Shown here: in pieces, positions 1 through 64,000 of the stretch | Layout of the letters: the number at the start of each line of letters is the position of its first letter | Numbering within the stretch: the first letter of the stretch is position 1 | Assembly (NCBI GenBank): GCA_020724525.1 | Contig: DYGU01000004.1 | Location: 35,100 to 99,099, forward strand | Origin: Dehalococcoides mccartyi | Lineage (GTDB): Bacteria > Chloroflexota > Dehalococcoidia > GIF9 > DYGU01 | Direction of reading: 5' to 3' | Length of the DNA: 64,000 bases | The notes under the pieces: generated by a model | Database searches by the model: none | What the model saw: only the letters and a program-made list of their open reading frames with translations | What the model was told of the DNA's origin: nothing | Made by a program: the position numbers and the translations under genes

Positions 1-417
<417 letters not shown>

Positions 418-1263
418 CTATTCCTCTTCCGTCTCAACTTCTTCTTCCATCTCCTCAACCGGAACAGCCTCTTCAAGAATAGAGAAGCCATCAGGTAGCA
501 ATTCAGCTTCCTCTTCCTCCCGGGCTTCTTCAGCTTCCTCCCAAAATTCCTCCTCTTCGCTAATTACACCGCGCTGAAGAAGAGTATCCTTGATATAGGG
601 TCGAAAGCCTTCGACAGCCTTCACCGGGAAAGAAAGCCGCCCTGCCTGACCTGGATACTGATACACTTCCCGAATGATAACCTTAACCCTGGCCTCACTT
701 AAACTGACAATAGCGGCAACATACTTGTTCCCACCCTTCATTAACTTAGTCAAACGAAATCCGTGCTTTGGTTCAACCTCCCCCAGATATTCTCCCCGAT
801 CGTTTTCCACAACCAGATGTTGCCCCCTTACCTTCAAGTAGACCTCCTCCCCAGCGACCATTCTGGCTAATACCTCCTTCGGCGCCAGATTATGCAAGTT
901 AACCACCCCTGCTTTCCCCATTTCGGCAACAAAAAGCTGCGGTACCACTCTATGGTAATCTCCTTTAGCCGTTTCAGGAGTTTCCGGCAAAAGAGATAAC
1001 CGCTCCAGATTCTTTCTGGCAATAATATTATTCGGAGCCAGTTCCAAAGCCCGAGTATAGGCTTCTTTAGCTTCAGGAAATTCCCCCAGTTCCATCAGAG
1101 CTCTACCCAGACGATTATAGGCGTCAGCATCGGTGGGAAAGCTTTCAATTATACTTCTGTTCACAGCTACTGCTTCTTCCCAGCGACTCTCCATTGACAG
1201 AGCAATAGCCTCTTTGCTCAACTGGCGCCTCAGGCGAGTCCTATCTTCTTCCCAGTCAGGCAT
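418..1263 (-). CDS. TPR-repeat protein with a highly acidic Glu-rich C-terminal tail.
   Basis: The 281 aa ORF carries TPR-like helices (AYNRLGRALMELGEFPEAKEAYTRALELAPNN) and ends in EEEFWEEAEEAREEEEAE...EEMEEEVETEEE. It lies immediately upstream of gyrA on the same strand. Confidence 0.55.
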   Translation of the reverse strand: MPDWEEDRTRLRRQLSKEAIALSMESRWEEAVAVNRSIIESFPTDADAYNRLGRALMELGEFPEAKEAYTRALELAPNNIIARKNLERLSLLPETPETAKGDYHRVVPQLFVAEMGKAGVVNLHNLAPKEVLARMVAGEEVYLKVRGQHLVVENDRGEYLGEVEPKHGFRLTKLMKGGNKYVAAIVSLSEARVKVIIREVYQYPGQAGRLSFPVKAVEGFRPYIKDTLLQRGVISEEEEFWEEAEEAREEEEAELLPDGFSILEEAVPVEEMEEEVETEEE

Positions 1264-1448
1264 CTCAATCTCCCCTCTTTATACCTTTATTTTATAGCCC
1301 TTCTCTAACAAAAACAACCAAAGGCTTAAGTCACATGGACGAAGTCATCTCATAAAACTAAGGCAACTCTGTTTGACAAAATTGTCCCGCTATGTTAGCG
1401 TAAGAGACTGCTTGACAGCAAGTCAATATTAGTAAAAAGGAGAAGCTA

Positions 1449-1667
1449 ATGCGAGAAAAAGTGGAGGAAATTCTGGGAAGGATTCGTCCTCATCTCCATG
1501 CTGATGGTGGCGACGTTGAGTTAATTGAAGTTAATGATGGCATAGTTAAGGTAAAGCTTACCGGGGCTTGTGGTAGCTGCCCCATGGCTATACTTACCCT
1601 AAAGAATGGGATTGAGCGCATTCTTAAAACCGAAATGCCTGAAGTAAAAGAAGTAATCTCAGTTTGA
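1449..1667 (+). CDS. NifU-like Fe-S cluster assembly domain protein.
   Basis: The 72 aa product has a CGSC motif (LTGACGSCPMA) typical of the NifU C-terminal domain. A spaced RBS (aaaggag) sits upstream. Confidence 0.75.
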   Translation: MREKVEEILGRIRPHLHADGGDVELIEVNDGIVKVKLTGACGSCPMAILTLKNGIERILKTEMPEVKEVISV

Positions 1668-1672
1668 TTTCA

Positions 1673-1735
1673 CCCCACCAAATCTTCGATTTGGTGGGGA
1701 ACCCCGGTGCCCTAAAAAACAAAGTTTTTCAGGGG
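1673..1735. terminator. Two consecutive GC-clamped hairpins between convergent genes, likely a bidirectional terminator. They belong to a recurring palindromic repeat family.
   Basis: CCCCACCAAATC-TTC-GATTTGGTGGGG (1673-1699) is followed by CCCTAAAAAAC-AAA-GTTTTTCAGGG (1711-1735). The second is a variant of the hairpin at 31463 and 59866. Confidence 0.55.
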
Positions 1736-1748
1736 CGAGAATTCAGAC

Positions 1749-2966
1749 TTAAACCTTCTCCAGCTCAAAAGCTTTGTGTATCGCCCTAAGGGCGTCTTTT
1801 ACCCTATCCTCAGCTATAATACAGGTAATTCGGATTTCTGAAGTAGTAATCAACTGTATATTGATACCTTCTTCATAAAGGGCACGGAACATCTTAGCCG
1901 CATAACCAGGGGTATTTTGCATACCAGTGCCTATGATACTAACTTTGGCTAAAGCAGCATCGCTAACACATTCTTTAGCCCCGATGAACCTGGCTACCGG
2001 CTCTACTATGGACATAGCTTTGTTCAAGTCACTGCGGGCAACAGTAAAAGTCAGGTCAGTGATATTGTTAATACTGGCATTTTGGACAATAGTGTCCACA
2101 TTTATGTTAACCTGGGCTAAGGGCTCAAAAAGAGCTGCCGCAATACCGGGACGGTCAGGAACCCCGACCACAGTGATTTTAGCCACATTGACATCGTGAG
2201 CAATACCTCGGACTTTATTCCTTACTTCCATAGAAACCCCTCCATGAATCAGAGTGCCTGGTGCTTTACTGAAACTGGTGGCTACCAGTATTGGAATATT
2301 ATACACCTCACCCAACTCCATGGCTCGAGGATGGATCACCTTAGCCCCGTAGGTAGCTAATTCCAACATCTCCTCATAGCCAATCTCGGACAACTTCTGG
2401 GCTTCAGGGACAAGACGAGGGTCAGCCGTGAAAACCCCTTCCACATCGGTGTAAATTTCACAGACCTTGGCTTTCAAAGCCGCAGCCAAAGCCACCGCTG
2501 TAGTATCTGAGCCACCCCGCCCCAAGGTAGTGATATCCATATCCCGGCTTATACCCTGAAATCCAGCCACAATAACTATATTACCTTGCTCCAGCTCTCT
2601 AACAATCCGTTTTGGGGCAACCTCTAAAATGCGTGCCCGACTGTAACTGCTATCAGTGTGAATACCAGCTTGAACCCCGCTCAGGCTTATCGCTTTATAG
2701 CCTAACTCATTAAGAGCCATACTTAATAGAGTGCTGGACACAATTTCCCCGGTTGATAGCAACACATCCAGCTCCCGCTCATCAGGTTGCCGCACTATCT
2801 GGCGCGCCAGGGCAATTAGTTCATCAGTAGTATCACCCATGGCTGAGACAACCACCACTACCCGGTTACCCTTGTCTTTAGTCTCAGCCACCCGCCTGGC
2901 TACATTCTTGATTTTTTCGGCATCAGCTACCGAGCTACCACCATATTTCTGGACAATCAGTGGCAT
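1749..2966 (-). CDS. lysC: Aspartate kinase.
   Basis: 405 aa with the kinase N-terminus ([23 protein letters not shown]) and tandem C-terminal ACT domains. Confidence 0.9.
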
Positions 2967-2984
2967 TTCTCTTCTCGTTCCTTT

Positions 2985-3413
2985 TTACTCATCCCCCAAA
3001 CAACGAGTAAGAATGGTACGGACTTCATTTTGGTCTGCATAACTGATGCAGCTAAAAATTCGCTTGCCATATTCCTGCTCCGGATTAGGAATGCCAGCAC
3101 GTTCACTCAAGCTTATAAGGTCTTGACGCCGGGCTCCCACAAAAAGAAGAACCGTATCTCCCCCTTGGGCTATCTCACTCTCGACTCGCTGCCATCTGTC
3201 CAGGACTTTTCTTTGATGACTTTTTTGTTGCTGGAAAGTTACTTCAACTTCTACAAAAGCCCTGCGGTTATTTCGCGGGTTCAACAAAATCATATCTGGT
3301 TCCCCCGGGCGATTTTCACGATTTAAGAATTCTATATTATAGCCCAACTCTTCCGCCAACAAAGCTATTTGGATTAGATAGGCTCCATGGCGCTCATCCG
3401 AGGTTACTTCCAT
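2985..3413 (-). CDS. Hypothetical protein. A possible PD-(D/E)xK-like nuclease partner of the adjacent methyltransferase is unverified.
   Basis: The 142 aa ORF lies 15 bp downstream of the methyltransferase on the same strand. It contains GEPD...FVEVEV, reminiscent of a nuclease core but without a clear catalytic Lys. Its GC content resembles the host, unlike the methyltransferase. Confidence 0.4.
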   Translation of the reverse strand: MEVTSDERHGAYLIQIALLAEELGYNIEFLNRENRPGEPDMILLNPRNNRRAFVEVEVTFQQQKSHQRKVLDRWQRVESEIAQGGDTVLLFVGARRQDLISLSERAGIPNPEQEYGKRIFSCISYADQNEVRTILTRCLGDE

Positions 3414-3428
3414 TTTTGCTCCACCTTC

Positions 3429-4886
3429 TTAATAATTAACTTTAATGAAATCTCTTAGCTCTTTCGGAACTTCGTAAAGTTCGAAAACAAGCTCATTTAT
3501 TTTCTCTTGTTCTTTAGAATAATCATAATGGGGGCTGATTTTTAAGTTATCAACAATGCGCTTGACCAAGGTTTCCATCCACGACTGCATCTCTTTGGGA
3601 GGATACCTGAAGGGTAACGCTCTTATATCCTCTATTTGAAGGCAGTTTGTGGTATTGAGAATTCCTTTTGTTAGGAAATTATAAAGCTTGCTATTTAAGA
3701 GCCCCAAAGCGTACCAAATAGATACCTGACTGTCTTTAACAACAAATCCCATGGCTTTGTTAGTATCCCAAAGGCATCCCGGTGGCATATACCTGGCTGC
3801 TAACCTAGAACTTACGCCGCTTATCACTATGCCTTCCCTAAAAAACAAGTCATTCTTCTTCGGCACGTCATAATGCTTTACTGTGTCAGCACTCCAATCT
3901 ATAGCTTCTTCTATTTCTCGGTAATATTGTTCGTTTCCCCCCTTCTTTAGGTATGGTTGCCATCTGTTATCTTCCAATAAGACTTGTCTTGGGATAACTC
4001 TCCGCCCGTCTTTTTTAAATTTCTCCGACAATATAGTTCCTTCTATAGCAGCTATAAACCTCGCATTATCATGGGTATGCAATCCAATTTGGCCCTCGAT
4101 AACTTCACTAACTGAGGGTAACGAAGAAAAAAGCCTTACTACAAACTTATCGATATTTATAGAAATCGGGTAACCCCTTATTTTTAAGAAAAATTGCTGG
4201 GGTATTCGCTTTACTCTCGAGGGAGTATAATATTCTCTTTCCGTTTTCACTCTATCTATGAAGACAACCTCATGGCTATCATCCCATGGCTTCTTTTCTA
4301 TTACTACGATGCAAGGGTTATTGTTTACCCCCTGCTTTGAGAATAGATTTTTGGGGGCTAATATTATCTCATTAATTTTGAAATTTTTGAGTAAAAACTC
4401 ACGCAACTTCCGATGGTATCCAATAGTAAGAAAGGTATCACTAACAATAAAGCAGAGAATTCCTCCCTCTTTTAGGGAAAGCAAACTTCGATAGATAAAA
4501 AGGCTGTAAGTATCATAGACTCCTATTTGCTTAAACCGCCTTAAAAGTCCCCTTTTATTGGTTCGAATGTAAGTGCTGTGCCTACTTAAATACGGTGGAT
4601 TACCTATTACGCAGTCAAAAAGTTTCTGCGTGAAAACAGGGTCTTCTTCAAGTAAAAAATCAGTAATCTTATGATTAATTCCAAAATCTTGATATATCTT
4701 TTCAAAAGCCAGGTTGATTTCAAGAGCCGTAATTTGTTGGGGGTTTACATTTCTCCTCAAAAGCTCCTTCACAAAAACACCTTCTCCAGCACCAGGCTCC
4801 AAAATACTTTTCCCCACAAGACTTCCCAATTTATCTACCATAAACCTGGCAGTTTCTGGGGGGGTAAATATTTCACCTCTGTTCAT
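3429..4886 (-). CDS. N6-adenine DNA methyltransferase, gamma-class (M.TaqI / Eco57I-like).
   Basis: N-terminal FTPPETARFMVDKL and SAM motif ILEPGAGEGVF; catalytic motif IV is VIGNPPY. The gene is markedly AT-rich (about 35% GC) relative to its neighbours. Confidence 0.85.
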   Translation of the reverse strand: MNRGEIFTPPETARFMVDKLGSLVGKSILEPGAGEGVFVKELLRRNVNPQQITALEINLAFEKIYQDFGINHKITDFLLEEDPVFTQKLFDCVIGNPPYLSRHSTYIRTNKRGLLRRFKQIGVYDTYSLFIYRSLLSLKEGGILCFIVSDTFLTIGYHRKLREFLLKNFKINEIILAPKNLFSKQGVNNNPCIVVIEKKPWDDSHEVVFIDRVKTEREYYTPSRVKRIPQQFFLKIRGYPISINIDKFVVRLFSSLPSVSEVIEGQIGLHTHDNARFIAAIEGTILSEKFKKDGRRVIPRQVLLEDNRWQPYLKKGGNEQYYREIEEAIDWSADTVKHYDVPKKNDLFFREGIVISGVSSRLAARYMPPGCLWDTNKAMGFVVKDSQVSIWYALGLLNSKLYNFLTKGILNTTNCLQIEDIRALPFRYPPKEMQSWMETLVKRIVDNLKISPHYDYSKEQEKINELVFELYEVPKELRDFIKVNY

Positions 4887-5023
4887 TTCCTAATTCTCTT
4901 CGCTTATACAAGCCTCTTTGTATTCGCCTTTAAATTATTTTACGCTACCTGATGGGCTTTAACAAAGCAATTTTAAGGGATATTTTTAAACCTTTGTTGT
5001 TATTCCACCTCTGATAGCGACAC

Positions 5024-6217
5024 TCACATTATCCAGCCTATTAATTTACTCATAATACTACACCCTTCCACTACAAAAACGCCAGTCCTTTTAGCTTCAA
5101 CTTCGGTAAACCTCTCAGCCCCATTGGGGCTAAACCCCTCTCCCCAGAGTAGAAACGGGACCGGGGCATCGGTGTGGGTCTGAACCTTAATTGGCGTGGA
5201 GTGGTCAGGCATAATGAGCACCCTTAAGTTATCTCCTTGCCAGGAGCGGAGACGACTTACCATCTCCTGGTCAATTCTGTAGATGGTTTCTATTTTGTCA
5301 TCAACAGAACCGGAATGCCCAGCTTCATCTGGAGCTTCCACGTGGACAACCACTAAATCCCGTTCCTTAAGAGCTTCCAGGGCACCCGTTACCTGAGCCA
5401 CATAATCATTGTCCAGACCGTCAGTCACCCCCGGGATATCCAGTACTTCCATTCCCATCATCCGGGCTAAACCGCGGAGAAGGTCAACCCCGGAGGTCAT
5501 AGCCGCCTTTAGTCCATAAACTTGCTTGAAAGGCAGCATATCAGGTATTTTACCACTGCCCCAGAAAAGCCAGACCATAGTTGCCGGAATATCATCCCGA
5601 GCTTTTCGGCTTAAATTCACCGGATGATCTTTAAGCACAGCTTTAGAGCGCTCCATAATCTCTCGCAATAGCTCACTTCCCTTGCCTTTAGGTAAAAATT
5701 CAGCAATAGATTTCCCGGAAATATCATGAGGGGGGGTACAAATAGCCTGAAGGGTTTCTTCTCGCCCTTTTATCTTGCATATATGTCTGTAACTGACACC
5801 AGGATAAAAATGAATGTTTTCATCAGCCAAGCTTTCATTCAAGGCAGCAATCAGAGCCTGAGCCTCCTCAGTACTGATATAACCTGAGCTGTAACTCGAC
5901 ATTTTGCCATCCTGAACCGCTACCAGATTGCAGCGAAAAACCACTTCGCCATCCTCAATAGGAATGCCCATACTTTTAGCCTCAATAGCAGCCCTACCCC
6001 GGTAATAGACTTTCGGGTCATACCCCAGCACCGACATACAGGCACAGGCACTGCTCGGCTCCATTCCCTCGGGCACTGTCCTGACCAGACCAACCACCCC
6101 TTCTTTAGCCAAAGCATCCAGATTTGGTGTCGCAGCTAATTCGAGACAAGTCTTATCCCCCCGGTCAGGCAAAGGTAGACCAGAGGCTCCATCCATTATC
6201 AGAATGCAGTATTTCAC
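5024..6217 (-). CDS. apgM: Cofactor-independent phosphoglycerate mutase, archaeal-type (ApgM family).
   Basis: 397 aa with N-terminal ILIMDGASGLP...TPNLDALAKEG and a metal-binding core (MPDHSTP, VHVEAPDEAGH). Confidence 0.8.
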   Translation of the reverse strand: MKYCILIMDGASGLPLPDRGDKTCLELAATPNLDALAKEGVVGLVRTVPEGMEPSSACACMSVLGYDPKVYYRGRAAIEAKSMGIPIEDGEVVFRCNLVAVQDGKMSSYSSGYISTEEAQALIAALNESLADENIHFYPGVSYRHICKIKGREETLQAICTPPHDISGKSIAEFLPKGKGSELLREIMERSKAVLKDHPVNLSRKARDDIPATMVWLFWGSGKIPDMLPFKQVYGLKAAMTSGVDLLRGLARMMGMEVLDIPGVTDGLDNDYVAQVTGALEALKERDLVVVHVEAPDEAGHSGSVDDKIETIYRIDQEMVSRLRSWQGDNLRVLIMPDHSTPIKVQTHTDAPVPFLLWGEGFSPNGAERFTEVEAKRTGVFVVEGCSIMSKLIGWIM

Positions 6218-6340
6218 TGAGTTCTCCTATTCAGTTCTCCCGACTAATATCGAGAATGAAGCAAGTATAGCAAGAGGCTTATCTCAACTCAATGATTTAG
6301 CTTGCTAACCTGCTTACGAAAGGAATATAATAATTACTAA

Positions 6341-6414
<74 letters not shown>

Positions 6415-6416
6415 TT

Positions 6417-7196
6417 TTATTTTACCCTCTGTTTCGCTTCCTCCCATAGAGCATTCTGCTCATCCAGGGAAAGACTACTGATATTAACACCCCGCTGCCG
6501 GCACATTTCCTCCATATAAGAGAAGCGCTGAACGAAGCGCTGATTAGCTTGCCGCAAAGCCGCTTCCAGGTCCACATTTAAGCGACGACCGATATTCGTC
6601 AGGGTAAACAGCAAGTCGCCAAATTCCCTGGCTATTTGCTCCTGAGTGGGAGCTTGCTTTAATTCGGTTACCTCCTCTTTTAACTTATCCACAATCTCTG
6701 TCACTTTTTCCCAATCAAATCCAACACCCGCCACTCGCTGCTGGATTGACTGGCTGTAAGCCAAAGCCGGCATTTCTTTAGGGACACTATCTAAAAGGGA
6801 CTCCCCGTCTTCTCGTTCTTCCTGTTTTAATGCCTCCCAGTTGACTATCACTTCTCTGGCATCAGTCACTTTTAGCTGACCAAAAATATGGGGATGGCGA
6901 TGGATTAGTTTGGCATTAATGCTCTGAATAACATCTGTAATATTAAATTCATCGGCTTCAGCAGCAATCTGAGCCTGAAAGACAATTTGCATCAGGAGGT
7001 CGCCTAACTCTTCGCATAGCTTGAGCGGATTTTTCTGTTCAATAGCTTCCAGAACTTCATAGCACTCCTCAAGCAAGTGTGTTTTCAGGGAATGGCGAGT
7101 TTGCTGCCGGTCCCAGGGACAGCCTTTAGGGCTGCGCAACCGAGCCATGATCCCCTTTAAGGTAGCAAAGCTACACAAATTCTTTGGAAAAGACAT
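6417..7196 (-). CDS. mazG: MazG-family nucleoside triphosphate pyrophosphohydrolase.
   Basis: 259 aa with two MazG domains ([47 protein letters not shown]). Confidence 0.85.
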
Positions 7197-7229
7197 TCCA
7201 CTCCTTCAGAATGACATAAGACGAAGACT

Positions 7230-8186
7230 TCAGGTTTGGAGCAAGTAGCCAAGGAACTCCCTTTGTCCCCGGATAAACTCCGCTGCCGACATTCGGCGCT
7301 TCCCTTCAATTTGTACCTGACACAGCCCAAGCACACCATCCCCAGTGACTACCCCCACAGGTGTTGGAAAATCAGATGTCAGGGCTATAACTTTGCCCAC
7401 TTCCCCATCTGACCCTTTCAGTATCGGGATTGCCTCCCAAATCTTTAGCCGCCTGCCCTGATACCAGGTATAACAAACTGGCCAGGGATTAAAAGCCCGA
7501 ACCCGTCGCCATATTTCTAAAGCTGATAAGCGCCAATCTATTTGAGCATCTGCCGTAGTTACTCTTTTACTGTAAGTAGCCAAACTGTGGTCCTGTGGCT
7601 GAGGCTTAATTCTGCCCTCAAACCATAAAGGTAGAGTCTCCAAAAGGAGTTCGGCACTAAGTTGAGCTAATTTATCACCCAAAGAACCGGCAGTATCATC
7701 GCCAGAAATGGCTATTTCCCGCTGCCTTAGAATAGGACCGGTATCAAGGCTAGCATCCATCAGCATTATAGAAACACCAGTAACCTCATCGCCTTGAAGA
7801 ATAGCCGTAATAATAGGTGACGGACCCCGATGTCGCGGTAACAAGGAGGGGTGGATGTTAAGACATCTATATGGGGGTAAGTCCAAGACTTCCTTAGATA
7901 GAAGTTGGCCGAAGGCTGCCACCACAATAATATCCGGAGCCAAACTCCTGAGTAACTCCGTTTCCCGGGGCTCCCTCAAGGATTGAGGCTGAATTACCTG
8001 AAGTCCATGACTTGCTGCCAGCTTCTTCAGTGGAGACCAAGTAACCTTTTGCCCCCGCCCGGCTTTTCTATCGGGTTGAGTATATACCGCAACTACCTCA
8101 TAGGAACTATCAATCAAAGACTTCAAACTGGGGAGAGCAAATTCCGGCGTGCCCATAAAAACAATACGGTTTGCCATCGTTCTCAT
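7230..8186 (-). CDS. fmt: Methionyl-tRNA formyltransferase.
   Basis: 318 aa with N-terminal RIVFMGTPEFALPSL and the formyltransferase core (NIHPSLLPRHRG). Confidence 0.9.
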   Translation of the reverse strand: MRTMANRIVFMGTPEFALPSLKSLIDSSYEVVAVYTQPDRKAGRGQKVTWSPLKKLAASHGLQVIQPQSLREPRETELLRSLAPDIIVVAAFGQLLSKEVLDLPPYRCLNIHPSLLPRHRGPSPIITAILQGDEVTGVSIMLMDASLDTGPILRQREIAISGDDTAGSLGDKLAQLSAELLLETLPLWFEGRIKPQPQDHSLATYSKRVTTADAQIDWRLSALEIWRRVRAFNPWPVCYTWYQGRRLKIWEAIPILKGSDGEVGKVIALTSDFPTPVGVVTGDGVLGLCQVQIEGKRRMSAAEFIRGQREFLGYLLQT

Positions 8187-8400
8187 AATATTTTACTCAA
8201 CCCTTGCCTTATGTCAAAAACCCCCTTGACAACCATTATTAGCCTCGGTGTTAAACTTTAAAATTGTTTAGACCAGCTTCCCAGCTCATTATTCTCTTCC
8301 AATTATTTTTCGTCTAAATATGGGTAAACAATGTTTCTTCATCGGTTTGGGTAATTTCTGGTATCGGTAGTATAGTTTTGGCAAGGGAAGGAAAGCAAAT

Positions 8401-9756
8401 TTGAGGTCGGCACAAGAAATCTGGGAAACAGCCCTCGGGCAACTCCAAGTTCAAATCAGCAAACCAAATTTTGATACTTGGCTTAAAGATACTATCGGTT
8501 TGAATTACCACAATAACTACTTCACCATCGGCGTCCCTAATGCCTTTGTCGGCGAATGGCTTAATAACCGCTGGCGTTCTTTAATCACTAAGACATTAGT
8601 CGGAATTATAGATAAAGATACCGAAATTCAGTTTTCGGTAAATACCAGCAACCTATGTAAAACTCCATACACTTCTATCCTGCAAGCCGATGGTGGGCTT
8701 AGCTCCCGTGCCATATCACAAGCACTTTCTCCACCAAGACTTAATCCAAAATATACGTTCAATACCTTTGTCGTCGGCAATTGTAACCGGTTTGCTTACT
8801 CGGCTGCTTTACAGGTAGCCGAAAAGATGCCCGAGGAGTACAATCCGCTATTTATTTATAGCAGTACTGGTCTCGGCAAAACCCATTTATTGCACGCTAT
8901 CGGACATATAACCATGAATAATGGGCTAAGAACTCTCTACCTTACTGCTGAACAATTCACCAATGAGTTCGTAAAGTCTCTTAAGGAAGGAAAAAATGGG
9001 AGCTTCCGGAGCAAATTTAGAGCTGTCCAGGTATTACTCATGGACGATATCCACTTTTTCAACGGCAAAGGGCAAATCCAGGAATGTTTCCTCCACGTCT
9101 TTAATGAACTTTATCATGCTGACACACAAATTGTTCTTACCAGTGACCGGTCGCCTAAAGCAATAGCTCTCCTTAATAATAAACTACGGTCAAGATTTGA
9201 GTGGGGGCTGGTAACTGTTATTCAGTCACCAGAAATAGATACGCGCTTAGCCATCATTAGAGCCAAGGCTGAAGAAAGAGGGCTAAAAGTGCCACCCGAA
9301 GTTTTAAAGTTTTTAGCTGAAAAATGCCAGGGAAACATCAGAGAGCTGGAAGGAGTCCTAAATCGTGTTGTCGCCTATGCCCAAGTGCATAATACAAGTC
9401 TCAACCTTTGCTTAGCTGCCGAAGCCCTGGCTAAAATAACCACAGAAACTCAAAATGTAATAACTCCGCCAAAACACATAATACAGCTTGTAGCTCGTTA
9501 CTTTGGCTTAACTCCAGAGCTACTAAGGGGAAGAAAAAGAGACCCGAAGACCAGTCTGGCTCGCCAGATTGCCATTTACCTCCTCCGAGAAGAAAGCTGC
9601 TGCACCCTGTCTCAAATAAGCCGTGAATTTGGCAGCCGAGACCATTCCACAATTTTCTACAGCCATTTCAAAATAAAGGAGAGACTGAAAACTGAGCCGA
9701 AACTTCGCAGCCAAATAGCAGAAATACTCCGGGCACTCCAGTTCACTCAAGAATAG
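8401..9756 (+). CDS. dnaA: Chromosomal replication initiator protein DnaA (TTG start).
   Basis: 451 aa: N-terminus IWETALGQLQVQISKPNFDTWLKDT, AAA+ Walker A GLGKTHLLHAIG, Walker B LLMDDIHF, and the C-terminal DnaA DNA-binding domain. Confidence 0.95.
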   Translation: MRSAQEIWETALGQLQVQISKPNFDTWLKDTIGLNYHNNYFTIGVPNAFVGEWLNNRWRSLITKTLVGIIDKDTEIQFSVNTSNLCKTPYTSILQADGGLSSRAISQALSPPRLNPKYTFNTFVVGNCNRFAYSAALQVAEKMPEEYNPLFIYSSTGLGKTHLLHAIGHITMNNGLRTLYLTAEQFTNEFVKSLKEGKNGSFRSKFRAVQVLLMDDIHFFNGKGQIQECFLHVFNELYHADTQIVLTSDRSPKAIALLNNKLRSRFEWGLVTVIQSPEIDTRLAIIRAKAEERGLKVPPEVLKFLAEKCQGNIRELEGVLNRVVAYAQVHNTSLNLCLAAEALAKITTETQNVITPPKHIIQLVARYFGLTPELLRGRKRDPKTSLARQIAIYLLREESCCTLSQISREFGSRDHSTIFYSHFKIKERLKTEPKLRSQIAEILRALQFTQE

Positions 9757-9926
9757 TAATTAAACTTTTGAAAAATTTTGGAAAGGCTGTGGATAGCCCT
9801 TTTATTTGATTTTGGATTCTCTCCTTAATAAGAATTGCTTCCTAAATGTCATTAATAATATTATTAGTTAAATTATTAGTACTTTAGTTATTATAAAACT
9901 ATAAAAATAATAAGTTTTGAGCGATA
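9757..9926. promoter_or_regulatory. Candidate oriC segment: one DnaA-box-like site plus an AT-rich repeat tract that could be a DNA-unwinding element.
   Basis: TGTGGATAG at 9789-9797 matches the DnaA box TGTGGATAA at 8 of 9 positions. 9840-9926 is very AT-rich, with repeated ATTATTAGT-like units. Flanking gene orientation switches here (minus-strand genes upstream of dnaA, plus-strand from dnaA). Confidence 0.35.
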
Positions 9927-10526
9927 ATGAATATAGGCATTTTTGGTGGTACTTTTGACCCTGTCCACTCAGGGCATTTGTTTGTAGCTGAGGAAGTTAG
10001 AATTCAGCTGAAGTTGGGTTCTGTTTTATTTATACCTGCTGGGCAGCCCTGGCTTAAGGTTGATAGAGTTATTGCGCCAGCAAGACACCGTATAGCTATG
10101 CTGAATTTAGCTATTGCTTCCAACCTCGAATTTCAGCTATCTACTATTGAAGTTGAGCGACCCGGTCCATCTTATACCGTAGATACTATTCGTTCACTTC
10201 AAGCTCAAATGGGTAGCCAGGCTAAATTTCTGTTCATTTTGGGCTGGGACAGCCTTGATGAGTTACCTCAATGGAAAGAGCCTTCTGAACTAACCAAAAT
10301 GTGTAAATTTATAGCGATCCCTCGCCAGAACCACCCAAAGCCAGACCTTGACTCTTTAGACAGGGCTATCCCTGGGGCAGCGGCAAGTATTATCTTGCTT
10401 GATATGCCTATTATTGGTATTAGTTCTTCCGAAATCAGGAAGCGTGTTGCTGAGGGTAAATCTATTCGCTATTGGGTACCTGAAAAAGTGGCAGAATATA
10501 TAAAGGAGCACAGGTTATATCAATAG
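9927..10526 (+). CDS. nadD: Nicotinate-nucleotide adenylyltransferase.
   Basis: 199 aa with the GIFGGTFDPVHSGHL nucleotidyltransferase motif. Confidence 0.9.
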   Translation: MNIGIFGGTFDPVHSGHLFVAEEVRIQLKLGSVLFIPAGQPWLKVDRVIAPARHRIAMLNLAIASNLEFQLSTIEVERPGPSYTVDTIRSLQAQMGSQAKFLFILGWDSLDELPQWKEPSELTKMCKFIAIPRQNHPKPDLDSLDRAIPGAAASIILLDMPIIGISSSEIRKRVAEGKSIRYWVPEKVAEYIKEHRLYQ

Positions 10527-10527
10527 T

Positions 10528-10920
10528 ATGAATTGTCGTAAGTTAAAGAAAGTATTTCCTATTTTGTCGGGCATCCTGTTAACGGGGTGTGATTTATTAG
10601 CACCAGCACCTCAGCAGTCTCAGCCCCCTCAGCCGCCTCTGTCTGTACCTCCTCCAGTGCCTTCAATTCTTAAGGAAGTTGTTTCTTCCAAAGAGCCATT
10701 TATACGACAGTTTAGATGGCGACATGGTTCCAAACCTTATACTTGGGAACTACAAATACCGAATGAACTTTATACTTACTATAGGCAGAAACCCAGACCT
10801 CCCACAAAGAACTACTCAGTTTATGTGACTGATCCGTATGATGACCAATACATAGGAATGTTTGTAAAGTCGATTAAGGAAGCTGCCATAAGAGACAAAA
10901 TGGGTGTGGGGAGACTATAA
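10528..10920 (+). CDS. Proline-rich lipoprotein, function unknown.
   Basis: Signal peptide with lipobox LLTGC, followed by a PQQSQPPQPPLSVPPPVP tract. Confidence 0.5.
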   Translation: MNCRKLKKVFPILSGILLTGCDLLAPAPQQSQPPQPPLSVPPPVPSILKEVVSSKEPFIRQFRWRHGSKPYTWELQIPNELYTYYRQKPRPPTKNYSVYVTDPYDDQYIGMFVKSIKEAAIRDKMGVGRL

Positions 10921-11003
10921 ACTTTGTTATCTCCTTTGTACAGAGCCTCCCTTATACCTCTGATTCAGTTACAGCTGGGTTTGATGAGTATCCGCGGTAT
11001 CCT

Positions 11004-11565
11004 ATGGAGACATTAGTCGATTATGGTGGTGATTGCGAAGATACTTCTATCCTGATGGCAGCAATTCTCACTGCAATGGGATATGGAGTTGTCTTAATTG
11101 GACTGCCACGCCATATGGCAGTGGGAGTTTTAGGTGGCGAAGGCATTTATGGAAGTTATTATGAACACGAAGGGAAGAAATATTTCTATTTGGAAAATCG
11201 GGCAAATTCCGGAGGAATACAAAGGCAAGGGTGCTTACATCTATGACATCGAACCAATTCCAATTCTAACTCATAAATGGAAAGCAGTAATTGAGGCTTA
11301 CCAAGTAAAATTAACTGTCACTATCCAGAATTTGGGCACTGCCACTGCCTATAATGCGCACATCTTTGCTGGTTTTGATGCTGGTGGAGCGATGGTGTGG
11401 AACGCGAAACAGTCTGAACCTTTTACACTCAGCCCTAATTACAAAATAACTCAAACCATATATCTTGATATACCAAGGGGAAAACATACTCGGCTACTAA
11501 TTCAAATTGTGCATAATGGGTATAGTGTTGATCAAAGCCATTCAAGTTGGTTTAATACCAATTAG
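11004..11565 (+). pseudogene. Transglutaminase-like cysteine-peptidase-domain gene, frameshifted.
   Basis: Two overlapping ORFs in different frames (11004-11246 and 11134-11565). The first carries a transglutaminase-like core (YGGDCEDTSILMAAIL...HMAVGV). The reading frame is open upstream of the only ATG. A +1/-1 shift near 11140-11240 is needed to join the halves. Confidence 0.45.
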
Positions 11566-11577
11566 GGCAAACTTTGT

Positions 11578-13512
11578 CTAAATGTCTAAGTTTCTCACGT
11601 TTCGGGCATGGGCTTGGATGAAGTTCCTGCGGGGTGGCACTTCATCGCCCATCAACATGCGGAAGACCCAGTCTGCAGTTATCGCATCTTCTATTTCCGC
11701 CCGGAGTAAAGTTCGAGTAGTTGGGTTCATAGTTGTTTCCCAGAGTTGTTCTGGGCTCATTTCTCCAAGTCCTTTGTAGCGCTGGATTTCGAAACGGTCG
11801 CCCTTTAATTCCTTAAGCTTTGCCTCTTTTTCTTTTTCAGAATAGACCCAGAAGTGCTGTTTCCCGGCTTGAATACGGTAAAGTGGTGGCTGGGCGATGA
11901 AAAGATGACCCTGGTTGATTAGCCCCACCATATGGCGATAGAAAAAGGTGAGCAAAAGGGTCCGAATATGAGAGCCGTCCACATCAGCATCAGTCATAAT
12001 GATTATAGTGTGATACCGGAGTTTGGAGAGGTCCAGTTGGTCGCCGGTTCCAGTTCCTAAAGCTGTGATAATTGCCCGAATTTCCTCCTGCTCAAATATC
12101 TTATCTTTAGAAGCCTTTTCTACGTTGAGGATTTTGCCTCGTAAGGGGAGGATAGCTTGAAAACGGCGGTCTCGACCTTGTTTGGCTGAGCCACCAGCAG
12201 AGTCGCCTTCAACTATAAATAGTTCGCTCCGCCTCGGGTCTTTTTCGGAGCAATCAGCTAATTTTCCGGGCAGTGTAGCTGTTTCAAAGGCGCTTCTCTT
12301 GAAGATAAGATCGCGAGCCTTTCGGGCAGCTTCCCTGGCTTTAGCTGTAATGAAACATTTATCAATAATTGTTTTCGCCTCGTTAGGGTGCTGTTCCAGA
12401 TAAGTTGATAAGCCATCACTCACTGTCGCTTCTACATGAGTTTTTATTTCGGGGTTACCTAATTTGGCTTTAGTTTGACCTTCAAACTGGGGTTCGGGAA
12501 TTTTGACACTGATAATAGCTGTCAATCCCTCTCGAACATCTTCCCCTATTAGGTTAGGGTCAGCATCTTTAATGAGTTTGTTTTTTCGGGCATAGTCATT
12601 AAGGACACGGGTCAGAGCCGAGCGAAAACCAGTAAGATGACTGCCACCATCTACGGTGTTGACACAGTTGGCAAAACTGAAAATAGTCTCATTAAAACCA
12701 TCATTATATTGAATAGCTGCTTCAACCATAGTACTGTTGATTACCCGGGATAGATAGATAGGCCGAGAATGAAGAACAGTTCTCCTTTTGTTGAGACGTT
12801 GGACAAAACTGGCTATTCCTCCCTCGAAGTAGAAAGTTGCCTCTTGGTCACTTCGTTCGTCAATAAGAGTTAGTTGGAGATTCTTATTTAAGTAGGCTAA
12901 TTCTCGGAGACGCTGACAAATAGTGTCAAAATCGTAATTAAGCTCGCCAAATATTTCCCAATCGGCTAAAAAGGTGACGGTTGTCCCGGTATTATTGGCG
13001 TCACCAACTTCTTTTACTTCACCAGTGGGAATACCATGACGATATTCCTGCCGGTAATACTTACCTTGGCGTCTAACTTCAACTTTAAGCCACGAAGACA
13101 GGGCATTTACTACTGAAGCACCCACTCCATGTAAGCCGCTGGATACGGTGTAAGTATGTCCTCCAAATTTGGCGCCAGCATGGAGGCGAGTCATTACTGC
13201 TTCCAGGGCTGAGGTGTTTGTGGCTGCGTGGTAGTCTACAGGTATGCCTCGTCCATTATCACTAACGGTAACAGAGCCATCCTTGTGGATGATTACTTCG
13301 GTGTGGTCACAGTAACCAGCCATAGCTTCGTCTATACTGTTATAGACTATTTCATAGACGAGGTGATGTAAGCCACGCTGGTCAGTACTTCCAATATACA
13401 TACCGGGACGCCGTCTTACTGCTTCCAGCCCGTCTAAAACACGGATATCTTCGGCAGTATAGGTGCTTTCTGGTTGTCCCCAAGTATTAGCAGTGTCTTG
13501 TGCCATAGTCAT
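11578..13512 (-). CDS. gyrB: DNA gyrase subunit B.
   Basis: 644 aa with a GHKL ATPase N-terminus, a TOPRIM domain ([19 protein letters not shown]), and a C-terminal tail. Confidence 0.95.
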
Positions 13513-13725
13513 TTCGTTTCGGGCTCAAAAAGAGAAGGATTTGGGGTTATTTAGAAGACTGGAGAGAGATTGGTGGTGCTCTCCTTTGTCTTGAGAAAAG
13601 ACATCTTTGGTGAAGGATAACACAAACATATTTTATCATATTTTTGGTCGCGGTTAAAGGAGCCGAATTGCCTCCTTTAATGAGGGGTGTAAAATTGGGT
13701 GGACTGGCGAGCTGAATCTGTAAAA

Positions 13726-15060
13726 TCAACCTTTATCTTGACTTAGAAGGACTTGGAGATGGGTTATGGCAACAGCCTTTTGCTCGCCACTAAGCAGGTC
13801 ACGCAAGGTTACCACTTGGGTTTTCAGTTCCTCAGTGCCGATGATTATGGCGTAGTGGCAATCTAAACTATTGGCTTGCCTTAGCTGGGCTTTCAGGCTT
13901 CTGTCACCGACAGCGGCTATTACAGGAATCCCGGCCTGGCGCAGTTTAGAGGCAATCTTTATGGCTTCTTTTTCAGTTTCACTTCCAACATGAGCGATAA
14001 AGACCGTGGCTCTGGGTAAAGTTGGGGGAGATATTCCTTGTTTGACTAAATTGGTAATAATCCGCTCCAAGCCAGCAGCAAAGCCAACAGCGGGAGTAGG
14101 CTTGCCACCGAGTTCTTCAATGAGGTCATCATAGCGTCCGCCACCCCCAAGAGCTGTTTGTGCCCCGGCTTCTGTTTGGGGTTGAACTTCAAAGACAGTC
14201 CTGGTGTAGTAGTCCAATCCCCGGACTAATTTGTGGTCCAATTGAAAGGGAAGCTCAAGGACTACCAAATATTCTTGAACTTTGTCAAAATGGCTCTGGC
14301 ATTTGGGGCAGAGGTATTCAATGCTTTTTGGTGCCAGTTCGGCTAAATTCAAGCAGGCTAACTTTTTACAATCAAGGAGGCGTAGCGGGTTTCTTTCCAG
14401 CCTGGTTTGACAATCGGGGCAGAGGGAAGATATATGCCTTGAGTAATATTCCTTTAGGGCTTTCACGTATTCGGGGCGACATAACCAACAACCGATACTA
14501 TTTAATTTGAAAGAAAACTGGGTAAGACCCAGGGTAGAATAGAATTGTCTTGTCATATCAATGACTTCGGCATCAAGAGCGGGGTCACCATCGCCTATAG
14601 CTTCAAAACCAAACTGATGGTGCTGCCGATAGCGTCCAGCTTGGGGGCGTTCATATCGGAAAATAGTCGCCAGGTAGTAGAGTTTGACCGGTTGCGGTAA
14701 ATTATATAGACCGTGCTCCAGATAAGCCCGGCACACCGGGGCTGTCCCTTCTGGTCTTAAAGTTAGTTTCTTGCCCCCTTTGTCCTTGAAGGTATACATT
14801 TCTTTGGTCACAATATCTGTCTCTTCACCTATACTTCGGACAAAGAGGTGGAAATCTTCGAAGACGGGAGTCTCCAAACGCTGGTAGCCATAAAGAGTGC
14901 ACAAGGCAATGGCTTTATCCTCCACATATCTCCAGTAGGCTTGTTCTTCAGGTAGAATATCTGAGGTCCCTCTGGGTGCTTTGTACAAAAGAAAGTCCTC
15001 CAGGTTTGATATTGATTTAGAGGATACAGCATAGGAAGCGACTTTGTAAAGCGTTTGCAC
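13726..15060 (-). CDS. hisS: Histidine--tRNA ligase. The true start is probably downstream of the first ATG, for example TTG near 14985.
   Basis: Class II aaRS motifs (KAPRGTSDILPEE, TLRPEGTAP, FRYERPQAGRYRQHHQFGFE) and a C-terminal anticodon-binding domain. Confidence 0.9.
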   Translation of the reverse strand: MQTLYKVASYAVSSKSISNLEDFLLYKAPRGTSDILPEEQAYWRYVEDKAIALCTLYGYQRLETPVFEDFHLFVRSIGEETDIVTKEMYTFKDKGGKKLTLRPEGTAPVCRAYLEHGLYNLPQPVKLYYLATIFRYERPQAGRYRQHHQFGFEAIGDGDPALDAEVIDMTRQFYSTLGLTQFSFKLNSIGCWLCRPEYVKALKEYYSRHISSLCPDCQTRLERNPLRLLDCKKLACLNLAELAPKSIEYLCPKCQSHFDKVQEYLVVLELPFQLDHKLVRGLDYYTRTVFEVQPQTEAGAQTALGGGGRYDDLIEELGGKPTPAVGFAAGLERIITNLVKQGISPPTLPRATVFIAHVGSETEKEAIKIASKLRQAGIPVIAAVGDRSLKAQLRQANSLDCHYAIIIGTEELKTQVVTLRDLLSGEQKAVAITHLQVLLSQDKG

Positions 15061-17295
15061 TTATTCTTTTATTTGCGTTATCATACGGCTGGTAGTTCAG
15101 GAATCGGGGCTATGGTTCTCCTGGAAAAAGCTGGAAGATATTTACCTCCAGAAAAGTTAGCTATGGTGGAGGCTGCTTACCAGTTTGCCTTAAAAGCCCA
15201 CCAGGGGCGGAAAAGGAAATCTGGCGAACCCTATCTGGAGCATCCTTTAGCAACTGCTTTAACCCTATCTGAATTAGAACTGGATGCCACTACCTTAGTA
15301 GCCGCTTTACTCCATGATGTTCCTGAGGATTGTGGTGTCCCTCTCTCTGAGATTGAGCGTAATTTTGGTTCTGAAGTAAAGAAGTTAGTTGATGCCACGA
15401 CTAAGCTGGGTAAGGTTGCCTGGAAAGATAGCACTAAAACGGAGACTCCTTGGAAACGTCAGGGTAAACGCGGTTCTCAAGCCGAGTACCTGAGACGCAT
15501 GCTAATAGCTATGGCGGAAGACTTGCGCGTGGTTTTCATAAAGTTAGCCGATAGATTACATAATATGCGGACTTTGGGCACTCTTTCCCCAGAGAAAAGA
15601 CGAACTGTGGCTAAAGAGACTTTAGAAATATATGCCCCTTTAGCACATCGTTTGGGTATACGGGGGATTAAATGGCAATTAGAAGACTTAGCCTTCCGAT
15701 ATTTGGATGCTCAACAGTATCATCGAATTGCTCGATTGGTAGCCACCCGGCGAGTCCAGAGAGAAAGTTTTGTGAATGAAATTGCCCAAACTTTAGAAAC
15801 AGAGTTAAATAAAGCTGGTATAAAAGCCGAAGTTTCCGGGAGACCCAAGCACATCTATAGCATCTGCAAGAAAATGGAGAAATATTCTTCTTTAGGTAAA
15901 GATTTTGACGATGTTCATGACCTTTTTGCCTTTCGTATTCTTGTAGGTACCCCCTCTGATTGCTATAGAAGTTTAGGGATTGTCCATGGTTTGTGGCATC
16001 CTCTTCCCGAAGAGTTTAATGATTTTATTGCTAATCCAAAGGATAATGGTTACCAGTCACTGCATACTGCAGTGTTGTGTCGGGGAGTGCCTCTTGAAAT
16101 ACAAATTAGAACTTACGAAATGCATCGGGTCGCTGAATATGGGGTAGCCGCTCACTGGAGATATAAGGAAGGTGAGACAAAAGATTTACACTTCGAACAG
16201 AAATTAGCCTGGCTCCGGCAACTTATTGAGTGGCAAGAAGAACTTAGCAGTGAGGAGTTTCTGGAGTCAGTTAAGACGGATGTCTTTATTGATCAGGTCT
16301 TTGTCTATACGCCTAAGGGTGAAATAATAGAGCTACCTAAAGGAGCCACACCCCTCGATTTTGCCTACCGCATTCATACTGAGCTCGGTCATCGCTGTAT
16401 TGGTGCTAAAGTAAACAATCGCCTGGTTACGTTAAATTACGAACTTAAGAACGGGGGAATTGTGGAAATTTTAACCTCCAAGGGGGTGAAAGGTCCCAGT
16501 CTTGATTGGCTAAATCCTGACCTGGGCTATATTAAGACTTCCCATGCTCGGGAAAAGATTCGGCAATGGTTTAAGAAACAGGAACGGGCACAAAACGTAG
16601 CTCGAGGTCGGCAACTTCTGGATAGAGAGCTAAAGCGATTAGGTATTTTGACCAATGTGGAGGAGGTAGCTAAGCTGTTCAACTTTGAGGATGGGGATGA
16701 GTTTTTTGCTGCTCTCGGCTATGGTGGCATTACCCCTCATCAGGTAGCCCTTAAATTGATGGCAGCCCCGGAGGCACCCCGAGTCACTGTGGAACCTTTT
16801 GTTCCGAAGAGAACCAGCTCGGCAAGTATAGAAGTGCTCGGGGTTGGTAACCTGCTCACGCGACTGGCTCGGTGTTGCCACCCCTTGCCCGGGGATGAGA
16901 TAATTGGTTATATTACTCGTAGCCGTGGGGTTACCGTTCATCGCCAGGATTGCCTCACTATGCTAAACCAGAAAGAAAAGGAGCGATTGATTGGAGTAAA
17001 CTGGGGGTCTGTCCAGGAAGTTTACCCGGCGGTTATCCAGGTGGATGCTTGGGATAGGGTGGGTTTGCTTCGAGATATCACTGCGGTAATTGCTGAGGAT
17101 GGGGTGAATATAACCAGTGTCAACATGACGGAACATGGTGACAGCACTATATCTATATTGCTTACTTTGGAAATCAAAAATATGGCTCAATTAACTCGCT
17201 TATTGTCTCGAATTCAGGGTGTTCGAAGCGTTACCGGTGCCTCAAGAAAAAGCGAGGCAGAGATAAGCCTGGCCCAAAGTCCAAAGATTGACTAA
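15055..17295 (+). CDS. relA: Bifunctional (p)ppGpp synthetase/hydrolase RelA/SpoT. The likely start is the Met at 15112 (MVLLEKAG).
   Basis: HD domain (HDVPED), synthetase domain, TGS and C-terminal ACT domain. It is divergent from hisS. Confidence 0.9.
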   Translation: MHLFFYLRYHTAGSSGIGAMVLLEKAGRYLPPEKLAMVEAAYQFALKAHQGRKRKSGEPYLEHPLATALTLSELELDATTLVAALLHDVPEDCGVPLSEIERNFGSEVKKLVDATTKLGKVAWKDSTKTETPWKRQGKRGSQAEYLRRMLIAMAEDLRVVFIKLADRLHNMRTLGTLSPEKRRTVAKETLEIYAPLAHRLGIRGIKWQLEDLAFRYLDAQQYHRIARLVATRRVQRESFVNEIAQTLETELNKAGIKAEVSGRPKHIYSICKKMEKYSSLGKDFDDVHDLFAFRILVGTPSDCYRSLGIVHGLWHPLPEEFNDFIANPKDNGYQSLHTAVLCRGVPLEIQIRTYEMHRVAEYGVAAHWRYKEGETKDLHFEQKLAWLRQLIEWQEELSSEEFLESVKTDVFIDQVFVYTPKGEIIELPKGATPLDFAYRIHTELGHRCIGAKVNNRLVTLNYELKNGGIVEILTSKGVKGPSLDWLNPDLGYIKTSHAREKIRQWFKKQERAQNVARGRQLLDRELKRLGILTNVEEVAKLFNFEDGDEFFAALGYGGITPHQVALKLMAAPEAPRVTVEPFVPKRTSSASIEVLGVGNLLTRLARCCHPLPGDEIIGYITRSRGVTVHRQDCLTMLNQKEKERLIGVNWGSVQEVYPAVIQVDAWDRVGLLRDITAVIAEDGVNITSVNMTEHGDSTISILLTLEIKNMAQLTRLLSRIQGVRSVTGASRKSEAEISLAQSPKID

Positions 17296-17313
17296 GGGAA
17301 AGGAGGAAACAGA

Positions 17314-17592
17314 TTGCCTACTACTAAGCCCCGAGCCCAAAAAGCAGCCCGGTCTGCCGAAAAAAAACGGCTTCGGAATCGTTCTGTTCGCAGTGCTATA
17401 AAGACTTATATAACTAAAACTGAAAGACTTATTTCGAGCCGACAATTGGAATCAGCCCAACTGTCACTAACTGTTGCCATTCGGGCTTTGGATAAGGCAG
17501 TAAACAAGGGTGTTATCCACTCCAATAAGGCAGCCCGGCACAAATCCCGACTAATGAAAAAACTTAATCAGGCTTTGTCTTCTAACAGTTGA
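17314..17592 (+). CDS. rpsT: 30S ribosomal protein S20.
   Basis: 92 aa: PTTKPRAQKAARSAEKKRLRNRSVRSAIKTYITK. Confidence 0.9.
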   Translation: MPTTKPRAQKAARSAEKKRLRNRSVRSAIKTYITKTERLISSRQLESAQLSLTVAIRALDKAVNKGVIHSNKAARHKSRLMKKLNQALSSNS

Positions 17593-17653
17593 TGAGGGAT
17601 TTGATTTTGGGTACGGATAGTGTCACAATTTTAGTCAAACTCGAAGGTATAGG

Positions 17654-18226
17654 GTGATGCTTTTCCAGTTCCAGGCTGTTGGGCGTGACCTTTTTACCCG
17701 GGGACTTGTTTCCTCTCACAGTGGTAATTTGAGTATTAGACTTGGTGAGCGTTTGCTCATTACTCACCGGAATTCGAGGTTAGGTTGTCTTGAAGAGCAG
17801 GATTTGGTAGAAACAGGAATTTCCAGAAATGATCGGTCAACACCATTAGCCTCAACGGAGTTGGCTGTCCATCGTTTCATTTATCAACAGGCTCCAGTCC
17901 AGGCTATAGTCCATGCTCATCCCCCCTATACCGTTGCCTTGTCTTTCACCGAGTCGGAAATTGTCCCTTGGGATCTTGAAGGAAGGTTGCTTTTATCCAG
18001 GGTGCCAGTATTGTGTCAAAGAGAGGCAGTTAGACCGGGGGAACTGGCAGGTGAAATTGCCCAAACCCTCAAGGTACATAAAGTGGTTATTGTTCGCGGT
18101 CATGGCAGCTTCGCTACTGGTCAGCTCTTGGAAGAAGCCTACCATTACACCACCGCTTTAGAAGAGAGCTGCCGTCTTCTCTATTTACTGAAGACCTTAG
18201 GAATAACCCCTAACCAGACCTCTTAG
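17654..18226 (+). CDS. Class II aldolase/adducin-family protein (fuculose-phosphate aldolase or MTRu-1-P dehydratase-like).
   Basis: Carries SGNLSIR and HAHPPYTVALS motifs. Confidence 0.75.
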   Translation: MMLFQFQAVGRDLFTRGLVSSHSGNLSIRLGERLLITHRNSRLGCLEEQDLVETGISRNDRSTPLASTELAVHRFIYQQAPVQAIVHAHPPYTVALSFTESEIVPWDLEGRLLLSRVPVLCQREAVRPGELAGEIAQTLKVHKVVIVRGHGSFATGQLLEEAYHYTTALEESCRLLYLLKTLGITPNQTS

Positions 18227-18258
18227 CCCTTACTTTTTAAAGGATTTCCCTTGCCAAA

Positions 18259-19200
18259 TTAGCTGTGTTGTATCTTGGCTAACTTGGGATAGGTAGGGGT
18301 GCACCAGTCAAGGTATTTCGGGTTCTTCGCCTGGATTACAGCAAAATATAACTTTTGTAACTCTTTAGTTAATTTCCCAATTTCTCCGTTGCCGATGGGA
18401 CGATGGTCTATTTCTAAAATAGGGGTGATGTGGGCAGCCGTGCCGGTGAAAAAACACTCATCGGCAAGGTAAAGCTCACTCCGGTCTACAGACCTTTCTA
18501 TTGTTTCTATGCCCAGTTCCTTCTGAGCTAAGGTTATCACTGTGTCTCGAGTAATTCCCAGGAGGATGTTATCCGAGCTGGGTGGCGTTACCAGCTCTCC
18601 CTTTATGACGAGGAAGATATTTTCACCACTTCCCTCGGAAACATGACCGTCGTGAGTCAACAGTATAGCTTCATCATAACCATTTTCCCAGGCTTCTGTT
18701 TTGGCTAAGGCACTATTTACATATATACCAGTAATTTTCCCCCGAGCTGGTATCATGGTATCATCAATACGCCGCCAGGAGGAGGTGCAGCAACGACAAC
18801 CCTTTTCTACATCAAGGTAGGCAGGCAAAGTGGCTACAATAATAAGAAAGTCATCTTCCAAATCATACAGTCTGACTCCAATAGCTTCGGAGCCTTTATA
18901 AGCTAAGGGGCGGATATAAATATCCTCCTGATAGCCACTTCTTTCCACCACTTTCCGAGTCAATTCGCCTAACTCTTCAATGGAATAGGGCAAATTGATT
19001 TTCAACAGGCGACAGCCTTTGAGGAGACGCTCGTAATGGTCTTTAACCCGAAATAAATATAATTGTTCCTCGTCAGCATTCCAGTTGCCTCGGATACCAT
19101 CAAAACAGGCTGTGCCATAGTGGAAAGCATGAGTTAAAATGTTAATTTTAGCTTCGGAAAGAGGCACAAAGCGCTTCTGAAAATAAGCGTAAGGAGGCAA
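18259..19200 (-). CDS. ilvE: Branched-chain amino acid aminotransferase (class IV).
   Basis: 313 aa fold-type IV aminotransferase (FHYGTACFDGIRG, EGSGENIF, CFFTGTAAHITPI). Confidence 0.85.
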   Translation of the reverse strand: MPPYAYFQKRFVPLSEAKINILTHAFHYGTACFDGIRGNWNADEEQLYLFRVKDHYERLLKGCRLLKINLPYSIEELGELTRKVVERSGYQEDIYIRPLAYKGSEAIGVRLYDLEDDFLIIVATLPAYLDVEKGCRCCTSSWRRIDDTMIPARGKITGIYVNSALAKTEAWENGYDEAILLTHDGHVSEGSGENIFLVIKGELVTPPSSDNILLGITRDTVITLAQKELGIETIERSVDRSELYLADECFFTGTAAHITPILEIDHRPIGNGEIGKLTKELQKLYFAVIQAKNPKYLDWCTPTYPKLAKIQHS

Positions 19201-19289
19201 TTTTTGGTCTCCTTTCTTTATAAGTATCGGCTACTAATGGTTTTAAATTATAACTGTTGCTTTTATTAAAGGCAAGCGTTTGTTACAGG

Positions 19290-20456
19290 TTAGACCCCTT
19301 TTAGAGGAAGGGTTCGTCCAGTCTGGATAGAGGTAAAGCCGTATTTTCGGCGGATGCGGTCAATAGCCCGGTCTAAATGCTCTAATCTCTGTGTTTCTGA
19401 GTCAAGCATGGAGAGTTGTTTACCTTTCATCAAATTAGATACCTCAACACCAAGAAGGCGTACCAGCTTTTGCTTCCAGCTCAAAGCCCGACTCAGTAAT
19501 TGGAGGGCTGCGGTAAAGATAACCTCGTCCCTGTCGCTGGCTTCGGTTAAAGTCAGACGACGGCTAATAGTCTCAAAATCAGCATATCTCAGCTTTAGAG
19601 TTACTACTTTGGCTTGCTTGCCCTGGGAACGCAGTTCAGCGCCTAACCACTCGCATAAATAACGCAAAGTAGCCTGAAGAAAGGATTGGTCTAAAGTGTC
19701 CTCAGTGAAGGTAGTTTCCCGGCTGATAGATTTTGCCTCAGCCGGTGGTTCTACCTTTCGGTCATCTATGGCGTTGGCATAACGGTGAAGAATTAGCCCT
19801 GAAGCTCCAAAGTATTTCTTAAGGGAGTCCGGGGACATTTTAGCCAGCTGACCGATGGTAGTTATTCCTAATTCTCTCAATCTCTGTTCCGTCTTTTTAC
19901 CAATGCCGGGTAATTGACTAACAGGCAGAGGCGCCAGAAAAAGGCGTTCTTCCCCAGGGGCTACCTCGCATAGACCATCAGGCTTACACAGGTCTGAGGC
20001 AATTTTGGCAACAACCTTACAACCGGCAATACCGATGGAAGCCGTAAGCTTGAGCTCGTCTTTAATCCGTTCTTTTATCTTTAGGGCTAACTCGTGGGCA
20101 TGACCGAAAATACCTTCAGTGCCAGTAGCATCTAAGTAAGCTTCATCCAGCCCCACTGGCTCCAGATGGGGGGAGAAATTAGCCATAATTTCCATAAACC
20201 TATTTGAAGCTTCCTGGTACTGGGCAAAGTTACCTTGAATAAAAATAGCCTGGGGGCAGAGACGATAAGCCCGGATTAAAGGTATACCAGCCTTAATGCC
20301 AAAGTTTCGAGCTTCGTAAGATGCTGAAGCCACAACTCCACGGCGGTCAGGACGCCCCCCCACTACTACCGGTTTCCCTTTCAAGTTTGAGGCAAGGGCT
20401 TGCTCTACAGAAACAAAAAAAGCGTCTAAATCAATATGCAAAATGCGCCGGTTCAT
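19290..20456 (-). CDS. dinB: DNA polymerase IV (Y-family).
   Basis: N-terminus ILHIDLDAFFVSVEQ, palm and fingers motifs (VVVGG, SIGIAGCK), and a little-finger domain. Confidence 0.9.
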   Translation of the reverse strand: MNRRILHIDLDAFFVSVEQALASNLKGKPVVVGGRPDRRGVVASASYEARNFGIKAGIPLIRAYRLCPQAIFIQGNFAQYQEASNRFMEIMANFSPHLEPVGLDEAYLDATGTEGIFGHAHELALKIKERIKDELKLTASIGIAGCKVVAKIASDLCKPDGLCEVAPGEERLFLAPLPVSQLPGIGKKTEQRLRELGITTIGQLAKMSPDSLKKYFGASGLILHRYANAIDDRKVEPPAEAKSISRETTFTEDTLDQSFLQATLRYLCEWLGAELRSQGKQAKVVTLKLRYADFETISRRLTLTEASDRDEVIFTAALQLLSRALSWKQKLVRLLGVEVSNLMKGKQLSMLDSETQRLEHLDRAIDRIRRKYGFTSIQTGRTLPLKGV

Positions 20457-20521
20457 TTAGAGCAGCCTCATTTGTTCTTTTGCTACCTCAGCCTCTTTCC
20501 ATCCTTAAAATTTGCAACAAC

Positions 20522-20749
20522 TCACCTATTGCCACTTCTCTGTGGCTGGGGTGACGCAGGGGGCACAAAAGCTTTAAACCGGCGTTCAAAGGTATTTCTT
20601 TCCAGTAGAACTTGTCGTTGACACTTGAGGCATTTTATGCCGATATCAGCCCCTAACCTCACCACCTTCCACTCAAAACTGCCACAAGGATGCTTCTTGC
20701 GCAAACGGATGATGTCTCCTAACTTTATCTCTATCCTCATTTCTGGCAA
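20522..20749 (-). CDS. DUF951-family small protein.
   Basis: 75 aa: IEIKLGDIIRLRKKHPCGSFEWKVVRLGADIGIKCLKCQRQVLLER is the characteristic DUF951 pattern. Confidence 0.6.
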   Translation of the reverse strand: MPEMRIEIKLGDIIRLRKKHPCGSFEWKVVRLGADIGIKCLKCQRQVLLERNTFERRFKAFVPPASPQPQRSGNR

Positions 20750-20763
20750 TCTTAAACAATGCC

Positions 20764-21561
20764 TTAGCCGGAAATCAAGCGATTAATCCGGTCTCGAAAC
20801 TCCATAGAGACATGACGGGAGGCTTGAGCAAAGTCTTTCCCGGAAGAGGCATATAGAATTTGTCTGGATATGCTGATAATGGCTTTTCCCCCTCGGGCGT
20901 CAACCCCGTAGTTAACTGCCAGAGCCAGGTCTCCCCCTTGAGTCCCGACACCAGGTATCAGTATTGGCATTTCCGGGCATAGCTGGCGAAGGCGTTTCAG
21001 TTCTTCGGGATAGGTGGCTCCTACTACCAGCCCGATGTTACCGTAAGTATTCCACTCCTTAGCCCTTTGAGCTACTACTTCATATAAAGGTAGACCTGTA
21101 ATACAGGTAAGCCCCTGGAAATCTGAAGCCCCGGGATTAGATGTCCGACACAGGATGAAAACCCCTTTGTCATTATAGTCAAGGAAGGGCTGGATAGAAT
21201 CAAAGCCGAGATACGGATTAACGGTTGCCGCATCGCAGCCAAAAGTAGAGAAGATGGCTTTGGCATAAGCTTTAGCCGTATTACCGATATCGCTGCGTTT
21301 AGCATCACCGATTATAGGAATATGAGACGGTATAAACTTAATGGTCTTCTCCAAGATACCAAGTCCCTTTTTCCCCAGAGCTTCATAGAAAGCAAAATTA
21401 GGCTTATAGGCACAGACTAAGTCCGCTGTTGCCTCAATAATAGCTTTGTTGAAATCTAAAATGCTTACCCTAGGCATGAGTTCCGGGTCGGGGTCAAGTC
21501 CGATGCACAGCCAGCTCTTATTCTGCTGGCTTGCCTTGGAAAGTTTGTCTATAAATTTCAT
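20764..21561 (-). CDS. pyrF: Orotidine 5'-phosphate decarboxylase (long type-2 form).
   Basis: 265 aa with WLCIGLDPDPELMP, a DAKRSDIGNT catalytic Lys motif, and LIPGVGTQGG. Confidence 0.85.
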   Translation of the reverse strand: MKFIDKLSKASQQNKSWLCIGLDPDPELMPRVSILDFNKAIIEATADLVCAYKPNFAFYEALGKKGLGILEKTIKFIPSHIPIIGDAKRSDIGNTAKAYAKAIFSTFGCDAATVNPYLGFDSIQPFLDYNDKGVFILCRTSNPGASDFQGLTCITGLPLYEVVAQRAKEWNTYGNIGLVVGATYPEELKRLRQLCPEMPILIPGVGTQGGDLALAVNYGVDARGGKAIISISRQILYASSGKDFAQASRHVSMEFRDRINRLISG

Positions 21562-21814
21562 TTGATAGCGATAATAGCAGACAGGGGCTAAAAGTTAAAG
21601 TTAGCCTTTAAGAAAAGCAACGAAACAAGTGTTTATAAACACGCTCTCTGGAATACAACAAGAGCCGAACTTAGCACTTGCCAATTGATGTACCCTTTGA
21701 ATTATAATCTAAAAAGAAAGACAGAGATGGTTTCGCTTCAAAGATGATAGAATGAGACAAAGAGCTCTGGAGTGGCTTCAGGATATAGGTATAAAATTAG
21801 CTGAGGAGTGAGCT

Positions 21815-22312
21815 ATGGCATTGACTTCGAGCACAGTGGAGAGATTGGTTGAATGGTGTGCTAAAAACGACGATATTGCCGATATTCGGGCAGAAGCGAG
21901 AGCTGATTTCTTCGGTTATGATGAGCCAGGACCAGTTAGCTATATAGCTGACACCGGGGAAATCGTTAGTCGGGAGCGGCGGTTTTTGGGCTGGTTTACC
22001 TTTGGATTTAGATTACCCGATGGTCGGCACCCGGCTGAGTTAGCCGTCACTGCCCTTTTGAAAGGAGATGAGCTCAATTCAGCGCTCGACTCAATTCAGA
22101 AGGCAAAATATGTTACAGCAGTAGTTACTACTGTCGTTCCTGGGCGAGGGCTATACTTGGAACTGGAAGATGAGGAGTTTGAAGTGAACAGCCGTATGCT
22201 GAGCCACATCTTACAAAGAGGAGGCACTCTTTCTACCTATATCTTGCCTACCAGCCGTGACCAATGGCTACCCGGTCCCGGCTGGGTAGCCTGGCAATCC
22301 AATTTGGACTAG
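21815..22312 (+). CDS. Hypothetical protein (165 aa), first gene of a two-gene cassette.
   Basis: Long ORF with host-like codon usage, preceded by a 250 bp intergenic region. No motif recognised. Confidence 0.5.
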   Translation: MALTSSTVERLVEWCAKNDDIADIRAEARADFFGYDEPGPVSYIADTGEIVSRERRFLGWFTFGFRLPDGRHPAELAVTALLKGDELNSALDSIQKAKYVTAVVTTVVPGRGLYLELEDEEFEVNSRMLSHILQRGGTLSTYILPTSRDQWLPGPGWVAWQSNLD

Positions 22313-23961
22313 GAATATGCTCCCGCCTCAAAAAACTTCAGGCAAGTCCTATAGACGTTGAGAGGTTCTTGCAAGGGAGAATTAAAGGGAAAGAGGAACT
22401 ACACAAAGTGGAACGCCCTCAGGATGCTACGCTTGAGGCAGCGATAGCACGAATGTCTGAGATGGCAGGAAGAGAGGGAAAACCAAGGCTCATTATGACA
22501 TCAGAAGAATGGAAGAGGCTCGTTTTGTCCTACCTGACGAATAACGATTTCAGTGGATTCATGAAAGAAATCACTGAACGAAGCGGCGGTTTCAGGTCTG
22601 TTGAGGAAGCAAATAGATGGCTTGCCCTGGCTTCAAATATCTGGAACACAACACCACAACCAGACCGTGGTGGCAAATCAGCCTACCAGCTCTACCAAGG
22701 AAGGACAGTGAGTGATGACTGGCGCAAATACATGGATTACAAGGTGGCGCAGCTAATAGCCAGGCTTAGCGATGAAGCATTGGATAGACTCGAGCAAAGC
22801 TGGCGGCGGGATATAGAGTCCAAGTCTTTGCCCATAAATCCCACTCTCCAAGCGGCGCTGAACAAGCTACCGGCGGCATGGATAGATGCGATTTGTCTGT
22901 GTCTTGGTATCTGTGGGGAAAGGAAAAAACGGGACAAGGTTAGCCAAATTGTATCTCACCTGAAAGATGAGGCGAGCCTCGTGAAAACTGTCTTGGGGCT
23001 GCAGCCTCAACATCGAGAAGCGATGATTTACTTGCTACAGAGTGGTGGCTGGGTCAAATATGGTCAATTGTCCCGGAGATTTGGAGACGAGACTGGAGAT
23101 GGCTGGTGGTGGAATGAAAATCCGCCACACTCAATAATCGGTCAGTTGCGCCTCAGAGGGCTATTATTTGTCGGGCAAGCGCCTATAGGAAGCCGCCACT
23201 ACAAGGTAGCTGTTATCCCCGCTGACCTAAGACAGACACTTCCAAAAGCTGTGCATAAAGTTTCTTCGCTGAAGGCTAAGTTGCCATCACTGGTGGCTAA
23301 TGCCAGCTCTTACCAGGCTCTGGGTAATCAGCTTAGCGAACTGGAGTTGCACTACGGCACCTTTGCCACAGAGGATGAAAGCCTGAAAAAGTACTATGAG
23401 CAGCTTATGTCTTACTGGAATAAGACCGAGTACGCAAAGTACAAAGATACCGGTGAGTTTGGTGTGCAAGAATACCTGTGGAATTTCAGATTGCCTGGCA
23501 GTGATAAGTTTCTGCTGGACTACTTTCTTGAGCAGAAAAGAAATGAGCTCCCGGAGCGACTAATACCAGGACTGTTAAACTGGAGAGGTGCTGAACTGAA
23601 GTGCTGCCGAATCCTGGCACTGAAAGACCTCCTGTTGCTCGAGGATTTAGATACGGGACAAAGAATGTGGTCTTTTAGCTTAGAAATTGGTGGCACAAGA
23701 GCCTTCCAGGGGTCGGTCGGCAAGATGGTAATCAGCTATACGTGTCACTGGGACAAGGATACCTATTGTCTGCTTGGCTATTCTCTGCTGACGCCTGAAA
23801 GAAAGAGTTCGCTCAAAACCTATCAGAATTTGAAGTTTGCCCTGCGTGACACTACGGCAAAGGTACGCCAATATTTTCTTGGAACCCCAAGGAAAGCAAG
23901 ACCGGGACTTTCTGGAATACCGAAGTCCTTTCTCAAAGCTTTTGAAGAGGAGCCGAATTAA
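22264..23961 (+). CDS. Hypothetical protein (about 565 aa). It overlaps the upstream ORF by 49 nt at the first ATG; the true start is uncertain.
   Basis: Long uninterrupted ORF. Notable WWWNENPPHS and Cys-containing segments, no recognisable domain. Followed by about 430 bp of non-coding DNA. Confidence 0.55.
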   Translation: MATRSRLGSLAIQFGLGICSRLKKLQASPIDVERFLQGRIKGKEELHKVERPQDATLEAAIARMSEMAGREGKPRLIMTSEEWKRLVLSYLTNNDFSGFMKEITERSGGFRSVEEANRWLALASNIWNTTPQPDRGGKSAYQLYQGRTVSDDWRKYMDYKVAQLIARLSDEALDRLEQSWRRDIESKSLPINPTLQAALNKLPAAWIDAICLCLGICGERKKRDKVSQIVSHLKDEASLVKTVLGLQPQHREAMIYLLQSGGWVKYGQLSRRFGDETGDGWWWNENPPHSIIGQLRLRGLLFVGQAPIGSRHYKVAVIPADLRQTLPKAVHKVSSLKAKLPSLVANASSYQALGNQLSELELHYGTFATEDESLKKYYEQLMSYWNKTEYAKYKDTGEFGVQEYLWNFRLPGSDKFLLDYFLEQKRNELPERLIPGLLNWRGAELKCCRILALKDLLLLEDLDTGQRMWSFSLEIGGTRAFQGSVGKMVISYTCHWDKDTYCLLGYSLLTPERKSSLKTYQNLKFALRDTTAKVRQYFLGTPRKARPGLSGIPKSFLKAFEEEPN

Positions 23962-24394
23962 CCACCTTTGCCTAAAGTTTTAGTCGGAATTGTCAGTGTC
24001 CTCAGCGTCGTCTCTGAACCAAAACGATGGATTGTTGCTCAAATACTACCCAGAAACACTGGCTTGACGTAGCAGTGGGGTTAAGCTGACCATAAAAGGA
24101 AAATAAATAAGTTGGGCAATCAAGGGTATAAACAGAGCGGTCAAGTGCCTTTCCGCATCAGTTGAGCCGAATCTAATTTGACAAATGCTTCTACGAGGTA
24201 TAAAATTTTAGTTGCTATAGAAGTCTGGAGGATTTGCATTATGGGGCCTGTTTATCCTGTCTGAGGATGGGTGAGATAATTTTTATTTGGCTTTATTTTG
24301 CATAGAGCTTAAGTCGGACTGCTAATTCACCTTTACGCAATTTAAATTGGTGAAGACAACAAGAATTCGTTTATGGTTGTTGTTCGCCTAAGTA

Positions 24395-24694
24395 TTATAA
24401 GGTAGCTTCCAAACTCTTCTTGATTCCCAAAAACTCGTCCCTTCCTATCAAGTTTTGTATTTCCCCTCTCACTTTGTTTCTTTCCTCCTTTGTTTCAGCA
24501 AATCTCGCTTTTACAAATATGTAGGTTTCTACTAATTCTGGGTCATCGAAGCCTTTTATCGTCTTGTCATACTTCTTGTATGCTTCCTCTGCCCAATTCA
24601 ATGCGGTTTGTTTATCTGCTAGCAGTAGAGGCTCTTGCTGGTGTTTGAGTGCATAATAATAAGCTAAATTATTCTTCGCACAAATTCTTTCCAA
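24395..24694 (-). CDS. Hypothetical small protein (99 aa) in an AT-rich islet.
   Basis: ORF only. AT-rich codon usage differs from its neighbours. Confidence 0.35.
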   Translation of the reverse strand: MERICAKNNLAYYYALKHQQEPLLLADKQTALNWAEEAYKKYDKTIKGFDDPELVETYIFVKARFAETKEERNKVRGEIQNLIGRDEFLGIKKSLEATL

Positions 24695-24760
24695 GTTATC
24701 TAATTCTTCCTTTAAAGATTCTTTTGTTTTTCTTATCGCTAGGTCGATTTTTCCGTAGAA

Positions 24761-25087
24761 TTAATAATTTAAACCCATCGATATCGCCAATTTTCCTCCC
24801 ATTCTCGAAAAATTTTTCTCGATATCTGCTCTGACAGCCTTTATCGTTTCGTTTCGGACCATCCTCCAAACAAACCAAGCAGATACAGTTACCGCGGCAA
24901 GAAGAATTAGAAGTAAGTCTCTTAGGACTGCGTACTGGTCTATTAACCTATATGCTTCTGGAGCCCGAATAATATAGAAAGCTATCGCTACAACTACTCC
25001 GACAATTGCGAGAGGTAACAGTGTATCATAAAGAACCCTCCTCGAGATTCCACATATTTCCTTTGGTTTCCCCATTTTTGATATCAC
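24761..25087 (-). CDS. Small membrane protein (two predicted TM helices).
   Basis: Hydrophobic stretches LLPLAIVGVVVAIAFYII and LLLILLAAVTVSAWFVW. AT-rich. Confidence 0.4.
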   Translation of the reverse strand: MISKMGKPKEICGISRRVLYDTLLPLAIVGVVVAIAFYIIRAPEAYRLIDQYAVLRDLLLILLAAVTVSAWFVWRMVRNETIKAVRADIEKNFSRMGGKLAISMGLNY

Positions 25088-25576
25088 CTCCTTGTTGCCA
25101 TCGCCATAGCTGATTATTTCTGAACCAATTAGGTCATGCTTGAACGCAAAAACACCTGTGAGACAAGGGCAGGCAAATTCGTCCCTATCCTAGGGCTACT
25201 CATCTACACTCCGGGTATCTTCTTATTTCTTTTTTAAGTAGATTCATTCCACGGTTGTCAACTTGATAAGTAAACTGGGGACTTTTCGGTTTTCCAGAGC
25301 TTTAGGGGGCTTGGTGCGACTATTATGCCACATTTCATCATCTGCTCCAATCCTAAGACCCTTGAAGACAGGGCACGGTGACGCAAACCCAAATAACAGG
25401 GGATGGCGAGTTGCGCTTTCCCTCCGTGGTTAGCTGACCAAACTGGCTTTTGTTCAGCCCAGTCTATTGTATTGTTGGCTGCTGAACTGTCTAATCGTGG
25501 GGGTGGAGTTTCAGCAGTCCTGAAGGTTAGTTCTAAAAGAGCTGCAATTTGGTTGTGATATAATGACCCATCGGGA

Positions 25577-26920
25577 ATGGACTATAAACAAGCGGAAGAC
25601 TATATTCTCAGCTTTACTGATTATGAGAAAATCTCGGGTATTCTTTATACTTCGGCTAATTATGATTTGGGGCGGATGGATGAACTCCTGGAACCCTTGG
25701 GCAATCCTCACCTCTCAGCCCGGACGGTCCATATAGCCGGCACTAAAGGGAAAGGGAGTACTGCAGCTATGATTGCCCAGGTTCTGACCACTTCTGGCTA
25801 TAGGACAGGTCTCTATACTTCCCCCCACCTCCATACCTTGAGGGAGCGGATTAGAATTGATGGTGAATTAATTTCCGAGGTTGACTTTGTTTCTCTGGTT
25901 GAGATTCTTCAGCCAATAGTGGCAGAAGTAAATAATAAAGCTTCTTATGGACAACTGACCACCTTTGAAATCCTGACGGCTCTGGCTTTTGCCTATTTTG
26001 CTTGGGAAAAAACGGATTTTCAGGTACTGGAAGTGGGTTTAGGCGGGAGACTGGATGCTACAAATGTGGTTAAACCTGAAGTCTGTGTTATCACTTCTAT
26101 TAGTCTGGATCATACCGAGGTTTTGGGAGATACTATAGCCAAGATAGCTATGGAAAAAGCCGGAATTATTAAGGAGGGATGTCTTGTGGTCAGTGCTCCT
26201 CAGCCGGCAGAAGCTAAAGAGGTAATCAAACAGGTCTGCCGGGAAAAAGGAGCCAGATTAATTCAGGTGGGGGAGGATATAACCTGGCACAAGGCAAACT
26301 CAGACCTCAGCCATCAGTCTTTCCGGGTTAATAGCAAAGCCAACAGTTATTATCTCACCATTCCCCTTCTCGGCGACCACCAGTTGGAAAATGCGGCTAA
26401 TGCCGTAGCCGTGTTAGAAGCTTTGGCTTCTTCGGGGGCTAAAATCTCAGCCGAGGATATTAAAAGAGGTTTAGAGTGGGTGACCTGGGCGGGTCGTCTC
26501 CAGATTCTCAGCCATCAACCCCTCCTGGTGGTTGATGGGGCTCACAATGCTTACTCAATGAAGAAATTAATAGAGGCAGTCCGTCACCATTTTGACTATG
26601 ACCGATGCTTTGTCATCTTCGGCACTTCTTGCGATAAGGATATTTCTGGTATGGTTAGTGAGCTTATTTCCTTACCTTGTCATATTTTGGTCACCCGTTC
26701 CGCTCACCCCCGGGCGGCATCTCTTTCTGTGGTGACTCAAGAATTCGCCAATCACGATATTAGAGTAGATGTGGCAGAGAATACTGCTATCGCCTTGTCT
26801 CGTCTTTTAACTTTAGCCGGTCCTGAGGACCTTATTCTGGTAACTGGCTCTCTCTTTGTAGTTGCTGAAGCTATAGATTATGTCACCAAATATCTTCCCT
26901 TGCCAGGTAAAAAAGTTTAA
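25577..26920 (+). CDS. folC: Folylpolyglutamate synthase / dihydrofolate synthase.
   Basis: 447 aa with a Mur-ligase P-loop (IAGTKGKGSTAAM), HLHTLRERI, and a C-terminal Mur ligase domain. Confidence 0.9.
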   Translation: MDYKQAEDYILSFTDYEKISGILYTSANYDLGRMDELLEPLGNPHLSARTVHIAGTKGKGSTAAMIAQVLTTSGYRTGLYTSPHLHTLRERIRIDGELISEVDFVSLVEILQPIVAEVNNKASYGQLTTFEILTALAFAYFAWEKTDFQVLEVGLGGRLDATNVVKPEVCVITSISLDHTEVLGDTIAKIAMEKAGIIKEGCLVVSAPQPAEAKEVIKQVCREKGARLIQVGEDITWHKANSDLSHQSFRVNSKANSYYLTIPLLGDHQLENAANAVAVLEALASSGAKISAEDIKRGLEWVTWAGRLQILSHQPLLVVDGAHNAYSMKKLIEAVRHHFDYDRCFVIFGTSCDKDISGMVSELISLPCHILVTRSAHPRAASLSVVTQEFANHDIRVDVAENTAIALSRLLTLAGPEDLILVTGSLFVVAEAIDYVTKYLPLPGKKV

Positions 26921-26943
26921 TGAGTTGTTGAGTAATTATTGCC

Positions 26944-27088
26944 TGTTAGTGCGAGGGGCGTTAGCCCCGAAGCAATACCAAGAGATTGCCACGCTTCTTA
27001 CACCCAGCCGAATCGTAGATTCGGCTGGGAACCCGGGGTCCCCACAAAATCATAGATTTTGTGGGGTGTTCTTCGCTCGCAATGACAG
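26944..27088. repeat. MITE-like element A: terminal inverted repeats enclosing two GC-clamped hairpins.
   Basis: TIRs TGTTAGTGCGAGG (26944-26956) and CGCTCGCAATGACA (27075-27088). Internal hairpins CCCAGCCGAATC-GTA-GATTCGGCTGGG and CCCCACAAAATC-ATA-GATTTTGTGGGG. It shares a CAATACCAAGAGATTGCCACGCTT core with element B. A further hairpin GCAGGGCGACC-TTTTAA-GGTCGCCCTGC lies at 27130-27157. Confidence 0.7.
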
Positions 27089-27212
27089 AATGGGGTTAGT
27101 GAACAATCTCAAAGTTTAATGGCGACCTTGCAGGGCGACCTTTTAAGGTCGCCCTGCCCGACATTAGTAAAAAACCTCAAGAGTAATAAAAATTAAGGAG
27201 AGGAGGTGACTA

Positions 27213-27485
27213 ATGGTCGAGCAGATAGGGTATAAAATCATCGGCACCGTAACTGGTATTAAGGGGGAGTGTAGCTGGGGGCACAAAGTCGGCGATAAGT
27301 TTGAACTCAGTGGCTTTAATAGTGCCGGTCTTTGTGGCTTTTTCTATCACGATGCTTTTCCCTACATTATTATGCTCCAGTTCAGCGGCAGTTTCCCCGA
27401 AGAATGGGGACACCCCGATGTTGTAGAACTTGAATGTATGGATAGAGCTGTTGCCGTTAAGCTGGAGTTACGCCGGCTAAGATAG
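27213..27485 (+). CDS. Small Cys/His-rich conserved protein (TIGR04076-like family).
   Basis: 90 aa with GECSWGHKVGDKFE...GLCGFFYHDAFPYI. A strong RBS (aaggagaggagg) sits upstream. Confidence 0.5.
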   Translation: MVEQIGYKIIGTVTGIKGECSWGHKVGDKFELSGFNSAGLCGFFYHDAFPYIIMLQFSGSFPEEWGHPDVVELECMDRAVAVKLELRRLR

Positions 27486-27502
27486 AGCCCCCAGAGTTGT
27501 CC

Positions 27503-28704
27503 TTAGCTTAAGCCATATTTCTGGGCTGTCTTTCTAAAACCTGTTAGAGAGCCTTCTATGACTCTATCTTCGACACAGAAGGCGATGCGAAAATAGCCAG
27601 GGGCTCCAAAAGCAGTGCCGGGCACTACCAGTACCAGGTTCTTACTGAGCTCATCAGCAAACTCCAGGTTGTCTACCGGTGTCTTGGGGAACATATAAAA
27701 GGCGCCCTCGGGCTTCACTACGGGGTATCCTATCTGAGTCAGCTCCTGGTAGAGGAAGTCCCTTTTGCGTTGATATTCACCAATATTGACACAGGCTCGC
27801 TGTAGTTTACCGACTATTCGCTGCATTAAAGCCGGGGCGTTAACAAAGCCCAGAGCCTGGTTGCAGAAGCCAATAGCGGCTTCCAGTTCCCCACCTTCGT
27901 TACATTGCGGATTTACGGCTACATAACAATGCGCTCCCCTGCCAGAGAAAGGTCTTTGGAGTGGGGGGTAACGGCTATGGTCCGGGGATGGTAATAGAAT
28001 ACATAAGGGCACTTCACTCCGTCATAGACAAGCTTGCGGTAAGGTTCATCACTGAGGATAAAGATCCGGGTGCCCAAGCGTGATTCCTTAGCTTGGATTA
28101 TTTGTCCCATTTGTCGCAGGACATCCTCCTTATAAACGACGCCGGTGGGATTGTGGGGTGAATTTATTATTACCTTGGTGCGATGGGTGATGGCTCTTTC
28201 CAGAGCCTTTAGGTCGGGGTTAAAGTTAACACCAGAAGGTACTACTTTGGCAATCCCTGACTGATTGGCAATATAGAGCAAGAACTCAGGAAAGTAAGGG
28301 GCAAAGGCAATGGCTTCGTCTCCCTGGCTGAGCAGGGCTCTTAAGGTAATTGATATTCCACCCCCAGCACCTATGGACATAATAATATCCTTAGCCGTGA
28401 ACGGTAGCCCTGTTTCTGATGTCAGGTACTGGGCAATTTCAGCCCTCGTTTCCGGATAGCCGGCATTTACCATATACCGGTGCATACCTGAAATAGGGTG
28501 GTTGGCTAATTTCTGTAGCTGTTGGTAGAACTCTTGAGGGGGTTCCAGTATCGGATTACCCAAGGAAAGGTCAAAGACTTTGTCCTCACCATACTGCTTC
28601 TTTAATGCCACCCCCTCCTCAAAGGCTTTCCGGATGAAGCTACCTCGTTCTATTTGTTGCTGAATTTCTCGAGAGATTACCGAAGTCTTATTAGAAACTT
28701 TCAT
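27503..28704 (-). pseudogene. Class I/II PLP-dependent aminotransferase, interrupted by a frameshift.
   Basis: The N-terminal ORF (27919-28704, carries the PLP-Lys region TPHSKDLSLAGERIV) and the C-terminal ORF (27503-28012) overlap in different frames. The total span of 1202 nt is not a multiple of 3. Joined, they give a typical aminotransferase of about 400 aa. Confidence 0.7.
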
Positions 28705-28892
28705 TTGTCACATCCATAAAGTTTATTAAATAAGGAACCCTCCCGCGCGGGAGGGTTCCTTTAGTTTTCCTTTTAACTTGTAACTTGGGTTATATTTCTC
28801 TGGTTACGCAAACACCCCCTAAGCGGACTTAGACCACAGTCTAAAGAAGTAATAAACACTCTCCTTGACTGAGGGTGTTTACTAATTCCTAA

Positions 28893-29093
28893 CCGTCATT
28901 GCGAGGAGCATAGCGGTTGCGAGGCATAGCCGAAGCAACTCAGAGTGAGATTCCTCGCTTACGCTTCGGAACAAGCTCCGCAATACCAAGAGATTGCCAC
29001 GCTTCACGCCCCACAAAATCAAAGATTTTGTGGGGGCCCCGGGTTCCCAGCGAAATCTAAGATTTCGCTGGGTATGCTTGGCTCGCAGTGACA
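28893..29093. repeat. MITE-like element B, related to element A but with its internal hairpin block inverted and a duplicated about 30 nt submotif.
   Basis: TIRs CCGTCATTGCGAGG (28893-28906) and GCTCGCAGTGACA (29081-29093). Hairpins CCCCACAAAATC-AAA-GATTTTGTGGGGG and CCCAGCGAAATC-TAA-GATTTCGCTGGG occur in the opposite order to element A. Shared core CAATACCAAGAGATTGCCACGCTT. Confidence 0.7.
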
Positions 29094-29178
29094 ACTGGGC
29101 AATTGCTAAACGGTCTCCTTGACAAAGAGCACTCTAAAGACTTATTCTGTTTTTTGATTTTCTTCAGGAAAGGAGGTA

Positions 29179-29610
29179 ATGAAATTGGCTGAAGCTTCAG
29201 TAATAACGGACGAATTAAAGAACTTGCTCAATGTGGAATTTGGTCCGGAGGTATACGAAGTTGAGAAGGGGATGCTTAAGAAGTTTGCCGATGCTGTTGG
29301 TGACCCTAATCCGTTGTGGCGGAAAGTAGCTCCCCCCACCTTTGCTACAGCTCTAAGGCTGGACGAGTTGACCCAGAAGATGTGGACAGTCAAATGTCCC
29401 CTTACCCGCTTTCTTAATGCCGGAAATGAGCTGGAATATTACCAACCCATAAAAGTGGATGATGTTATCTCCGTTACCGGTAAACTGGCTGACATCCGGG
29501 AGCGGGAAGGTAAAATGGGTAAAATGCTGTTTATGACCCTGGAACTCACCTACAAAAACCAGAAAGGGGAAACCGTAATCAAGGGTCGGAATACTATTAT
29601 CAGGTATTAA
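29179..29610 (+). CDS. MaoC-like hotdog-fold dehydratase, N-terminal-type subunit.
   Basis: 143 aa hotdog fold. It is translationally coupled to the next MaoC-like gene (2 nt gap). Confidence 0.65.
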   Translation: MKLAEASVITDELKNLLNVEFGPEVYEVEKGMLKKFADAVGDPNPLWRKVAPPTFATALRLDELTQKMWTVKCPLTRFLNAGNELEYYQPIKVDDVISVTGKLADIREREGKMGKMLFMTLELTYKNQKGETVIKGRNTIIRY

Positions 29611-29611
29611 T

Positions 29612-30061
29612 TTGGGATGGTCTATTAAAGTGGCAAAGCAAGTTTTTTACGAAGATGTTGAAGTTGGTAGTGAACTTGCAGTATTGGTTAAACACCCCAC
29701 GACCATGCAGTTAGTCAAATGGGCTGGTGCCTCTGGAGACTACTACCCAATACACTATGATAAAGATTTTGCCCAAGCCAATGGACTGCCGGGGGTTATT
29801 GTTCACGGCTGGTTGACCTGTTCCTTTCTGGGGCAACTGGTAACGGACTGGATGGGGGAGAAGGGGACTCTGGCGAAATTGGGCTGTATCTATCGGGCAA
29901 TGCATTTCCCGTGCCAAAATATTACCTGTAAGGGGAAGGTGACTAAGAAATATGTTCAGGATGACAAGTATTATGTAGACTGTGAAGTCTGGGCAGAGAA
30001 CCCTAAAGGGGAAAGGACTACTCCCGGCTCAGCGACAGTCATTTTACCCTCTCGAAGTTAA
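29612..30061 (+). CDS. MaoC-family (R)-specific enoyl-CoA hydratase / dehydratase.
   Basis: 149 aa with GDYYPIHYDKDFAQANGLPGVIVHGWL, the MaoC hotdog signature. Confidence 0.8.
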   Translation: MGWSIKVAKQVFYEDVEVGSELAVLVKHPTTMQLVKWAGASGDYYPIHYDKDFAQANGLPGVIVHGWLTCSFLGQLVTDWMGEKGTLAKLGCIYRAMHFPCQNITCKGKVTKKYVQDDKYYVDCEVWAENPKGERTTPGSATVILPSRS

Positions 30062-30071
30062 GGAGAATTAA

Positions 30072-30854
30072 ATGGGCAAATTAGATGGTAAAGTTGCTGT
30101 CATTACTGGTTCTGGGCGAGGTATAGGTAAGGCTATTGCTATTCTTTTTGCCCGAGAAGGGGCGACAGTGGTAATTAATGACATTGATATTGCTCCAGCC
30201 CAGGAGACGGTTACAGAAATACAAGCTTTTGGCGGCAAGACCGCTGTTTGTGTTGCCGACATCACCAAAGCCGAGGAATCTCAAAAACTTATGGATACAG
30301 CCGGGGAAAAATTTGGCAAACTTGATATCCTGGTTAATAACGCCGGAATTACCAGGGATGCCTTGATTCCGAGGATGACCGATGCTGGGTGGGATACCTG
30401 TATTAATATTAATTTAAAGGGGACTTTTAACTGTATCCGAGCAGCTTCTAAATATATGATGAAGGATGGGCACAACGGGAGGATAATCAATGTCACTTCG
30501 GTAGCTGGGCTTATGGGTAATGTTGGGCAGATTAATTATTCGGCAGCTAAAGCCGGTATTATCGGGTTGACTAAGACGGTGGCTAAGGAATGGGCAAGCT
30601 ATGGCATTACCTGTAATGCCATAGCTTATGGCTTTGTGGATACTCGCTTGACCCGGGAAAAAGAGACCGGAGAGGAGGTTATGGGGAAGAAGGTGGGCAT
30701 ACCCAAGAAAATCAGGGATATGATGATAATGCAACTTGCCGGCAAGGTAATGACTCCTGAAGATGCAGCTAAACCAGTCCTTTTCTTAGCCTCTGAGGAT
30801 GCTGCCTTCATCACCGGTAACGTCCTTAATGTCACCGCCGGCTTGTATATGTAG
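30072..30854 (+). CDS. fabG: 3-oxoacyl-ACP reductase (short-chain dehydrogenase/reductase).
   Basis: 260 aa with [16 protein letters not shown], and a catalytic YSAAK motif. Confidence 0.85.
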
Positions 30855-30868
30855 AGATGTTCCAGCTT

Positions 30869-30882
30869 GGGCAATATTGCCC
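30869..30882 (+). terminator. Perfect 14 nt palindrome downstream of fabG; a weak terminator candidate.
   Basis: GGGCAATATTGCCC. There is no strong T-run after it. Confidence 0.3.
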
Positions 30883-30929
30883 ATAACCCTATTCTGTATA
30901 ACCGAATCGTGAGGAATAATTAGTGCTGG

Positions 30930-31330
30930 GCTTAGCTATGAACTGGGCTTAGCTCCTTAACAAACCAGTTAGCGACTACGGCAGTAACCGGTGTCCACCC
31001 AACCAGGCTCAGCCCTATGGCAACAATAACCCTATAGAGGAAGTAGAATTGCCACTGAGTAGTAGCCAGACTCACAAAGCCAGTCCCCCGCCTATAAGGC
31101 AAGCTCTACCGGGAAAACCAGCCTCGGTCCAAATCTATCCACAAGACCACCGGCTACTGGCGCCACCAAGCAATAAACGACAATGGTAATGGAGAACATC
31201 AGTGCCGTGCTGCCGCGCCCCCAGCCGACCTCTTCCACAATAGCCGGATAGAAGACTGAGAAGGTGTTCCGGATAGAATAGCCGAGCACTAAGGTGATAA
31301 AAGCAACACCTGCGACAATCCAGCCATAAA
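30930..31330 (-). pseudogene. Degenerate MFS-transporter gene remnant (N-terminal about 130 aa, with frameshifts).
   Basis: Reverse-strand translation gives an MFS N-terminus (GWIVAGVAFITLVLGYSIRNTFSVFYPAIVEEVGWGRGSTALMFSITIVVYCLVAPVAGGLVDRFGPRLV), then a stop. It continues in other frames (SLATTQWQFYFLYRVIVAIGLSLVGWTPVTAVVANWF) before terminating. There is no intact ORF of transporter length. Confidence 0.55.
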
Positions 31331-31462
31331 AGAGGCGTGGTCTCTTTTAAGCTATTCTTTGTCTTTTCCCGGTGCACCATCAGTTCAGGTATGAAGTATG
31401 ACACAATGGATATCTGTTTGGCAAGACATCCCATAATGGCATGCCCTTAGGCTTAGAAAAAA

Positions 31463-31489
31463 CCCCTGAAAAACGAAGTTTTTCAGGGG
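31463..31489. repeat. Palindromic hairpin repeat, copy 2.
   Basis: CCCCTGAAAAAC-GAA-GTTTTTCAGGGG followed by GCCCCGAATTT. It lies upstream of tldD. Confidence 0.6.
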
Positions 31490-31623
31490 GCCCCGAATTT
31501 GCAGACGGGTTGAGCATAGGTTTACTTTGAGAAAGGCATAGGGACTTTTTCAGTAATTTCTTAGAAGCTCCAATTTTCCTTGTCTTTGGTCCTTGGTAAG
31601 ACTACAATAATAGTTACTTTGGT

Positions 31624-32988
31624 TTGACTATGAGAGACCAACTTGTTGAAGCTTTGAAGGGACACGGTGCCGATTACGTGGAAATCCGCCTGGAGCAAGC
31701 TAAAGCCACTTCCCTGATTTACAGAGGGAAGAGGTTGGAAGAAGTAGCCAGGACTGCTCGGTCTGGCGGTAATGTTAGGGCTTTAGTTAAAGGAGGCTGG
31801 GGGTTTGTTAGTTTTAATGATATTAATGGACTACGGGGAAAGGTGAAGATGGCAGTAGAGCAGGCAAGATTTGCCCGACAGGAAAGGGGTCAGTTTGCCT
31901 CGGTGGCGCCGGTAGTTGATACAGTCAAAGCTAATGTGAAAAAGGACCCGACTTTACTGCCGCTAACAGTGAAGAAACAGCTCCTGGACGAGTACAATAA
32001 TATCATATTGAGTCCCCCCGGGATCCAGACTTCAAACATAAGTTATCAGGACAGCCGGAAAAAGGTTATTCTAGCTAGTTCTGAGGGCTCTTATATTGAA
32101 CAAGAGAAGGTAGACCTAAACCTCCGTTTAGTCGCTGTAGCCCGAGACGGCAGTAATGTCCAGCAACGGAGTTTGAGCCTGGGTAGCAATGGCGACTTTT
32201 CTGTTATTGAGAATTTGCACGGGAAAGTAGCTGAAATGGCTCGGCAGGCAGTGAGGCTTCTGTCAGCCCAGCAACTAAAGGGGGATGAATATACGGTTAT
32301 TCTGGACCCGGTACTGGCTGGAGTCTTTGCCCACGAAGCCTTTGGACACTTGTCTGAAGCTGATTTTGTTTATGAGAACAAGCAACTCCGGGAGATTATG
32401 GTCTTAGGGCGAAGATTTGGTAGTAAACACCTTAATATTGTGGACGGGGCGGCTGTCCCGGGACTGAGGGGTAGCTACAAGTATGATGATGAAGGGGTTC
32501 CAGCGACCAGGACTTACCTTATTCAGGAAGGTGTCCTGGAAGCCAGACTCCATTCCCGGGAAACAGCGGCTAAAATGGGGGAAAAACCTACCGCTAATGC
32601 CCGTGCCCTTAACTATTTCTTCCCCCCTGTGGTGAGGATGACCAATACCTTTATTGAGCCAGGGTCGGTTTCCTTTGAGGATATGCTTGCTGAAGTCAAA
32701 GAAGGGGTATATGCCAGGGAGTGGTACGGGGGAACCACCAGCCTGGAAATGTTTACTTTTTCGGCTGGAGAGACTTACATGATTCGCGACGGTAAATTAG
32801 CTGAGTTGCTTCGTCCGGCTGTTCTCACTGGTAATGTTTTCGCCACTTTGAACAATATAGATGCTATTGGTAATGACCTTCGGATGAATGAGGGGGGTGG
32901 TTGTGGTAAGGGGGAGCAAGTCCCCTTACCCGTTTCCAATGGTAGCCCCCATATCAGGATTCGCCATTGTCTGGTGGGAGGGAAGTAG
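31624..32988 (+). CDS. tldD: TldD-family metalloprotease.
   Basis: 454 aa with the HEAFGH zinc motif (FAHEAFGHLSEAD) and a TldD/PmbA fold. Confidence 0.9.
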   Translation: MTMRDQLVEALKGHGADYVEIRLEQAKATSLIYRGKRLEEVARTARSGGNVRALVKGGWGFVSFNDINGLRGKVKMAVEQARFARQERGQFASVAPVVDTVKANVKKDPTLLPLTVKKQLLDEYNNIILSPPGIQTSNISYQDSRKKVILASSEGSYIEQEKVDLNLRLVAVARDGSNVQQRSLSLGSNGDFSVIENLHGKVAEMARQAVRLLSAQQLKGDEYTVILDPVLAGVFAHEAFGHLSEADFVYENKQLREIMVLGRRFGSKHLNIVDGAAVPGLRGSYKYDDEGVPATRTYLIQEGVLEARLHSRETAAKMGEKPTANARALNYFFPPVVRMTNTFIEPGSVSFEDMLAEVKEGVYAREWYGGTTSLEMFTFSAGETYMIRDGKLAELLRPAVLTGNVFATLNNIDAIGNDLRMNEGGGCGKGEQVPLPVSNGSPHIRIRHCLVGGK

Positions 32989-34301
32989 TGGACGCTGAAG
33001 AATTACTGTCCCTGGCTAAGCGGGCGGCTGATGAAGCCGAAGTCTTTTGGGTCCATTCCTGGAGGACACCGGTTCGCTTTGAGGCTAACCGGCTAAAACA
33101 AATTCGAAGTCAGGAAACTACCAGTATAGCTCTACGCCTGGTCAAAGGGGGGAAGATAGGTTTTTCGGCTGCCAGCGGTGAAGTCAAAGCCCAGGCTCTG
33201 GTGGATATGGCAGTGGAGACATCGGAGTTTGGAATGACAGCTAACTTTGACTTCCCCACCACCCTGGCTTATCCCGGTGTGGAAGTCTTTGATTCCAGAA
33301 TAGAGACAGTAACTGAAGCCAGTATGGTAGAGCTGGGTGAGAAGCTGGTGGCTTGTCTTCGGGAACATACTCTGAGTATTGTCTGTGAAGCTGAGGTGGT
33401 TAAAGAGATGAGGCAGGTCCGGATTCTTAATTCCAGAGGCGGTGACATAAGTTATCGGAAGAGCCTTTTCGCTTTAGGTGTTGAAGGAGTAGTCGTTCAG
33501 AATACAGACCTGCTTTTTGTTGGGGATAGTGAGAGTTCGTGTCAGCCCTTCTTTGATTTTGAAATAATTGCCCGAAGGGTGATTAATCAATTAGAATTAG
33601 CTAAACGCCGGGCAAGCCTGTCTACGAAAGTAATGCCGGTGGTATTCACTCCTAAGGGTGTTGGTAGTGCTTTGGTAGCACCGCTAATTCTGGCTTTTAA
33701 TGGTAAACTGGTGCTGGAGGGAGCTTCACCTTTAAAGGGTAAGATAGGAGACGAGGTTTTTGATCGGAATTTTTCCCTGGAAGATGATGCTATTTTGCCT
33801 TATCGCCCTGCCAGCCGTCCCGGCGATGACGAAGGCGTCCCCAGTCAATTCATTCCTTTAATTGATAGGGGTGTGGTAGTAAATTTTCTGTATGATTTGC
33901 ACACAGCAGCTTTAGCCGGGACCCGGAGCACCGGCAGTGGCAGCCGTAGCCGGGGTGGTCTTCCTGTGCCATCGCCATCTTCTCTGGTAGTGAGTAGCGG
34001 TGAAGCTGCCTTTGAGGATATGATTAAGGATATGAAGGAGGGTCTGGTTATTGAGCAGGTTATAGGGGCAGAGCAGGGTAACCTTATGGGCGGGGAGTTT
34101 GGTGGTAACGTTCTTCTGGGCTATAAAGTGGAGAAGGGAGAAATAGTCGGTCGGGTGAAGGATATTATGATTTCCGGTAATATTTATCAGGTCTTAAAGG
34201 AGCTAAAAGCCGTGGGGAAGGAAAGAAGATGGGTTGGCGGAGTTTTACTTATACCAGCCGTTTATTGCTCACGCCTATCAGTGGCAGCCAAGGCAGGATG
34301 A
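32967..34301 (+). CDS. pmbA: PmbA/TldE-family protease partner.
   Basis: 444 aa TldD/PmbA paralog without HExxH. Overlaps tldD by 22 nt. Confidence 0.85.
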   Translation: MSGGREVVDAEELLSLAKRAADEAEVFWVHSWRTPVRFEANRLKQIRSQETTSIALRLVKGGKIGFSAASGEVKAQALVDMAVETSEFGMTANFDFPTTLAYPGVEVFDSRIETVTEASMVELGEKLVACLREHTLSIVCEAEVVKEMRQVRILNSRGGDISYRKSLFALGVEGVVVQNTDLLFVGDSESSCQPFFDFEIIARRVINQLELAKRRASLSTKVMPVVFTPKGVGSALVAPLILAFNGKLVLEGASPLKGKIGDEVFDRNFSLEDDAILPYRPASRPGDDEGVPSQFIPLIDRGVVVNFLYDLHTAALAGTRSTGSGSRSRGGLPVPSPSSLVVSSGEAAFEDMIKDMKEGLVIEQVIGAEQGNLMGGEFGGNVLLGYKVEKGEIVGRVKDIMISGNIYQVLKELKAVGKERRWVGGVLLIPAVYCSRLSVAAKAG

Positions 34302-35089
34302 TGAAAAAGGACGTCAAACTGTATAAGCAGCTCCATCCTAAAGCTTGTGATATGCTGACTGCCTGGCCGGGCATTGGTAATGTTTCCCTTATAGTAGCCC
34401 AATACCTGAGAGATAAGCTTAGAGCTGAGGAGATAGGAGAAGTTCTGCCGTTTAATTTCTTTGACCCCATTGGCGTAGTGGTCAAAGACAATGTGGTCGA
34501 AACTCCCCAATTCCCTGAGTCTAAATTGTATTACTGGCAGAACCCTGTTTCCGACAAGGGCTTAGTGATATTCATTGGGGAAGAACAGCCCAGCTTTAAG
34601 TGTTATGAATTAGCTCACTGTGTCCTCGATGTCGCCGAAAAATTTAAGGTCCGGAGGGTGTATACCTGTGCAGCTGCTATAGCCCGAATTCACCATACCG
34701 AAACCCCGAGGGTCTGGGGGGTAGCTACAGACAAGAAGCTTGTTCCGGAACTGGAAAAGTATGAGGTTGTCCTCCGGGGTGACCTTCATATTGCCGGGCT
34801 TAACGGATTGTTCCTTGGAGTAGCCAAGGAGAAGGGCATGGAGGGTATCTGCCTCTTAGGCGAGGTGCCTTCGTATGCTACCCGAATACCTAATCCAAAA
34901 GCTTCCCTGGCTATCATTGAAGTCTTGACTAAAATTCTGGCTGTGGGTATTGACCTGAGCGGATTAGTTAGCCTGGCGAAGGAAGCTGAAGAAGAAATGA
35001 AGAGGATTGCGGCTAAAGCTATGGGGGAGTTTATTGACCATTTCACTGAACCCCTTTGGGAAAAGAAAAAAGAGGAAGAAGAGGAGTGA
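34298..35089 (+). CDS. PAC2-family (proteasome-assembly-chaperone-like, COG1938) protein. Its start is coupled to the pmbA stop by an ATGA overlap.
   Basis: MMKKDVKLYKQ...WPGIGNVSLIVAQYL with an acidic C-terminus KKKEEEEE. The six-frame ORF begins further upstream (34229) but lacks an RBS there. Confidence 0.55.
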   Translation: MMKKDVKLYKQLHPKACDMLTAWPGIGNVSLIVAQYLRDKLRAEEIGEVLPFNFFDPIGVVVKDNVVETPQFPESKLYYWQNPVSDKGLVIFIGEEQPSFKCYELAHCVLDVAEKFKVRRVYTCAAAIARIHHTETPRVWGVATDKKLVPELEKYEVVLRGDLHIAGLNGLFLGVAKEKGMEGICLLGEVPSYATRIPNPKASLAIIEVLTKILAVGIDLSGLVSLAKEAEEEMKRIAAKAMGEFIDHFTEPLWEKKKEEEEE

Positions 35090-36006
35090 ATAAAAAAGAG
35101 TCACCTTTAGCCAGATTACTGGCTGAGCTTTCTGGCCCAGAACAGCCCTCGGTCAATACTCGGCTGGTATATTTGTCTGGTTTAGGTGGTAACGAGATAG
35201 AGCTCCTTAGACAGACTTGGACAAGAATAACCCCGGAGCGGCAATATCAAATTCTGTCTCATTTATTTCGGCTTAGTGAGCATAATCCAACCCTCGATTT
35301 TGACCATATCTTCGGTCTTTGTCTTCAGGCTTCTGATGAGAGAGTCAGGCTTCAAGCAGTTATAGGGTTGGAAAGGACTGAGGATGTTTCCTTTATTGTC
35401 CCTCTTATTCATTTACTGGAGACAGACGAAGCTAAGAAGGTTAGGGCAGCGGCGGCTATTGTTTTGGGCAACTTTGCTTTGCTTGCCGAGTTAGGGAAGT
35501 TATCGCCAAATCATAGGGCTCGAATATATTCAGCTTTGATTGGTGTCTTAGAAAAAGAAGGAGAATCTGTCGCTGTAAAGCGACGGGCTTTAGAATCCAT
35601 AGCTCCTTTCAGCCGGCCTCGTGTAGACGAGTTCATTAATCAAGCTTATCACAGTAATGATGTTGAACTTAAAGCCAGTGCTATATATGCTATGGGGCGC
35701 AATTGTAACCCGAAATGGTTGCCTATTGTCATTAAGGAATTGAGCAATAGCGAGCCGGAAATCCATTATGAAGCTGCTGAAGCTTGTGGTGAGTTAGAAG
35801 CTGAAGAAGCAGTACCCTTTTTAATAAACCTTGTTGATGATGACGAGGCTCAAGTGCCAGAAGCAGCTATAAGAGCCTTAGGTAAAATAGGTGGTGAGGA
35901 AGTTAAGAAAACGCTCCAGAGTTTACTAGGTAGTCCCGAGGAGCGAATACGTCAGGTAGCTAAGGTAGCCTTAACTGAGCTTATTTTTTGGGAAGAGCTT
36001 TTATAG
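35056..36006 (+). CDS. HEAT/PBS-lyase-like repeat protein. An alternative GTG start at 35086 overlaps the PAC2 stop.
   Basis: Repeated HEAT-like units (VRAAAAIVLGNFA, VKRRALESIAPF, ELKASAIYAMGR, IHYEAAEACGEL, EAAIRALGKIG). Confidence 0.65.
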   Translation: MGKEKRGRRGVNKKESPLARLLAELSGPEQPSVNTRLVYLSGLGGNEIELLRQTWTRITPERQYQILSHLFRLSEHNPTLDFDHIFGLCLQASDERVRLQAVIGLERTEDVSFIVPLIHLLETDEAKKVRAAAAIVLGNFALLAELGKLSPNHRARIYSALIGVLEKEGESVAVKRRALESIAPFSRPRVDEFINQAYHSNDVELKASAIYAMGRNCNPKWLPIVIKELSNSEPEIHYEAAEACGELEAEEAVPFLINLVDDDEAQVPEAAIRALGKIGGEEVKKTLQSLLGSPEERIRQVAKVALTELIFWEELL

Positions 36007-36018
36007 TTTGGGGGTAAT

Positions 36019-36627
36019 ATGCTGCTGGGCCAGAAGACGAAATTGCGCCCAAAACGTCTAAAGGATGCTGTTAATGATTATGCCTGGCGGGTAGACCCCG
36101 AGTTGAGTCACCTTGATGCCGCGGTGCCGTTACCCCTTTCTTTTGAGGAGTATTTAAAGGGTTGTGCCGCTGAATTGTCTCTTCTTGGCAATCAGGAGAC
36201 TCGCTTTGCCATCGAGACTCTTGACGGTAAGCATATTGGTAACTGTGCCTACTTTAAAATAGATAAGATTAAGCGAGAAGCTGAGCTGGGTATTACGATT
36301 GGCGACCGGAATTATTGGGACAAAGGCTATGGTACTGATGCCGTAATAACCTTGCTGAACCATATTTTTTCTAAGACCAATTTAAATAGGGTCTACCTTA
36401 AGACCCTGGACTGGAACCTAAGAGCTCAGAAGTGCTTTAAGAAATGTGGCTTTAGCCCTTGTGGTCATCTTCTTAAAGACGGATATAATTTTGTGGTTAT
36501 GGAAATTCATCGCCCTCGCTTCCCTGGCGATGATGAAAGGGAAAATGACAGAAGAAAGGATTTACGTATCCTCTTGCCAGCTATTTTCCCTTATATTCGG
36601 GCTTTCTCTTTTCCAGGAAAGCCTTAG
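36019..36627 (+). CDS. GNAT-family N-acetyltransferase.
   Basis: GNAT motifs: YWDKGYGTDAVITLLNHIF, LNRVYLKTLDWNLRAQKCFKKCGF. Confidence 0.8.
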   Translation: MLLGQKTKLRPKRLKDAVNDYAWRVDPELSHLDAAVPLPLSFEEYLKGCAAELSLLGNQETRFAIETLDGKHIGNCAYFKIDKIKREAELGITIGDRNYWDKGYGTDAVITLLNHIFSKTNLNRVYLKTLDWNLRAQKCFKKCGFSPCGHLLKDGYNFVVMEIHRPRFPGDDERENDRRKDLRILLPAIFPYIRAFSFPGKP

Positions 36628-37360
36628 CTCCCTCCTTCTGGTCCTCGGTGCCAAAGCACATGGCGAAAAGGTCGCGTTCGTAGCTCATACCAATGGCTAA
36701 GGGAGTTTCTAAGGACTTATTTATGGCTATCTTGGCAAGTTTCAATATTACCGGGCTATGCTGCAGAATAGCCTTAGCTACTTCCATAACTGTTTCTTGA
36801 AGCTTTTCTTGGGGGACAACCTTGTTCACCAGCCCCAGCTCTAAAGCTTCTTTGGCGGTGATAAAGTTTCCCGTAAAGATGAGTTCCTTGGCTTTCTTTT
36901 CTCCCACCAGTCGAGGCAGGATCTGAGTCCCACCAGCGCCTGGTATTACGCCAACCCGGATTTCAGGCTGCCCAAACTGAGCATTTTCAGAGGCGATGAT
37001 AATATCGCAAGCCATAGCCAGCTCACAGCCGCCACCAAGAGCAAAACCGTTTACCATGGCTATAACTGGTTTCGGGATTTCCCTCAGCATCTCCACAGCT
37101 CTCTGGGTGCCCTTCGCCCGGAGGATGTCGGCAGGCATCCTTTTGGGAAACTCACTTATATCAGCCCCGGCGCTAAAGGCTTTGTCTCTTGCCCCGGTGA
37201 TGATAATAACTCGGACATTGTCATCATCGCGGGCATCTTCCAGTACCTGGACAAGTTCTGCCCTCATAGTGTCATTCTGGGCATTTCTGACTTCAGGACG
37301 ATTTAAGGTTATCCAGGCTAAAAAGTCTTTTTTCTCATAAATTATGGTCTGTAATTGCAT
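36581..37360 (-). CDS. Enoyl-CoA hydratase (crotonase family).
   Basis: 259 aa with an oxyanion-hole region (FSAGADISEF, ALGGGCELAMACD). Confidence 0.85.
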   Translation of the reverse strand: MQLQTIIYEKKDFLAWITLNRPEVRNAQNDTMRAELVQVLEDARDDDNVRVIIITGARDKAFSAGADISEFPKRMPADILRAKGTQRAVEMLREIPKPVIAMVNGFALGGGCELAMACDIIIASENAQFGQPEIRVGVIPGAGGTQILPRLVGEKKAKELIFTGNFITAKEALELGLVNKVVPQEKLQETVMEVAKAILQHSPVILKLAKIAINKSLETPLAIGMSYERDLFAMCFGTEDQKEGAKAFLEKRKPEYKGK

Positions 37361-37375
37361 CGCTTGTCTCCTTTA

Positions 37376-38329
37376 TTACCATTTTGACAGCACTTCTTTC
37401 CAGAAGTCGTAGATCCCCTTCTTGCCCGGTCCACCGGTATAGCCGGCTCTCACCATAAGGCGTATCAGAGGATGGAGCTGTCCTTTTTCTGAGCCAAGTT
37501 CCTTTATCCTGTCTTCTTCCGAGGCTGCCCTTATTGCCCAGGCGCCAATCCGGTCACTCAACTCCAGGGGACCTACAGGCAGGTTGTATCCCAGTTTCAG
37601 GGCTTTGTCTATGTCCTCGGGAGAGGCTACTCTCTCCCACACCATCTGAACGGCTTCAGAAGTCATAGCCACGTAGGCACGGTTAGCCAGAAAGCCGAAG
37701 CTAACATCGCGGCAGACTACCGGCTCCTTTTCCAGAATTCGGGCTAAGGCGTAGGTCACTTCTACTGTATTGTCAGAAGTATTGGCTCCTTTCACCACCT
37801 CCACGAGCTTCATAACAGCTACTGGATTAAAAAAGTGCATACCTGCCACCTTGTCTGGACGCTTGGTAACAGATGCCATCTCGGTTATGTTTAACCAGGA
37901 GGTGTTGGATGCCAGAATAGCCTGGGGAGGGGCATCAGCATCTAACTTACGAAAGACATCCTTCTTAATAGCCATGCTCTCGGTCACGGCTTCTATAACA
38001 AAATCGGCATCGGAAACAGCTTTGGTTAGGTCAGTAGTCCCTTCAATCCTGCCTGTAATCTCCTTCTTCTCCTCAGGGGTCATCTTGCCTTTGGCGACAA
38101 AGAATTGATCAAGCCTCTGCTGTATGCTTGCTAGCCCTTTATTGATGAACTCATCGCTTACGTCCGTGACTGAGACCCTGTATTTCCCGATCCGCGACAG
38201 GACTTCTGCTATCTGGGAGCCCATGAGTCCCGCCCCAACCACCGCCACCTTCTTGATATTCTCTGCTTTCAAAAGTTCCATTGTCTCCTCCTTGAGACTT
38301 TTTCTGTCAGAGAGCAAGTTTAAACTCAT
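37376..38329 (-). CDS. hbd: 3-hydroxyacyl/3-hydroxybutyryl-CoA dehydrogenase (start probably at MELLK, about 38284).
   Basis: Rossmann motif VAVVGAGLMGSQIA plus a C-terminal 3HCDH domain. Confidence 0.85.
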   Translation of the reverse strand: MSLNLLSDRKSLKEETMELLKAENIKKVAVVGAGLMGSQIAEVLSRIGKYRVSVTDVSDEFINKGLASIQQRLDQFFVAKGKMTPEEKKEITGRIEGTTDLTKAVSDADFVIEAVTESMAIKKDVFRKLDADAPPQAILASNTSWLNITEMASVTKRPDKVAGMHFFNPVAVMKLVEVVKGANTSDNTVEVTYALARILEKEPVVCRDVSFGFLANRAYVAMTSEAVQMVWERVASPEDIDKALKLGYNLPVGPLELSDRIGAWAIRAASEEDRIKELGSEKGQLHPLIRLMVRAGYTGGPGKKGIYDFWKEVLSKW

Positions 38330-38431
38330 TTACCTGCGAATGTCAATTGCCAGATGTCTTGATCCCCTCTGAAGGTGGTGATAGAATACGCTTTGGTTTG
38401 TCTCCTGAATTAGGAAAAGGGGGAGTTTTTT

Positions 38432-39310
38432 ATGGTTATTATCGGTGAGAGTATTCATATTATTTCCAAGGTGGTCAGTGATGCTATTAAGGAGAGAAAT
38501 CCAAAGCCAATTCAGGAATTAGCTATCGCTCAAAATAGAGCTGGTGCTGACTATATAGACTTGAACTTGGGTCCAGTCCGCCGAGACCCAGAAGAAACAA
38601 TGCAGTGGCTGGTTAATGCTGTTCAGGAAGTTGTCGTTTTGCCTTTGTCATTAGATACTATGAACCCGATAGCTATGGAAGCCGGGCTTAAAATCTGTAA
38701 CAAACGCCCCTTGCTTAACTCAGCTTCAGGAAAAACAGATAGCAAGGAACAGATGCTTCCTTTAGCCAAAAAATATTCCTGTGATGTGGTTATCTCAGTA
38801 ATCACGGACAGAGGCTGTCCCCCCGGTGTTGATGCCAGAGTTGAGAGTATTATGGAAACGGTGGCGCTGGCTAATGAGATGGGTATTCCCAACGAAGATA
38901 TCTGGGTTGACCCAATTCTGTTGCCGGTTAGTGCCAGCCAGGCTGAGGTTAAGGAAACTCTGGAATTTGTGAAAATATTGTCTGATCTTCTGCCTGGCAT
39001 TAAGTCAACTATAGGGTTGTCTAATATATCCAACGGCACACCTGAAGCCCTCCGGGGTATTCTTAACCGAACTTATATGGTGATGTTAGGCAGATATGGA
39101 CAATATTCAGTGATTGCTGATGCCTTAGACAAGGAGCTTATCAGCCTGAAGAGGGGGGAGATGCCTAACATCGTTGACCTTATTTACCGGACTATGGATG
39201 GGGAGGATATAGACCTTTCGTCCCTGTCGCCAAAAGAGCGGGACTATGTCAAAACAACCAAAGTGCTTACGGGGGAAATATTGTATTCCCACGCCTGGCT
39301 GGAAAGTTGA
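38432..39310 (+). CDS. acsE: Methyltetrahydrofolate:corrinoid/iron-sulfur protein methyltransferase (pterin-binding, AcsE-like).
   Basis: Aligns by eye with AcsE throughout: IIGESIH...DYIDLNLGP...LSLDTMNP...LLNSASG...WVDPILLP...IGLSNISNG. Confidence 0.8.
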   Translation: MVIIGESIHIISKVVSDAIKERNPKPIQELAIAQNRAGADYIDLNLGPVRRDPEETMQWLVNAVQEVVVLPLSLDTMNPIAMEAGLKICNKRPLLNSASGKTDSKEQMLPLAKKYSCDVVISVITDRGCPPGVDARVESIMETVALANEMGIPNEDIWVDPILLPVSASQAEVKETLEFVKILSDLLPGIKSTIGLSNISNGTPEALRGILNRTYMVMLGRYGQYSVIADALDKELISLKRGEMPNIVDLIYRTMDGEDIDLSSLSPKERDYVKTTKVLTGEILYSHAWLES

Positions 39311-39331
39311 TATTTTGATAAAGGAATAAAA

Positions 39332-40237
39332 ATGGAATATAGAGCACCCATTGAAACCTATGCGGGTAAGGTCCGAGAGGTGGTAATTGGTAAGGGGAGT
39401 AAAGCTATGAAGATTGGGGGGGAAAGTATTCTCCCTCTTCATTTTTTTGAGGGCTCTATTGAGAACCCCCCTCGACTTGTTTTAGAGGTCTATGATATGG
39501 AGCCAGACGATTGGGCAGGGGCAGTGCTTGAGCCTTATAAAGATGTTGTTTCCGACCCGGTAAAATGGGCACAGAAATGTTTAGATTTTGGTGCTGACCT
39601 TGTCTGCCTTAAGCTAATGAGTACTGACCCGGGCGGGGAAAATGCACCGGCAGAGGCAGTAGCAGCCCTTACCAAAAAAGTAGCCACCACCATTAACACC
39701 CCCCTCATTGTTTATGGCTCGGGGGATGAGACCAAAGACATTGAGGTGTTAACTAAGGTGGCTGAAGTCTGCGCTGGAGAAAACCTCCTCTTAGGTCCAG
39801 CGGTTAAGGAAAATTATGAGCCGATATGCAAAGCCGCTTTGGACTATGGGCATTGTCTTATTGCCCAGACCCCCATAGATATAAACTTGGAAAAGGAACT
39901 AAATATAAAACTGATGAAGTCCTTTCCACCGGAGAGAATAGTTATTGACCCCTTAAGCTCGGCTTTAGGCTATGGTATTGAATACAGCTTCAGCATAATG
40001 GAAAGGACCAAACACATTGGCATTATGTTTAAGGATGCCACCATGCAGATGCCTATAATCGCCGACCTGGGTAAGGAATCGTGGAAAACCAAAGAAGCTA
40101 AAGCCAGTGAAAAGCAGGGTATATTATGGGAAAGCATTGCGGCTTTAACTTTTCTTTTAGCCGGGGCTAATATTTTGGTCTTGCGTCACCCCGAAACCCT
40201 TAAGTTAATTAAGGAAGTAATTACGGGGAAAATTTGA
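39332..40237 (+). CDS. acsD: Corrinoid/iron-sulfur protein small subunit (AcsD / CdhD-like TIM barrel).
   Basis: 301 aa, adjacent to acsE. A degenerate partial copy of its 3' end recurs at 45682-45817. Confidence 0.75.
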   Translation: MEYRAPIETYAGKVREVVIGKGSKAMKIGGESILPLHFFEGSIENPPRLVLEVYDMEPDDWAGAVLEPYKDVVSDPVKWAQKCLDFGADLVCLKLMSTDPGGENAPAEAVAALTKKVATTINTPLIVYGSGDETKDIEVLTKVAEVCAGENLLLGPAVKENYEPICKAALDYGHCLIAQTPIDINLEKELNIKLMKSFPPERIVIDPLSSALGYGIEYSFSIMERTKHIGIMFKDATMQMPIIADLGKESWKTKEAKASEKQGILWESIAALTFLLAGANILVLRHPETLKLIKEVITGKI

Positions 40238-40319
40238 CCTTACATGAGACCGGTGGGCAAAATACTAAAAGCTTTGATATCTTTGCCCTCGCACGAGAAG
40301 TAGTAGCATCGGAGGGATT

Positions 40320-40796
40320 ATGGAAGACCACCTATCAGAGATTTTGCCATCCTATAGAGGAAAGAGAAGCAAACTGATTCCGATTCTACAAGAGGTTCAG
40401 GCAAAATTTGGCTACCTGCCCGAGGAGGTGATGCGTGAGCTTGCCACGTTTATCGGCATACCGGAGTGTGAGGCATATAGTGTAGCTACTTTTTATGCTC
40501 AATTCCGGCTCATGCCCCTTGGTAAGAAACGGGTTGCGATCTGCCGAGGCACTGCGTGTCACATCAGCGGTGCCCCCAAAATTCTCGAGGCGACAGAGAA
40601 GGTACTCGGCATAAAGGATGGGGAAACCACAGCTGACCTGGAATATACCCTGGAAACTGTTGCCTGTATTGGTTGCTGTGCGCTAGCCCCTTGTCTAAGG
40701 ATTAACGAGGATGTCCATGGTCGGCTGACGCCGGCAAAGGCAAGCGAACTTTTCCCCGCCCCAAGTACAAATAAAGGAGAGCAAGATGTCCAATAG
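40320..40796 (+). CDS. NuoE/HymA-like [2Fe-2S] thioredoxin-fold subunit.
   Basis: 158 aa with the Cys pattern CRGTACH...CIGCCALAP. Overlaps the next gene by 11 nt. Confidence 0.85.
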   Translation: MEDHLSEILPSYRGKRSKLIPILQEVQAKFGYLPEEVMRELATFIGIPECEAYSVATFYAQFRLMPLGKKRVAICRGTACHISGAPKILEATEKVLGIKDGETTADLEYTLETVACIGCCALAPCLRINEDVHGRLTPAKASELFPAPSTNKGEQDVQ

Positions 40797-42603
40797 GCAA
40801 TGCACTGTTTTAGTTTGCCAGGGGACAGGCTGTATTTCAGGGGGGGCCGAACCAATTTACTCTTCACTGGAAGGAGAGATAGCCAAGCCCGATCTGAGGG
40901 AAAACGTTCATCTCAAGCGTACTGGCTGTCATGGCTTTTGCCAACAAGGTCCTCTTGTCATTGTTGAGCCGGAAGGCTTTTTTTATTCAAAAGTTAAACC
41001 AGATGATGTACACGAAATTGTTCAATCACTTTTACCGGAAAGAAAGGTTGTAAAACGCCTCTTATACCGCGACCCTATTACCAATAAGCGTATACCTTAT
41101 TATCGTGATATCCCTTTCTATAGTAAACAACAACGCACGGTGCTTAGAAATTGTGGCAAAATCAACCCCGAGGATATTAATGACTATCTTGCTTCGAATG
41201 GCTATCAGGCGCTGCGGAAGGCTCTTTTTGAGCTCACCTCGGAGCAAATTATTGAGGAGGTGAAACACTCCGGACTTCGGGGACTGGGGGGAGCGGGCTT
41301 CCCTGCTGGACAGAAGTGGGAAGCCTGCCGTAGAGCGCCTGGTGAGGTAAAGTATGTGATCTGCAACGCTGATGAAGGTGACCCCGGGGCATTTCAGGAC
41401 CGCTCAGTTTTAGAGGGAGACCCTCATTCAGTTTTGGAGGGGATGATAATCGCTGGGTATGCTGTTGGTGCAAAACAGGGCTTTGTCTACGTGCGTGCCG
41501 AATATCCACTGGCGGTGAAGCGCCTTTACATTGCCACCGCCCAAGCGAGGGAAAGGGGATTTCTGGGCCGGAATATTTTGGGGAGCGGATTTGTTTTTGA
41601 TATAGAGATCTTCCAGGGAGCCGGAGCCTTCGTTTGTGGCGAGTCTACAGCGCTAGTCCTTTCCATTGAAGGCAAAAGGGGGATGCCGAAGTCTCTCCCT
41701 CGTCCCAGAACTACCGAGGTAGGGTTATGGGGTAAGCCAACTTTGCTTAATAATGTAAAGACCTTCGCCAATATCCCTCTGATTATTATTCATGGTTCAG
41801 AGTGGTTTGCCTCCAGAGGCACTGAGCGGAGTAAAGGCACGGCTATTTACTCACTGACGGGCAAGGTGGCAAACTGCGGTCTGATAGAAGTGCCTATGGG
41901 AATTAAGCTTCGAGAAATTGTCTATGGTATTGGAGGAGGACCTCCGGGAGGGAAGGCTTTCAAGGCGGTCCAAACCGGCGGACCCTCAGGTGGTTGTCTT
42001 CCGGCAGAGCTTTTGGATATGCCGATCGATTTTGACTCACTTACTGCCGCCGGCTCGATGATGGGCTCGGGAGGCGTAGTGGTGGTGGATGAAGATACCT
42101 GCATGGTTGATGTAGCCCGCTATTTTCTTGACTTCACCCAAAAAGAATCCTGCGGTCAATGTTTGCCATGTAGACTCGGCACGTACCAGATGCTTCAAAT
42201 ATTGGAAAGGATTACAAGGGGGGAGGGGGTACCCGGCGACATAGAGAGACTTGAGTGGATTGGACGGAGGGTCAAGGAGTATTCTCTTTGTGGACTTGGA
42301 ACGACTGCGCCAAATCCTGTGCTTAGTACTATTAAATATTTTCGTGAGGAATATGAAGAGCATATTTATAATAAATACTGCCGGGCAAAGGTCTGCGCCT
42401 TAGGCATGTTCCGGATTGAACCGGATGAATGTGTTCTCTGTGGCCTTTGCCAAGGGGTATGTGAAACTGGGGCGGTAAAGGAAATCAGGAATAAGTTTTT
42501 TATAGTCCAGGATTACTGCAACAAATGCAAGTCCTGCTATACTATCTGTCCTGTTGGGGCAGTAAGGGTGGAGAAATACTTACCTAAAGAGGTGACAAAG
42601 TGA
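40786..42603 (+). CDS. NuoF/HymB-like flavoprotein: N-terminal [2Fe-2S] domain, FMN/NAD(P)H domains, an N3-type [4Fe-4S], and two C-terminal ferredoxin motifs.
   Basis: GGAGFPAGQKWE and CNADEGDPGAF (FMN/NADH site); ESCGQCLPCRLGT-x39-C; C-terminal CVLCGLCQGVCETGAV and CNKCKSCYTICPVGAV. Confidence 0.85.
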   Translation: MSNRQCTVLVCQGTGCISGGAEPIYSSLEGEIAKPDLRENVHLKRTGCHGFCQQGPLVIVEPEGFFYSKVKPDDVHEIVQSLLPERKVVKRLLYRDPITNKRIPYYRDIPFYSKQQRTVLRNCGKINPEDINDYLASNGYQALRKALFELTSEQIIEEVKHSGLRGLGGAGFPAGQKWEACRRAPGEVKYVICNADEGDPGAFQDRSVLEGDPHSVLEGMIIAGYAVGAKQGFVYVRAEYPLAVKRLYIATAQARERGFLGRNILGSGFVFDIEIFQGAGAFVCGESTALVLSIEGKRGMPKSLPRPRTTEVGLWGKPTLLNNVKTFANIPLIIIHGSEWFASRGTERSKGTAIYSLTGKVANCGLIEVPMGIKLREIVYGIGGGPPGGKAFKAVQTGGPSGGCLPAELLDMPIDFDSLTAAGSMMGSGGVVVVDEDTCMVDVARYFLDFTQKESCGQCLPCRLGTYQMLQILERITRGEGVPGDIERLEWIGRRVKEYSLCGLGTTAPNPVLSTIKYFREEYEEHIYNKYCRAKVCALGMFRIEPDECVLCGLCQGVCETGAVKEIRNKFFIVQDYCNKCKSCYTICPVGAVRVEKYLPKEVTK

Positions 42604-43445
42604 TAAGGATGGAGGATGTAAAGGCAAAGGCAGAGGAGAGAAGGTGTCCACTGCAGAAAGCAATTGTCTTCATAGAGGAGTTTTTAAATGAACCACTGTG
42701 TGGAGAATGTCTTCCGTGCACACTTGGGAGTCAGGAACTTAAGATAAGGTTACAGAAGATTGCCGACGGTAAAGGAACTCAATTAGATATCGATGCTATA
42801 GATAAAATTACCGGACATATGCTTGAGATATCAAGATGTAGGAAAGGTATGGATACAGCGAGATTCATAATAGACTCTACAAAGGAAGGCTCATTTAAAG
42901 GACATCTTGAGGGGGTGTGTAATGAAAAAGAATGCCTGTCACTTATTATGTACCGGATTATACCTGAGAAGTGCGTAATGTGCGGCACTTGTCAAGATAT
43001 TTGTAAAGAGAATGCAATAATCGGGGAAAAGAAAAAGCCTTTAAGCTACCAGCCTATTCAGATAAATGCCAGGAAATGCAGAAGTGAAAGGGGTTGTAAT
43101 GAGTGCGTAAGAGTATGTCCTACAGGAGCAATAGAGGTGATAGAGGTAGAAGGTAGGTACTTGCCTTTTGAGATAAGTCAGAAGAGATGTACAAGATGTG
43201 ATGAATGTATAAAGGTGTGTCCTGTTTCAGGAGCAATAGGGGTAATAGAGATAGCTGGTTTAAGGGTAGTACCAATTGACTGGTTAGATATTTCAAAAGC
43301 AATAGGGGTAGCAGATATAGGCTTCCGACCTTTTGAGATAGTTCAGAAGAGATGCACCACCAAATGTGGTGAGTGTATAAAGGGATGTCCCTCAGGAGCA
43401 ATAGAGGTGGTAGATATAAAAGAGCAAGTAGCAGTTGGCAGTTAG
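42600..43445 (+). CDS. Polyferredoxin with an N-terminal NuoF-C-terminal-like [4Fe-4S] module and tandemly repeated [4Fe-4S] motifs.
   Basis: CGECLPCTLGS-x39-C reproduces the NuoF N3 cluster spacing. It is followed by CVMCGTCQDICKENA and a series of CxRCDECIKVCP / CTTKCGECIKGCP units. The 3' third contains an about 130 bp tandem DNA duplication (43140-43400). AT-rich, with AGA/ATA-biased codon usage. Confidence 0.7.
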   Translation: MIRMEDVKAKAEERRCPLQKAIVFIEEFLNEPLCGECLPCTLGSQELKIRLQKIADGKGTQLDIDAIDKITGHMLEISRCRKGMDTARFIIDSTKEGSFKGHLEGVCNEKECLSLIMYRIIPEKCVMCGTCQDICKENAIIGEKKKPLSYQPIQINARKCRSERGCNECVRVCPTGAIEVIEVEGRYLPFEISQKRCTRCDECIKVCPVSGAIGVIEIAGLRVVPIDWLDISKAIGVADIGFRPFEIVQKRCTTKCGECIKGCPSGAIEVVDIKEQVAVGS

Positions 43446-43468
43446 AACAAAAAGGATAAGGAGAGAAA

Positions 43469-45511
43469 ATGGCAGATTTGGTAACAGTAAAGATAGACGG
43501 CCGGCAAGTTAGTGTCCCGCCAGGGACTAATCTGATTGATGCCGCTGAGATAGCTGGCATTCATATACCAAACCTTTGTTATCTTAAGGGTATGAGGGGA
43601 GTAGGCGCATGCCGGCTCTGCCTTGTTGAGGTGGCGGGGGCAGAAAGGCTAATGGTAGCCTGCATGACAAGGGTTAGGGAAGGGATGAGTGTAATTACAA
43701 ATTCAGAGCGCGTGCTCGACGGCCGAAGATTTGTGATTGACATTATTATTTCTATGCATCCTCTTGATTGTATGACATGCACAAAGAGCGGTGTCTGCAA
43801 ACTCCAAAAATACGCTTATGATTTTGGGTTGAAGGAGTCGAGCTTTACCAGGAAGAGATTTGACTACCCAACTGATGAGGCAAATCCATTCATAAAGCGT
43901 GACCCTGATTACTGTATACTCTGTGGACGCTGTGTGCGAATGTGTAAGGCACAGGGCACCAGTGTGCTTGACTTTATGAGAAGGGGTATTAGTACAAAGG
44001 TTACTACAACCCGAGACAGACCACTTCACGAGTCAGGATGCACATTTTGTGGCAGCTGTGTTGATGTCTGTCCTACCAATGCCTTTGTCGAAGCCGGCAG
44101 ATGGGGAAAGGGTAGGGAGTGGGAATATGAGGATATAAGTTCTGTATGCCTTTACTGTGGTAACAGCTGTGATATAAATGTGAGCCGAAAAGACAACGAG
44201 ATCATAAAGATTAGTAGTAATGCCCCTGAGGACTCGGTTGAACACTATTTATGCGCTATCGGCAGATTTGGTTTTGACTATATCCACTCTCATACCAAGG
44301 TGATGTCTCCTATGAAAAGAGTAGATGGTAAACTTCAGGCGACAACATGGGAAGAGGCACTTGATATTGTTGCCGCTAAACTCAAAGATGCCGGCATGGA
44401 TGCCGGATTTGTCAGCACGGCAGACATCCTTAATGAAGATGCTTTAGTGTTAAGGAGATTTGCTAAGGATGTTGTTAAGACAAAAAACTTTGATACAACT
44501 GTAAGCCTTTATGCCGAAGCTGACTCTATGAGGCTTTCGGGTGTGGCTAATATGGATAAAGCAGACCTTATAGTAGTTGTTGGACTTAACCCATCTCAGT
44601 GGGAGAGGGTTCTTCCTGCCCTTGATGCCTCAATAAGAAAAAAGCTTGACAGGGGTGCAAAACTTATTGTCATAAATTCGGCTGAGACACGGCTTTCATC
44701 TGTAGCCGATATAACCCTCAGGGGAGAGGAGGTATCTAATCTCAAGGCAATTGTAAAGGCATTGATAGACAGGGGTTTTAAGGCTGACAAAGAAATAGAG
44801 GATGCCGTTTCAGGGGCAAAAATTTCCGAAGATATTGAAAATGCTGCAAAATTATATGCTGAGTCAAAGAGCCCATTAATCCTGGTAGCGCCATCCCTTT
44901 ATAATGCCTCAGCCAATATTGGACTTCTTAGTTCCTCCTCCCCACTCACTACCTCGTTGGTTGCAGTTCCAGCAGAGAGCAATGCCAGAGGTGTTGTTCT
45001 TATGGGGCTGACGACAAAAAACAAAACATACAGAGATATGATTTCAGGTGATATAAAGTTGCTATATGTACTCGGTGAGATACCTTTAGCGGAAAGACCA
45101 AATGTTGATTTCCTTATAGCACAGAGTTCACACTTTACCGAACTTTCAAAGCAAGCTGATATAGTCCTTCCAGCGTCAGCTGCCCTTGAGGCAGAGGGCA
45201 GTATTGTGGACTATCTTGGCAGACTGAAATATCTACGTAAAGCAGTTGCGCCGGCAGGCGAGGCTAAATTACATCGGGAGATATTTATGGAGCTTTCCAA
45301 GATAATGGGTTGTCCAATCGAGGTACCAAAAGAGACAGAGATTAAAGAGTCTTTAAGGATAGAGGTAAAACCCTCATTTAGTCCCTTTAAGAAAAAAGAG
45401 GGACTTGATTTTGGCTTTTACGAGATGATTGAACTAATAAATGCCTCAGTGATTGGTAGTTCAAGGTTATTGTGGCTTAAAGAGGCTAAGATACTTCAAA
45501 AGGTCAAATGA
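43469..45511 (+). CDS. NuoG / formate-dehydrogenase-alpha-like Fe-S subunit (680 aa). It lacks a full molybdopterin C-terminal domain.
   Basis: N-terminal plant-type [2Fe-2S] (CYLKGMRGVGACRLCLV...C), a His-ligated cluster HPLDCMTCTKSGVC, CILCGRCVRMC, CTFCGSCVDVCP, then a MopB-type CLYCGNSCD and a truncated molybdopterin-oxidoreductase-like region. Same AT-rich, AGA/ATA codon bias as the preceding gene. Confidence 0.7.
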   Translation: MADLVTVKIDGRQVSVPPGTNLIDAAEIAGIHIPNLCYLKGMRGVGACRLCLVEVAGAERLMVACMTRVREGMSVITNSERVLDGRRFVIDIIISMHPLDCMTCTKSGVCKLQKYAYDFGLKESSFTRKRFDYPTDEANPFIKRDPDYCILCGRCVRMCKAQGTSVLDFMRRGISTKVTTTRDRPLHESGCTFCGSCVDVCPTNAFVEAGRWGKGREWEYEDISSVCLYCGNSCDINVSRKDNEIIKISSNAPEDSVEHYLCAIGRFGFDYIHSHTKVMSPMKRVDGKLQATTWEEALDIVAAKLKDAGMDAGFVSTADILNEDALVLRRFAKDVVKTKNFDTTVSLYAEADSMRLSGVANMDKADLIVVVGLNPSQWERVLPALDASIRKKLDRGAKLIVINSAETRLSSVADITLRGEEVSNLKAIVKALIDRGFKADKEIEDAVSGAKISEDIENAAKLYAESKSPLILVAPSLYNASANIGLLSSSSPLTTSLVAVPAESNARGVVLMGLTTKNKTYRDMISGDIKLLYVLGEIPLAERPNVDFLIAQSSHFTELSKQADIVLPASAALEAEGSIVDYLGRLKYLRKAVAPAGEAKLHREIFMELSKIMGCPIEVPKETEIKESLRIEVKPSFSPFKKKEGLDFGFYEMIELINASVIGSSRLLWLKEAKILQKVK

Positions 45512-45681
45512 TACTGGTGGGGTTCCTAATAGGAGTATCCAACAGGATGCCACAAGAGTTTAGGTGGATTCTTATTGATGATGCTATCCAGGTATGGTCA
45601 ATTGGCTTGGATGGGGAGAGAAGCTTAAATAAGGGATAAATGCTTAGTATTGTTGACCTTGTCAAAGATAGCATGACACAC

Positions 45682-45817
45682 ATGCCTATAATTGCTGACC
45701 TGGGCGGGAATGCTGGAAAGCCAAAGAAGCCTTCTTTTAGTCGGGGCTAACATTTTAGTATTACGGCACCCAGATAACTACAAACTAATTAAGGAAGTGA
45801 TTCAGCAGAAATTTGAT
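45682..45817 (+). pseudogene. Vestigial duplicate of the acsD 3' end (non-coding remnant) immediately upstream of cdhA.
   Basis: CATGCCTATAATTGCTGACCTGGG...CCAAAGAAGC...CTAATTAAGGAAGTGATT...AAATTTGAT matches acsD 40046-40237 (ATGCCTATAATCGCCGACCTGGG...CTTAAGTTAATTAAGGAAGTAATTACGGGGAAAATTTGA). It carries an internal deletion and stop codons. Confidence 0.6.
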
Positions 45818-45854
45818 AAAAAATGAGAATGAATTGCTATAAGAATAAGATTAA

Positions 45855-48182
45855 ATGCCAGAGGAGGTATATAACGTGGTAGTAATAGTTAAGAAAAAGA
45901 CAAGGAAAGACGAGAAACTGGAAATTATACGAGCCGAGGACTTATGGGAACCAGTAGGCCCGACGCCAATGCCGGACCTTGCTGATTTGAGAAACTGGGA
46001 CATGAGACTGCTCAAAACCTATAAGCCTTTTTATGCCCCCTTCTGCGACTTATGCTGCTTTTGTACCTATGGCAAATGCGACCTTACTGGTGAACAAGGG
46101 GGTGCCTGTGGCATTGATATGCCCACTCAGCAAGGAAGGATAGTTCTTCTGGCTTGCTGTGGGGGGGTTGCGGCTCATGGTGCTCATGGCAGGCATATTA
46201 TTGACTATTTGATTGAGAAATATGGAGAAGATTATAAAATTGACCTGGGAACACAGGTAGCTGTAGAAGCACCAATAATCAGGACTGTTCTTGGTCTTAA
46301 ACCAGAGACTCTGGGAGATTTAAAGAAAGCTATAGAGTATGTGGAACGAGGGCTCATTCATCTTGTTTCCTCACTACACACCGGTCAGGAGGGGAGTGAT
46401 TTAGATTACGAATCAAAAGCTCTCCACGCCGGGATGCTTGACCATGTCGCCCTGGAGGTTACTGATATTGCCCAGATTGTCGGCTTCAGCTTTCCCACAT
46501 CTATTGCTGATACTCCTTTGGTGGATTTCGGTTGGGGAGTAGTAGACAAAACTAAGCCGGTAATTTTATGTATTGGGCATAATCCAGCTACAGCCACTTC
46601 CATTATTGATTACTTGAACCAGAACAATTTGCAAGATGAAGTTGAGGTCTGTGGAATATGTTGCACTGCCCTTGAGGTAACCAGATATTCAAAAGCAGCC
46701 AAAGTTATCGGTCCTCTATCCCGGCAGCTTTTCTTTGTGAGGAGCGGTGTGGCTGATGTCATTGTTACTGAGGAACAGTGTATAAGAGCTGATACTTCCC
46801 TTGAAGCCAAGAAGGCAGGTTCGGCTCTAATTGCTGCCTCGGACAAAGCTTGTTACGGACTTGATAATGTCACTGAAAAGGAAGCCGATGAGATTGTTAA
46901 GGAGATGGTGGAGGTAGGAAAGCAAGTATTGATACTTGTCCCGGAGAAGGCAGCTGAGGTGGCGGTAAAGGTAGCTATAAAAATTGCTCGACAAAGGGAA
47001 AAAGAACTTATTGAGGCATCTCAGGTTCCTGAACTTGTCCAGGAATGTCATAATTGCCGTATTTGTGACCGGAACTGCCCTAACCTTTTGCCTGTAGGTG
47101 AAGCGGTGGAGCAAGCTGGTAAAGGCAACTTGGAAAAGTTAATTGAGGTGTTTAATAAGTGCCTTGGCTGTGGCAAGTGTGAGCAAGACTGCCCTCGTAA
47201 TATTCCTATTTTAAAGCTGATGCAGGCGGTTGCCAGCGGGGAAACTTTTAAGCTCAGGAGCGGGCGTGGACCCATCCATGATGTGGAAATAAGAAAGGTT
47301 GGCGCCCCTATTGTCTTAGGGACTATACCTGGAGTTGTTGCCTTTGTTGGTTGCTCTAACTTCCCTGAGGAAATAGATGAAGTGGCTGAGATGATGGAGG
47401 AGTTTGCCCGGAGGAAGTATATTGTAGTAGCTTCAGGCTGCGCTGCCATGGCGGCGGCGACGAAGAAAGATGCCGAAGGAAAAACTATTTATGAGAAGTA
47501 CCCCCCCGATTTCGATGCTGGCGGTGTTTTGAATGTGGGCTCCTGTGTGGCTAATTCTCATATTGCAGGAGCGGCTATAAAAATAGCCAACATTTTTGCC
47601 GCTCTGCCATTGAGAGCTAATTACGAGGTCATTGCTGACTATATTCTTAACCGGGTTGGGGCTTGTGGGGTTGCCTGGGGGGCTTATTCCTGGAAAGCAG
47701 CGGCAATTGCCACCGGCTGTAATAGATGGGGAATTCCAGTAGTTGTTGGTCCTCACTCTTCCAAATACCGGAGGCTCTATCTCAGTCGGAAAGAGGAAGA
47801 TGACTGGACAGTGATGGATGGCAGGACAAGGCAGTTAGTGGATACTCAGGAGCCATCTCCAGAGCATTTAATCAATGTAGTTGAGTCTAAAGAACGAGCT
47901 ATAGTCACTATAGCCAAGCTATGCATCCGGAAAAATGATACCCCTCAGGGGAGGCAGATAAAGCTTAACCATTACATTGCTCTTCATAAGCAATATCTGG
48001 GAACTCTACCCGATGATCTTCACCTCTTTATCCGACGAACTACTGACATTCCCATTTTCTTCAAAAAGGAGGTTATGGAATATCTCCAAAAAGTTGGCTG
48101 GAAAGAAAAGCCAGTATTGACTTTACCAACTCTGATCGGGACTTACCCTTCTAAGGTGCCTCTGGAGGCTGTTATCCATTAA
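45855..48182 (+). CDS. cdhA: CO dehydrogenase catalytic subunit, archaeal CdhA type (ACDS alpha).
   Basis: N-terminus GPTPMPDLADLRNWDMRLLKTYKPFYAPFCDLCCFCTYGKCDLTGEQGGACGIDM...AAHGAHGRHIIDYLIEKYGED closely follows archaeal CdhA. Mid-protein has two ferredoxin-type motifs (CHNCRICDRNCP, CLGCGKCEQDCP) characteristic of CdhA. Confidence 0.85.
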   Translation: MPEEVYNVVVIVKKKTRKDEKLEIIRAEDLWEPVGPTPMPDLADLRNWDMRLLKTYKPFYAPFCDLCCFCTYGKCDLTGEQGGACGIDMPTQQGRIVLLACCGGVAAHGAHGRHIIDYLIEKYGEDYKIDLGTQVAVEAPIIRTVLGLKPETLGDLKKAIEYVERGLIHLVSSLHTGQEGSDLDYESKALHAGMLDHVALEVTDIAQIVGFSFPTSIADTPLVDFGWGVVDKTKPVILCIGHNPATATSIIDYLNQNNLQDEVEVCGICCTALEVTRYSKAAKVIGPLSRQLFFVRSGVADVIVTEEQCIRADTSLEAKKAGSALIAASDKACYGLDNVTEKEADEIVKEMVEVGKQVLILVPEKAAEVAVKVAIKIARQREKELIEASQVPELVQECHNCRICDRNCPNLLPVGEAVEQAGKGNLEKLIEVFNKCLGCGKCEQDCPRNIPILKLMQAVASGETFKLRSGRGPIHDVEIRKVGAPIVLGTIPGVVAFVGCSNFPEEIDEVAEMMEEFARRKYIVVASGCAAMAAATKKDAEGKTIYEKYPPDFDAGGVLNVGSCVANSHIAGAAIKIANIFAALPLRANYEVIADYILNRVGACGVAWGAYSWKAAAIATGCNRWGIPVVVGPHSSKYRRLYLSRKEEDDWTVMDGRTRQLVDTQEPSPEHLINVVESKERAIVTIAKLCIRKNDTPQGRQIKLNHYIALHKQYLGTLPDDLHLFIRRTTDIPIFFKKEVMEYLQKVGWKEKPVLTLPTLIGTYPSKVPLEAVIH

Positions 48183-48199
48183 AAGGAGGTTTAAGTAAT

Positions 48200-48745
48200 A
48201 TGAGTATACCTTATCACTATGTCAATGTCCCTACTGGATTTAAGACCGCTCGCATTATAGAAGATGCCAGTGAATATGCCCACTTAATCAAAAGAGCCAG
48301 AAGACCCTTATTGCTCTTAGGACCGCTGACACTGAGGATATCCCTTAATGGCAGGCTACTTATGGAGTATGGTGTGGATATAGCTAAAGCAGCTAACATC
48401 CCGGTATGTGCCACTGCCCATACTAAGAAGAAATTGCTCGAACTAGGAGTAACTCCAGAAAGCACCTATGACATAATAGAAATCATTAATCATCTCAAGG
48501 ATAAGGAATGGCGAGGAGTTAAAAAAGAAGGTAATCACGACCTGGTGATGTTCCTGGGTTTCAGGACTGATTTAGGCCAGCAGGGACTGTCAACACTGAA
48601 GCATTTTGCTCCCCACCTCAGGACTATGACTTTATGTAAGTATTATTATCCCAATGCTGCTTACTCTCTTCCTAATCTAAAAGATGATAAATGGGGAGAA
48701 TTTCTGGAAAATCTAATAGCAAATCTAAAGGAAAAGGGGGTATAA
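48200..48745 (+). CDS. cdhB: ACDS epsilon subunit (CdhB).
   Basis: 181 aa. ARRPLLLLG and AANIPVCATA segments match CdhB (AKRPLLMVG, AANIPIAATG). It lies immediately after cdhA. Confidence 0.7.
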   Translation: MSIPYHYVNVPTGFKTARIIEDASEYAHLIKRARRPLLLLGPLTLRISLNGRLLMEYGVDIAKAANIPVCATAHTKKKLLELGVTPESTYDIIEIINHLKDKEWRGVKKEGNHDLVMFLGFRTDLGQQGLSTLKHFAPHLRTMTLCKYYYPNAAYSLPNLKDDKWGEFLENLIANLKEKGV

Positions 48746-48748
48746 AAA

Positions 48749-49975
48749 ATGGCAGGAATGTTTCCAGTAGATGTTGGACCCCAGTATGAAGGGGAAGCCA
48801 TCAGAAAAGCTGATTTTTATGTAGAGTTCGGTGGACCTGATGTAAAAAGTAAATTTGAACTGGTAACCCTAAAGACCATGAATGAGGTAGAGCATGAAAA
48901 GATTGAGGTAGTTGGACCGGATATACCGGAACTGACGGAGGGAGGCAGCTATCCTTTAGGCATTCTTATTGATGTTGCCGGTTCTGAGATAGAAAAAGAA
49001 ATGGAGCCTGTTTTTGAAAGAAGGATACATCTTTATGCTAACTATATCGAAGGCTTCTGGCACATGGCGCAGAGGAATGATATTTGGATGAGATTACATA
49101 AAAACTCCTATAAAAAGGGGCTCAACTCCTTAAAGGAAATTGGTAAAATCCTTATTTTCCTTTATACCTCTGAGATACCTATTATTGAGAAAATTAGCAC
49201 CACCTTCATTACTGATGAAAAGAAAGTGGAGGAGTTTTTGCCTAAGGCTCTGGAGGTCTATAAAGCCAGGGATGAGCGGCTTAAGGGTATAAGAGAAGAG
49301 GATGTGGAGGAATTTTATAGCTGTTCCTTGTGTCAGAGTTTTGCCCCGACTCATATTTGTATTGCTACTCCAGAGAGAGTTGCCAATTGTGGAGCTATAA
49401 ACTGGTTTGATGGCAGAGCTGCCTATAAGCTTGACCCTGAGGGTCCGGTACAAGAAGTGAAAAAGGGTGAGTGCTTAGACCCGATACGGGGTGAGTATAG
49501 CGGCTGTAACGAACTGGCTGTGGTCAAGTCCTTGAGGTCTTATGACCGGGTTTACCTCCATAGTGCCTTTGAACATCCCCATACTTCCTGTGGTTGCTTT
49601 CAGGCTATCTGCTTTTATATTCCGGAAGCGGATGCCTTTGGCATTGTTCATCGGGACTTTGTTGGCAATACGGTAATGGATGTCCCCTTCTCTACTATGG
49701 CTGGTCAAACGAGTGGCGGCAGACAGGTGGAGGGCTCTTTAGGCATAGCGCTGGAGTATTTACGGTCACCAAAATTCCTCCAAGCTGATGGCGGTTTATA
49801 CCGTGTAGTTTGGATGCCAAAGGAAATAAAGGAAAGATATAAAGAGGCTACTCCCCAGGACTTGTATGATAAGATAGCTACTGAAGAGGATGTCACTAAT
49901 GCTGACGAGCTTGTGGACTTTCTTAAGCGGGTTGGGCATCCATGGGTGAAGGGTGAAGTGGAACTTCCTGTCTAA
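48749..49975 (+). CDS. cdhC: Acetyl-CoA synthase, short archaeal-type CdhC/AcsB (A-cluster subunit).
   Basis: 408 aa with the A-cluster ligands CSLCQSF...C and a SCGCF Ni-binding motif (HTSCGCFQAICFY). Confidence 0.85.
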   Translation: MAGMFPVDVGPQYEGEAIRKADFYVEFGGPDVKSKFELVTLKTMNEVEHEKIEVVGPDIPELTEGGSYPLGILIDVAGSEIEKEMEPVFERRIHLYANYIEGFWHMAQRNDIWMRLHKNSYKKGLNSLKEIGKILIFLYTSEIPIIEKISTTFITDEKKVEEFLPKALEVYKARDERLKGIREEDVEEFYSCSLCQSFAPTHICIATPERVANCGAINWFDGRAAYKLDPEGPVQEVKKGECLDPIRGEYSGCNELAVVKSLRSYDRVYLHSAFEHPHTSCGCFQAICFYIPEADAFGIVHRDFVGNTVMDVPFSTMAGQTSGGRQVEGSLGIALEYLRSPKFLQADGGLYRVVWMPKEIKERYKEATPQDLYDKIATEEDVTNADELVDFLKRVGHPWVKGEVELPV

Positions 49976-49997
49976 AGACTAAATTAGGAGGTTTGTC

Positions 49998-51365
49998 ATG
50001 CCACTTAAAGGGACTGATATTGTCAAAAAGCTTCCTGAATCGGGCAAAAAGAACTGTAAGGAATGTGGTTTCCCTACCTGCTTTGCCTTTGCTATGAAGT
50101 TAGCCTCAGGGGGGACTACTGTGGACAAGTGTCCCTATCTTTCCCCAGAGGTCAAGGCTGAATTAGAAGATGCCTTAGCTCCTCCGATACGGTTGGTTAC
50201 CATTGGTCGTGGTGAAAATAGCCTTCAGATTGGTAATGAAGAAGTAATTTACAGGCATGAGAAGACCTTTATCCATAAACCTGGCATTGCCTTTCTTATT
50301 TCTGACATAGAGAGCGAGGCTAAGGTTGAGGAAAAGGTGGAGAAGCTTAGGGGACTCCAGTTTCCGCGGGTAGGGCTAACCCTTAAAGCTGACCTGCTGG
50401 CTTTAAGGAATGAATCAGGGGAAAAATCTAAGTTTGAAGCTTTAGTAAGGAGAGTTTACCAGAATACTGATGCTCCCCTTATATTAATTTCTGAGGATAC
50501 AGATGCCCTGTTTTTGGCTCGGGACATATGTGCCGATAGGTCACCCCTTGTTTATCCCATAACTAAAGAAAATATCGATGAGGCAATTCCGAAAATAAAG
50601 GAGAAGCCAACTCCGGTGGGAGTGCGGGGACAAAATATTGAAGACCTTATTTTCCTTACCACTAAATTGAAAGACGCCGGAATTGGAGATATAGTTTTAG
50701 ACCCTGGCTCCAGATGCTTTCAGCAAGCTATAGCTGATCAGACTCTAATTCGCCGCGCCGCTTTAAAGCAGAATTTTAGACCTTTGGGCTATCCTACTAT
50801 TGGCTTTCCTTGTTTCATGGCTAAAGATAACTTGAGGGAGTTCCTTGTTGCGGCTATGTTTATTATTAAATACGCTGGGATTATTGTCCTTTCCGATACC
50901 GACAAGGAATCGTTACTGCCCCTATTAGTCCAAAGACTTAGTATCTACACTGACCCCCGGATACCTATGTCTGTTGAAGACAAAGTATATGAAATCCTCG
51001 AAGCTACTGAAGAATCGCCTGTACTCCTGACTGCTAATTGGGCATTGACCTATTTTATCGTTTCCGGGGAAATTGAAGGTAGTAAGGTTTCGTCTTGGCT
51101 GTGCGTTAAGAATACGGAAGGGCTGGGGGTGCTTACTGCCTGGGCAGCCGGTAAGTTTTCCGGTGATACTATAGGTCCCTTTATCAGGAAATGTGGCATT
51201 GAAGGTAAGGTGAAACATCGCCGGCTAATTATTCCGGGGAAAGTAGCCCGGATTAAAGGCGAGCTGGAAGAGGCATTGCCTGGCTGGGAAATTATTGTTG
51301 GACCTCGGGAAGCCGCTGAAATCCCAGCCTTTTTGCCAACCCTTGTGCGGCAGTGGCAGAACTAA
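49998..51365 (+). CDS. acsC: Corrinoid/iron-sulfur protein large subunit (AcsC / CdhE).
   Basis: N-terminal [4Fe-4S] motif CKECGFPTCFAFAMKLASGGTTVDKCPY, followed by TIM-barrel and B12-binding regions. Confidence 0.85.
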   Translation: MPLKGTDIVKKLPESGKKNCKECGFPTCFAFAMKLASGGTTVDKCPYLSPEVKAELEDALAPPIRLVTIGRGENSLQIGNEEVIYRHEKTFIHKPGIAFLISDIESEAKVEEKVEKLRGLQFPRVGLTLKADLLALRNESGEKSKFEALVRRVYQNTDAPLILISEDTDALFLARDICADRSPLVYPITKENIDEAIPKIKEKPTPVGVRGQNIEDLIFLTTKLKDAGIGDIVLDPGSRCFQQAIADQTLIRRAALKQNFRPLGYPTIGFPCFMAKDNLREFLVAAMFIIKYAGIIVLSDTDKESLLPLLVQRLSIYTDPRIPMSVEDKVYEILEATEESPVLLTANWALTYFIVSGEIEGSKVSSWLCVKNTEGLGVLTAWAAGKFSGDTIGPFIRKCGIEGKVKHRRLIIPGKVARIKGELEEALPGWEIIVGPREAAEIPAFLPTLVRQWQN

Positions 51366-51835
51366 AAGAGCGTCTTCAGAGGCTCCTAACTGAAGAAAAA
51401 AGGGACAAACGACACTTAATTTCCCTCCTTCAGGAAATTCAACAGGAGTTTAGTTATCTTCCTCGGGAAGTGATGTTGGAAATTGCCTGGTTCCTGGGAG
51501 TATCTCCGAGCACTGTTTATAGTGTAACTACTTTCTTTAATCAATTCCGCTTTACCCCGGTGGGAAAGCATCCCATAAGAATCTGTCTGGGAACAGCTTG
51601 TCATCTGGCTGGGGGTAAGTTAGTCCTGGAAACTGTGGAAAGGGAGCTTGATATTAAAGTTGGTGGTGTAACTGCTGATGGTCAATTTGGTTTGGAGAGG
51701 GTGGCTTGCATTGGCTGCTGTGCTCTGGCTCCGGTAATGACCATTAATGGTGACGTTTACTCCAGGCTGACTCCGCTAAAGATGGAAGAGGTGTTGACTT
51801 TGCTTAAGTCTGGTGGTGAGTCTGAAAGAAAGTGA
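51353..51835 (+). CDS. NuoE-like [2Fe-2S] subunit (second copy).
   Basis: 160 aa with CLGTACH...CIGCCALAP. Host-like codon usage. Overlaps acsC by 13 nt. Confidence 0.85.
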   Translation: MAELKERLQRLLTEEKRDKRHLISLLQEIQQEFSYLPREVMLEIAWFLGVSPSTVYSVTTFFNQFRFTPVGKHPIRICLGTACHLAGGKLVLETVERELDIKVGGVTADGQFGLERVACIGCCALAPVMTINGDVYSRLTPLKMEEVLTLLKSGGESERK

Positions 51836-53721
51836 CCTTCAAAGAAATTCAGAAACTGGCAAGAGCTGAGTGGGACTCTCTCTATTATGGGGAAATTCCT
51901 CTTATCCTTGTGGGTACTGCGACCTGCGGTCGGGCTGCTGGCGCCTTGGCTGTGGTTGAGGCTTTTGAAAAAGAAATAGTCCGGCGGAAGGCTGCTGCCA
52001 GAGTTATCCAGGTTGGCTGTATGGGGCTTTGTTATACTGAACCCCTGGTCACTATAATCAAACCTAAATCCTTTCGGGTTTGCTACAAAAATATTACCCC
52101 GGACTTGGTACCTCGGCTTGTAGAAGGCTATATTTTGGGTGATGACCCTTGTTTGGAGCTTGCTTTGGGCACCTTAGCCGGGGGTAATGGTGAAGCTATC
52201 TCCATTCCTGAACTGTCTCGGTTTGAAAAGGAGCCTCGCCTCATTATGCGCCGCTGCGGCTATATTAACCCTGAAGATATAAAACACTATGTTGCCAGCG
52301 GTGGGTATAGTAGCTTGGTTCGGGCTTTACAAATGCCCGCCCGGGAAATAATTAGTCAGCTAAAAAGGTCGGGGTTAAGAGGGATGGGCGGCGCCGGTTT
52401 CCCCACCGGAGAAAAATGGGAACTTTGTCAAAAAGCTAAAGGTAAGCCTAAATATGTGATATGCAATGCTGATGAAGGTGACCCCGGCGCTTTTATGGAC
52501 CGGGTTGTCCTGGAAAGTGACCCCCACCAGGTTTTAGAAGGCATGATTATCGCCGGTTATGCTTTGGGTAGTTCTCAAGGCTATATTTATATTCGAGCCG
52601 AATACCCTTTAGCTATTAAGCGTTTGAAGATTGCCCTTGACCAGGCTCAAGAATATGGTTTTTTAGGTAAAAACATATTAGGCACTGTTTTTAGTTTTTA
52701 CATAGAATTAGAATCAGGAGCTGGGGCTTTTGTCTCTGGTGAGGCGACGGCGCTGATGCGTGCCATCGAAGGCAAGCGGAGCATACCGAGGGCAAGACCA
52801 CCACATTCGGTAGAGGCTGGCTTGTGGGGGAAGCCAACTTTACTTAATAATGTAAAAACTTTTGTTTTTGTTCCTCTCATAATAGCCCGCGGCGCTGACT
52901 GGTTTTCTACTATAGGCACCGAAAGAAGTAAGGGGACAGCCATTTTCGCTTTAGCTGGTAAGATAACCAATACCGGCTTAGTTGAAGTGCCTATGGGAAC
53001 GACTTTGCGTGAGCTAATTTTTGATATTGGTGGTGGTATTCGGCAGGGTAAGCTTTTCAAAGGAATACAAATTGGAGGTCCCTCAGGAGGTTGCTTGCCG
53101 GCGAGTCTCCTGGAAACTCCCGTTGACTTTGATTCTTTGTCTAAAGCCGGAGCCATGATGGGTTCCGGTGGGCTAATTGTCATGGATGAGGACAATTGTA
53201 TGGTAGATACGGCTCGCTTCTTCCTTGATTTTACCCAGAAAGAGTCCTGTGGCAAATGCACCACCTGCCGTATAGGTACTAAACAAATGCTGGATGTATT
53301 GGAAGATATTGTTGCCGGAAGAGGCAAAATAGAAGATATGGATTTGCTTGTTGAGTTGGGTGAAGATATCAGGGATGGCTCCCTTTGTGGCTTAGGCAGA
53401 ACGGCTTCCAACCCGGTGCTGACTACTATCCGCTATTTTCATGATGAATATGAGGCTCATATTCTCGAAAAACGCTGCCCGGCTCTGGTTTGTAAAGAGC
53501 TTATTGCCTATTATATTATTCCGGAAAAATGTGAGAAAGGCTGTGAACATTGTGTTCTCAATTGCCCGGTAAAAGCCATTTCCAGCGATGAAAGGAGACT
53601 GAAAATTATTGACCAGACGAAGTGTACTAAATGTGGCACTTGCCTGGAGGTATGTCCCGCTGAGTATAATGCTGTGGTAAAATTATCACCTCCTACTTTA
53701 GTGCCAATGAAGGAGGGTTAA
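51832..53721 (+). CDS. NuoF-like flavoprotein (second copy), with N-terminal thioredoxin-like domain and C-terminal ferredoxin motifs.
   Basis: GGAGFPTGEKWE, CNADEGDPGAF, ESCGKCTTCRIGT-x39-C, C-terminal CEKGCEHCVLNCP and CTKCGTCLEVCP. About 65% identical by eye to the 40786 copy across the core. Confidence 0.85.
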   Translation: MTFKEIQKLARAEWDSLYYGEIPLILVGTATCGRAAGALAVVEAFEKEIVRRKAAARVIQVGCMGLCYTEPLVTIIKPKSFRVCYKNITPDLVPRLVEGYILGDDPCLELALGTLAGGNGEAISIPELSRFEKEPRLIMRRCGYINPEDIKHYVASGGYSSLVRALQMPAREIISQLKRSGLRGMGGAGFPTGEKWELCQKAKGKPKYVICNADEGDPGAFMDRVVLESDPHQVLEGMIIAGYALGSSQGYIYIRAEYPLAIKRLKIALDQAQEYGFLGKNILGTVFSFYIELESGAGAFVSGEATALMRAIEGKRSIPRARPPHSVEAGLWGKPTLLNNVKTFVFVPLIIARGADWFSTIGTERSKGTAIFALAGKITNTGLVEVPMGTTLRELIFDIGGGIRQGKLFKGIQIGGPSGGCLPASLLETPVDFDSLSKAGAMMGSGGLIVMDEDNCMVDTARFFLDFTQKESCGKCTTCRIGTKQMLDVLEDIVAGRGKIEDMDLLVELGEDIRDGSLCGLGRTASNPVLTTIRYFHDEYEAHILEKRCPALVCKELIAYYIIPEKCEKGCEHCVLNCPVKAISSDERRLKIIDQTKCTKCGTCLEVCPAEYNAVVKLSPPTLVPMKEG

Positions 53722-53839
53722 AAATCCCCATGACAGATATCGTCTAAACCAAGACTTTTGCCTGCAGCAATAAACTGTCATGGGGTCCCCATTATGGCTT
53801 ATTGCTGGGGACATATGTAAAAGGTAGACGCTATCCATA

Positions 53840-54616
53840 ATGGGGTTTAGAAGGAGGGTTAAGTTGACTACTGTTGCCGTTGCCGGAAAGGGAGGTGTCG
53901 GTAAAACAGTCATCGCTGCTTTGTTAATAAAGGCTCTTTCGGAAAAGGGTGTGGTTCTGGCGATTGATGCTGACCCCAGTACTAACCTGAATTTAGCTTT
54001 GGGCTTACCTCTAACCGAAACTGTGGGCAGAGTGCGCGAAGACCTGACCGAGGACATTACTAAAGGAAGTTTGCCTACTGGGGTATCCAAGCAAGAACTT
54101 CTGGATATGAAGATAAGGGAAGCTTTGGTCGAGTCAGCCAGAATTGACCTTTTAGCTATGGGACGCCCTGAGGGTCCTGGCTGTTATTGCGCCGCTAATC
54201 ATATGCTCCGTCTCTCCATTGACCAGCTGGCTAAGAGTTATGATTATACAGTCATAGATTGTGAAGCCGGTATGGAACATATTAGCCGACGGACAACCCG
54301 TGATATAGATATTTTGCTTATTATTTCTGACCCCACAATACGGGGTGTGACCGCAGCAGCTCGGATGAAGGAACTTATGAAAGAATTACGCACCAGGACA
54401 GGGAAAATTTATCTAGCAGTGAACCGGGTAAAAGACGGACTCCCTAAAGAAATTGGAGAAGCTATTAATAAGTCCGGGCTTAACCTGATTGCTATCATAC
54501 CTGAAGACCCTAACATTGCTCCTTTGGAAGTAAAAGGAGCCCCTCTCGTTGAACTTCCGCCTGATTCCCCTCTCCAGTCGGGGGTAAGAGAAATAGTTAC
54601 CAAGTTAGGTCTTTGA
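53840..54616 (+). CDS. cooC: CooC/AcsF-type Ni-insertion ATPase (MinD family). A TTG start at 53864 is possible.
   Basis: P-loop VAVAGKGGVGKT and a CooC-like CxC motif (GPGCYCAANHM). Confidence 0.8.
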   Translation: MGFRRRVKLTTVAVAGKGGVGKTVIAALLIKALSEKGVVLAIDADPSTNLNLALGLPLTETVGRVREDLTEDITKGSLPTGVSKQELLDMKIREALVESARIDLLAMGRPEGPGCYCAANHMLRLSIDQLAKSYDYTVIDCEAGMEHISRRTTRDIDILLIISDPTIRGVTAAARMKELMKELRTRTGKIYLAVNRVKDGLPKEIGEAINKSGLNLIAIIPEDPNIAPLEVKGAPLVELPPDSPLQSGVREIVTKLGL

Positions 54617-54689
54617 CTATTAGTTTGGAGACGATTGGTGTCCTTTATATAAGGGAAACTAATCCGGATAAAAATCTTCCCGAAATTTG

Positions 54690-56384
54690 CTACCGAGTGT
54701 GACTACTTGCCATCCTGCCAAACTCCTTTTCCAACTGGCGCGAACTTAAATGGACCATAGTTGGTCTGGCGTGAGGGCAGGCGCGAGGCTGGCTGGTCTG
54801 CTCCAGTTGCCTTACCAACTCTCTTATTTCTTCGTTGCTTAATATCTGTCCAGCTTTGATAGCGTTATGACAAGCTAAGGACTGGGCTATCTTTTCTTCC
54901 CAGGAAGCCGAAGCCTCCTTAAAGGTCAGTAAGTCCATTAAGGCTTTAGTGCTTTCCATTAAATTTGCTTCCTTAATCAAGGCTGGTACCGTCTTTATCA
55001 GATAGCTTCTGGTTCCGAAGGGTTCTATACTAAAACCAAATTGGTTAAGGACATCGGCTTTAGTTCTCAGGATTTCCTCTTGCCTTGGAGTTAGCTCTAT
55101 CACTATTGGCTCCAGAAGTCCCTGGACTTCTACCTGTTGCCGGGAGCGCTGAGTCAAGAGTTTTTCATAGAGAATACGCTCATGAGCCGCATGTTGGTCG
55201 ATGAGATAAAGTCCCTCCGGACCTTCGGTTATAATGTAGTTATTAGCTAACTGCCCTACCACCCTGAGAATTGGCAGTTCCAGAGACAAAGCTGACTTTT
55301 CACCGGTCTCAACCCATGGATTGGAGGGCAAAATAGCTGGTGTGGGGACAGTCTTGAACTTTGGTGCCGGGACTGCCGCCAGTGCTTTCCTTATTGCCCT
55401 TTGTGTGGCTATAAACACATTCTGGTCATGCCAGAATTTAACCTCTCTTTTGGCAGGGTGGACATTGACATCAATTTCCTCAGGTGGTAGTGACAGGCTT
55501 ATTATTACTATGGGATATTTTCCACTCATTAGAAAGCCCTGATAAGCTTGCTCCACTGCTTTAGTCAGAAGGCGGCTTTGTATCCAGCGCCGGTTAACAA
55601 AGAAGCTGAAATAGCCCCGACTGGAGCGGCTTAAAGACGGTAGACTTACCAGCCCACTAACAACAGGCATAGTATCCCGGTTGTTTACCTCCAGCATTTT
55701 CTGAGCCACTTCCGCCCCGTAGACTTCAACGACAACGTCTCTCAGGTTGCCGTTGCCTGAAGTGTTGAGGACTAAACGCCCGTTGATAATTAAGCTAAAC
55801 CTTATTTCAGGGAAGGCTAAAGCATATTGGCTTACCAGGTGAGCGATATAGCTATTTTCGGTGGCTGGTGACTTAAGGAACTTGAGCCGAGCCGGGAAGT
55901 TGCGGAAAAGCTGACGGACGCTAATGGTAGTTCCTCGGGCACGAGCCCGGCTTTCCCGCCGATTTATTGCGCCATTTTTAAGGCTAAGGTAAGTTCCAGA
56001 ACTATCCGCCACTGATTGGGTCAGAATTTCCACCTCCGCCACTGTGGCGATACTGGGTAAGGCTTCCCCCCTAAAACCGAGGGTTGAAATTCTCTCCAAA
56101 TCTGCCAGTTGGCTAATTTTGCTGGTAGCATAGCGCTGGAAAGCCAGTTCTATCTCCCTTGCCGGAACCCCCAGACCATTATCGGTTACCCGAATTAACT
56201 CTATTCCACCACCCCTGACCTCAACACCAATCTGAGTAGCACCAGCATCCAAGGAGTTCTCCACCAGCTCCTTCACCACTGAAGCCGGTCTCTCCACCAC
56301 CTCCCCGGCAGCAATTTTAGAGACAACCTCAGGGGCTAAAACTTGGATGGGCATCAACCTTTTGTCAAGTAAAAGCAGTGACAT
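54690..56384 (-). CDS. mutL: DNA mismatch repair protein MutL (start probably MPIQVL, about 56354).
   Basis: GHKL ATPase N-terminus (VVKELVENSLDAGA, DNGLGV) and a C-terminal dimerisation domain. Confidence 0.9.
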   Translation of the reverse strand: MSLLLLDKRLMPIQVLAPEVVSKIAAGEVVERPASVVKELVENSLDAGATQIGVEVRGGGIELIRVTDNGLGVPAREIELAFQRYATSKISQLADLERISTLGFRGEALPSIATVAEVEILTQSVADSSGTYLSLKNGAINRRESRARARGTTISVRQLFRNFPARLKFLKSPATENSYIAHLVSQYALAFPEIRFSLIINGRLVLNTSGNGNLRDVVVEVYGAEVAQKMLEVNNRDTMPVVSGLVSLPSLSRSSRGYFSFFVNRRWIQSRLLTKAVEQAYQGFLMSGKYPIVIISLSLPPEEIDVNVHPAKREVKFWHDQNVFIATQRAIRKALAAVPAPKFKTVPTPAILPSNPWVETGEKSALSLELPILRVVGQLANNYIITEGPEGLYLIDQHAAHERILYEKLLTQRSRQQVEVQGLLEPIVIELTPRQEEILRTKADVLNQFGFSIEPFGTRSYLIKTVPALIKEANLMESTKALMDLLTFKEASASWEEKIAQSLACHNAIKAGQILSNEEIRELVRQLEQTSQPRACPHARPTMVHLSSRQLEKEFGRMASSHTR

Positions 56385-56439
56385 AAGTTAACCCCGGGTG
56401 GATTTCGTGTTCCACATCTCAAGCAACTTCTTGGAGTAT

Positions 56440-56637
56440 TCATAGCAACCTCCTCTTTGCCCCCCGTCGTGGCTGATAAGTTCCAGCAAATATTTCCAGT
56501 TTATTTCTATCAATAAGCCAGGTATTGTGGATTTTGGTAGCCGGTATGTCGCCTTGACGACAAAGACGCTTTACCGTTTCAGGGTGAATCCTTAGCCTTC
56601 GCGCAGCTTCAATCACTGTTAAATAATGATCTAACAT
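56440..56637 (-). CDS. Excisionase/MerR-type helix-turn-helix DNA-binding protein.
   Basis: 65 aa: LTVIEAARRLRIHPETVKRLCRQGDIPATKI is a typical HTH_17 motif. Confidence 0.55.
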   Translation of the reverse strand: MLDHYLTVIEAARRLRIHPETVKRLCRQGDIPATKIHNTWLIDRNKLEIFAGTYQPRRGAKRRLL

Positions 56638-56743
56638 AGCACCTTTCGGCTAATGCTTTATCAAAGCAATATTAACACAGGTAATCAGCAGAGTCAAATG
56701 CCATCATCAATGTTACACGCTTCCGTGTAAACTGTCAATACCC

Positions 56744-58924
56744 CTATGACCTAAATTCCGGGGCTTTCTCGACTTTCTTTAACGGTGCCAGGCTGAGGAG
56801 GAGCTTTTTTGTCCCGGCTTCCTTAAAAGTCACGGTTACTACTTGGTCGTCCCCCATCCGGGAGCAGTCTATTACTTCCCCTTCGCCAAATATTTTATGG
56901 TGGACATGCTCACCAATTTTTAGGCTTAATAAGGTGAAACGACGAGGCGAAGGAGCAGCTACCGGGGCAAAGAGTTCTTCCTCCCACAGACCTTTAATAG
57001 TTACCAGGTGGGGCGGGATATCTTTGAGGAAGCGTGATGGGGGATTTAAGGAACTGCCGCCGAGGAAACTACGCCGGTAGGCGCGCAATAGATAGACTTG
57101 TTTCTGAGCCCGGGTCACTCCCACATAGCACAAACGCCGTTCCTCCTCTATTTCCTCAGGGTCGTCAAAAGACTTCCGGTGGGGCAGAACCCCTTCCTCC
57201 ATCCCCACAATAAACACAACCGGAAATTCCAAGCCCTTAGCCTGATGTAAGGTGATCAAGGTAACAGCCTCGGCTTTTTCATCCAGTTCATCAACATCGG
57301 ACACCAGAGTTACTTTCTCTAGGAAAGTGGCTAAAGCTTCTTCAGGACTAAGCCCTCCGTATTCCTCGGTTGCCGCCCGCAATTCCAGGACATTTTCCCA
57401 GCGCTCTTCGCCATCTTCTTGGCCCAAAAGGTATTTCTGGTAGCCAGTGCTTTCGAGCACTTCGTCTACCAATTCAGAGAGACTCAGCTCCTTGCTTTTA
57501 TTTCTGAGTTCTTCCATAAGATTAAAGAAAGTGTTCAAGGCGTAGGTGGTGCGGGGGGTAAAAGCTGGTTCTTTCTCCTCGCTTGCCTTTAGGGCATGAT
57601 AGAGAGAGATATTTTGAGAGCGTGCCCAGGCTGATAACTCTGCCAGAGTGCGCTGTCCAATTCCTCGTCCCGGGATATTTATTATGCGCATCAAACTGAT
57701 ATTGTCTGAAGGATTGTGGAGGACTCGAAGATAAGCGATAATATCTTTAATTTCCCGGCGCTGGTAGAAGCGAGTGCCACCCACCAGCTTGTAAGGCACT
57801 CCATAGCGCATAAAGGCTTCTTCTAAAGCTCGTGACTGGGCATTGACCCGATACATAACGGCGCAGTCCCGTAGGGAGGCTTCGCCATCACTCGCCAGCT
57901 TTTCTATTTCGCCGACGACAAACTGGGCTTCTTCGTCTTCGCTGTAGGTCTCCACAATAGCTACCGCGACACCCGTTTCATTTTCCGTCCACAGACTCTT
58001 TGGTTTGCGCTTAAGGTTAGCCGAGATGATATGGGAGGCTATTTCAAGAACGGTCTTGGTCGAGCGGTAATTCTGTTCCAGGAAAACCACTTTGGTATCA
58101 GGATAGTCTTTCTCAAAGCTAAGAATATTTCGCAGGTCAGCAAAGCGCCAGGAGTAAATGGACTGGTCGGGATCACCGACCACGCAAATATTACGGTACT
58201 TCCCAGCCAGTTGTTTTATCAGTATATACTGGGTGATATTAGTATCCTGGAACTCATCAACAAGGATATGGAGATAACGGGACTGGTAGCGGTTAAGAAC
58301 TTCAGGATGCTCTGCAAAAAGTTGCACTGTCTTTAGTAGCAGGTCGTCAAAATCAACCGCTTGGCTCCGGGTAAGGAGTTGCTGGTAGTGCTCATAGACT
58401 CGGTGTACTACCTCATCAAAATAGCTATGAGTCTGGTGGGCATACTCCTTAGGCGATAGCCCTCGGCTTTTGGCGGCTTTAATAGCTGATTGGATAGCCC
58501 GGGGAGTATAGTGTTTAGGGTCAAGCCTGACTTCCAGAAGACTCTGTTTGATTAAGGTTAGCTGGTCTTCTTCGTCATAAATAACAAACCTGGGGTCAAG
58601 CCCGATAACTTTGCCTTCCCGGCGCAGAATGCCAGCACAGATAGCATGAAAGGTGCCTAAGGTTAGGGCCTCGGATGTTTGCCCCAGAAGCCTTTCCAGC
58701 CTTTCTCTCATTTCATTAGCTGCCTTATTGGTAAAGGTAACTGCCATAATGCGGTGCGGGTTAATGCCACAAACCTTAATAAGATAAGCTACTCGATGAG
58801 TGATAACCCGGGTCTTACCACTGCCAGGACCAGCTAAGATAAGGAGAGGTCCCTGAATAGTCTGAACGGCCTGTCTCTGGGCGGGATTAAGTCCAGCAAG
58901 GATGTCCATGGGGTTAAAAGCCAT
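56744..58924 (-). CDS. pcrA: ATP-dependent DNA helicase PcrA/UvrD.
   Basis: N-terminus LNPAQRQAV, Walker A AGPGSGKTRV, DEFQDTN, and a C-terminal HQAKGLEFP motif. Confidence 0.9.
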   Translation of the reverse strand: MAFNPMDILAGLNPAQRQAVQTIQGPLLILAGPGSGKTRVITHRVAYLIKVCGINPHRIMAVTFTNKAANEMRERLERLLGQTSEALTLGTFHAICAGILRREGKVIGLDPRFVIYDEEDQLTLIKQSLLEVRLDPKHYTPRAIQSAIKAAKSRGLSPKEYAHQTHSYFDEVVHRVYEHYQQLLTRSQAVDFDDLLLKTVQLFAEHPEVLNRYQSRYLHILVDEFQDTNITQYILIKQLAGKYRNICVVGDPDQSIYSWRFADLRNILSFEKDYPDTKVVFLEQNYRSTKTVLEIASHIISANLKRKPKSLWTENETGVAVAIVETYSEDEEAQFVVGEIEKLASDGEASLRDCAVMYRVNAQSRALEEAFMRYGVPYKLVGGTRFYQRREIKDIIAYLRVLHNPSDNISLMRIINIPGRGIGQRTLAELSAWARSQNISLYHALKASEEKEPAFTPRTTYALNTFFNLMEELRNKSKELSLSELVDEVLESTGYQKYLLGQEDGEERWENVLELRAATEEYGGLSPEEALATFLEKVTLVSDVDELDEKAEAVTLITLHQAKGLEFPVVFIVGMEEGVLPHRKSFDDPEEIEEERRLCYVGVTRAQKQVYLLRAYRRSFLGGSSLNPPSRFLKDIPPHLVTIKGLWEEELFAPVAAPSPRRFTLLSLKIGEHVHHKIFGEGEVIDCSRMGDDQVVTVTFKEAGTKKLLLSLAPLKKVEKAPEFRS

Positions 58925-59048
58925 TATAGCATTGAGTGGGTTATAGCTTCAAAAGAAAATCCTTAGGCCACACAATTTGACAAAGAGCCCAAGCGGATGT
59001 ATCATTCAAAATGCCTACCAGATGGATACAACTTCTTAGAGACAACAG

Positions 59049-59339
59049 GTGGCAACAATTACTGTCCGTTTCTATACATTTCTCTGCCATATACTGGGCG
59101 TAGATAGTCTTCCTTTGGAAGTAGATAATGTAGAGGAGGCTATAATGCAGCTGGAAGAGAAATTTCAGTCCCGACTTCAGGAACAGATCCATGCCCGAGG
59201 AGTCGGAGCAGATATAAAGCTGCGGGATTTTTGGCTCTTGCTTGTTAATGGTCGTACCGTAGATAAGCAGAACTTAAGACAGATTAGGTTAGAAACGGGG
59301 GACGTTCTGCAGTTTCTCCCTCCTGCTGCCGGTGGCTAA
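59049..59339 (+). CDS. MoaD/ThiS-family ubiquitin-like sulfur-carrier protein.
   Basis: 96 aa ending in PPAAGG (C-terminal Gly-Gly) with the MoaD-like pattern (ITVRFY...VNGRTV...ETGDVLQFLPP). Confidence 0.65.
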   Translation: MATITVRFYTFLCHILGVDSLPLEVDNVEEAIMQLEEKFQSRLQEQIHARGVGADIKLRDFWLLLVNGRTVDKQNLRQIRLETGDVLQFLPPAAGG

Positions 59340-59366
59340 AAGTGCTCTCGCCATTGTTTTTTTGCT

Positions 59367-59730
59367 TTAGAATCTCTCAAGCCGGTATGCCCACCATCCT
59401 TTCGAGAGCCTCAGTTTTGCGCTAATCTCGTCTGATATCCCTAATTTAGCGGCAATCTCTTCTTTCTTCAGCCCTTTCTCTTTCAATCGGAATATTTTCT
59501 GTGTATATTTGGCTTGTTCTCTTTTCCTGTCTGCTATTTCCCGGATAGCAGCTATGTTCCCTACTGGGTTTACATCTACAATCTTGTTTTCCTCAAGCTT
59601 TAAAAAGATACGTTCCCCTTCTTCGGTCCTGATTACTACTGTTGACCATCCTTCCTGGGAGCCTTCCCTGCCGATGGATATGTCAGCTAATTCATTGGTG
59701 AAATCTTCACACGCAAGGCAGTGTTTTTCT
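59367..59730 (-). pseudogene. Start-less fragment encoding an FrhB-C-terminal-like segment fused to an HTH-like tail; probably a gene remnant.
   Basis: Reverse frame reads ...ELADISIGREGSQEGWSTVVIRTEEGERIFLKLEENKIVD... (F420 hydrogenase/dehydrogenase beta C-terminal signature), then KEKGLKKEEIAAKLGISDEISAKL. The frame opens right after a TAA and contains no Met. Confidence 0.35.
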
Positions 59731-59865
59731 TAAAAAATCTCAAAAGTGGACTGTTTAAACTTGAAAACGGACTGTTAAAGGCTGAAAAGTAAACTCCGAT
59801 GGTACATTCCTCAGTAATCAACCTCATTTACAATATTTGCCGGTGGGTAGTGGCTAATCGGGGCC

Positions 59866-59892
59866 CCCTGAAAAACGAAGTTTTTCAGGGGT
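59866..59892. repeat. Palindromic hairpin repeat, copy 3. Likely the speE terminator.
   Basis: GGGGCC + CCCCTGAAAAAC-GAA-GTTTTTCAGGGG, followed by TTTTAAT. The flank is inverted relative to copy 2. Confidence 0.6.
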
Positions 59893-59893
59893 T

Positions 59894-60811
59894 TTAATAG
59901 GTAAAAATAGGCTTTTGGTCAGTGATGATTCTCTTGGTTATGGCTAACTGGTGGCGGAGGTGTTTGGGGAGGGTAAACAAGGCTTGATGGGTAAGTCCGT
60001 CGTAGAATTTTAGTTTTTTGGACAGTCTTATAGCCAGTCTTTGTTCTATTTCTTTGGCTGATAACTTGGAAGGATTGAGGCTATTTGAGGCGCAGACAAA
60101 GCCCCATGAATCGACAAAGGCAGGAACATAAGCTTGATAGGGGCAGACTATAGGAAATATAGTCTTTAAGGTGTTAACAATGGCAGTGAAGGTTTGCCAG
60201 TTAATTAGGCTCGTTGGTCCAGCTTGGACAGACATTATCCCATCTGGCTTTAGCCTTCCCTTGATTAATTGGTAGAATTCCCGGGTATATAACAAATAGG
60301 CGGGACCACCTTCCATCGGCTCAACCAAGTCAAGGATAATGGTGTCAAACTGCTCTTTACTTTCCTCCAGGTATTCACGAGCCTCGGTGAAATGTAGCTG
60401 GGCACGGGGGTCATTAAAAGAATTCTGGTGAAAAGAAGGGAGAAGCTGGCGACAGATATCAACTACTTCCTGGTCAATGTCCACCATTACTGCCGTTTCT
60501 ACCGATTTATGGGCTAAGACTTCTCTTAAGGTAGCACCTTCACCCCCACCAGCAACAAACACGTTCCGGGGGTTAGGATGGGTAATTAAAGGTGGATGGA
60601 CTAAAGTCTCATGATAAATAAACTCATCCTTCTCACTGGACTGAATTTTGCCATCTAAAACGAGACAAACACCAAAGCTTCCAGTCTCAACAATATCTAT
60701 AGACTGAAATTTGGTCTGCCCTGAATATATTACCTTTCTCAGACTATGGAACTGAATAAGGTCAGGGCTAACACGGTCGCGGAGCCACTTATTTTTATCC
60801 AACCCTTCCAT
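59894..60811 (-). CDS. speE: Spermidine synthase.
   Basis: 305 aa with a GGGEGATLREV SAM-binding motif and a spermidine synthase tetramerisation N-terminus. Confidence 0.9.
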   Translation of the reverse strand: MEGLDKNKWLRDRVSPDLIQFHSLRKVIYSGQTKFQSIDIVETGSFGVCLVLDGKIQSSEKDEFIYHETLVHPPLITHPNPRNVFVAGGGEGATLREVLAHKSVETAVMVDIDQEVVDICRQLLPSFHQNSFNDPRAQLHFTEAREYLEESKEQFDTIILDLVEPMEGGPAYLLYTREFYQLIKGRLKPDGIMSVQAGPTSLINWQTFTAIVNTLKTIFPIVCPYQAYVPAFVDSWGFVCASNSLNPSKLSAKEIEQRLAIRLSKKLKFYDGLTHQALFTLPKHLRHQLAITKRIITDQKPIFTY

Positions 60812-60812
60812 T

Positions 60813-61184
60813 TCAACGGCACTTAAGCTGGCTTTCTGGCATTAAGCCGCGTCTTAATTCAATAAGAGACGAATTCTTCGCCCCCAACTTCTGGATTATT
60901 AGTTCGGCGGCTTTTTCAGGTTGGACGGAGTTACCGCAGGTAAAAATATCTGCAGCAGCATAATTGTATTCAGGCCAGGTATGAATGAACAGGTGGGATT
61001 CAGCAATAATAACCACCCCACTTACTCCTTGGGGGCTAAATTGATAGAAGGACTCGGCAACTACAGTGGCTCCAGCCTCCTCGACAGCAATTCGAAGGCA
61101 GTCTTTAAGAAAATCTAAGTCATTTAGCATCTCCGGGTTACAATCTTTTAGTTCTAATAGTAAGTGTCTTCCGAGAGCATTCAA
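60813..61184 (-). CDS. speH: S-adenosylmethionine decarboxylase proenzyme (small SpeH type).
   Basis: 123 aa with the IIAESHLFIHTWPE self-cleavage motif. Confidence 0.85.
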   Translation of the reverse strand: MNALGRHLLLELKDCNPEMLNDLDFLKDCLRIAVEEAGATVVAESFYQFSPQGVSGVVIIAESHLFIHTWPEYNYAAADIFTCGNSVQPEKAAELIIQKLGAKNSSLIELRRGLMPESQLKCR

Positions 61185-61400
61185 ATCACCTTCCCTCCTT
61201 GAGATTTGGTTTTGGCATTCGCTCTTTTCAAAACCACGGGCGAATTTTATTATAATATGAGTGACTTTATCAATACTTTTGCCAGGATTTTTTAATCAAA
61301 ATGCCCTCATTGGTAAGCCTTGAAGACCGGCTGTTTTCCCAAAGTTCCTTTGACTTAGGCTGGGCAGCTATAGTGGCTTCTGGAGTTCTAAGGACTCGCC

Positions 61401-61799
61401 TTGCTCTATAATGTTTTGTGTCACAGGTTTAGTCTGGAAGTCAAAGCTGGCTATGTGGATGAGGCTTTTGGCTTAGGTCCTCACGTTTTTTCTATTCTGA
61501 CTACCGAGTCTGGGACTATTGATGTCGAAAACATATTCCCTTATGGCTTTGACTATCGGGGGCATATTGACAATCCAGGGAGGCAGGAATGGGGGGACCG
61601 GGAACTGGGAGCTGATATTTATTTAAGTATTGGCAATAGTCTTTTTGAAAAAAGGACTTTGCTAAAGCTATTAAAAATTATGACAAGGCTCTAAAACTGA
61701 ACCCGGAATATGACAAAGCTTACCATAACAAGGGATTAGCCTTGTTAGAGCTGGGCAGGGTGGAGGGAAGCCAAGGAATATCTGGCAAAGTAGATTAAC
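61401..61799 (+). pseudogene. TPR-repeat gene interrupted by a frameshift at a poly-A run.
   Basis: ORF 61401-61694 continues after the A6 tract (about 61650) in another frame as AIKNYDKALKLNPEYDKAYHNKGLALLELGR (a canonical TPR) to a stop at 61797-61799. Confidence 0.3.
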
Positions 61800-62853
61800 T
61801 TTTCAGCCCCAACTCATGATAGAAAAGCTGAAAATCAAAATACTGGTCCAGAATCTGGCTAAATTTTTCCAGTTTTTTTAGACTATGGAATTTTGATTGG
61901 CTTAAGGCTACCTCGATATCCAGTATAGCACTTTTGGTGTCCTGTTTAACCACTATTATAGGTATGCTCTTGCTTTGAGCTTCGTTGAGAATAAGGGATG
62001 ACGGGGGGACATTTCCAGTGAGGATGAGGCACTTAGTTGAGGTCTGTAAGGCAGCTAATTGCATATCAGCTCGGTCTCCCCGGATTATGGCTGCCTTATT
62101 AGCTTTGCGCTCAAAATAATCAATACCGGAATCAGGTGTCATTGCTCCCAGCATTATGTTTTCCACTATCTCGTTTTCAGCTTCAGGGGAAGTTACAATT
62201 TCACCATTTAAACTTTTAACCAGCTCGCCAACAGTGACACCAAGGAGAGTCCGGTCTTCAGGGAGACACCCTAATACTCTTATACCTTCTTTTTGGAACA
62301 AAGACTTTGCTTCTTCCGTTATTGCTTTTAGCTTGGACCGGGGTATATTATTGACGACGACGCCTATCAGTTTTTGCCCCAGGCGCTGGCTAATTTCGGA
62401 GAGCTCTGGGATGGCTAAAGTTTGGGAATAGCGAAGCACAATAATAACTCGAGCATTCAGGGTATCGGTAATCTGGTAGCAGGCTTCAGTAGTTACCTTG
62501 TCTGTTCCAAGCTCGCTTAGCCCCTCCATAAGGACTAAATCTTTACCCTTGGCAATGGTAGTATAGGCTTGTTTGAGTCTCCGCTGGAAATTGTCTACAT
62601 CTGTAGTGAGGTTATGCCACAGGTCACGGCGGAACAGAAGGATGGGTGATAAAGTATCTACAGGTTCTACCAAGCCGAGAGCGGTCTTGATAAAAGAAGT
62701 ATCTTTGTAGCCATCCATAGCACTTGGTTCGGAAAGGCGGACTGGTCTAAAAAAGCTTACCTGTTTATTTTCCTTTAATAATTTTTTGCCAATAGTGGCG
62801 CACAAAGCCGTTTTGCCAGCAGCTTCCCTGGAAGTAAAGTAAACACAAACCAA
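61795..62853 (-). CDS. Stand-alone phosphotransacetylase-N-terminal-like protein (BioD-like + DRTGG domain).
   Basis: N-terminal P-loop-like TSREAAGKT and a DRTGG-type motif (AIIRGDRADMQLAALQTSTKCLILTGN). Confidence 0.65.
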   Translation of the reverse strand: MVCVYFTSREAAGKTALCATIGKKLLKENKQVSFFRPVRLSEPSAMDGYKDTSFIKTALGLVEPVDTLSPILLFRRDLWHNLTTDVDNFQRRLKQAYTTIAKGKDLVLMEGLSELGTDKVTTEACYQITDTLNARVIIVLRYSQTLAIPELSEISQRLGQKLIGVVVNNIPRSKLKAITEEAKSLFQKEGIRVLGCLPEDRTLLGVTVGELVKSLNGEIVTSPEAENEIVENIMLGAMTPDSGIDYFERKANKAAIIRGDRADMQLAALQTSTKCLILTGNVPPSSLILNEAQSKSIPIIVVKQDTKSAILDIEVALSQSKFHSLKKLEKFSQILDQYFDFQLFYHELGLKS

Positions 62854-62869
62854 AGTCTTGTCCTATTCC

Positions 62870-63364
62870 TTATTTCTTTCTTGAGCCTAAGAAGAGACCA
62901 AGGAGAAAAGCGCCGAGAGAAATTAGAGGCCAAATGTCAGGGTCACCTTTCCTTTCTTGTTCTAACTTTGATACTAAATTGTTGTAATCTCTAACTTCGT
63001 CTGGTAAGAAGAATTCGCCCCTTCTTACTTTTGCTAAATAAGTATTTAGTCTCGTTTGTTCCTCTAATAGTAATGGGTTGCTAGCCCTTTCTGGGAGGCG
63101 GGCTAATTCAGCATAAGTTTAGAGAATGTCTTGAAGTTTGCTACCACTAAGAGCTTTTCTATTGTGCAGAAGCCCAATAACGTGACCTACTAAGCCAATC
63201 AATCCGTTAGTTGTTTTGTTAAGCGCACTCAGGCCATGTTCCAAACGGCTAAATCGACCCTCCAAGTATGAGAAAAAACGAATAACAGCAACAATACCAC
63301 CAATAATAGCTACAATAATGCCTAATAGTATGAGAACTGAAATTGTTGTCATGGTTATAACCAA
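62870..63364 (-). pseudogene. Small two-TM membrane-protein gene containing an in-frame TAA (63119-63121). Alternatively an 81 aa product (63119-63364) plus a start-less downstream ORF.
   Basis: 81 aa N-terminal ORF (TM helix ISVLILLGIIVAIIGGIVAVI). After the TAA the same frame continues for about 82 codons with a second TM helix (IWPLISLGAFLLGLFLG), without any Met. Confidence 0.4.
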
Positions 63365-63538
63365 CTCATAAGTAAAGTAATACCTCTTATTATAGCATCC
63401 TTTACAATAAGATAAAGACCAGTCTATAATATAAGCGGAAGAAAAATTAAGAACTTGGGCTGAGCAGTATGACTGAGAGTCCTTAGCTCTCAGTTTTTTA
63501 ATACCTGACTGAATAAGTTTTCGACAAGGAGGGTCGTT

Positions 63539-64000
63539 GTGGGACAGAAAGAGCTTTTTATTACCAAGGAAGGATTGAAGAAGTTACAAGCCGAATTAAA
63601 CTATTTGCGTTCGGTGCGAAGGCAAGAAGTAGCTGAAAAGATTAAGAGAGCTATAGAGGTGGGTGGCACTGAAAATAATGCCGAATATGAAGATGCTAAG
63701 AATGACCAGGCTTTTGTCGAGGGCAGAATCCTGACTCTGGAAAATATGATTAGAAAAGCGGTGATTATTAACCAAAAAACTGGTTCAGGCAGAGTGACTC
63801 TTGGCTCCCGGGTATTACTGCGCAATCAGGATGGGAAGATAGAGCAATTTGTTATTGTTGGTAGCGCTGAGGCTAATCCTATTAATGGCAAGATTTCTAA
63901 TGAGTCACCAGTGGGACAGGCGCTTCTGGGTCGGGCGGTGGGGGATGAGGTTGAAGTGCCCACCCCGGCAGGGGTGCTCAAATTGGTGGTGATGGAAATA
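63539..64000 (+). CDS. greA: Transcription elongation factor GreA (GTG start; partial, runs off the window end).
   Basis: RBS aaggaggg 6 nt before GTG. Translation KELFITKEGLKKLQAELNYLRSVRRQEVAEKIKRAIEVGGTENNAEYEDAKNDQAFVEGRILTLE matches the GreA coiled-coil and C-terminal FKBP-like domain. Confidence 0.85.
   Translation, partial: MGQKELFITKEGLKKLQAELNYLRSVRRQEVAEKIKRAIEVGGTENNAEYEDAKNDQAFVEGRILTLENMIRKAVIINQKTGSGRVTLGSRVLLRNQDGKIEQFVIVGSAEANPINGKISNESPVGQALLGRAVGDEVEVPTPAGVLKLVVMEI

Follow-up and report, generated by a model that had tools for sequence, protein, structure and literature searches.

Between apgM and lysC, the 64-kb stretch of DNA analysed here (the window) holds two co-oriented ORFs, one for a DNA methyltransferase (MTase) and the other for a protein of 142 aa, and the question raised by this locus is whether these genes form a restriction-modification (R-M) module or an MTase with an unrelated neighbour. 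The answer that we consider probable is that positions 2967 to 5023 are a horizontally acquired two-gene Type II R-M module, in which the 142-aa protein is the endonuclease of a new, very small family.

Genomic setting of the two genes

The pair is flanked upstream by apgM (cofactor-independent phosphoglycerate mutase, 5024..6217, minus strand) and downstream by lysC (aspartate kinase, 1749..2966, minus strand), both outside the module, and the whole module is contained in the 2,057 bp that separate the lysC start from the apgM stop (2967..5023). At the corresponding junction, neither an MTase nor a nuclease gene was found in any of 80 related Dehalococcoidia species; the apgM-lysC gap was 10–60 bp in approximately 75 of these 80 species and 50 bp in the closest relative, L017, which is free of the module. 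Absence of both genes from this junction in the 80 relatives indicates that the 2,057-bp segment is an insertion and, on comparison of these sequences, a horizontally acquired one. Horizontal acquisition, as proposed in the first-pass annotation, was borne out by the empty site in relatives as well as by base composition, the MTase gene being the lowest-GC stretch of its length (1,458 bp) in the window, approximately 3 SD under the mean, with equally low values in 0.2% of sliding windows. The computed GC of this gene was 38.1% rather than the approximately 35% first estimated, compared with 45.6% for the window mean and 47.5–48.7% for the flanks. Description of the locus as an AT-rich island held for the MTase gene and its upstream spacer (35% GC) only and failed for the gene of the 142-aa protein, the GC of which (45.5%) equals the genome average. 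For island status, the comparative evidence is stronger than base composition.

Neither flanking direct or inverted repeats nor a target duplication were found at the island ends, and neither phage genes nor a recombination context were noted near the module. The lack of a mobile-element carrier fits the known pattern in which bare R-M units occur between housekeeping genes (PMC2853133). A scan of the genome contigs with the MTase as query gave no match.

The MTase gene (3429..4886, minus strand) is followed, after a 15-bp spacer with the Shine-Dalgarno sequence GAAGGTGGAG (3414..3428, minus strand), by the gene for the 142-aa protein (2985..3413, minus strand), in agreement with the first-pass description of an ORF directly downstream, co-oriented and marked by GEPD...EVEV residues. 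Within the island and upstream of the MTase, a consensus scan gave a promoter-like element, TTGTTA-N17-TAAAAT (4937..4965, minus strand), which may serve as the promoter of the operon and has a conserved counterpart (TTGTCA-N17-TAAAAT) in L010, the sister species, the count of such sites across the region being not above chance. No terminator was found between the nuclease stop and lysC, which begins 18 bp past this stop, and the module may now contribute to lysC transcription. In comparisons with the sister species, the dN/dS values obtained were 0.17 (MTase), 0.083 (nuclease) and 0.096 (lysC); judged from these sequence ratios, both module genes are under strong purifying selection.

The methyltransferase

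The 485-aa protein has the features of a gamma-class N6-adenine DNA MTase with a catalytic domain and a TaqI_C-like target-recognition domain. Thus, FTPPE at residues 7–11 (FTPP representing motif X), EPGAGEG (motif I) and VIGNPPY (motif IV) appear in the order of the gamma class, and Pfam matches over threshold were obtained for Eco57I (2.8e-21), N6_Mtase (2e-15) and TaqI_C (6.9e-8). The PADLOC match was to MTase_II over the full length (9e-69), compared with 1e-33 for IIG and just 4e-12 for oMTase, while PDB matches included M.TaqI (1e-11) and BrxX (2e-9). Motifs, Pfam matches and coordinates all agreed with the first-pass placement of a 485-aa gamma-class MTase between lysC and apgM.

The family of this MTase has more than 400 members, most of which lack a nuclease of the 142-aa type. 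Solitary copies were noted at L014, L015 and L016, the first two of these, from other Dehalococcoidia, at the housekeeping site rpe-MTase-rpmB and with near-host GC. No remnant of a nuclease gene was found beside the MTase in L014 or L015, where the gap is occupied by rpmB on the opposite strand. A 140-aa ORF that follows the Asgard MTase (L016) was considered as a homologue of the 142-aa protein and rejected, being unrelated and HTH-like.

Fold and active site of the 142-aa protein

The predicted model of the 142-aa protein was confident (pLDDT 90.7) and contained the α-β-β-β-α-β core of restriction endonucleases in the form of a minimal PD-(D/E)xK nuclease. Residues E22, D40, E55-x-E57, Q63 and K69 were invariant across 22 sequences with identities down to approximately 35%, and were placed on helix 1 (E22), just before β2 (D40), on β3 (E55-x-E57) and on helix 2 (Q63 and K69). 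Thus, D40 and E55 of the canonical signature are present while the Lys position is taken by the invariant E57, the motif E55-V-E57 being found in 22/22 sequences. The first-pass remark that no convincing PD-(D/E)xK Lys is present was therefore correct, β3 carrying E55-x-E57 as in BamHI and the next helix the invariant K69. Active variants on record include both enzymes in which Glu replaces Lys (BamHI) and enzymes with the Lys shifted to the second core helix (PMC3424549). Outside the active site, many polar residues were conserved across MTase partner types, as expected of a nuclease that makes its own DNA contacts. On the strength of the model and the invariant residues, we confidently regard the 142-aa protein as a putative minimal nuclease of the PD-(D/E)xK fold.

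Comparison with databases placed this protein in no described family. Thus, it reached no Pfam gathering threshold and had no match in NCBIfam, PADLOC or PHROG, and a PDB search with the nuclease profile returned only noise. The sole hint at the sequence level was a sub-threshold match to VRR-NUC (E = 8e-4; 19.9 bits compared with a Pfam gathering value of 23.8), and matches to VRR-NUC (PF08774), all under threshold, were noted for 4/13 family members. With Foldseek, the best small-protein matches were VRR-NUC and Hjc (probability 0.96–1.0), and structural matches also included non-specific cleavage modules, i.e., the BspD6I small subunit and the FokI domain. The family is tiny, with 6 clusters in 1.84 billion representatives and no relatives in phage, plasmid or viral-contig collections. 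No names were found in public databases for either window protein, for the fusion P0036 or for the homologue P0008. The family is thus most likely undescribed and, if the locus is an R-M module, among the smallest restriction-type nucleases.

Linkage to methyltransferases

A DNA MTase was fused to, overlapped, adjoined or, in L006 only, lay 1.3 kb from the nuclease at 16/16 informative loci; these loci represent 8 or more unrelated genomic settings, and their hosts ranged from 27 to 58% GC. At none of the 16 loci did a homologue of the 142-aa protein stand apart from an MTase, and the sister species, like other genomes, has MTase and nuclease as a conserved pair. While the nuclease was always linked, the MTase was often solitary, an asymmetry that is expected if the nuclease needs a protecting MTase. 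Three functions had been offered for the 142-aa protein in the first-pass annotation. The minimal nuclease is supported by its confident predicted fold together with the strict linkage to DNA MTases; a controller is disfavoured by the nuclease fold with invariant acidic residues and by the absence of an HTH from this protein; and an unrelated neighbour is contradicted by the 16/16 linkage.

The MTase partners were of three architectures, gamma-class of 485 aa, gamma-class of 411–436 aa and beta-class of 275–281 aa (PF01555, 5e-30), all of them amino-MTases (N6_Mtase/Eco57I or N6_N4_Mtase). At loci with the beta-class partner, the gene order was reversed, R preceding M. Branching in the nuclease tree did not track partner type and indicated repeated partner swaps, and exchange among three MTase architectures fits a self-contained nuclease. 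Members of the nuclease family were approximately 50–60% identical across partner types. Among restriction endonucleases, identity of this order is typical of isoschizomers, as illustrated by EcoRI and RsrI at 50% (PMC4081073), and by this analogy we infer that one specificity may be common to family members across partner types.

Two loci departed from the usual arrangement. In L006, the nuclease and the MTase were separated by a further restriction-enzyme-like ORF (335 aa, GD...VELK); neither this ORF nor a 95-aa ORF at the same locus had a significant Pfam, PADLOC or PDB match, the latter giving a sub-threshold winged-helix match only. In L099, from the same species and 99.9% identical, an intact nuclease lay beside an MTase without its first 61 codons, on a contig that may be a chimeric assembly.

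Proposed mechanism and alternatives

Catalytic activity, dimerisation, sequence specificity, methylation protection and independence from the MTase are the parts of the following explanation that we infer. The operon would be driven from the island's own promoter in the order M then R, and the 485-aa gamma-class enzyme would methylate adenine (N6) in a short target read by the TaqI_C-like domain. The 142-aa protein would be a restriction endonuclease, most likely homodimeric and able to recognise its target sequence by itself, that binds Mg2+ via E22, D40, E55 and E57, with K69 on the second core helix standing in for the β3 lysine. This enzyme would cut the target of the MTase when unmethylated, and methylation would protect. 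Site counts in the window showed GGCC (0.10), CTAG (0.10) and GATC (0.21) to be strongly depleted and TCGA (0.70) mildly so; since the module-free L017 has the same depletions, no site is assignable to the system. Counted against the module reading are the absence of the canonical β3 Lys, the length of 142 aa, with hardly any structure outside the catalytic core that could serve in DNA reading, the presence among the best structural matches of non-specific cleavage modules (BspD6I small subunit and FokI domain) and of structure-specific nucleases (VRR-NUC and Hjc), the absence of a site-avoidance signal particular to this system, the occurrence of two fusions to the MTase C-terminus, which could mean that both proteins act as one unit, the second restriction-enzyme-like ORF of L006, and the intact nuclease with a 5'-shortened MTase in L099.

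The fusions bear on a split or tethered R-M enzyme, a rather unlikely explanation in which the 142-aa protein would be a cleavage module without specificity of its own, recruited by or fused to the MTase in the manner of Type IIG/IIC enzymes, with the nuclease C-terminal. Two independent in-frame fusions of the order MTase-linker-nuclease, P0035 (630 aa) and P0036 (635 aa), were obtained from the MTase list and a metagenome scan, while the nuclease profile search gave stand-alone proteins only. In both fusions, the equivalent of the 15-bp spacer is read through, and in the window the two ORFs likewise share one reading frame, separated by one stop codon (TAA) and five codons (4886-3413 = 1473 = 3 x 491). 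Homology of the MTase core to PglX/BrxX and Type IIG enzymes, as well as the very small size of the 142-aa protein, also favours tethering. In contrast, the existence of three structurally different MTase partners, including a compact beta-class enzyme with the order R then M, and the repeated swaps in the nuclease tree are hard to square with a specific docking surface, and many polar residues beyond the active site are retained whatever the type of MTase partner. Furthermore, the nuclease domain of P0036 carries substitutions at otherwise invariant positions (N45H, N48S, Q128P and N129D), which suggests that this fusion may be decaying. An AF2 model of P0035, made from a shallow alignment (pTM 0.66), had a disordered linker and gave divergent models with no fixed interdomain arrangement.

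Also unlikely is a portable plug-in, i.e., a cleavage module without its own specificity that would be guided by whichever amino-methyltransferase is adjacent or fused. If true, this would define an architecture of R-M systems in which a mini-nuclease is C-terminal or acts in trans, and would give ordinary Type II MTases a natural path towards Type IIG-like restriction enzymes.

It is similarly improbable that the 142-aa protein is no restriction enzyme and travels with MTases for another reason, whether it is a nuclease that acts on DNA structures or in repair, like VRR-NUC/Hjc or Vsr, or a catalytically dead fold that serves to bind DNA or to regulate. Such a role would be in keeping with the VRR-NUC hint, with VRR-NUC and Hjc as best small-protein matches, with the missing canonical Lys, with the other candidate restriction enzyme of L006, and with L099, which may show the nuclease persisting without an intact MTase. 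However, a junction resolvase would have no reason to be linked to amino-MTases at 16/16 informative loci, the VRR-NUC gathering threshold was missed, and neither an HTH nor a phage or recombination context was found. Vsr-type repair accompanies C5-cytosine MTases and not N6A or N4C enzymes. In addition, the invariant acidic triad with K69, together with the dN/dS of 0.08, speaks for an enzyme that is active.

Finally, the first-pass suggestion of a solitary epigenetic or cell-cycle MTase near oriC with a functionally unconnected neighbour, although in line with near-host GC of the solitary copies at rpe-MTase-rpmB (L014 and L015) and with dnaA (8401-9756) approximately 3.5 kb away, is highly improbable and is contradicted by co-occurrence data, the MTase being a gamma-class enzyme without cell-cycle grouping, unlike Dam (alpha-class) or CcrM (beta-class), that is missing from this site in 80/80 relatives and is paired in a tight operon, with a Shine-Dalgarno sequence, with a partner kept in the sister species and other genomes.

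Significance of the module

If active, the 142-aa protein would found a new family among the smallest PD-(D/E)xK restriction endonucleases, and its unusual E...D...ExE...K active-site layout would offer a compact scaffold for the study and engineering of minimal sequence-specific DNA recognition. The family would also place R-M evolution in clear view, one nuclease having been re-partnered with three unrelated MTase architectures and twice fused, and having been lost, or never gained, where a solitary, host-adapted copy of the MTase remains. In the uncultured Dehalococcoidia lineage that is the host, the locus would represent a recent defence-gene acquisition close to dnaA and directly upstream of lysC.

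Comparison with known systems

The module differs from Dam and CcrM orphans in the presence of a nuclease partner and in the lack of syntenic conservation in 80 relatives, and from Vsr in that all nuclease partners are amino-MTases, with no C5-cytosine association. It differs from R.BspD6I in that identity to the small subunit is only approximately 14%, and no large DNA-recognition nuclease subunit of the Nt.BspD6I kind is encoded in the window.

The catalytic domain and target-recognition region of the MTase are homologous to those of Type IIG/IIC enzymes (Eco57I, MmeI and BpuSI) and BREX PglX/BrxX. The PglX match extended over residues 87–447 (8.7e-42) with a score of 143 bits compared with an NCBIfam cut-off of 500, and the long N-terminal regions of the approximately 1,200-aa PglX architecture are absent from the 485-aa MTase. 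No brx genes were found near the module, its neighbours being apgM and lysC. MmeI and BpuSI are reported to have the nuclease at the N-terminus (PMC2582602, PMC3185434), whereas the window order is M then R and the nuclease of the fusions is C-terminal. Nuclease and MTase of the window are also separate polypeptides, a single chain being found only in P0035 and P0036.

With VRR-NUC (PF08774) and archaeal Hjc, which are minimal stand-alone PD-(D/E)xK domains of approximately 90–125 aa, the window nuclease has in common a Glu on helix 1, an Asp at β2 and a Glu on β3. It differs from them in the replacement of the ExK lysine by Glu and in an extra C-terminal region of approximately 50 aa (helix, strand, helix), and those families are not known to be strictly linked to MTases.

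PvuII and BamHI are Type IIP systems with small homodimeric PD-(D/E)xK endonucleases, that of PvuII having about 157 aa, and the 142-aa protein is, to our knowledge, smaller than the small PD-(D/E)xK restriction endonucleases. The nuclease differs from characterised restriction endonucleases in the lack of a detectable sequence relationship and in the position of K69 on the second helix. In agreement with a Type IIP system, the window module has separate M and R genes in one operon, forms a mobile unit between housekeeping genes, and encodes a nuclease with an α-β3-α-β core in which D is on β2 and E on β3. Moreover, the E-x-E of its β3 matches the Glu-for-Lys variant of BamHI (PMC3424549).

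Gene arrangement and insertion between apgM and lysC

The 485-aa methyltransferase (MTase) ORF (minus strand, 3429-4886), which encodes FTPPE, EPGAGEG and VIGNPPY motifs, and a co-oriented 142-aa ORF (2985-3413) were both confirmed at the positions proposed in the first-pass annotation. The MTase stop codon is 15 bp from the start of the small ORF, which is preceded by a strong Shine-Dalgarno sequence (GAAGGTGGAG). The pair is flanked by apgM (5024-6217) and lysC (1749-2966), with dnaA (8401-9756), mazG and fmt farther out. Description of the locus as an AT-rich island held for the MTase gene, the GC content of which (38.1%) was the lowest for any segment of its length (1,458 bp) across the 64 kb (0.2% of sliding windows equally low; window mean 45.6%, SD 2.4), but not for the small ORF, which at 45.5% GC matched the genome average.

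The host is an uncultured member of the Dehalococcoidia (Chloroflexota), and LysC of the nearest species representative is 88% identical. Neither gene was found by tblastn (E ≤ 1e-5) at any of 80 lysC loci of related species; in about 75 of these the end of apgM was 10–60 bp from lysC, and this spacer was 50 bp in the closest relative (L017). The order apgM-MTase-142-lysC was confined to contigs of the same species and one sister species (84–86% protein identity). This absence from the lysC loci of relatives and this restricted order identify positions 2967-5023 (2,057 bp) as a lineage-specific insertion. No integrase was found within the insertion and no flanking repeats at its ends; in the catalogue of Furuta et al. 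(PMC2853133), most restriction-modification (R-M) indels likewise show no long target duplication. Other small inserts were noted at the same junction in a few relatives (L036, 6517-8000, with zinc-ribbon or membrane proteins in 1.5 kb; L080, 4080-4872; L056, 7360-8000), and insertions may land in this spacer repeatedly.

The island includes a promoter-like element, TTGTTA-N17-TAAAAT (4965-4937), that is kept in the sister species. The stop codon of the small ORF is 18 bp from the start of lysC (2967-2984) with no terminator-like structure between them, no terminator was found ahead of lysC in the window, and transcripts from the island's promoter may now extend into lysC.

Methyltransferase family

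The MTase contained Pfam domains Eco57I, N6_Mtase and TaqI_C and matched the PADLOC Type II MTase model over its full length (9e-69). In the PDB, M.TaqI matched in the catalytic domain alone (1e-11) and BrxX/PglX in both the catalytic domain and the TRD (2e-9). These matches identify a gamma-class N6-adenine MTase whose recognition domain is TaqI_C-like, an ordinary representative of its large family. Assignment as PglX was rejected on an NCBIfam score of 143 bits, far under the 500-bit cut-off, and assignment as a Type IIG enzyme was also rejected.

The more than 400 family matches included an Asgard archaeal clade approximately 45% identical to the MTase (P0046-P0129, about 43–46%; records named Lokiarchaeota, Promethearchaeota and Hermodarchaeota), which points to transfer between domains. 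In the sole context examined from this clade (L016), the ORF downstream of the MTase was an unrelated HTH-like one of 140 aa. Among other relatives, P0045 (717 aa; 15 contigs) is a LexA-MTase fusion with an N-terminal LexA-like DNA-binding domain and Peptidase_S24, and in P0038 (478 aa) a ParB-like nuclease domain (PF02195) replaces the MTase N-terminus.

Predicted fold and active site of the 142-aa protein

The 142-aa protein has no public name. It matched nothing in NCBIfam, PADLOC or PHROG and reached no Pfam family threshold, VRR_NUC scoring 19.9 bits where 23.8 was required; weak sub-threshold matches to VRR_NUC occurred in only 4 of 13 family members, and a PDB sequence search with the family gave no match. 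The family is tiny: clustering at 90% identity gave 9 clusters in a set of 5.8 billion proteins, and a full HMMER profile search of 1.84 billion proteins returned 6 representative clusters, all of stand-alone proteins (79–152 aa). Phage and plasmid records and viral contigs contained no member.

The AlphaFold2 model, based on 9 sequences only (pLDDT 90.7, pTM 0.86), consisted of helix 5-22, strands 26-30, 41-44 and 50-56, helix 64-82, strand 86-92 and a C-terminal helix-strand-helix, and predicts a restriction-endonuclease-like core. In agreement with this, Foldseek comparison of the model with PDB and viral proteins returned VRR-NUC, Hjc, BspD6I, EcoO109I and HindIII. Residues invariant in 22 family members (down to approximately 35% identity) included H9, E22, Y25, D40, P46, E55, E57, Q63, K69, R73 and E130, with E22 placed in helix 1, D40 just before beta2, E55-x-E57 in beta3 and K69 in helix 2. 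The earlier remark that there was no convincing active-site Lys was correct for beta3 but does not speak against catalysis; a helix-1 Glu, the BamHI variant motif and migration of Lys to the second core helix are each documented in active PD-(D/E)xK enzymes (PMC3424549). As modelled, the proteins would form a PD-(D/E)xK nuclease family that is undescribed, extremely rare and variant in its active site.

Association with different methyltransferases

A DNA MTase adjoined or was near the putative nuclease gene in 16 of 16 informative loci, a count that leaves out L107 and L110, the contigs of which are too short to judge. Partners of the gamma 485-aa type, in the order M then R, were present in the window, the sister species (L010), L012, L101, L013 and L097; in L097, from a 27% GC organism, the MTase was 52% identical and the nuclease had diverged alongside. 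Gamma partners of 411–436 aa (L008, L103 and L006) were approximately 30% identical to the 485-aa type over the catalytic domain and unalignable in the recognition region. Beta-class N6_N4_Mtase partners (275–281 aa) are encoded after the nuclease gene and overlap it (L098, L104, L105, L106 and L108). In-frame fusions were noted in P0036 (635 aa; viewed in locus L102) and P0035 (630 aa; viewed as protein only). Since each consists of a 485-type MTase, its own linker (QRKRRNKAE or EKGRYNY) and a nuclease domain, they represent two independent read-throughs of the MTase-nuclease spacer.

The majority of MTase relatives were without nuclease. Where the nuclease was present, GC contents of MTase and host were 38% vs 46% (window), 38% vs 50% (L012), 32% vs 50% (L008), 36% vs 51% (L006) and 24% vs 32% (L097); those of solitary MTases were near the host value (46–48% vs 50–51%). 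In another Dehalococcoidia group, the MTase at the rpe-rpmB/fakA site was accompanied by the nuclease in L012 (3-1817) and L101 (552-2441) and was solitary between rpe and rpmB in L014 (5001-6449) and L015 (5001-6458), which looks like an R-M module becoming a domesticated solitary MTase or like re-acquisition at the same site. Between the window and the sister species, dN/dS was 0.083 (nuclease), 0.17 (MTase) and 0.096 (lysC), and the low values for the first two indicate that both genes are functional.

Two loci are caveats to this picture. In L006 (GCA_054042865.1, contig JBPKUH010000004.1, 6592-7879), 95-aa and 335-aa ORFs lie between the nuclease homologue and a convergent MTase, and a 59-aa ORF is upstream of the MTase. 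Neither of the two intervening ORFs had a significant Pfam, PADLOC or PDB match; the former gave sub-threshold winged-helix matches only, the latter contains a PD-(D/E)xK-like GD...VELK motif, and a second restriction gene may share the MTase. In L099, from the same species (QZGF01000413.1, 1-4395), sequence 99.9% identical to window positions 4702-2228, i.e., from MTase codon 62 on, is joined near position 1920 to an unrelated histidine-kinase gene upstream of that codon. MTase codons 1–61 are thereby missing, as is the island promoter, and the nuclease ORF is intact. This contig may be a chimeric assembly; if real, it comes from a strain in which the MTase is broken, the island promoter missing and the nuclease ORF whole.

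The target of the module did not emerge from site-avoidance analysis. The 4-mer palindromes GGCC, CTAG and GATC were extremely scarce throughout the window (1-64000; observed/expected 0.10, 0.10 and 0.21), alike in all four quarters, and partly so in L017 (0.04, 0.26 and 0.40), which suggests that the lineage has long been exposed to several restriction systems distinct from that of the module.

Discussion

The nuclease did not occur apart from an MTase in any informative locus, and the MTase frequently occurred on its own. Such asymmetry is characteristic of a restriction endonuclease paired with a protective methyltransferase, and the 142-aa protein and the MTase would have these respective roles. 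The occurrence of a bare two-gene unit at many different sites between housekeeping genes fits this reading.

On balance of the evidence for autonomy and dependence, the favoured reading is a Type IIP-like enzyme that acts alone, probably as a homodimer. The nuclease is found with MTases of three structurally unrelated types, its gene either preceding or following theirs, and its tree does not track partner type, as L103 (gamma-436) grouped with P0035 (gamma-485) and L097 (gamma-485) with L098 (beta). Many polar residues off the active site are kept across all partner types, and nuclease identity across them is 50–60%, a level typical of isoschizomers among restriction endonucleases (PMC4081073), which predicts a single protected site common to the three MTase types. 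That the nuclease is instead a tethered module which borrows the recognition domain of the MTase is a live minority view, consistent with the two independent fusions, the very small size of the protein and its resemblance to non-specific cleavage modules; the AlphaFold2 model of fusion P0035 showed no fixed interface, although this was a weak test (pTM 0.66, disordered linker, poorly modelled recognition domain).

The first-pass interpretation, a horizontally acquired R-M gene with a small candidate partner, was upheld and is sharpened: positions 2967-5023 are best described as a Type II R-M module that was inserted by horizontal transfer. What makes it of interest is the partner, a putative 142-aa nuclease whose active site is a variant one, whose MTases are interchangeable and which occurs in natural fusions.

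Follow-up and report, generated by a model that had tools for sequence, protein, structure and literature searches.

The repeats A (26944-27088) and B (28893-29093) of the window, by which we mean the whole 64,000-nucleotide stretch analyzed, are intergenic, and are a further example of a kind of repeat recently described (2025) in association with Ssn nucleases, not a flipping switch. Both probably belong to the hairpin-repeat family found with these nucleases, as non-coding copies in decay, and each has an unrelated hairpin doublet nested in it, a reading that we favor with some reserve. Ssn proteins are single-domain GIY-YIG enzymes acting as site-specific single-strand-DNA endonucleases, and the repeats found with them outside Neisseria, A and B included, would be related to the NTS/dRS3 repeats and to the dRS3-spacer-dRS3 units (NIMEs). 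The initial annotation had proposed a single MITE with a flippable center; we find instead a nest of two unrelated families, for the two-hairpin block occurs alone and cassette-free homologues of both A and B exist.

Inverted arms, GTCATTGCGAG…GCAATCTC / GAGATTGCCACGCTTCGCTCGCAATGAC, form the doublet that makes up the frame of A and B. The two arms stand around a short spacer, one reading (T/C)GTC-ATTGC…GCAAT-CTC and the other its complement GAG-ATTGC-CACGCTTCGCTC-GCAAT-GAC(A/G), with outer inverted arms, which are lineage-specific, flanking the doublet externally. The outer arms add about 22-25 nt on each side, extending A to 26922-27110 and B to 28870-29117 (Table 1). The ends first reported for the two elements are present where they were placed (TGTTAGTGCGAGG...CTCGCAATGACA in A, CGTCATTGCGAGG...CTCGCAGTGACA in B), and both elements do belong to genuine repeat families whose ends are conserved. 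The common core GCAATACCAAGAGATTGCCACGCTTC is likewise present and 100% identical in the two (26972-26997 in A, 28980-29005 in B; chance expectation 0), although its length is 26 nt and not the 24 nt first given. B does contain a tandem duplication, but of a unit of about 18 nt (TTGCGAGGaGCATAGCgg / TTGCGAGG-CATAGCcg) and not about 30 nt; this is a conserved subfamily feature, found also in comparison locus L082 from another Dehalococcoidia genome. As single strands both elements fold far more stably than shuffled sequence (z = -8.0 for A and -5.9 for B), the outcome of a folding check that the initial annotation had suggested. Taken together with its outer arms, A has a perfect direct repeat of 11 nt at its two borders, and B has CTTGAC on both sides (6 nt). 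The Cys-rich ORF and the frameshifted aminotransferase noted between A and B were both verified: the former (27213-27485, 90 aa) is conserved, and the latter has suffered a single frameshift, its two ORFs aligning with an intact orthologue of 397 aa over residues 2-256 and 258-397. Right after B comes a promoter-like site (29119-29148), the native sequence restarting at CTTGACAAA, which is common to loci L244, L246 and L247; the adjacent gene for a MaoC-like protein is recorded with a TTG start at 29185.

Table 1. Repeat features of A, B and the stand-alone hairpins, in window coordinates.
Feature	Position	Strand	Remark
A direct repeat copy 1, AAAGTTTAATG	26912..26922	.	Same as 27111-27121; abuts A left outer arm; contains folC stop codon
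A left outer arm, GAGTTGTTGAGTAATTATTGCC	26922..26943	+	Inverted match to 27088-27110; pairs in DNA fold
A left Ssn-type arm, degenerate (TGTTAGTGCGAGG-GGGGCGTTAGCCCC branch-GAAGCAAT)	26944..26976	+	Homologous to L054 TGTCATTGCGAGGGGCAAAGCCCCGAAGCAAT
A loop, ACCAA	26977..26981		After left arm
A right arm, 5' half, GAGATTGCCACGCTTC	26982..26997	+	Exact 16-mer used as genome-scan query
A nested insert: TTACA + hairpin 27003-27029 + linker AACCCGGGGT + hairpin 27040-27066 + TGTT + CTTC	26998..27074	+	CTTC at 3' end repeats target CTTC
A right arm, 3' half, GCTCGCAATGACA	27075..27087	+	
A right outer arm, GAATGGGGTTAGTGAACAATCTC	27088..27110	+	Inverted repeat; pairs in fold
A direct repeat copy 2, AAAGTTTAATG	27111..27121	.	
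B left outer arm, TGAGGGTGTTTACTAATTCCTAACC	28870..28894	+	Inverted repeat; pairs with 29094-29117 in fold
B compound left part: GTCATTGCGAGG arm with ~18-nt duplication, then inner small doublet (GAAGCAAC…GAGATTCCTCGCTTACGCTTCGGAAC)	28895..28979	+	Colinear with L082
B core, GCAATACCAAGAGATTGCCACGCTTC (left-arm end + loop + right arm 5' half)	28980..29005	+	Identical to A
B nested doublet, inverse: ACG + hairpin 29009-29035 + GCCCCGGGTT + hairpin 29046-29072 + TAT + GCTTG	29006..29080	-	Absent from L082
B right arm, 3' half, GCTCGCAGTGACA	29081..29093	+	
B right outer arm, ACTGGGCAATTGCTAAACGGTCTC	29094..29117	+	Ends exactly at conserved MaoC-like operon promoter
Stand-alone hairpin doublet, CCCCACCAAATC-TTC-GATTTGGTGGGG AACCCCGGTG CCCTAAAAAAC-AAA-GTTTTTCAGGGG	1673..1735	+	Fills spacer between convergent genes
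Single hairpin unit + GCCCCG tail	31463..31495	+	
Single hairpin unit + tail (CGGGGC on + strand)	59859..59891	-	Directly after stop codon of minus-strand gene

The family has further copies, as had been predicted. Two (C and D) lie upstream on the same contig, and the right arm proves to be pan-phylum, its end occurring at 95 of 119 sampled loci and the exact 28-mer at 69 of them (GCTCGCAATGAC directly follows the exact 16-mer GAGATTGCCACGCTTC at 69/119), in about a dozen phyla that include Chloroflexota, Nitrospirota, Bacteroidota, Bacillota, Patescibacteria, Gammaproteobacteria (as a class), Acidobacteriota and Atribacterota. It is found also on plasmids and on faecal phage contigs. The A-type outer arm (…TTAGTAAACAnnCTC) recurs in L054, L082, L147 and copies C and D. 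Like the Ssn-related motifs (SRMs), arms of this kind form hairpins, measure 20-50 nt and carry on the 5' side a flank that is conserved and oriented, with GTC directly before the palindrome. Canonical arms read TGTC-ATTGC…GCAAT-CTC; the left arm of B and both right arms (on the minus strand) keep GTC-A(T/C)TGC, and the left arm of A is mutated to GTT-AGTGC, its GTCATTGC having become GTTAGTGC.

The nuclease link comes from what such arms enclose in other genomes. Small GIY-YIG genes (PF01541, 96-100 aa) stand immediately beside arms identical to the right arm of the window. The L035 gene has left arms on one side and a right arm on the other, L071 (Dehalococcoidia) and L080 (Mucilaginibacter) show the same, and the repeat-ssn-repeat arrangement with identical arms is found in these three and in L259. 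Cleavage of single-stranded DNA by Ssn enzymes is strand-specific and takes place beside NTS-type hairpins, and the repeat-ssn-repeat arrangement occurs across phyla (PMC11893778). The reverse search, starting from the nuclease, agreed: GTCAT…ATGAC doublets stood on either side of 5/5 plasmid homologues, and in the viral collection doublets were present at 19 of 44 loci of close homologues, against 1/17 for distant GIY-YIG genes and 3/300 for random windows. The 94-aa homologue (of SsnA) in N. gonorrhoeae sits among dRS3/NTS doublets and is 47% identical to the L071 protein and 42% to that of L035. The association was recognized from tandem arm arrays. Examination of neighboring ORFs of at least 100 aa had shown no gene enriched near the arms, and missed it because the nuclease ORFs are of 96-100 aa and occur in only three loci.

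Several observations count against the Ssn explanation. Of 119 arm loci sampled at random, only 3 carry a GIY-YIG gene; the window has no ssn gene flanked by arms, and an iterative profile search covering the window and the 8 kb upstream of it (72 kb) found no ssn/GIY-YIG gene. The 28-mer is nearly identical across phyla, unlike the lineage-specific variation described for SRMs. The SRM search sequence HGTCWYN(0-2)YYVSBRHN(0-5)WNVSBRGN(0-2)RNCYNB does match NTS and the Azospirillum and Rhizobium arms, but neither A, B nor canonical GTCATTGCGAG arms, and its sole match in the window, at 47046, is unrelated.

The arms share several features with the SRM/NTS repeats of the Ssn system (cd10448 GIY-YIG; Chenal et al., 2025, PMC11893778). 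They start (T/C)GTC-AT…, continue in a short palindrome and end …AT-C; they are oriented, 20-50 nt long and intergenic in hundreds of copies, they stand on both sides of a single-domain GIY-YIG gene of about 95 aa, and the Neisseria gonorrhoeae homologue shares 42-47% identity with the proteins encoded beside window-type arms. The arms differ in their center, ATTGC-N12-18-GCAAT with a GCGAAGC-type mini-hairpin where the described repeats have ATTCCCGCG-N3-CGCGGGAAT; in the absence of the 6-7-bp G+C central hairpin of NTS; and in being nearly one 28-mer in about a dozen phyla, unmatched by the published degenerate pattern. Chloroflexota and Bacteroidota are absent from the main text of PMC11893778. 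NIMEs (dRS3 - RS - dRS3; PMC1797815) similarly have two inverted short palindromic arms around a variable spacer, are intergenic, occur singly or in arrays and form mosaics with other repeats. Here, however, the dRS3 consensus ATTCCCN8GGGAAT is missing and spacers are often only 5-35 nt; the 20-bp inverted repeat ATTCCCNNNNNNNNGGGAAT that bounds the NIME spacer is replaced by ATTGC-N12-18-GCAAT arms, true dRS3 being seen in comparison locus L318. NIMEs are stated to be specific to Neisseria (PMC1797815). A full-text literature search with DNA words of the repeats and with the peptide strings of their spurious ORFs returned only primers and unrelated matches.

A REP-like hairpin doublet, the two-hairpin block belongs to a separate repeat family, unrelated to the frame arms. 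The four GC-clamped hairpins noted in A and B are real, each with a perfect 12-bp stem and a 3-nt loop (CCCnnnnnAATC-NNN-GATTnnnnnGGG) for which shuffles expect 0. The stand-alone hairpins at 1673, 31463 and 59865 were rightly assigned to the same family, that at 1673 being in truth a doublet (1673-1735); the block is also found alone in L215 and L163. We counted at least 120 metagenome loci with the hairpin unit, in contigs of 38-76% G+C from soil, sediment and gut; its conserved tail is GGGG-N-CCCCG. Searches of plasmids for the unit, and of the viral collection for both core and hairpin, returned no match, and small ORFs were not enriched near hairpin units. Among 73 low-GC copies, 30 were nested in another hairpin (control 4%). 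The unit sits in the GC|TTC|GC center of Ssn-type arms here and in the loops of AAGAGAGGC…GCCTCTCTT hairpins in sediment genomes. That a GCTTCGC loop is the specific target of the unit is only suggestive: CTTCG/CGAAG is the commonest loop among 22 uninterrupted host hairpins, yet accounts for only 5/22.

We suppose that in this genome lineage the unrelated element, a REP-like doublet of two 27-nt perfect hairpins placed tail to tail ((hairpin)GGGG-N-CCCCGGGTT-(hairpin)), was inserted at the center (GC|TTC|GC) of the right arm in several copies of the frame, and that the composite of frame and insert was then itself copied to give A, B and C. C is a third composite, with the insert at the same site and the left junction of A, and D is a simple copy with no insert. 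Cassette-free homologues are L054, L100 and the orthologous site in L245 for A, and L082 for B; at orthologous sites, L242 is empty and L245 filled without the cassette. A wider proposal, which is less likely than not, is that CCCC(N2)AAAA(A/T)C-NNN-G(A/T)TTTT(N2)GGGG-N-CCCCG is an undescribed cross-lineage mobile hairpin that prefers the single-stranded centers of other palindromic repeats, and that GTCATTGCGAG arms form a pan-phylum class of Ssn substrate with its own nuclease specificity, missed by the published SRM motif. If the mobile-hairpin proposal is true, the unit would act as a parasite, a "repeat within a repeat" by which nuclease recognition sites are split and probably disabled.

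The structures might alternatively act at the RNA level, in transcripts, as terminators, 3'-end stabilizers or small RNAs, and be conserved for that role. Their intergenic placement would suit this, with the doublet at 1673 and the unit at 59865 lying between convergent genes or right after stop codons, as would the perfect stems with compensated changes and the finding, in a sample of doublets, of 0 between divergent genes. We judge it rather unlikely nonetheless, since the hairpins have no U-tracts, B and the 31463 unit are located in divergent or promoter regions, and doublet orientation is random with respect to flanking genes (upstream, 12 same and 13 opposite). Rfam searches of the window and of 18 canonical-copy loci, at gathering and at permissive thresholds, detected only tRNAs; tandem half-arm arrays (L035, L071) make no sense as RNAs, and the characterized partner enzyme ignores RNA (PMC11893778).

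REP/REPIN systems, in which both families would be repetitive extragenic palindromes multiplied by a RAYT (an IS200/IS605-like tyrosine HUH transposase), fit the nested block quite well by their perfect palindromes of about 27 nt, intergenic position, inverted tail-to-tail doublets with singlets elsewhere, BIME-like mosaic nesting and compensated stem changes (PMC3116915, PMC3733652). The lagging-strand template moreover carries the top strand of A, B and C alike, on whichever side of dnaA they lie. But the base of the hairpin bears no GTAG or CGTC tag, part of the definition in PMC3733652; no RAYT was detected, the 120 hairpin loci listed having neither a Y1-transposase-like gene nor any enriched neighbor; and the gene that goes with the frame arms encodes a GIY-YIG nuclease, not a RAYT. 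REPs are, further, usually lineage-specific, whereas the nested hairpin spans contigs of very different G+C content. We judge this origin for both families unlikely.

It is quite improbable that A and B are classical MITEs, that is, deletion derivatives of a DDE-transposase IS with TG…CA ends, mobilized in trans and making target-site duplications. Their ends (TGTCATTGC…GCAATGACA) are of the TG…CA form, direct repeats surround both elements, and orthologous sites are either empty or filled; like MITEs such as Correia elements they are small, non-coding and intergenic, have terminal inverted repeats and can adjoin promoters. The consistent target-site duplications expected of such elements are nevertheless lacking: flanking direct repeats are 11 nt for A, 6 for B and 0 for C, and around 41 canonical doublets no abutting repeat reaches 4 nt (mean 0.76 nt, vs 1.0 in controls). 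No autonomous IS or transposase ORF was found between solo arms and none was enriched nearby, the only gene recurrently enclosed by arms being that of the 96-100-aa GIY-YIG nuclease, and the arms, unlike those of MITEs, are themselves hairpins. A classical transposase IS is not the source of the frame, whose arms are of the kind that flank Ssn (GIY-YIG) genes.

The block does stand in opposite orientations in A and B, as first described (56/64 positions identical when inverted, 43/64 when direct; 27002-27069 and 29006-29073 are 87% complementary), within identical flanks of 26 and 13 nt, and B abuts the promoter of a MaoC-like operon, all of which could suggest a block that flips in situ by phase variation and alters expression of neighboring genes. 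Such a switch is very improbable. The orientation of B is the same in three independent assemblies and samples (the window, L250 and L251), which gives no sign of active flipping, although assemblies are a consensus from which rare variants could escape; the blocks differ at 8/64 positions, compensated stem changes included, and an identity of only 87% between the cassettes points to old, fixed, separate copies. There is no adjacent recombinase gene. The block is bounded by inverted repeats of only about 3 nt, and it is so nearly symmetrical that its orientation carries little information. The claim that the central module can flip is not supported: the opposite orientation is a fixed difference between old paralogues, arising from a single inversion in situ or from a second insertion of the nearly symmetrical doublet. 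CRISPR arrays, integron attC sites, riboswitches and sRNAs were rejected on anatomy, with spacers of 5-35 nt, no GTTRRRY box, no Rfam match and no strand bias.

Returning to the Ssn-associated reading, strand-specific binding and cleavage of the repeat by the cognate enzyme is described for the Neisseria and Wolbachia enzymes only (PMC11893778). By analogy with these, a nuclease would bind the arm only when it is single-stranded, and on one strand only, and would cut just upstream of it, so that a doublet would offer one site per strand. Since the insert splits the right arm, and the left arm of A lacks the GTC-ATTGC motif, A and B are probably poor or dead substrates; what remains to them may be a passive role as strong cruciform- or hairpin-forming DNA in intergenic spacers. 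They have no bearing on the physiology of the flanking genes, apart from the position of B against the MaoC-like operon promoter.

With the Ssn link these abundant sequences would gain a name, and a biochemical partner that can be put to the test. The link would also extend the system to Chloroflexota, Bacteroidota, Patescibacteria and other phyla through an arm type that the published motif does not detect, and the new enzyme/site pairs would be candidates for use as single-strand-DNA tools. The nested doublet suggests that one repeat family can colonize, and probably inactivate, the recognition hairpin of another. There are also practical consequences. The repeats produce spurious ORFs of "RFARND / LAMT / EIATL" type in many uncultured lineages, and they break metagenome assemblies, one public contig ending inside A.

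We found A and B to be nested mosaics, each made of a divergent Ssn-type (NIME-like) doublet, the frame, and an independent REP-like hairpin doublet, the block, lodged in its right arm. The initial annotation was confirmed in its observation and partly right in its interpretation. A and B share their ends far above chance, contain four perfect GC-clamped hairpins (12-bp stems, 3-nt loops), bracket a 90-aa Cys-rich ORF and a frameshifted aminotransferase gene, and carry a 64-nt two-hairpin block in opposite orientations (identity 56/64 inverted vs. 43/64 direct). Related stand-alone hairpins indeed occur at 1673-1735 (a doublet), 31463 and 59865. The shared core is identical in A and B as claimed, at 26 rather than 24 nt; the tandem duplication in B is present, at about 18 nt, and is common to a cassette-free relative; and both elements are real and longer than proposed, extended by outer inverted arms. 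They are not a single miniature element: frames without the cassette and cassette units without the frame both exist, so that two independent families are involved.

Coordinates of A, B, their neighbors and further copies (L249, same contig upstream of the window)
Feature	Position	Strand	Remarks
dnaA	about 8401-9756	+	gyrB and gyrA nearby
folC	25577-26920		5′ neighbor of A
A	26944-27088		outer inverted arms reach 26922-27110
Conserved 90-aa Cys-rich ORF	27213-27485		other neighbor of A
Frameshifted aminotransferase	27503-28704	-	5′ end faces B
B	28893-29093		outer inverted arms reach 28870-29117
Conserved MaoC-like operon promoter	29119-29148		TTGACA-18-TATTCT; starts two bases past B outer arm
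C	L249 18886-19042		composite; one hairpin and half linker, same insertion site as A and B
D	L249 ~21096-21165		plain doublet

The arm family is found in many phyla. Searching one genome per species with the arm 16-mer GAGATTGCCACGCTTC gave at least 119 loci; among the matches listed, 95/119 continue from the 16-mer directly into CGCARTGAC, 69/119 carry the full 28-mer GAGATTGCCACGCTTCGCTCGCAATGAC without a mismatch, and 41/119 have a partner arm in inverted orientation (GTCATTGCGAGGAGCgnAGCGACGnnGCAATCTC) 10-35 nt upstream. Hosts among these matches are Chloroflexota, Nitrospirota, Bacteroidota, Bacillota, Patescibacteria, Gamma- and Deltaproteobacteria, Campylobacterota, Acidobacteriota, Atribacterota, Planctomycetota and several candidate phyla. 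Cultured hosts include Mucilaginibacter and Flavobacteriia, and arms occur also on plasmids (Methylosinus, Methylocystis, Halomonas, Aulosira) and faecal phage contigs. Cassette-free counterparts were found for A (loci L054 and L100) and for B (L082, from Dehalococcoidia CG2_30_46_19), the latter matching over the whole compound left part including the duplication. In a relative whose FolC is 81% identical, the orthologous site beside folC lacks the element, folC and the small ORF overlapping as TAATG; in one whose FolC is 84% identical, this site contains a 75-nt doublet and no cassette. These counterparts and the empty and filled sites indicate that the frame is an old, widespread doublet and the block a later insertion.

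A small ORF in loci with tandem half-arm arrays led to a nuclease. In L035, in L071 (Dehalococcoidia) and in L080 (Mucilaginibacter), a 96-100-aa single-domain GIY-YIG protein (PF01541) is encoded directly between window-identical arms, with left arms and a right arm bounding the L035 gene. The arrays (L035 1459-1690, L071 1565-2296, and locus L110; periods 18-42 nt) are satellite-like expansions beside the nuclease gene. In the reverse test, doublets flanked both sides of 5/5 inspected plasmid-borne homologues (Planktothrix, Spirosoma, Rhizobium, Novosphingobium, Azospirillum), with the same GTCAT…ATGAC ends and lineage-specific interiors. The Azospirillum lipoferum 4B plasmid AZO_p3 (L256) has its Ssn-family gene and flanking doublets between sufB and sufC of an essential operon, a clear case in which the unit acts like a selfish cassette that has been inserted. 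In a viral-contig collection, doublets lie at most 700 nt away at 19/44 loci with close homologues, compared with 1/17 distant GIY-YIG genes and 3/300 random windows. Neisseria gonorrhoeae has a 94-aa homologue (47% identical to the L071 protein, 42% to that of L035) amid dRS3/NTS repeats (GTCATTCCCGCGCAGGCGGGAATC).

This arrangement is the system of Chenal et al. (2025; PMC11893778). For Ssn proteins (cd10448), binding to NTS-type hairpins requires single-stranded DNA and is limited to one strand; they cut just upstream of the hairpin, and the three bases preceding the palindrome, GTC, are the most important for cutting. Many phyla have Ssn-related motifs (SRMs) bordering ssn genes, the repeat-ssn-repeat unit has been likened to an insertion sequence, and in Neisseria the system modulates natural transformation (PMC11893778). 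NIMEs (dRS3-spacer-dRS3) are the Neisseria form of the doublets (PMC1797815). The window arms follow the same oriented plan, GTC-AT…AT-C, and arms of their type share the gene association in other genomes. The window arms fail the published degenerate SRM pattern, and no ssn gene was found in the 72 kb read of this genome. We therefore count them among the Ssn repeats, as a divergent member, and as a candidate substrate in this organism. The A and B copies have probably decayed, the A left arm lacking GTC-ATTGC and both right arms being split by the insert. The interest here is that an arm type near-identical across phyla was missed by the published motif.

The block is a REP-like repeat family in its own right, independent of the frame. 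Scanning metagenomes with CCCCNNAAAAWCNNNGWTTTTNNGGGGNCCCCG gave at least 120 loci of a unit consisting of a 27-nt perfect hairpin and a conserved GGGG-N-CCCCG tail, on contigs of 38-76% G+C from soil, sediment and gut. On high-GC contigs it lies between stop and start codon, often with short TGA-containing direct repeats (5 nt or longer in 11/31 copies among the matches listed); on low-GC contigs, 30/73 copies listed lie inside a second perfect hairpin, between its two arms, vs. 4% in shuffled pairings. This recurrent nesting of hairpin in hairpin is a second point of interest. Tail-to-tail doublets of the window type (…GGGGACCCCGGGTTCCC…) recur at two further loci (L215, L163). The unit also forms a tandem array at L239 981-1100 (periods 18-42 nt across such loci). 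No gene enrichment was found around the units among the loci listed; a REP/RAYT mechanism is possible for the hairpin doublet only.

In A, B and C the block sits between CACGCTTC and GCTCGCAATGAC, at the center of the right arm's small palindrome ATTGC-N12-GCAAT, bordered by imperfect 5-nt repeats (GCTTC/tCTTC in A, GCTTC/GCTTg in B); the left junction of C is that of A (CTACA vs. TTACA). Other short inserts occupy the same arm position in other phyla, among them a hairpin in locus L036. The site contains GCTTCGC, complementary to d(GCGAAGC), a mini-hairpin of great stability; a true target preference is only suggested.

Copies C and D, with another hairpin pair, come from the 8 kb upstream on the same contig, which brings the total read to 72 kb. 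Three of the four frames in it bear the insert, vs. none of about 119 elsewhere among the matches listed, where hairpins inside the arm numbered zero; this argues that the composite was copied as a unit in this lineage. A and B agree fully over 26 nt of the right half, which include the unusual loop ACCAA; C departs from them at three positions. The fewest steps are thus needed if a single insertion was copied and the nearly symmetrical block was then inverted in an ancestor of B; a second insertion at the same site may instead have occurred. The central module was proposed to flip; signs of a working switch are absent. Three assemblies, namely the JGI contig, one by Logan from another run (L250) and a metagenome contig at NCBI (L251), give B the same sequence and the same orientation, no recombinase gene adjoins the elements, and the A and B blocks are 12% diverged. 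The CCCAGC… hairpin stems of A and B differ twice, both changes being fully compensated, which indicates that palindromy is maintained by selection or a templated repair process.

Single strands of both elements fold into multibranched structures much stabler than shuffles (A -45 kcal/mol, z = -8.0; B -54.9 kcal/mol, z = -5.9). Hairpins between convergent genes may have a side effect on the 3′ ends of transcripts; the absence of orientation bias and U-tracts and the tandem half-arm arrays speak against a role purely at the RNA level. A DDE-type MITE is disfavored too: no transposase turned up between or near the arms, and target-site duplications are inconsistent (none in 41 doublets; flanking repeats of 11 nt at A, 6 nt at B, none at C). 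The perfect 11-nt repeat bracketing A with its outer arms (AAAGTTTAATG, 26912-26922 and 27111-27121) duplicates the folC stop codon and could be a target duplication or coincidence; B and C show no like repeat.

The window comes from a contig of 102.8 kb (JGI metagenome 3300029892) whose FolC has its nearest matches among Chloroflexi/Dehalococcoidia MAG proteins. GC skew, viewed over 1-12000, is negative at first and becomes positive around 8-12 kb; with dnaA and the gyrase genes nearby, this probably places a chromosomal replication origin inside the window, about 17-20 kb left of A and B. For A and B (right of the origin, + orientation) as for C (left, inverse orientation), it is the same strand of the element that lies on the lagging-strand template. 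A partly fills the spacer between folC and the Cys-rich ORF, and B lies between the aminotransferase 5′ end and the MaoC-like operon. Two extra perfect hairpins in these spacers (28732-28761 and 27130-27157), namely AAGGAACCCTCCC-gcgc-GGGAGGGTTCCTT, followed by a T-rich tract and kept at the orthologous L242 site, and GCAGGGCGACCT-ttta-AGGTCGCCCTGC, resemble ordinary terminators or members of further hairpin families. Adjoining the hairpin unit at 31463, an MFS-transporter-like frame (30932-31434, minus strand) split into several short ORFs is a probable second pseudogene. A perfect 14-bp-stem palindrome (AAGCTATGGCATTA-cctg-TAATGCCATAGCTT, 30596-30627) within a FabG-like short-chain dehydrogenase gene has no kinship with either repeat family. 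Internal direct repeats of about 30-60 nt at 43095-43424, and segments 5.6 kb apart that are 76% identical (40031-40234 and 45664-45814), probably reflect repeats of protein domains and gene paralogs unconnected to A and B. An independent assembly of the same organism (L002, a Logan SRR5011275 contig) stops within A at …CTTCTTACACCCAG, showing that such repeats fragment short-read assemblies.

Follow-up and report, generated by a model that had tools for sequence, protein, structure and literature searches.

A likely hybrid CODH/ACS operon from uncultured Dehalococcoidia with proposed NuoEF-type redox partners

A hybrid six-subunit CODH/ACS has been described in NPL-UPA2, Ca. Desulforudis audaxviator and Chloroflexi bacterium RBG_13_51_36 (PMC6305446); another published name for it is 'archaeal-like CdhABCDE with bacterial-like AcsE'. 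Hakuba Actinobacteria carry it as an acsED-cdhABC-acsC operon (PMC7325909), and type II Acetothermia also have it (PMC9586279). According to Adam 2018, as cited in this literature, its subunits are a CdhA with a ferredoxin insert, CdhB and a short CdhC together with AcsC, AcsD and AcsE. The published hybrids share the backbone acsE-acsD-cdhA-cdhB-cdhC-acsC and a bacterial host, and for NPL-UPA2 Unc8 a nuoEF set near the cluster has already been mentioned (PMC6305446). A related system is the 'Codh-Bfu' class predicted by Schut et al. 2022 (PMC9304861), which consists of 4 uncharacterised sequences, all from Firmicutes, with a stand-alone CooS-type CODH encoded between bfuB and bfuA. Dehalococcoides mccartyi is described, in the passage of PMC6113397 that cites Zhuang 2014, as lacking a CO dehydrogenase and accumulating CO.

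The window analysed here, a DNA stretch of 64,000 nucleotides, contains at positions 38432-54616 of the plus strand 14 co-directional genes, in the order acsE, acsD, (nuoE-nuoF-polyferredoxin-nuoG-like), cdhA, cdhB, cdhC, acsC, (nuoE-nuoF), cooC, see Table 1. We consider it likely that this is a carbonyl-branch Wood-Ljungdahl operon of an uncultured member of the Dehalococcoidia, encoding the published hybrid six-subunit CODH/ACS, for which we propose NuoEF redox partners. The subunits are those of the described hybrids; unlike in these, a 5.6-kb block separates acsD from cdhA in the backbone, which gives two paralogous NuoEF modules. Every gene of the preliminary description was recovered at the same position and on the plus strand, and acsD, acsC, the 281-aa polyferredoxin and the 680-aa NuoG-like protein are added to its list. 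The surroundings are housekeeping genes, as it had proposed (dnaA, gyrB, hisS, relA, mutL, pcrA).

Table 1. Position and assignment of the features in the operon region.
Feature	Coordinates	Strand	Assignment
acsE	38432..39310	+	methyl-tetrahydrofolate:corrinoid/Fe-S protein methyltransferase, bacterial-only subunit
acsD/cdhD	39332..40237	+	corrinoid Fe-S protein small (delta) subunit, short bacterial form
nuoE1	40320..40796	+	BfuC/HydC-like thioredoxin-like [2Fe-2S] subunit; opens the inserted block
nuoF1	40786..42603	+	BfuB/HydB-like NADH/FMN subunit; N-terminal [2Fe-2S] and C-terminal 2x[4Fe-4S] domains
polyferredoxin, 281 aa	42600..43445	+	N-terminal half a copy of the BfuB C-terminal part (NuoF [4Fe-4S] region and ferredoxin domain), then further [4Fe-4S] motifs
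NuoG-like/BfuA-like Fe-S subunit, 680 aa	43469..45511	+	molybdopterin-type domain, cofactor-less-looking
spacer, inserted block to cdhA	45512..45875	+	holds a 43-aa ORF and the likely cdhA ribosome-binding site
cdhA	45855..48182	+	archaeal-type CODH alpha subunit with extra E/F-cluster ferredoxin insert
cdhB	48200..48745	+	epsilon subunit, 181 aa; otherwise archaea-specific
cdhC	48749..49975	+	short archaeal-type acetyl-CoA synthase (A-cluster subunit), 408 aa, without the bacterial N-terminal domain
acsC/cdhE	49998..51365	+	corrinoid Fe-S protein large (gamma) subunit
nuoE2	51353..51835	+	BfuC-like [2Fe-2S] subunit; 13-nt overlap with acsC
nuoF2	51832..53721	+	BfuB-like NADH/FMN subunit, C-terminal 2x[4Fe-4S] domain
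cooC/acsF-like nickel-insertion P-loop ATPase	53840..54616	+	from motif and synteny

To classify CdhABC as archaeal-type, we combined family model scores, scores against PDB structures and the placement given in the literature. The 775-aa CdhA ORF passes the archaeal model TIGR00314 (1125.7 bits, cut-off 781.3) and reaches only 66.9 bits against the CooS model TIGR01702 (cut-off 478). Against the archaeal ACDS alpha subunit 8riu_A it reaches 859 bits, against any bacterial CODH structure 62 bits or less, so the protein does not fall in the bacterial CooS/AcsA type. The mid-protein ferredoxin motifs noticed earlier are real, with Pfam Fer4 domains at residues 395-450 and two CxxCxxCxxxCP motifs in the alignment. 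The 181-aa ORF is CdhB, as had been proposed: it passes TIGR00315 (136.3 bits, cut-off 101.2), matches Pfam CO_dh with 107 bits, and its PDB matches are archaeal epsilon subunits only (1ytl_A, 3cf4_G). The 408-aa ORF passes the CdhC model TIGR00316 (606.6 bits, cut-off 355.95) and scores 463 bits against the archaeal beta subunit 9c0s_E versus 402 bits against the Carboxydothermus ACS. It aligns with bacterial ACS at residues 319-723 only, thus the bacterial N-terminal domain is missing, in agreement with the short CdhC-type synthase first described. The A-cluster motifs CxxC..C..C and C-G-C are retained in this alignment.

The methyl-transfer proteins are of bacterial type. AcsE matches Pfam Pterin_bind with 74 bits and NF005719 with 223.7 bits, under the cut-off of 259, and its top structures are the MeTr of Moorella (1f6y_A) and Carboxydothermus (2yci_X), with 166 and 165 bits, aligned from residues 1-238 to 1-237. 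The presence of AcsE implies tetrahydrofolate rather than methanopterin chemistry. AcsD reaches 369 bits with NF003376 (cut-off 280) and aligns over its full length to the bacterial CoFeSP 2h9a_B (283 bits); the archaeal model TIGR00381 is matched at model positions 63-370 only and under its cut-off. AcsC reaches 568 bits with NF003195 (cut-off 306), contains the Pfam domains FeS and CdhD, and is full-length to the bacterial CoFeSP 2h9a_A (390 bits). The last gene encodes a protein with the Pfam domains CbiA, AAA_31 and ParA, a GKGGVGKT P-loop and a GCYC (CxC) motif, and many related loci carry a homologue at this place in the operon; the name cooC is a putative one, assigned from motif and synteny instead of a CooC-specific model. 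Models, structures and motifs therefore bear out the mosaic of archaeal-type CdhABC and bacterial-type AcsE, AcsD and AcsC, and also the NuoEF-like flavoproteins (in fact two NuoE/NuoF pairs) and the CooC-like ATPase that had been reported from the operon.

Compared with the methanogen ACDS CdhABCDE (3cf4, 9c0q-9c0t, 8riu), the alpha, epsilon and beta subunits are full-length homologues (859, 86 and 463 bits), sharing the E/F-cluster insert in alpha and a beta subunit without the bacterial N-terminal domain. The locus differs in the short bacterial form of delta, the encoded AcsE, the bacterial host and the NuoEF-type flavoproteins within the operon. With the acetogen AcsA/AcsB of Moorella thermoacetica (1mjg/1oao) and Carboxydothermus (7zkj) it shares the overall chemistry, the A-cluster motifs, and a homologous corrinoid protein and AcsE. 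It differs in its CODH, which scores only 45-62 bits against those structures and is of another type than AcsA/CooS, in having an epsilon subunit, and in an ACS without the N-terminal domain by which ACS docks on AcsA.

Both flanks of the operon are syntenic with the Dehalococcoidia MAG C0_12, which places the window in the Dehalococcoidia, the lineage considered earlier. The two share TldD-TldD-PAC2-GNAT-ECH-HBD upstream and MutL downstream, with 72-89% amino acid identity, and at the nucleotide level a homology of about 78% extends to the stop codon of acsD. MutL is also found downstream in five further related loci (L008, L011, L016, L017, L021). As the position is conserved in a Dehalococcoidia clade, the operon is inherited vertically at a conserved chromosomal position and not newly embedded. 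We found 124 CdhA relatives among species-representative genomes. The 80 best of these are 66-82% identical, and about 59 of the 80 are labelled Chloroflexota or Dehalococcoidia; CdhA-bearing relatives also occur in several other phyla. Their common gene order is acsE-acsD-cdhA-cdhB-cdhC-acsC-nuoE-nuoF-(cooC). A DUF166 gene lies between cdhA and cdhB in 29 of the 80 best relatives and is missing in the window.

Alternatively, the mosaic could have been acquired recently by horizontal transfer from an archaeon, or be a chimeric archaeal/bacterial mis-assembly. Among solved structures the nearest relatives of CdhABC are indeed archaeal, and an ancient transfer from Euryarchaeota to Bacteria is inferred in the literature (PMC9586279, PMC6305446). 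However, cdhABC agree with the housekeeping genes in GC content and codon usage, synteny with another Dehalococcoidia MAG extends over the operon and both its flanks (72-90% amino acid identity), the same contig comes from two independent data sets, and 80 out of 80 best CdhA relatives are in bacterial genomes. Any archaeal transfer is therefore ancient and precedes the lineage; a recent origin is extremely improbable and effectively already refuted. The arrangement is no assembly artefact, because the contig recurs (JGI 3300029892, Logan SRR5011273) and a 76-88% identical version is found in three more samples.

The mosaic had been called notable, also because an intact cdhA was thought unexpected in Dehalococcoidia. 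Neither point holds: the hybrid is already published, a Chloroflexi MAG included, and most of the 80 best relatives are labelled Chloroflexota or Dehalococcoidia. The absence of a CODH is documented, in the cited passage, for Dehalococcoides mccartyi only and not class-wide. That species and the window belong to the same class and both have acetyl-CoA synthase and corrinoid-protein genes, but the window and dozens of uncultured Dehalococcoidia encode intact CdhA/CdhB, in contrast to the CODH-less D. mccartyi of that passage. The operon is thus of an already-described type that is widespread among uncultured Dehalococcoidia, and it stands out only by two NADH-flavoprotein gene sets of the electron-bifurcating type in place of one. 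What goes beyond the preliminary description is the linkage of NuoEF to acsC across four phyla and the 5.6-kb insertion in a small clade.

The pair behind acsC (module 2) is the widespread one. NuoE2 matches Pfam 2Fe-2S_thioredx with 163 bits and NF005722 with 146.3 bits (cut-off 141). NuoF2 aligns over its full length to 9bov_B (739 bits), NfnB 9n5u_B (736 bits) and 7t2r_B (732 bits), and 3 of the 4 cluster cysteines are left in its N-terminal thioredoxin-like domain. The genes acsC, nuoE2 and nuoF2 are joined by overlaps (-13 and -4 nt). NuoE-NuoF directly follows acsC, mostly overlapping it, in 45 of 53 related operons from four phyla (Chloroflexota 32/38, Desulfobacterota-like 10/11, Coprothermobacterota 2/2, Psychracetigena 1/1). 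The distance between the acsC stop and the nuoE start is 30 nt or less in 51 of 52 loci, and 22 show the identical 13-nt overlap. Two loci (L063, L067) have a NuoEF pair placed between cdhA and cdhB.

The coupling of nuoE2 to acsC, which encodes the corrinoid subunit, and not to cdhA would fit a role of NuoEF as a low-potential electron donor that reactivates the corrinoid Fe-S protein by reduction of Co(II) to Co(I), replacing the ATP-dependent RACo instead of serving the CODH site, and a RACo-like gene was not seen within the operon. We regard this as very unlikely, given that the paralogous four-gene module lies beside the CODH subunit gene (acsA/cdhA) in 30/31 loci and in the window, and that a stoichiometric multi-cluster flavoprotein would be costly for occasional repair.

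The four-gene block (module 1) is a clean 5.6-kb insertion between acsD and cdhA: the homology to MAG C0_12 ends at 40237 and restarts at 45890, and the acsD-cdhA gap of that MAG is only about 20 nt. Promoter and terminator scans of the operon stayed at chance level, so that co-transcription across the 82-nt and 343-nt gaps flanking the insert is assumed. The arrangement was found only in a small clade (five samples) made up of the present genome and one related lineage, the latter (L164 type) found in three other samples at 76-88% identity. NuoE1 matches Pfam 2Fe-2S_thioredx with 168 bits and the NuoE model NF005722 with 154.6 bits (cut-off 141). NuoF1 contains an N-terminal 2Fe-2S_thioredx domain, Complex1_51K, SLBB, NADH_4Fe-4S and Fer4, and is full-length to 7t2r_B, subunit B of the bifurcating NiFe-HydABCSL (808 bits), and to HydB 7q4v_B (742 bits). 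The polyferredoxin has NADH_4Fe-4S at residues 22-93 and three Fer4 stretches, and matches residues 435-594 of 7t2r_B and other HydB C-termini. The NuoG-like protein contains Fer2_4, NADH-G_4Fe-4S_3, Fer4, Molybdop_Fe4S4 and Molybdopterin; the C-terminal Molydop_binding domain (PF01568) was not found in the Pfam search. It reaches 339.8 bits with the NuoG model TIGR01973 (under the cut-off of 470) and 163.8 bits with Fdh-alpha (cut-off 666), and its structural matches are 9bov_A, 8oh5_C, 7t2r_A and the complex I 75-kDa subunit. NuoF1 and NuoF2 are 52% identical and belong to two families that split with 100% bootstrap in a neighbour-joining tree: NuoF1 falls in an acs-linked group ('F1'), and NuoF2 in the group of the hybrid operons ('F2', 100% bootstrap), as sister to the protein of MAG C0_12. 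Elsewhere, homologues of the four-gene module come directly after an acsA of the bacterial type (30 of 31 informative metagenome loci).

In the mechanism that we propose, CdhA (C-cluster and extra E/F clusters), CdhB (epsilon) and the short CdhC (A-cluster ACS) would form an archaeal-type oxidoreductase module, and the corrinoid Fe-S protein AcsC/AcsD with the methyltransferase AcsE a bacterial-type methyl-transfer module, alongside a CooC-like nickel chaperone. Together they would catalyse the reversible reaction CO2 + 2e- -> CO, and then CO + CH3-Co(III) + CoA -> acetyl-CoA. The redox partner would be NuoE/NuoF flavoproteins of the Bfu/HydBC type and not free ferredoxin alone. NuoE2F2 may be the partner that the hybrid enzyme had ancestrally, coupled in translation to acsC; another, full BfuC-BfuB-polyferredoxin-BfuA-like set, whose paralogous family elsewhere follows a bacterial-type acsA, would then have entered the operon between acsD and cdhA in a small sub-clade. 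As the most likely role, the flavoproteins would link the CODH C-cluster to both NAD(H) and ferredoxin. For synthesis this would mean confurcation, with NADH and reduced ferredoxin driving CO2 reduction, and for acetyl-CoA oxidation bifurcation, from CO to NAD+ and ferredoxin. If true, the coupling would make the pathway cheaper in ferredoxin for life in energy-limited anoxic habitats.

The adjacency of genes alone is no proof of a physical complex or of bifurcation. NuoEF(G) could share the location, and perhaps the regulation, of the acs genes without binding CODH/ACS. They could then serve as a general soluble diaphorase (NADH:ferredoxin or NADH-regenerating), or provide the NAD(H) module for another Wood-Ljungdahl enzyme encoded elsewhere, for example formate dehydrogenase or methylene-THF reductase. 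Such sets were earlier read as NADH-regenerating 'FP fragments' (PMC3971608, PMC6305446). Module 2 encodes no BfuA-like connector, so it has no defined electron path to CdhA, and the pair is missing after acsC in 8 of the 53 related operons, the Acetothermia locus among them, and is therefore not obligatory. We nevertheless consider an unattached NuoEF rather unlikely: the close and often overlapping acsC/nuoE junction is conserved in four phyla, an independent paralogous module directly follows acsA in nearly all informative loci, and NuoEF genes are wedged between acsD and cdhA in the window and L164 and between cdhA and cdhB in L063 and L067. Schut et al. treat such sandwiching as the mark of a single enzyme (PMC9304861).

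Alternatively, the flavoproteins could couple to CODH/ACS as a non-bifurcating NAD(P)H diaphorase, like HoxFU or FdsBG, giving an NAD(P)+-dependent CO dehydrogenase for which ferredoxin is not required. CO oxidation (E0' ~ -520 mV) is reducing enough to reduce NAD+ directly, and ferredoxin as well, without need of bifurcation (PMC9304861, Table 1), and one N-terminal cluster cysteine is missing in NuoF2. At one locus (L038) a NuoF without the C-terminal ferredoxin domain and a HoxU-like subunit adjoin the same operon type, thus non-Bfu forms of association exist. We hold this to be unlikely for the window, where both NuoFs show the complete domain layout of electron-bifurcating Bfu/HydB subunits, with the C-terminal 2x[4Fe-4S] domain retained, and match proven bifurcating subunits from end to end; the characterised non-bifurcating homologues lack this domain and the clusters B2-B5 (PMC9304861).

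On gene order and domain content, a Bfu-coupled CODH/ACS is plausible. As in Codh-Bfu, genes for BfuC-like and BfuB-like subunits that have all the expected domains, and in module 1 for a BfuA-like one, are contiguous with a Ni-CODH gene, and module 2, without BfuA, resembles 'Type 4' (PMC9304861). The likeness is one of domains and gene order; the partner here is a complete CODH/ACS, either hybrid or, in Nitrospirota relatives, bacterial-type, and the lineages are Chloroflexota, Nitrospirota, Desulfobacterota and others.

The 43-aa ORF in the spacer before cdhA matches no Pfam family and the spacer has no Rfam match; in L164 this junction is only about 44 nt. The true start of cdhA is probably the GTG at 45876 (768 aa) and not the ATG at 45855, with GAGGAGG located 8 nt upstream and the same start in the JGI gene call.

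The operon comprises 14 ORFs, all on the plus strand and running in one direction, within window positions 38432-54616. The ORFs were assigned by Pfam and NCBIfam, and the annotated genes are listed in the following table.

Annotated genes of the operon, with window coordinates and the matches behind each assignment
Gene product	Position	Strand	Evidence
AcsE-like pterin methyltransferase (acsE)	38432-39310	+	matches Moorella and Carboxydothermus methyltransferases
delta subunit (acsD)	39332-40237	+	NF003376, 369 bits (cut-off 280)
NuoE-like (nuoE1)	40320-40796	+	Pfam/NCBIfam
NuoF-like (nuoF1), 605 aa	40786-42603	+	Pfam/NCBIfam
polyferredoxin, 281 aa	42600-43445	+	Pfam/NCBIfam
NuoG-like, 680 aa	43469-45511	+	Pfam/NCBIfam
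CdhA	45855-48182	+	TIGR00314, 1125.7 bits (cut-off 781.3)
CdhB	48200-48745	+	TIGR00315, 136.3 bits (cut-off 101.2)
CdhC	48749-49975	+	TIGR00316, 606.6 bits (cut-off 355.95)
gamma subunit (acsC)	49998-51365	+	NF003195, 568 bits (cut-off 306)
second NuoE (nuoE2)	51353-51835	+	Pfam/NCBIfam
second NuoF (nuoF2), 629 aa	51832-53721	+	Pfam/NCBIfam
MinD/ParA-class ATPase (cooC)	53840-54616	+	GKGGVGKT P-loop and GCYC motif

By gene spacing, the operon falls into three tight blocks: acsE-acsD (gap of 21 nt), nuoE1-nuoF1-polyferredoxin-nuoG (gaps of -11, -4 and 23 nt) and cdhA-cdhB-cdhC-acsC-nuoE2-nuoF2 (gaps of 17, 3, 22, -13 and -4 nt). Gaps of 82 nt and 343 nt lie between the blocks, and a further 118 nt precede cooC. 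The 343-bp spacer before cdhA (45512-45854) has inside it a 43-aa ORF (45508-45639) without a Pfam or Rfam match, and an Rfam search over the operon, this spacer included, found no RNA element. The corresponding junction in L164, a contig with the same NuoE-NuoF-polyferredoxin-NuoG-CdhA arrangement, measures no more than about 44 nt, which makes the spacer lineage-specific; it could be the site of an internal promoter. When scanned for promoters and terminators, the operon gave counts at chance level (28 vs 24.7 +/- 4.5 and 20 vs 16.2 +/- 4.4, respectively), which are uninformative on internal transcription units.

The longest cdhA ORF runs from the ATG at 45855 and encodes 775 aa. A GAGGAGG motif lies upstream of the GTG at 45876, from which the protein has 768 aa, in agreement with the JGI gene call, and this GTG is the likely start. 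An exact look-up of the 775-aa protein gave no match, because public gene calls begin at the GTG. The GCYC motif of the last gene is expected of CooC. With this putative nickel chaperone, the hybrid CODH/ACS is complete and apparently intact.

The preliminary description had placed the CODH subunit in the archaeal CdhA type and not in CooS/AcsA, and the protein models agree. The 1125.7 bits on TIGR00314 compare with 66.9 bits on the CooS model TIGR01702 (cut-off 478) and 62 bits on NF040764 (cut-off 800). Among structures, CdhA matches the archaeal ACDS alpha subunit 8riu_A with 859 bits and the Methanosarcina alpha subunits with 709-723 bits, and any bacterial CODH with at most 62 bits. These scores rule out a bacterial CooS/AcsA-type Ni-CODH. 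The extra mid-protein ferredoxin motifs are also there: residues 395-450 form Fer4 domains, and both CxxCxxCxxxCP motifs of the additional ferredoxin (E/F cluster) insert can be seen in the structure alignment. Cys/His motifs are likewise conserved there, at the positions that carry the ligands of clusters B, C and D in Ni-CODHs.

The only PDB matches of the 181-aa CdhB homologue are archaeal epsilon subunits, and CdhC has its best structural match in an archaeal beta subunit (463 bits). Both pass their family models, TIGR00315 and TIGR00316, as expected for the epsilon subunit and the short CdhC-type acetyl-CoA synthase originally described. On bacterial ACS, the CdhC alignment spans residues 319-723, so that the protein lacks the N-terminal domain of AcsB. 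The CxxC..C..C and Cys-Gly-Cys (CGC) motifs are kept, as A-cluster ligands by analogy with the Moorella enzyme.

The remaining subunits are of bacterial type. Delta (283 bits) and gamma (390 bits) align at full length with bacterial CoFeSP (2h9a_A/B; Carboxydothermus, Moorella); the structure matches contain no archaeal delta or gamma subunit and hence offer no direct contrast. Delta, at 301 aa, has the short bacterial length without the archaeal N-terminal extension, and on the archaeal cdhD model TIGR00381 it covers only model positions 63-370, under the cut-off. AcsE aligns end to end with the methyltransferases of Moorella (1f6y_A) and Carboxydothermus (166 and 165 bits) and stays under the strict cut-offs of NCBIfam. 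An archaeal ACDS (CdhABCDE) is ruled out by the short delta, the presence of AcsE and the bacterial flanks syntenic with Dehalococcoidia. Archaeal-type CdhABC together with bacterial-type delta, gamma and AcsE make the operon, by homology, CdhABC + AcsCDE. The mosaic with bacterial AcsE, NuoEF-like flavoproteins and CooC is therefore present as first described.

Such hybrid enzymes are known from Desulforudis audaxviator and Chloroflexi bacterium RBG_13_51_36 (Suzuki et al., PMC6305446), and the operon acsED-cdhABC-acsC was given by Merino et al. 2020 (PMC7325909). The mosaic is also reported for type II Acetothermia (Colman et al., PMC9586279). Suzuki et al., following Adam et al. 2018, explain it by a single ancient transfer from Euryarchaeota and a later spread among bacteria (PMC6305446). 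We collected 124 CdhA relatives, one genome per species. The best 80 of the 124 have 66-82% identity and all come from bacterial genomes, about 59 of them labelled Chloroflexota or Dehalococcoidia and the others Desulfobacterota-like, Coprothermobacterota, Ca. Psychracetigena or Acetothermia. Together with published trees, these 80 bacterial homologues indirectly suggest that the window's CdhABC may branch in the monophyletic bacterial clade of archaeal-like Cdh. That archaeal-type CdhABC occurs in a bacterial acs operon has been documented before, and in uncultured Dehalococcoidia it is the common form. With this distribution and the mosaic already published, the notability ascribed to an intact cdhA in a Dehalococcoidia-like lineage was overstated. 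The reported absence of CODH from the best-studied members applies to Dehalococcoides mccartyi alone (PMC6113397) and not to the class as a whole.

A tblastn search of the window proteins against the related loci gave the common order (cooC)-acsE-acsD-cdhA-cdhB-cdhC-acsC-nuoE-nuoF-(cooC). In the window, with its bacterial (Dehalococcoidia) host, the order acsE-acsD-cdhA-cdhB-cdhC-acsC is kept and a 5.6-kb insertion splits acsD from cdhA. The closest locus, L025 from the Dehalococcoidia MAG C0_12, has 82-90% identity over the operon and the same flanks, TldD-TldD-PAC2-GNAT-enoyl-CoA hydratase-3-hydroxyacyl-CoA dehydrogenase upstream and MutL downstream. MutL is also found downstream of the operon in five further Dehalococcoidia loci. 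From these conserved flanks we conclude that the clade inherits the operon at a constant position in the chromosome. Based on the synteny with the named MAG C0_12, we assign the window to the Dehalococcoidia. Its sequence comes from the JGI metagenome 3300029892 (contig Ga0246235_100077, 102.8 kb), and SRR5011273 yielded it again in an independent assembly. This second assembly, the synteny with L025 and the same arrangement in other samples lead us to reject an assembly chimera. A recent archaeal transfer of the operon is rejected by GC and codon usage, synteny and nucleotide homology with L025.

Of the 80 related operons, 29 have a DUF166 (PF02593) gene that separates cdhA from cdhB (e.g. 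232 aa, L001 12323-13021); these 29 come from Chloroflexota, Coprothermobacterota, Desulfobacterota-like genomes and Acetothermia; tblastn gives no DUF166 match in the window. The loci of two single-cell genomes, AH-958-E16 and AH-958-J08 (L023 and L024), carry further ACS/CdhC-, CdhD- and CdhE-like genes after cooC, a divergent second set (36-40% identity), and NuoEF is missing after their acsC.

The NuoE-NuoF pair follows acsC directly in 45 of the 53 loci whose downstream sequence is long enough to tell (Chloroflexota 32/38, Desulfobacterota-like 10/11, Coprothermobacterota 2/2, Psychracetigena 1/1, Acetothermia 0/1). In 51 of 52 loci, nuoE starts no more than 30 nt from the stop codon of acsC, and 22 have an identical 13-nt overlap. 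A role of NuoEF in corrinoid reactivation appears very improbable to us.

The nuoE1-nuoF1-polyferredoxin-nuoG block at the acsD/cdhA position is found in none of the 80 loci around the best 80 of the 124 relatives. Nucleotide homology with L025 reaches precisely to the stop codon of acsD (40237) and restarts at 45890, and the acsD-cdhA interval in L025 is only about 20 nt, so the block is a clean 5.6-kb insertion. The order NuoE-NuoF-polyferredoxin-NuoG-CdhA, with 76-88% identity, recurs on contigs of three other samples. Two Bfu-type modules, one of them inserted between acsD and cdhA, are the distinguishing trait of this locus, common to a small clade. Two other Dehalococcoidia loci (L063 13014-16000 and L067 12368-15390) have an extra NuoE/NuoF of the acsA-linked group between cdhA and cdhB, besides the usual pair after acsC, and represent a second, independent route to two flavoprotein modules.

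The named relatives of the NuoG-like protein (57-64% identity) belong to Nitrospirota/Thermodesulfovibrionales, and the module they are part of stands directly after a bacterial-type acsD-acsC-acsB-acsA operon in 30 of 31 informative loci. That NuoEF(G) is merely co-located with the acs genes, at 45 of 53 hybrid loci and at these 30, is a reading we consider rather unlikely. Nitrospirota-type loci (L088-L090, L093, L104, L109, L117, L121, L127, L130 and L131) show tandem NuoF paralogues before the polyferredoxin and NuoG-like gene; many of the acsA-linked modules have two, and L117 has three.

We compared the NuoF proteins in a bootstrapped neighbour-joining (distance) tree. The hybrid-linked and acsA-linked groups are separated with 100% bootstrap. 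NuoF2 falls in the hybrid-linked group as sister of L025, and NuoF1 falls in the acsA-linked group, where it clusters with L164 and with L038, the locus of a named Dehalococcoidia MAG; both are linked to an archaeal-type cdhA, and the cluster is sister to the Nitrospirota sequences. This split defines two paralogous flavoprotein families, both associated with CODH/ACS and both present in the window. As NuoF1 groups with the Dehalococcoidia loci L164 and L038, a recent transfer of the insert from Nitrospirota, suggested by the NuoG-like relatives at 60-64%, is rejected. GC is 0.49-0.51 for NuoE1/F1 and 0.41-0.44 for the polyferredoxin and NuoG; GC and codon usage of the block are mildly heterogeneous and not decisive as evidence for recent transfer.

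NuoF1 and NuoF2 are 52% identical, and both align at full length with B subunits of bifurcating enzymes of known structure (NiFe-HydABCSL 7t2r_B, HydB 7q4v_B and 8a6t_B, NfnB 9n5u_B; also 9bov_B). According to Pfam, each has the family-defining BfuB domain set, i.e. the FMN/NADH domain, SLBB, the NuoF-type [4Fe-4S] domain and a C-terminal ferredoxin-type 2x[4Fe-4S] domain. Both have an H-x5-C-x4-C motif ahead of the ferredoxin domain; in the N-terminal [2Fe-2S] domain NuoF1 keeps all four Cys and NuoF2 three, as in 9bov_B. NuoE1 and NuoE2 match the whole 2Fe-2S_thioredx model, and the N-terminal half of the polyferredoxin is a copy of the C-terminal part of BfuB. The NuoG-like protein matches the BfuA-type connectors 7t2r_A, 9bov_A and 8oh5_C as well as complex I NuoG. 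It is not a formate dehydrogenase, since it is 680 aa long, lacks the pterin-cap domain (Molydop_binding) and scores 164 bits on Fdh-alpha against a cut-off of 666.

Schut et al. 2022 (PMC9304861) base the Bfu family on its BfuBC core, which carries FMN and six clusters, and report that clusters B2-B5 are missing from non-bifurcating homologues. That NuoEF is a simple NADH diaphorase is, given the BfuB domain set of both window proteins, an unlikely alternative. A diaphorase version of the association, non-Bfu, seems to occur in L038 (16049-19968, Dehalococcoidia MAG CedChl2), where the operon ends in cooC-NuoE-NuoF-HoxU-like (213 aa) and the 544-aa NuoF lacks the C-terminal ferredoxin domain. 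In the window, the inserted module has a BfuA-like connector, the NuoG-like protein. The module after acsC has no BfuA-like subunit in the operon and would hence resemble Bfu Type 4, which is BfuA-less (PMC9304861).

Schut et al. also predicted a class named Codh-Bfu on the basis of four gene clusters from Firmicutes whose CODH is stand-alone; the CooS-type CODH genes lie between bfuB and bfuA, a sandwiched order read as one enzyme, and BfuB is in clade 49 (PMC9304861). The window module differs from this class: its CODH is CdhA, part of a complete CODH/ACS, its genes are ordered bfuC-bfuB-fd-bfuA-cdhA, and the host is a member of the Dehalococcoidia. On Bfu-type flavoproteins with complete CODH/ACS operons, the searchable literature contains passing remarks only. 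The linkage is general and little discussed, and it is a lead worth following.

From the gene associations, we tentatively propose, as a possible reading of less than even probability, an Acs-Bfu system. Here CODH/ACS would not be purely ferredoxin-dependent but would form a complex with BfuBC-type flavoproteins that couple CO2/CO to NAD(H) and ferredoxin by flavin/Fe-S-based bifurcation or confurcation, the two paralogous families having been recruited independently. One family may go with the hybrid CdhABC enzyme and the other with bacterial AcsAB, and the hosts may include Dehalococcoidia, Thermodesulfovibrionia-like Nitrospirota, Desulfobacterota and other subsurface anaerobes. As the most likely role of the flavoproteins, electrons of the C-cluster would be exchanged through them with NAD(H) and ferredoxin. 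A low CO activity expected inside the enzyme would make the CO2/CO couple less negative than the standard -520 mV and place it between NAD(H) and ferredoxin, the operating regime of Bfu enzymes (adapted from PMC9304861). Confurcation would then halve the ferredoxin demand of CO2 reduction, and in the reverse direction CO from acetyl-CoA cleavage would yield NADH and reduced ferredoxin. The genes for enoyl-CoA hydratase and 3-hydroxyacyl-CoA dehydrogenase, divergent from acsE (36581-38329, minus strand), are conserved in L025 with 82-89% amino acid identity; these syntenic beta-oxidation neighbours hint at a link to acetyl-CoA cleavage or synthesis and do not fix the direction of the pathway.

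The archaeal-type CdhABC in itself matters little, and its redox partner could matter more. Energetically, the Wood-Ljungdahl pathway is limited by how well it is supplied with low-potential electrons for reducing CO2 to CO. If the NuoEF/Bfu modules feed the CODH site from NADH and ferredoxin, or split the electrons of CO between them, the ATP and ferredoxin book-keeping in reconstructions of abundant subsurface bacteria would change, and the enzyme would work over a different range of CO concentrations. Our survey gives a defined, testable set of operons, the hybrid loci (45/53), the bacterial-type loci (30/31) and one organism with both modules, so the question can be approached by expression, complex purification or structure prediction. 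If the Acs-Bfu proposal is true, the window organism, with both families in one operon, is a natural test case.

The surroundings are ordinary housekeeping, as the preliminary description had stated: aspartokinase, phosphoglycerate mutase, MazG, Fmt, DnaA, GyrB, HisS, RelA, DinB, PyrF, TldD/PmbA, MutL, PcrA, spermidine synthase and one tRNA-Pro, with no other Wood-Ljungdahl genes in the window. The genes dnaA (8401-9756, plus strand) and gyrB (11578-13512, minus strand) lie at the cumulative GC-skew minimum (about 8-10 kb), where the local skew changes sign, so the window probably contains the chromosomal replication origin. A DnaA-box scan found 24 near-matches, compared with 14.4 +/- 3.8 expected, and no clear cluster. 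Two adjacent ORFs of 165 and 565 aa (21815-23961, plus strand) have no Pfam match at E <= 1e-5. The window also encodes a protein with an Eco57I-type N6-adenine DNA methylase domain and a stand-alone AAA_26 + DRTGG protein (3429-4886 and 61795-62853, both on the minus strand); phosphotransacetylases carry the pair AAA_26 and DRTGG at their N-terminus.
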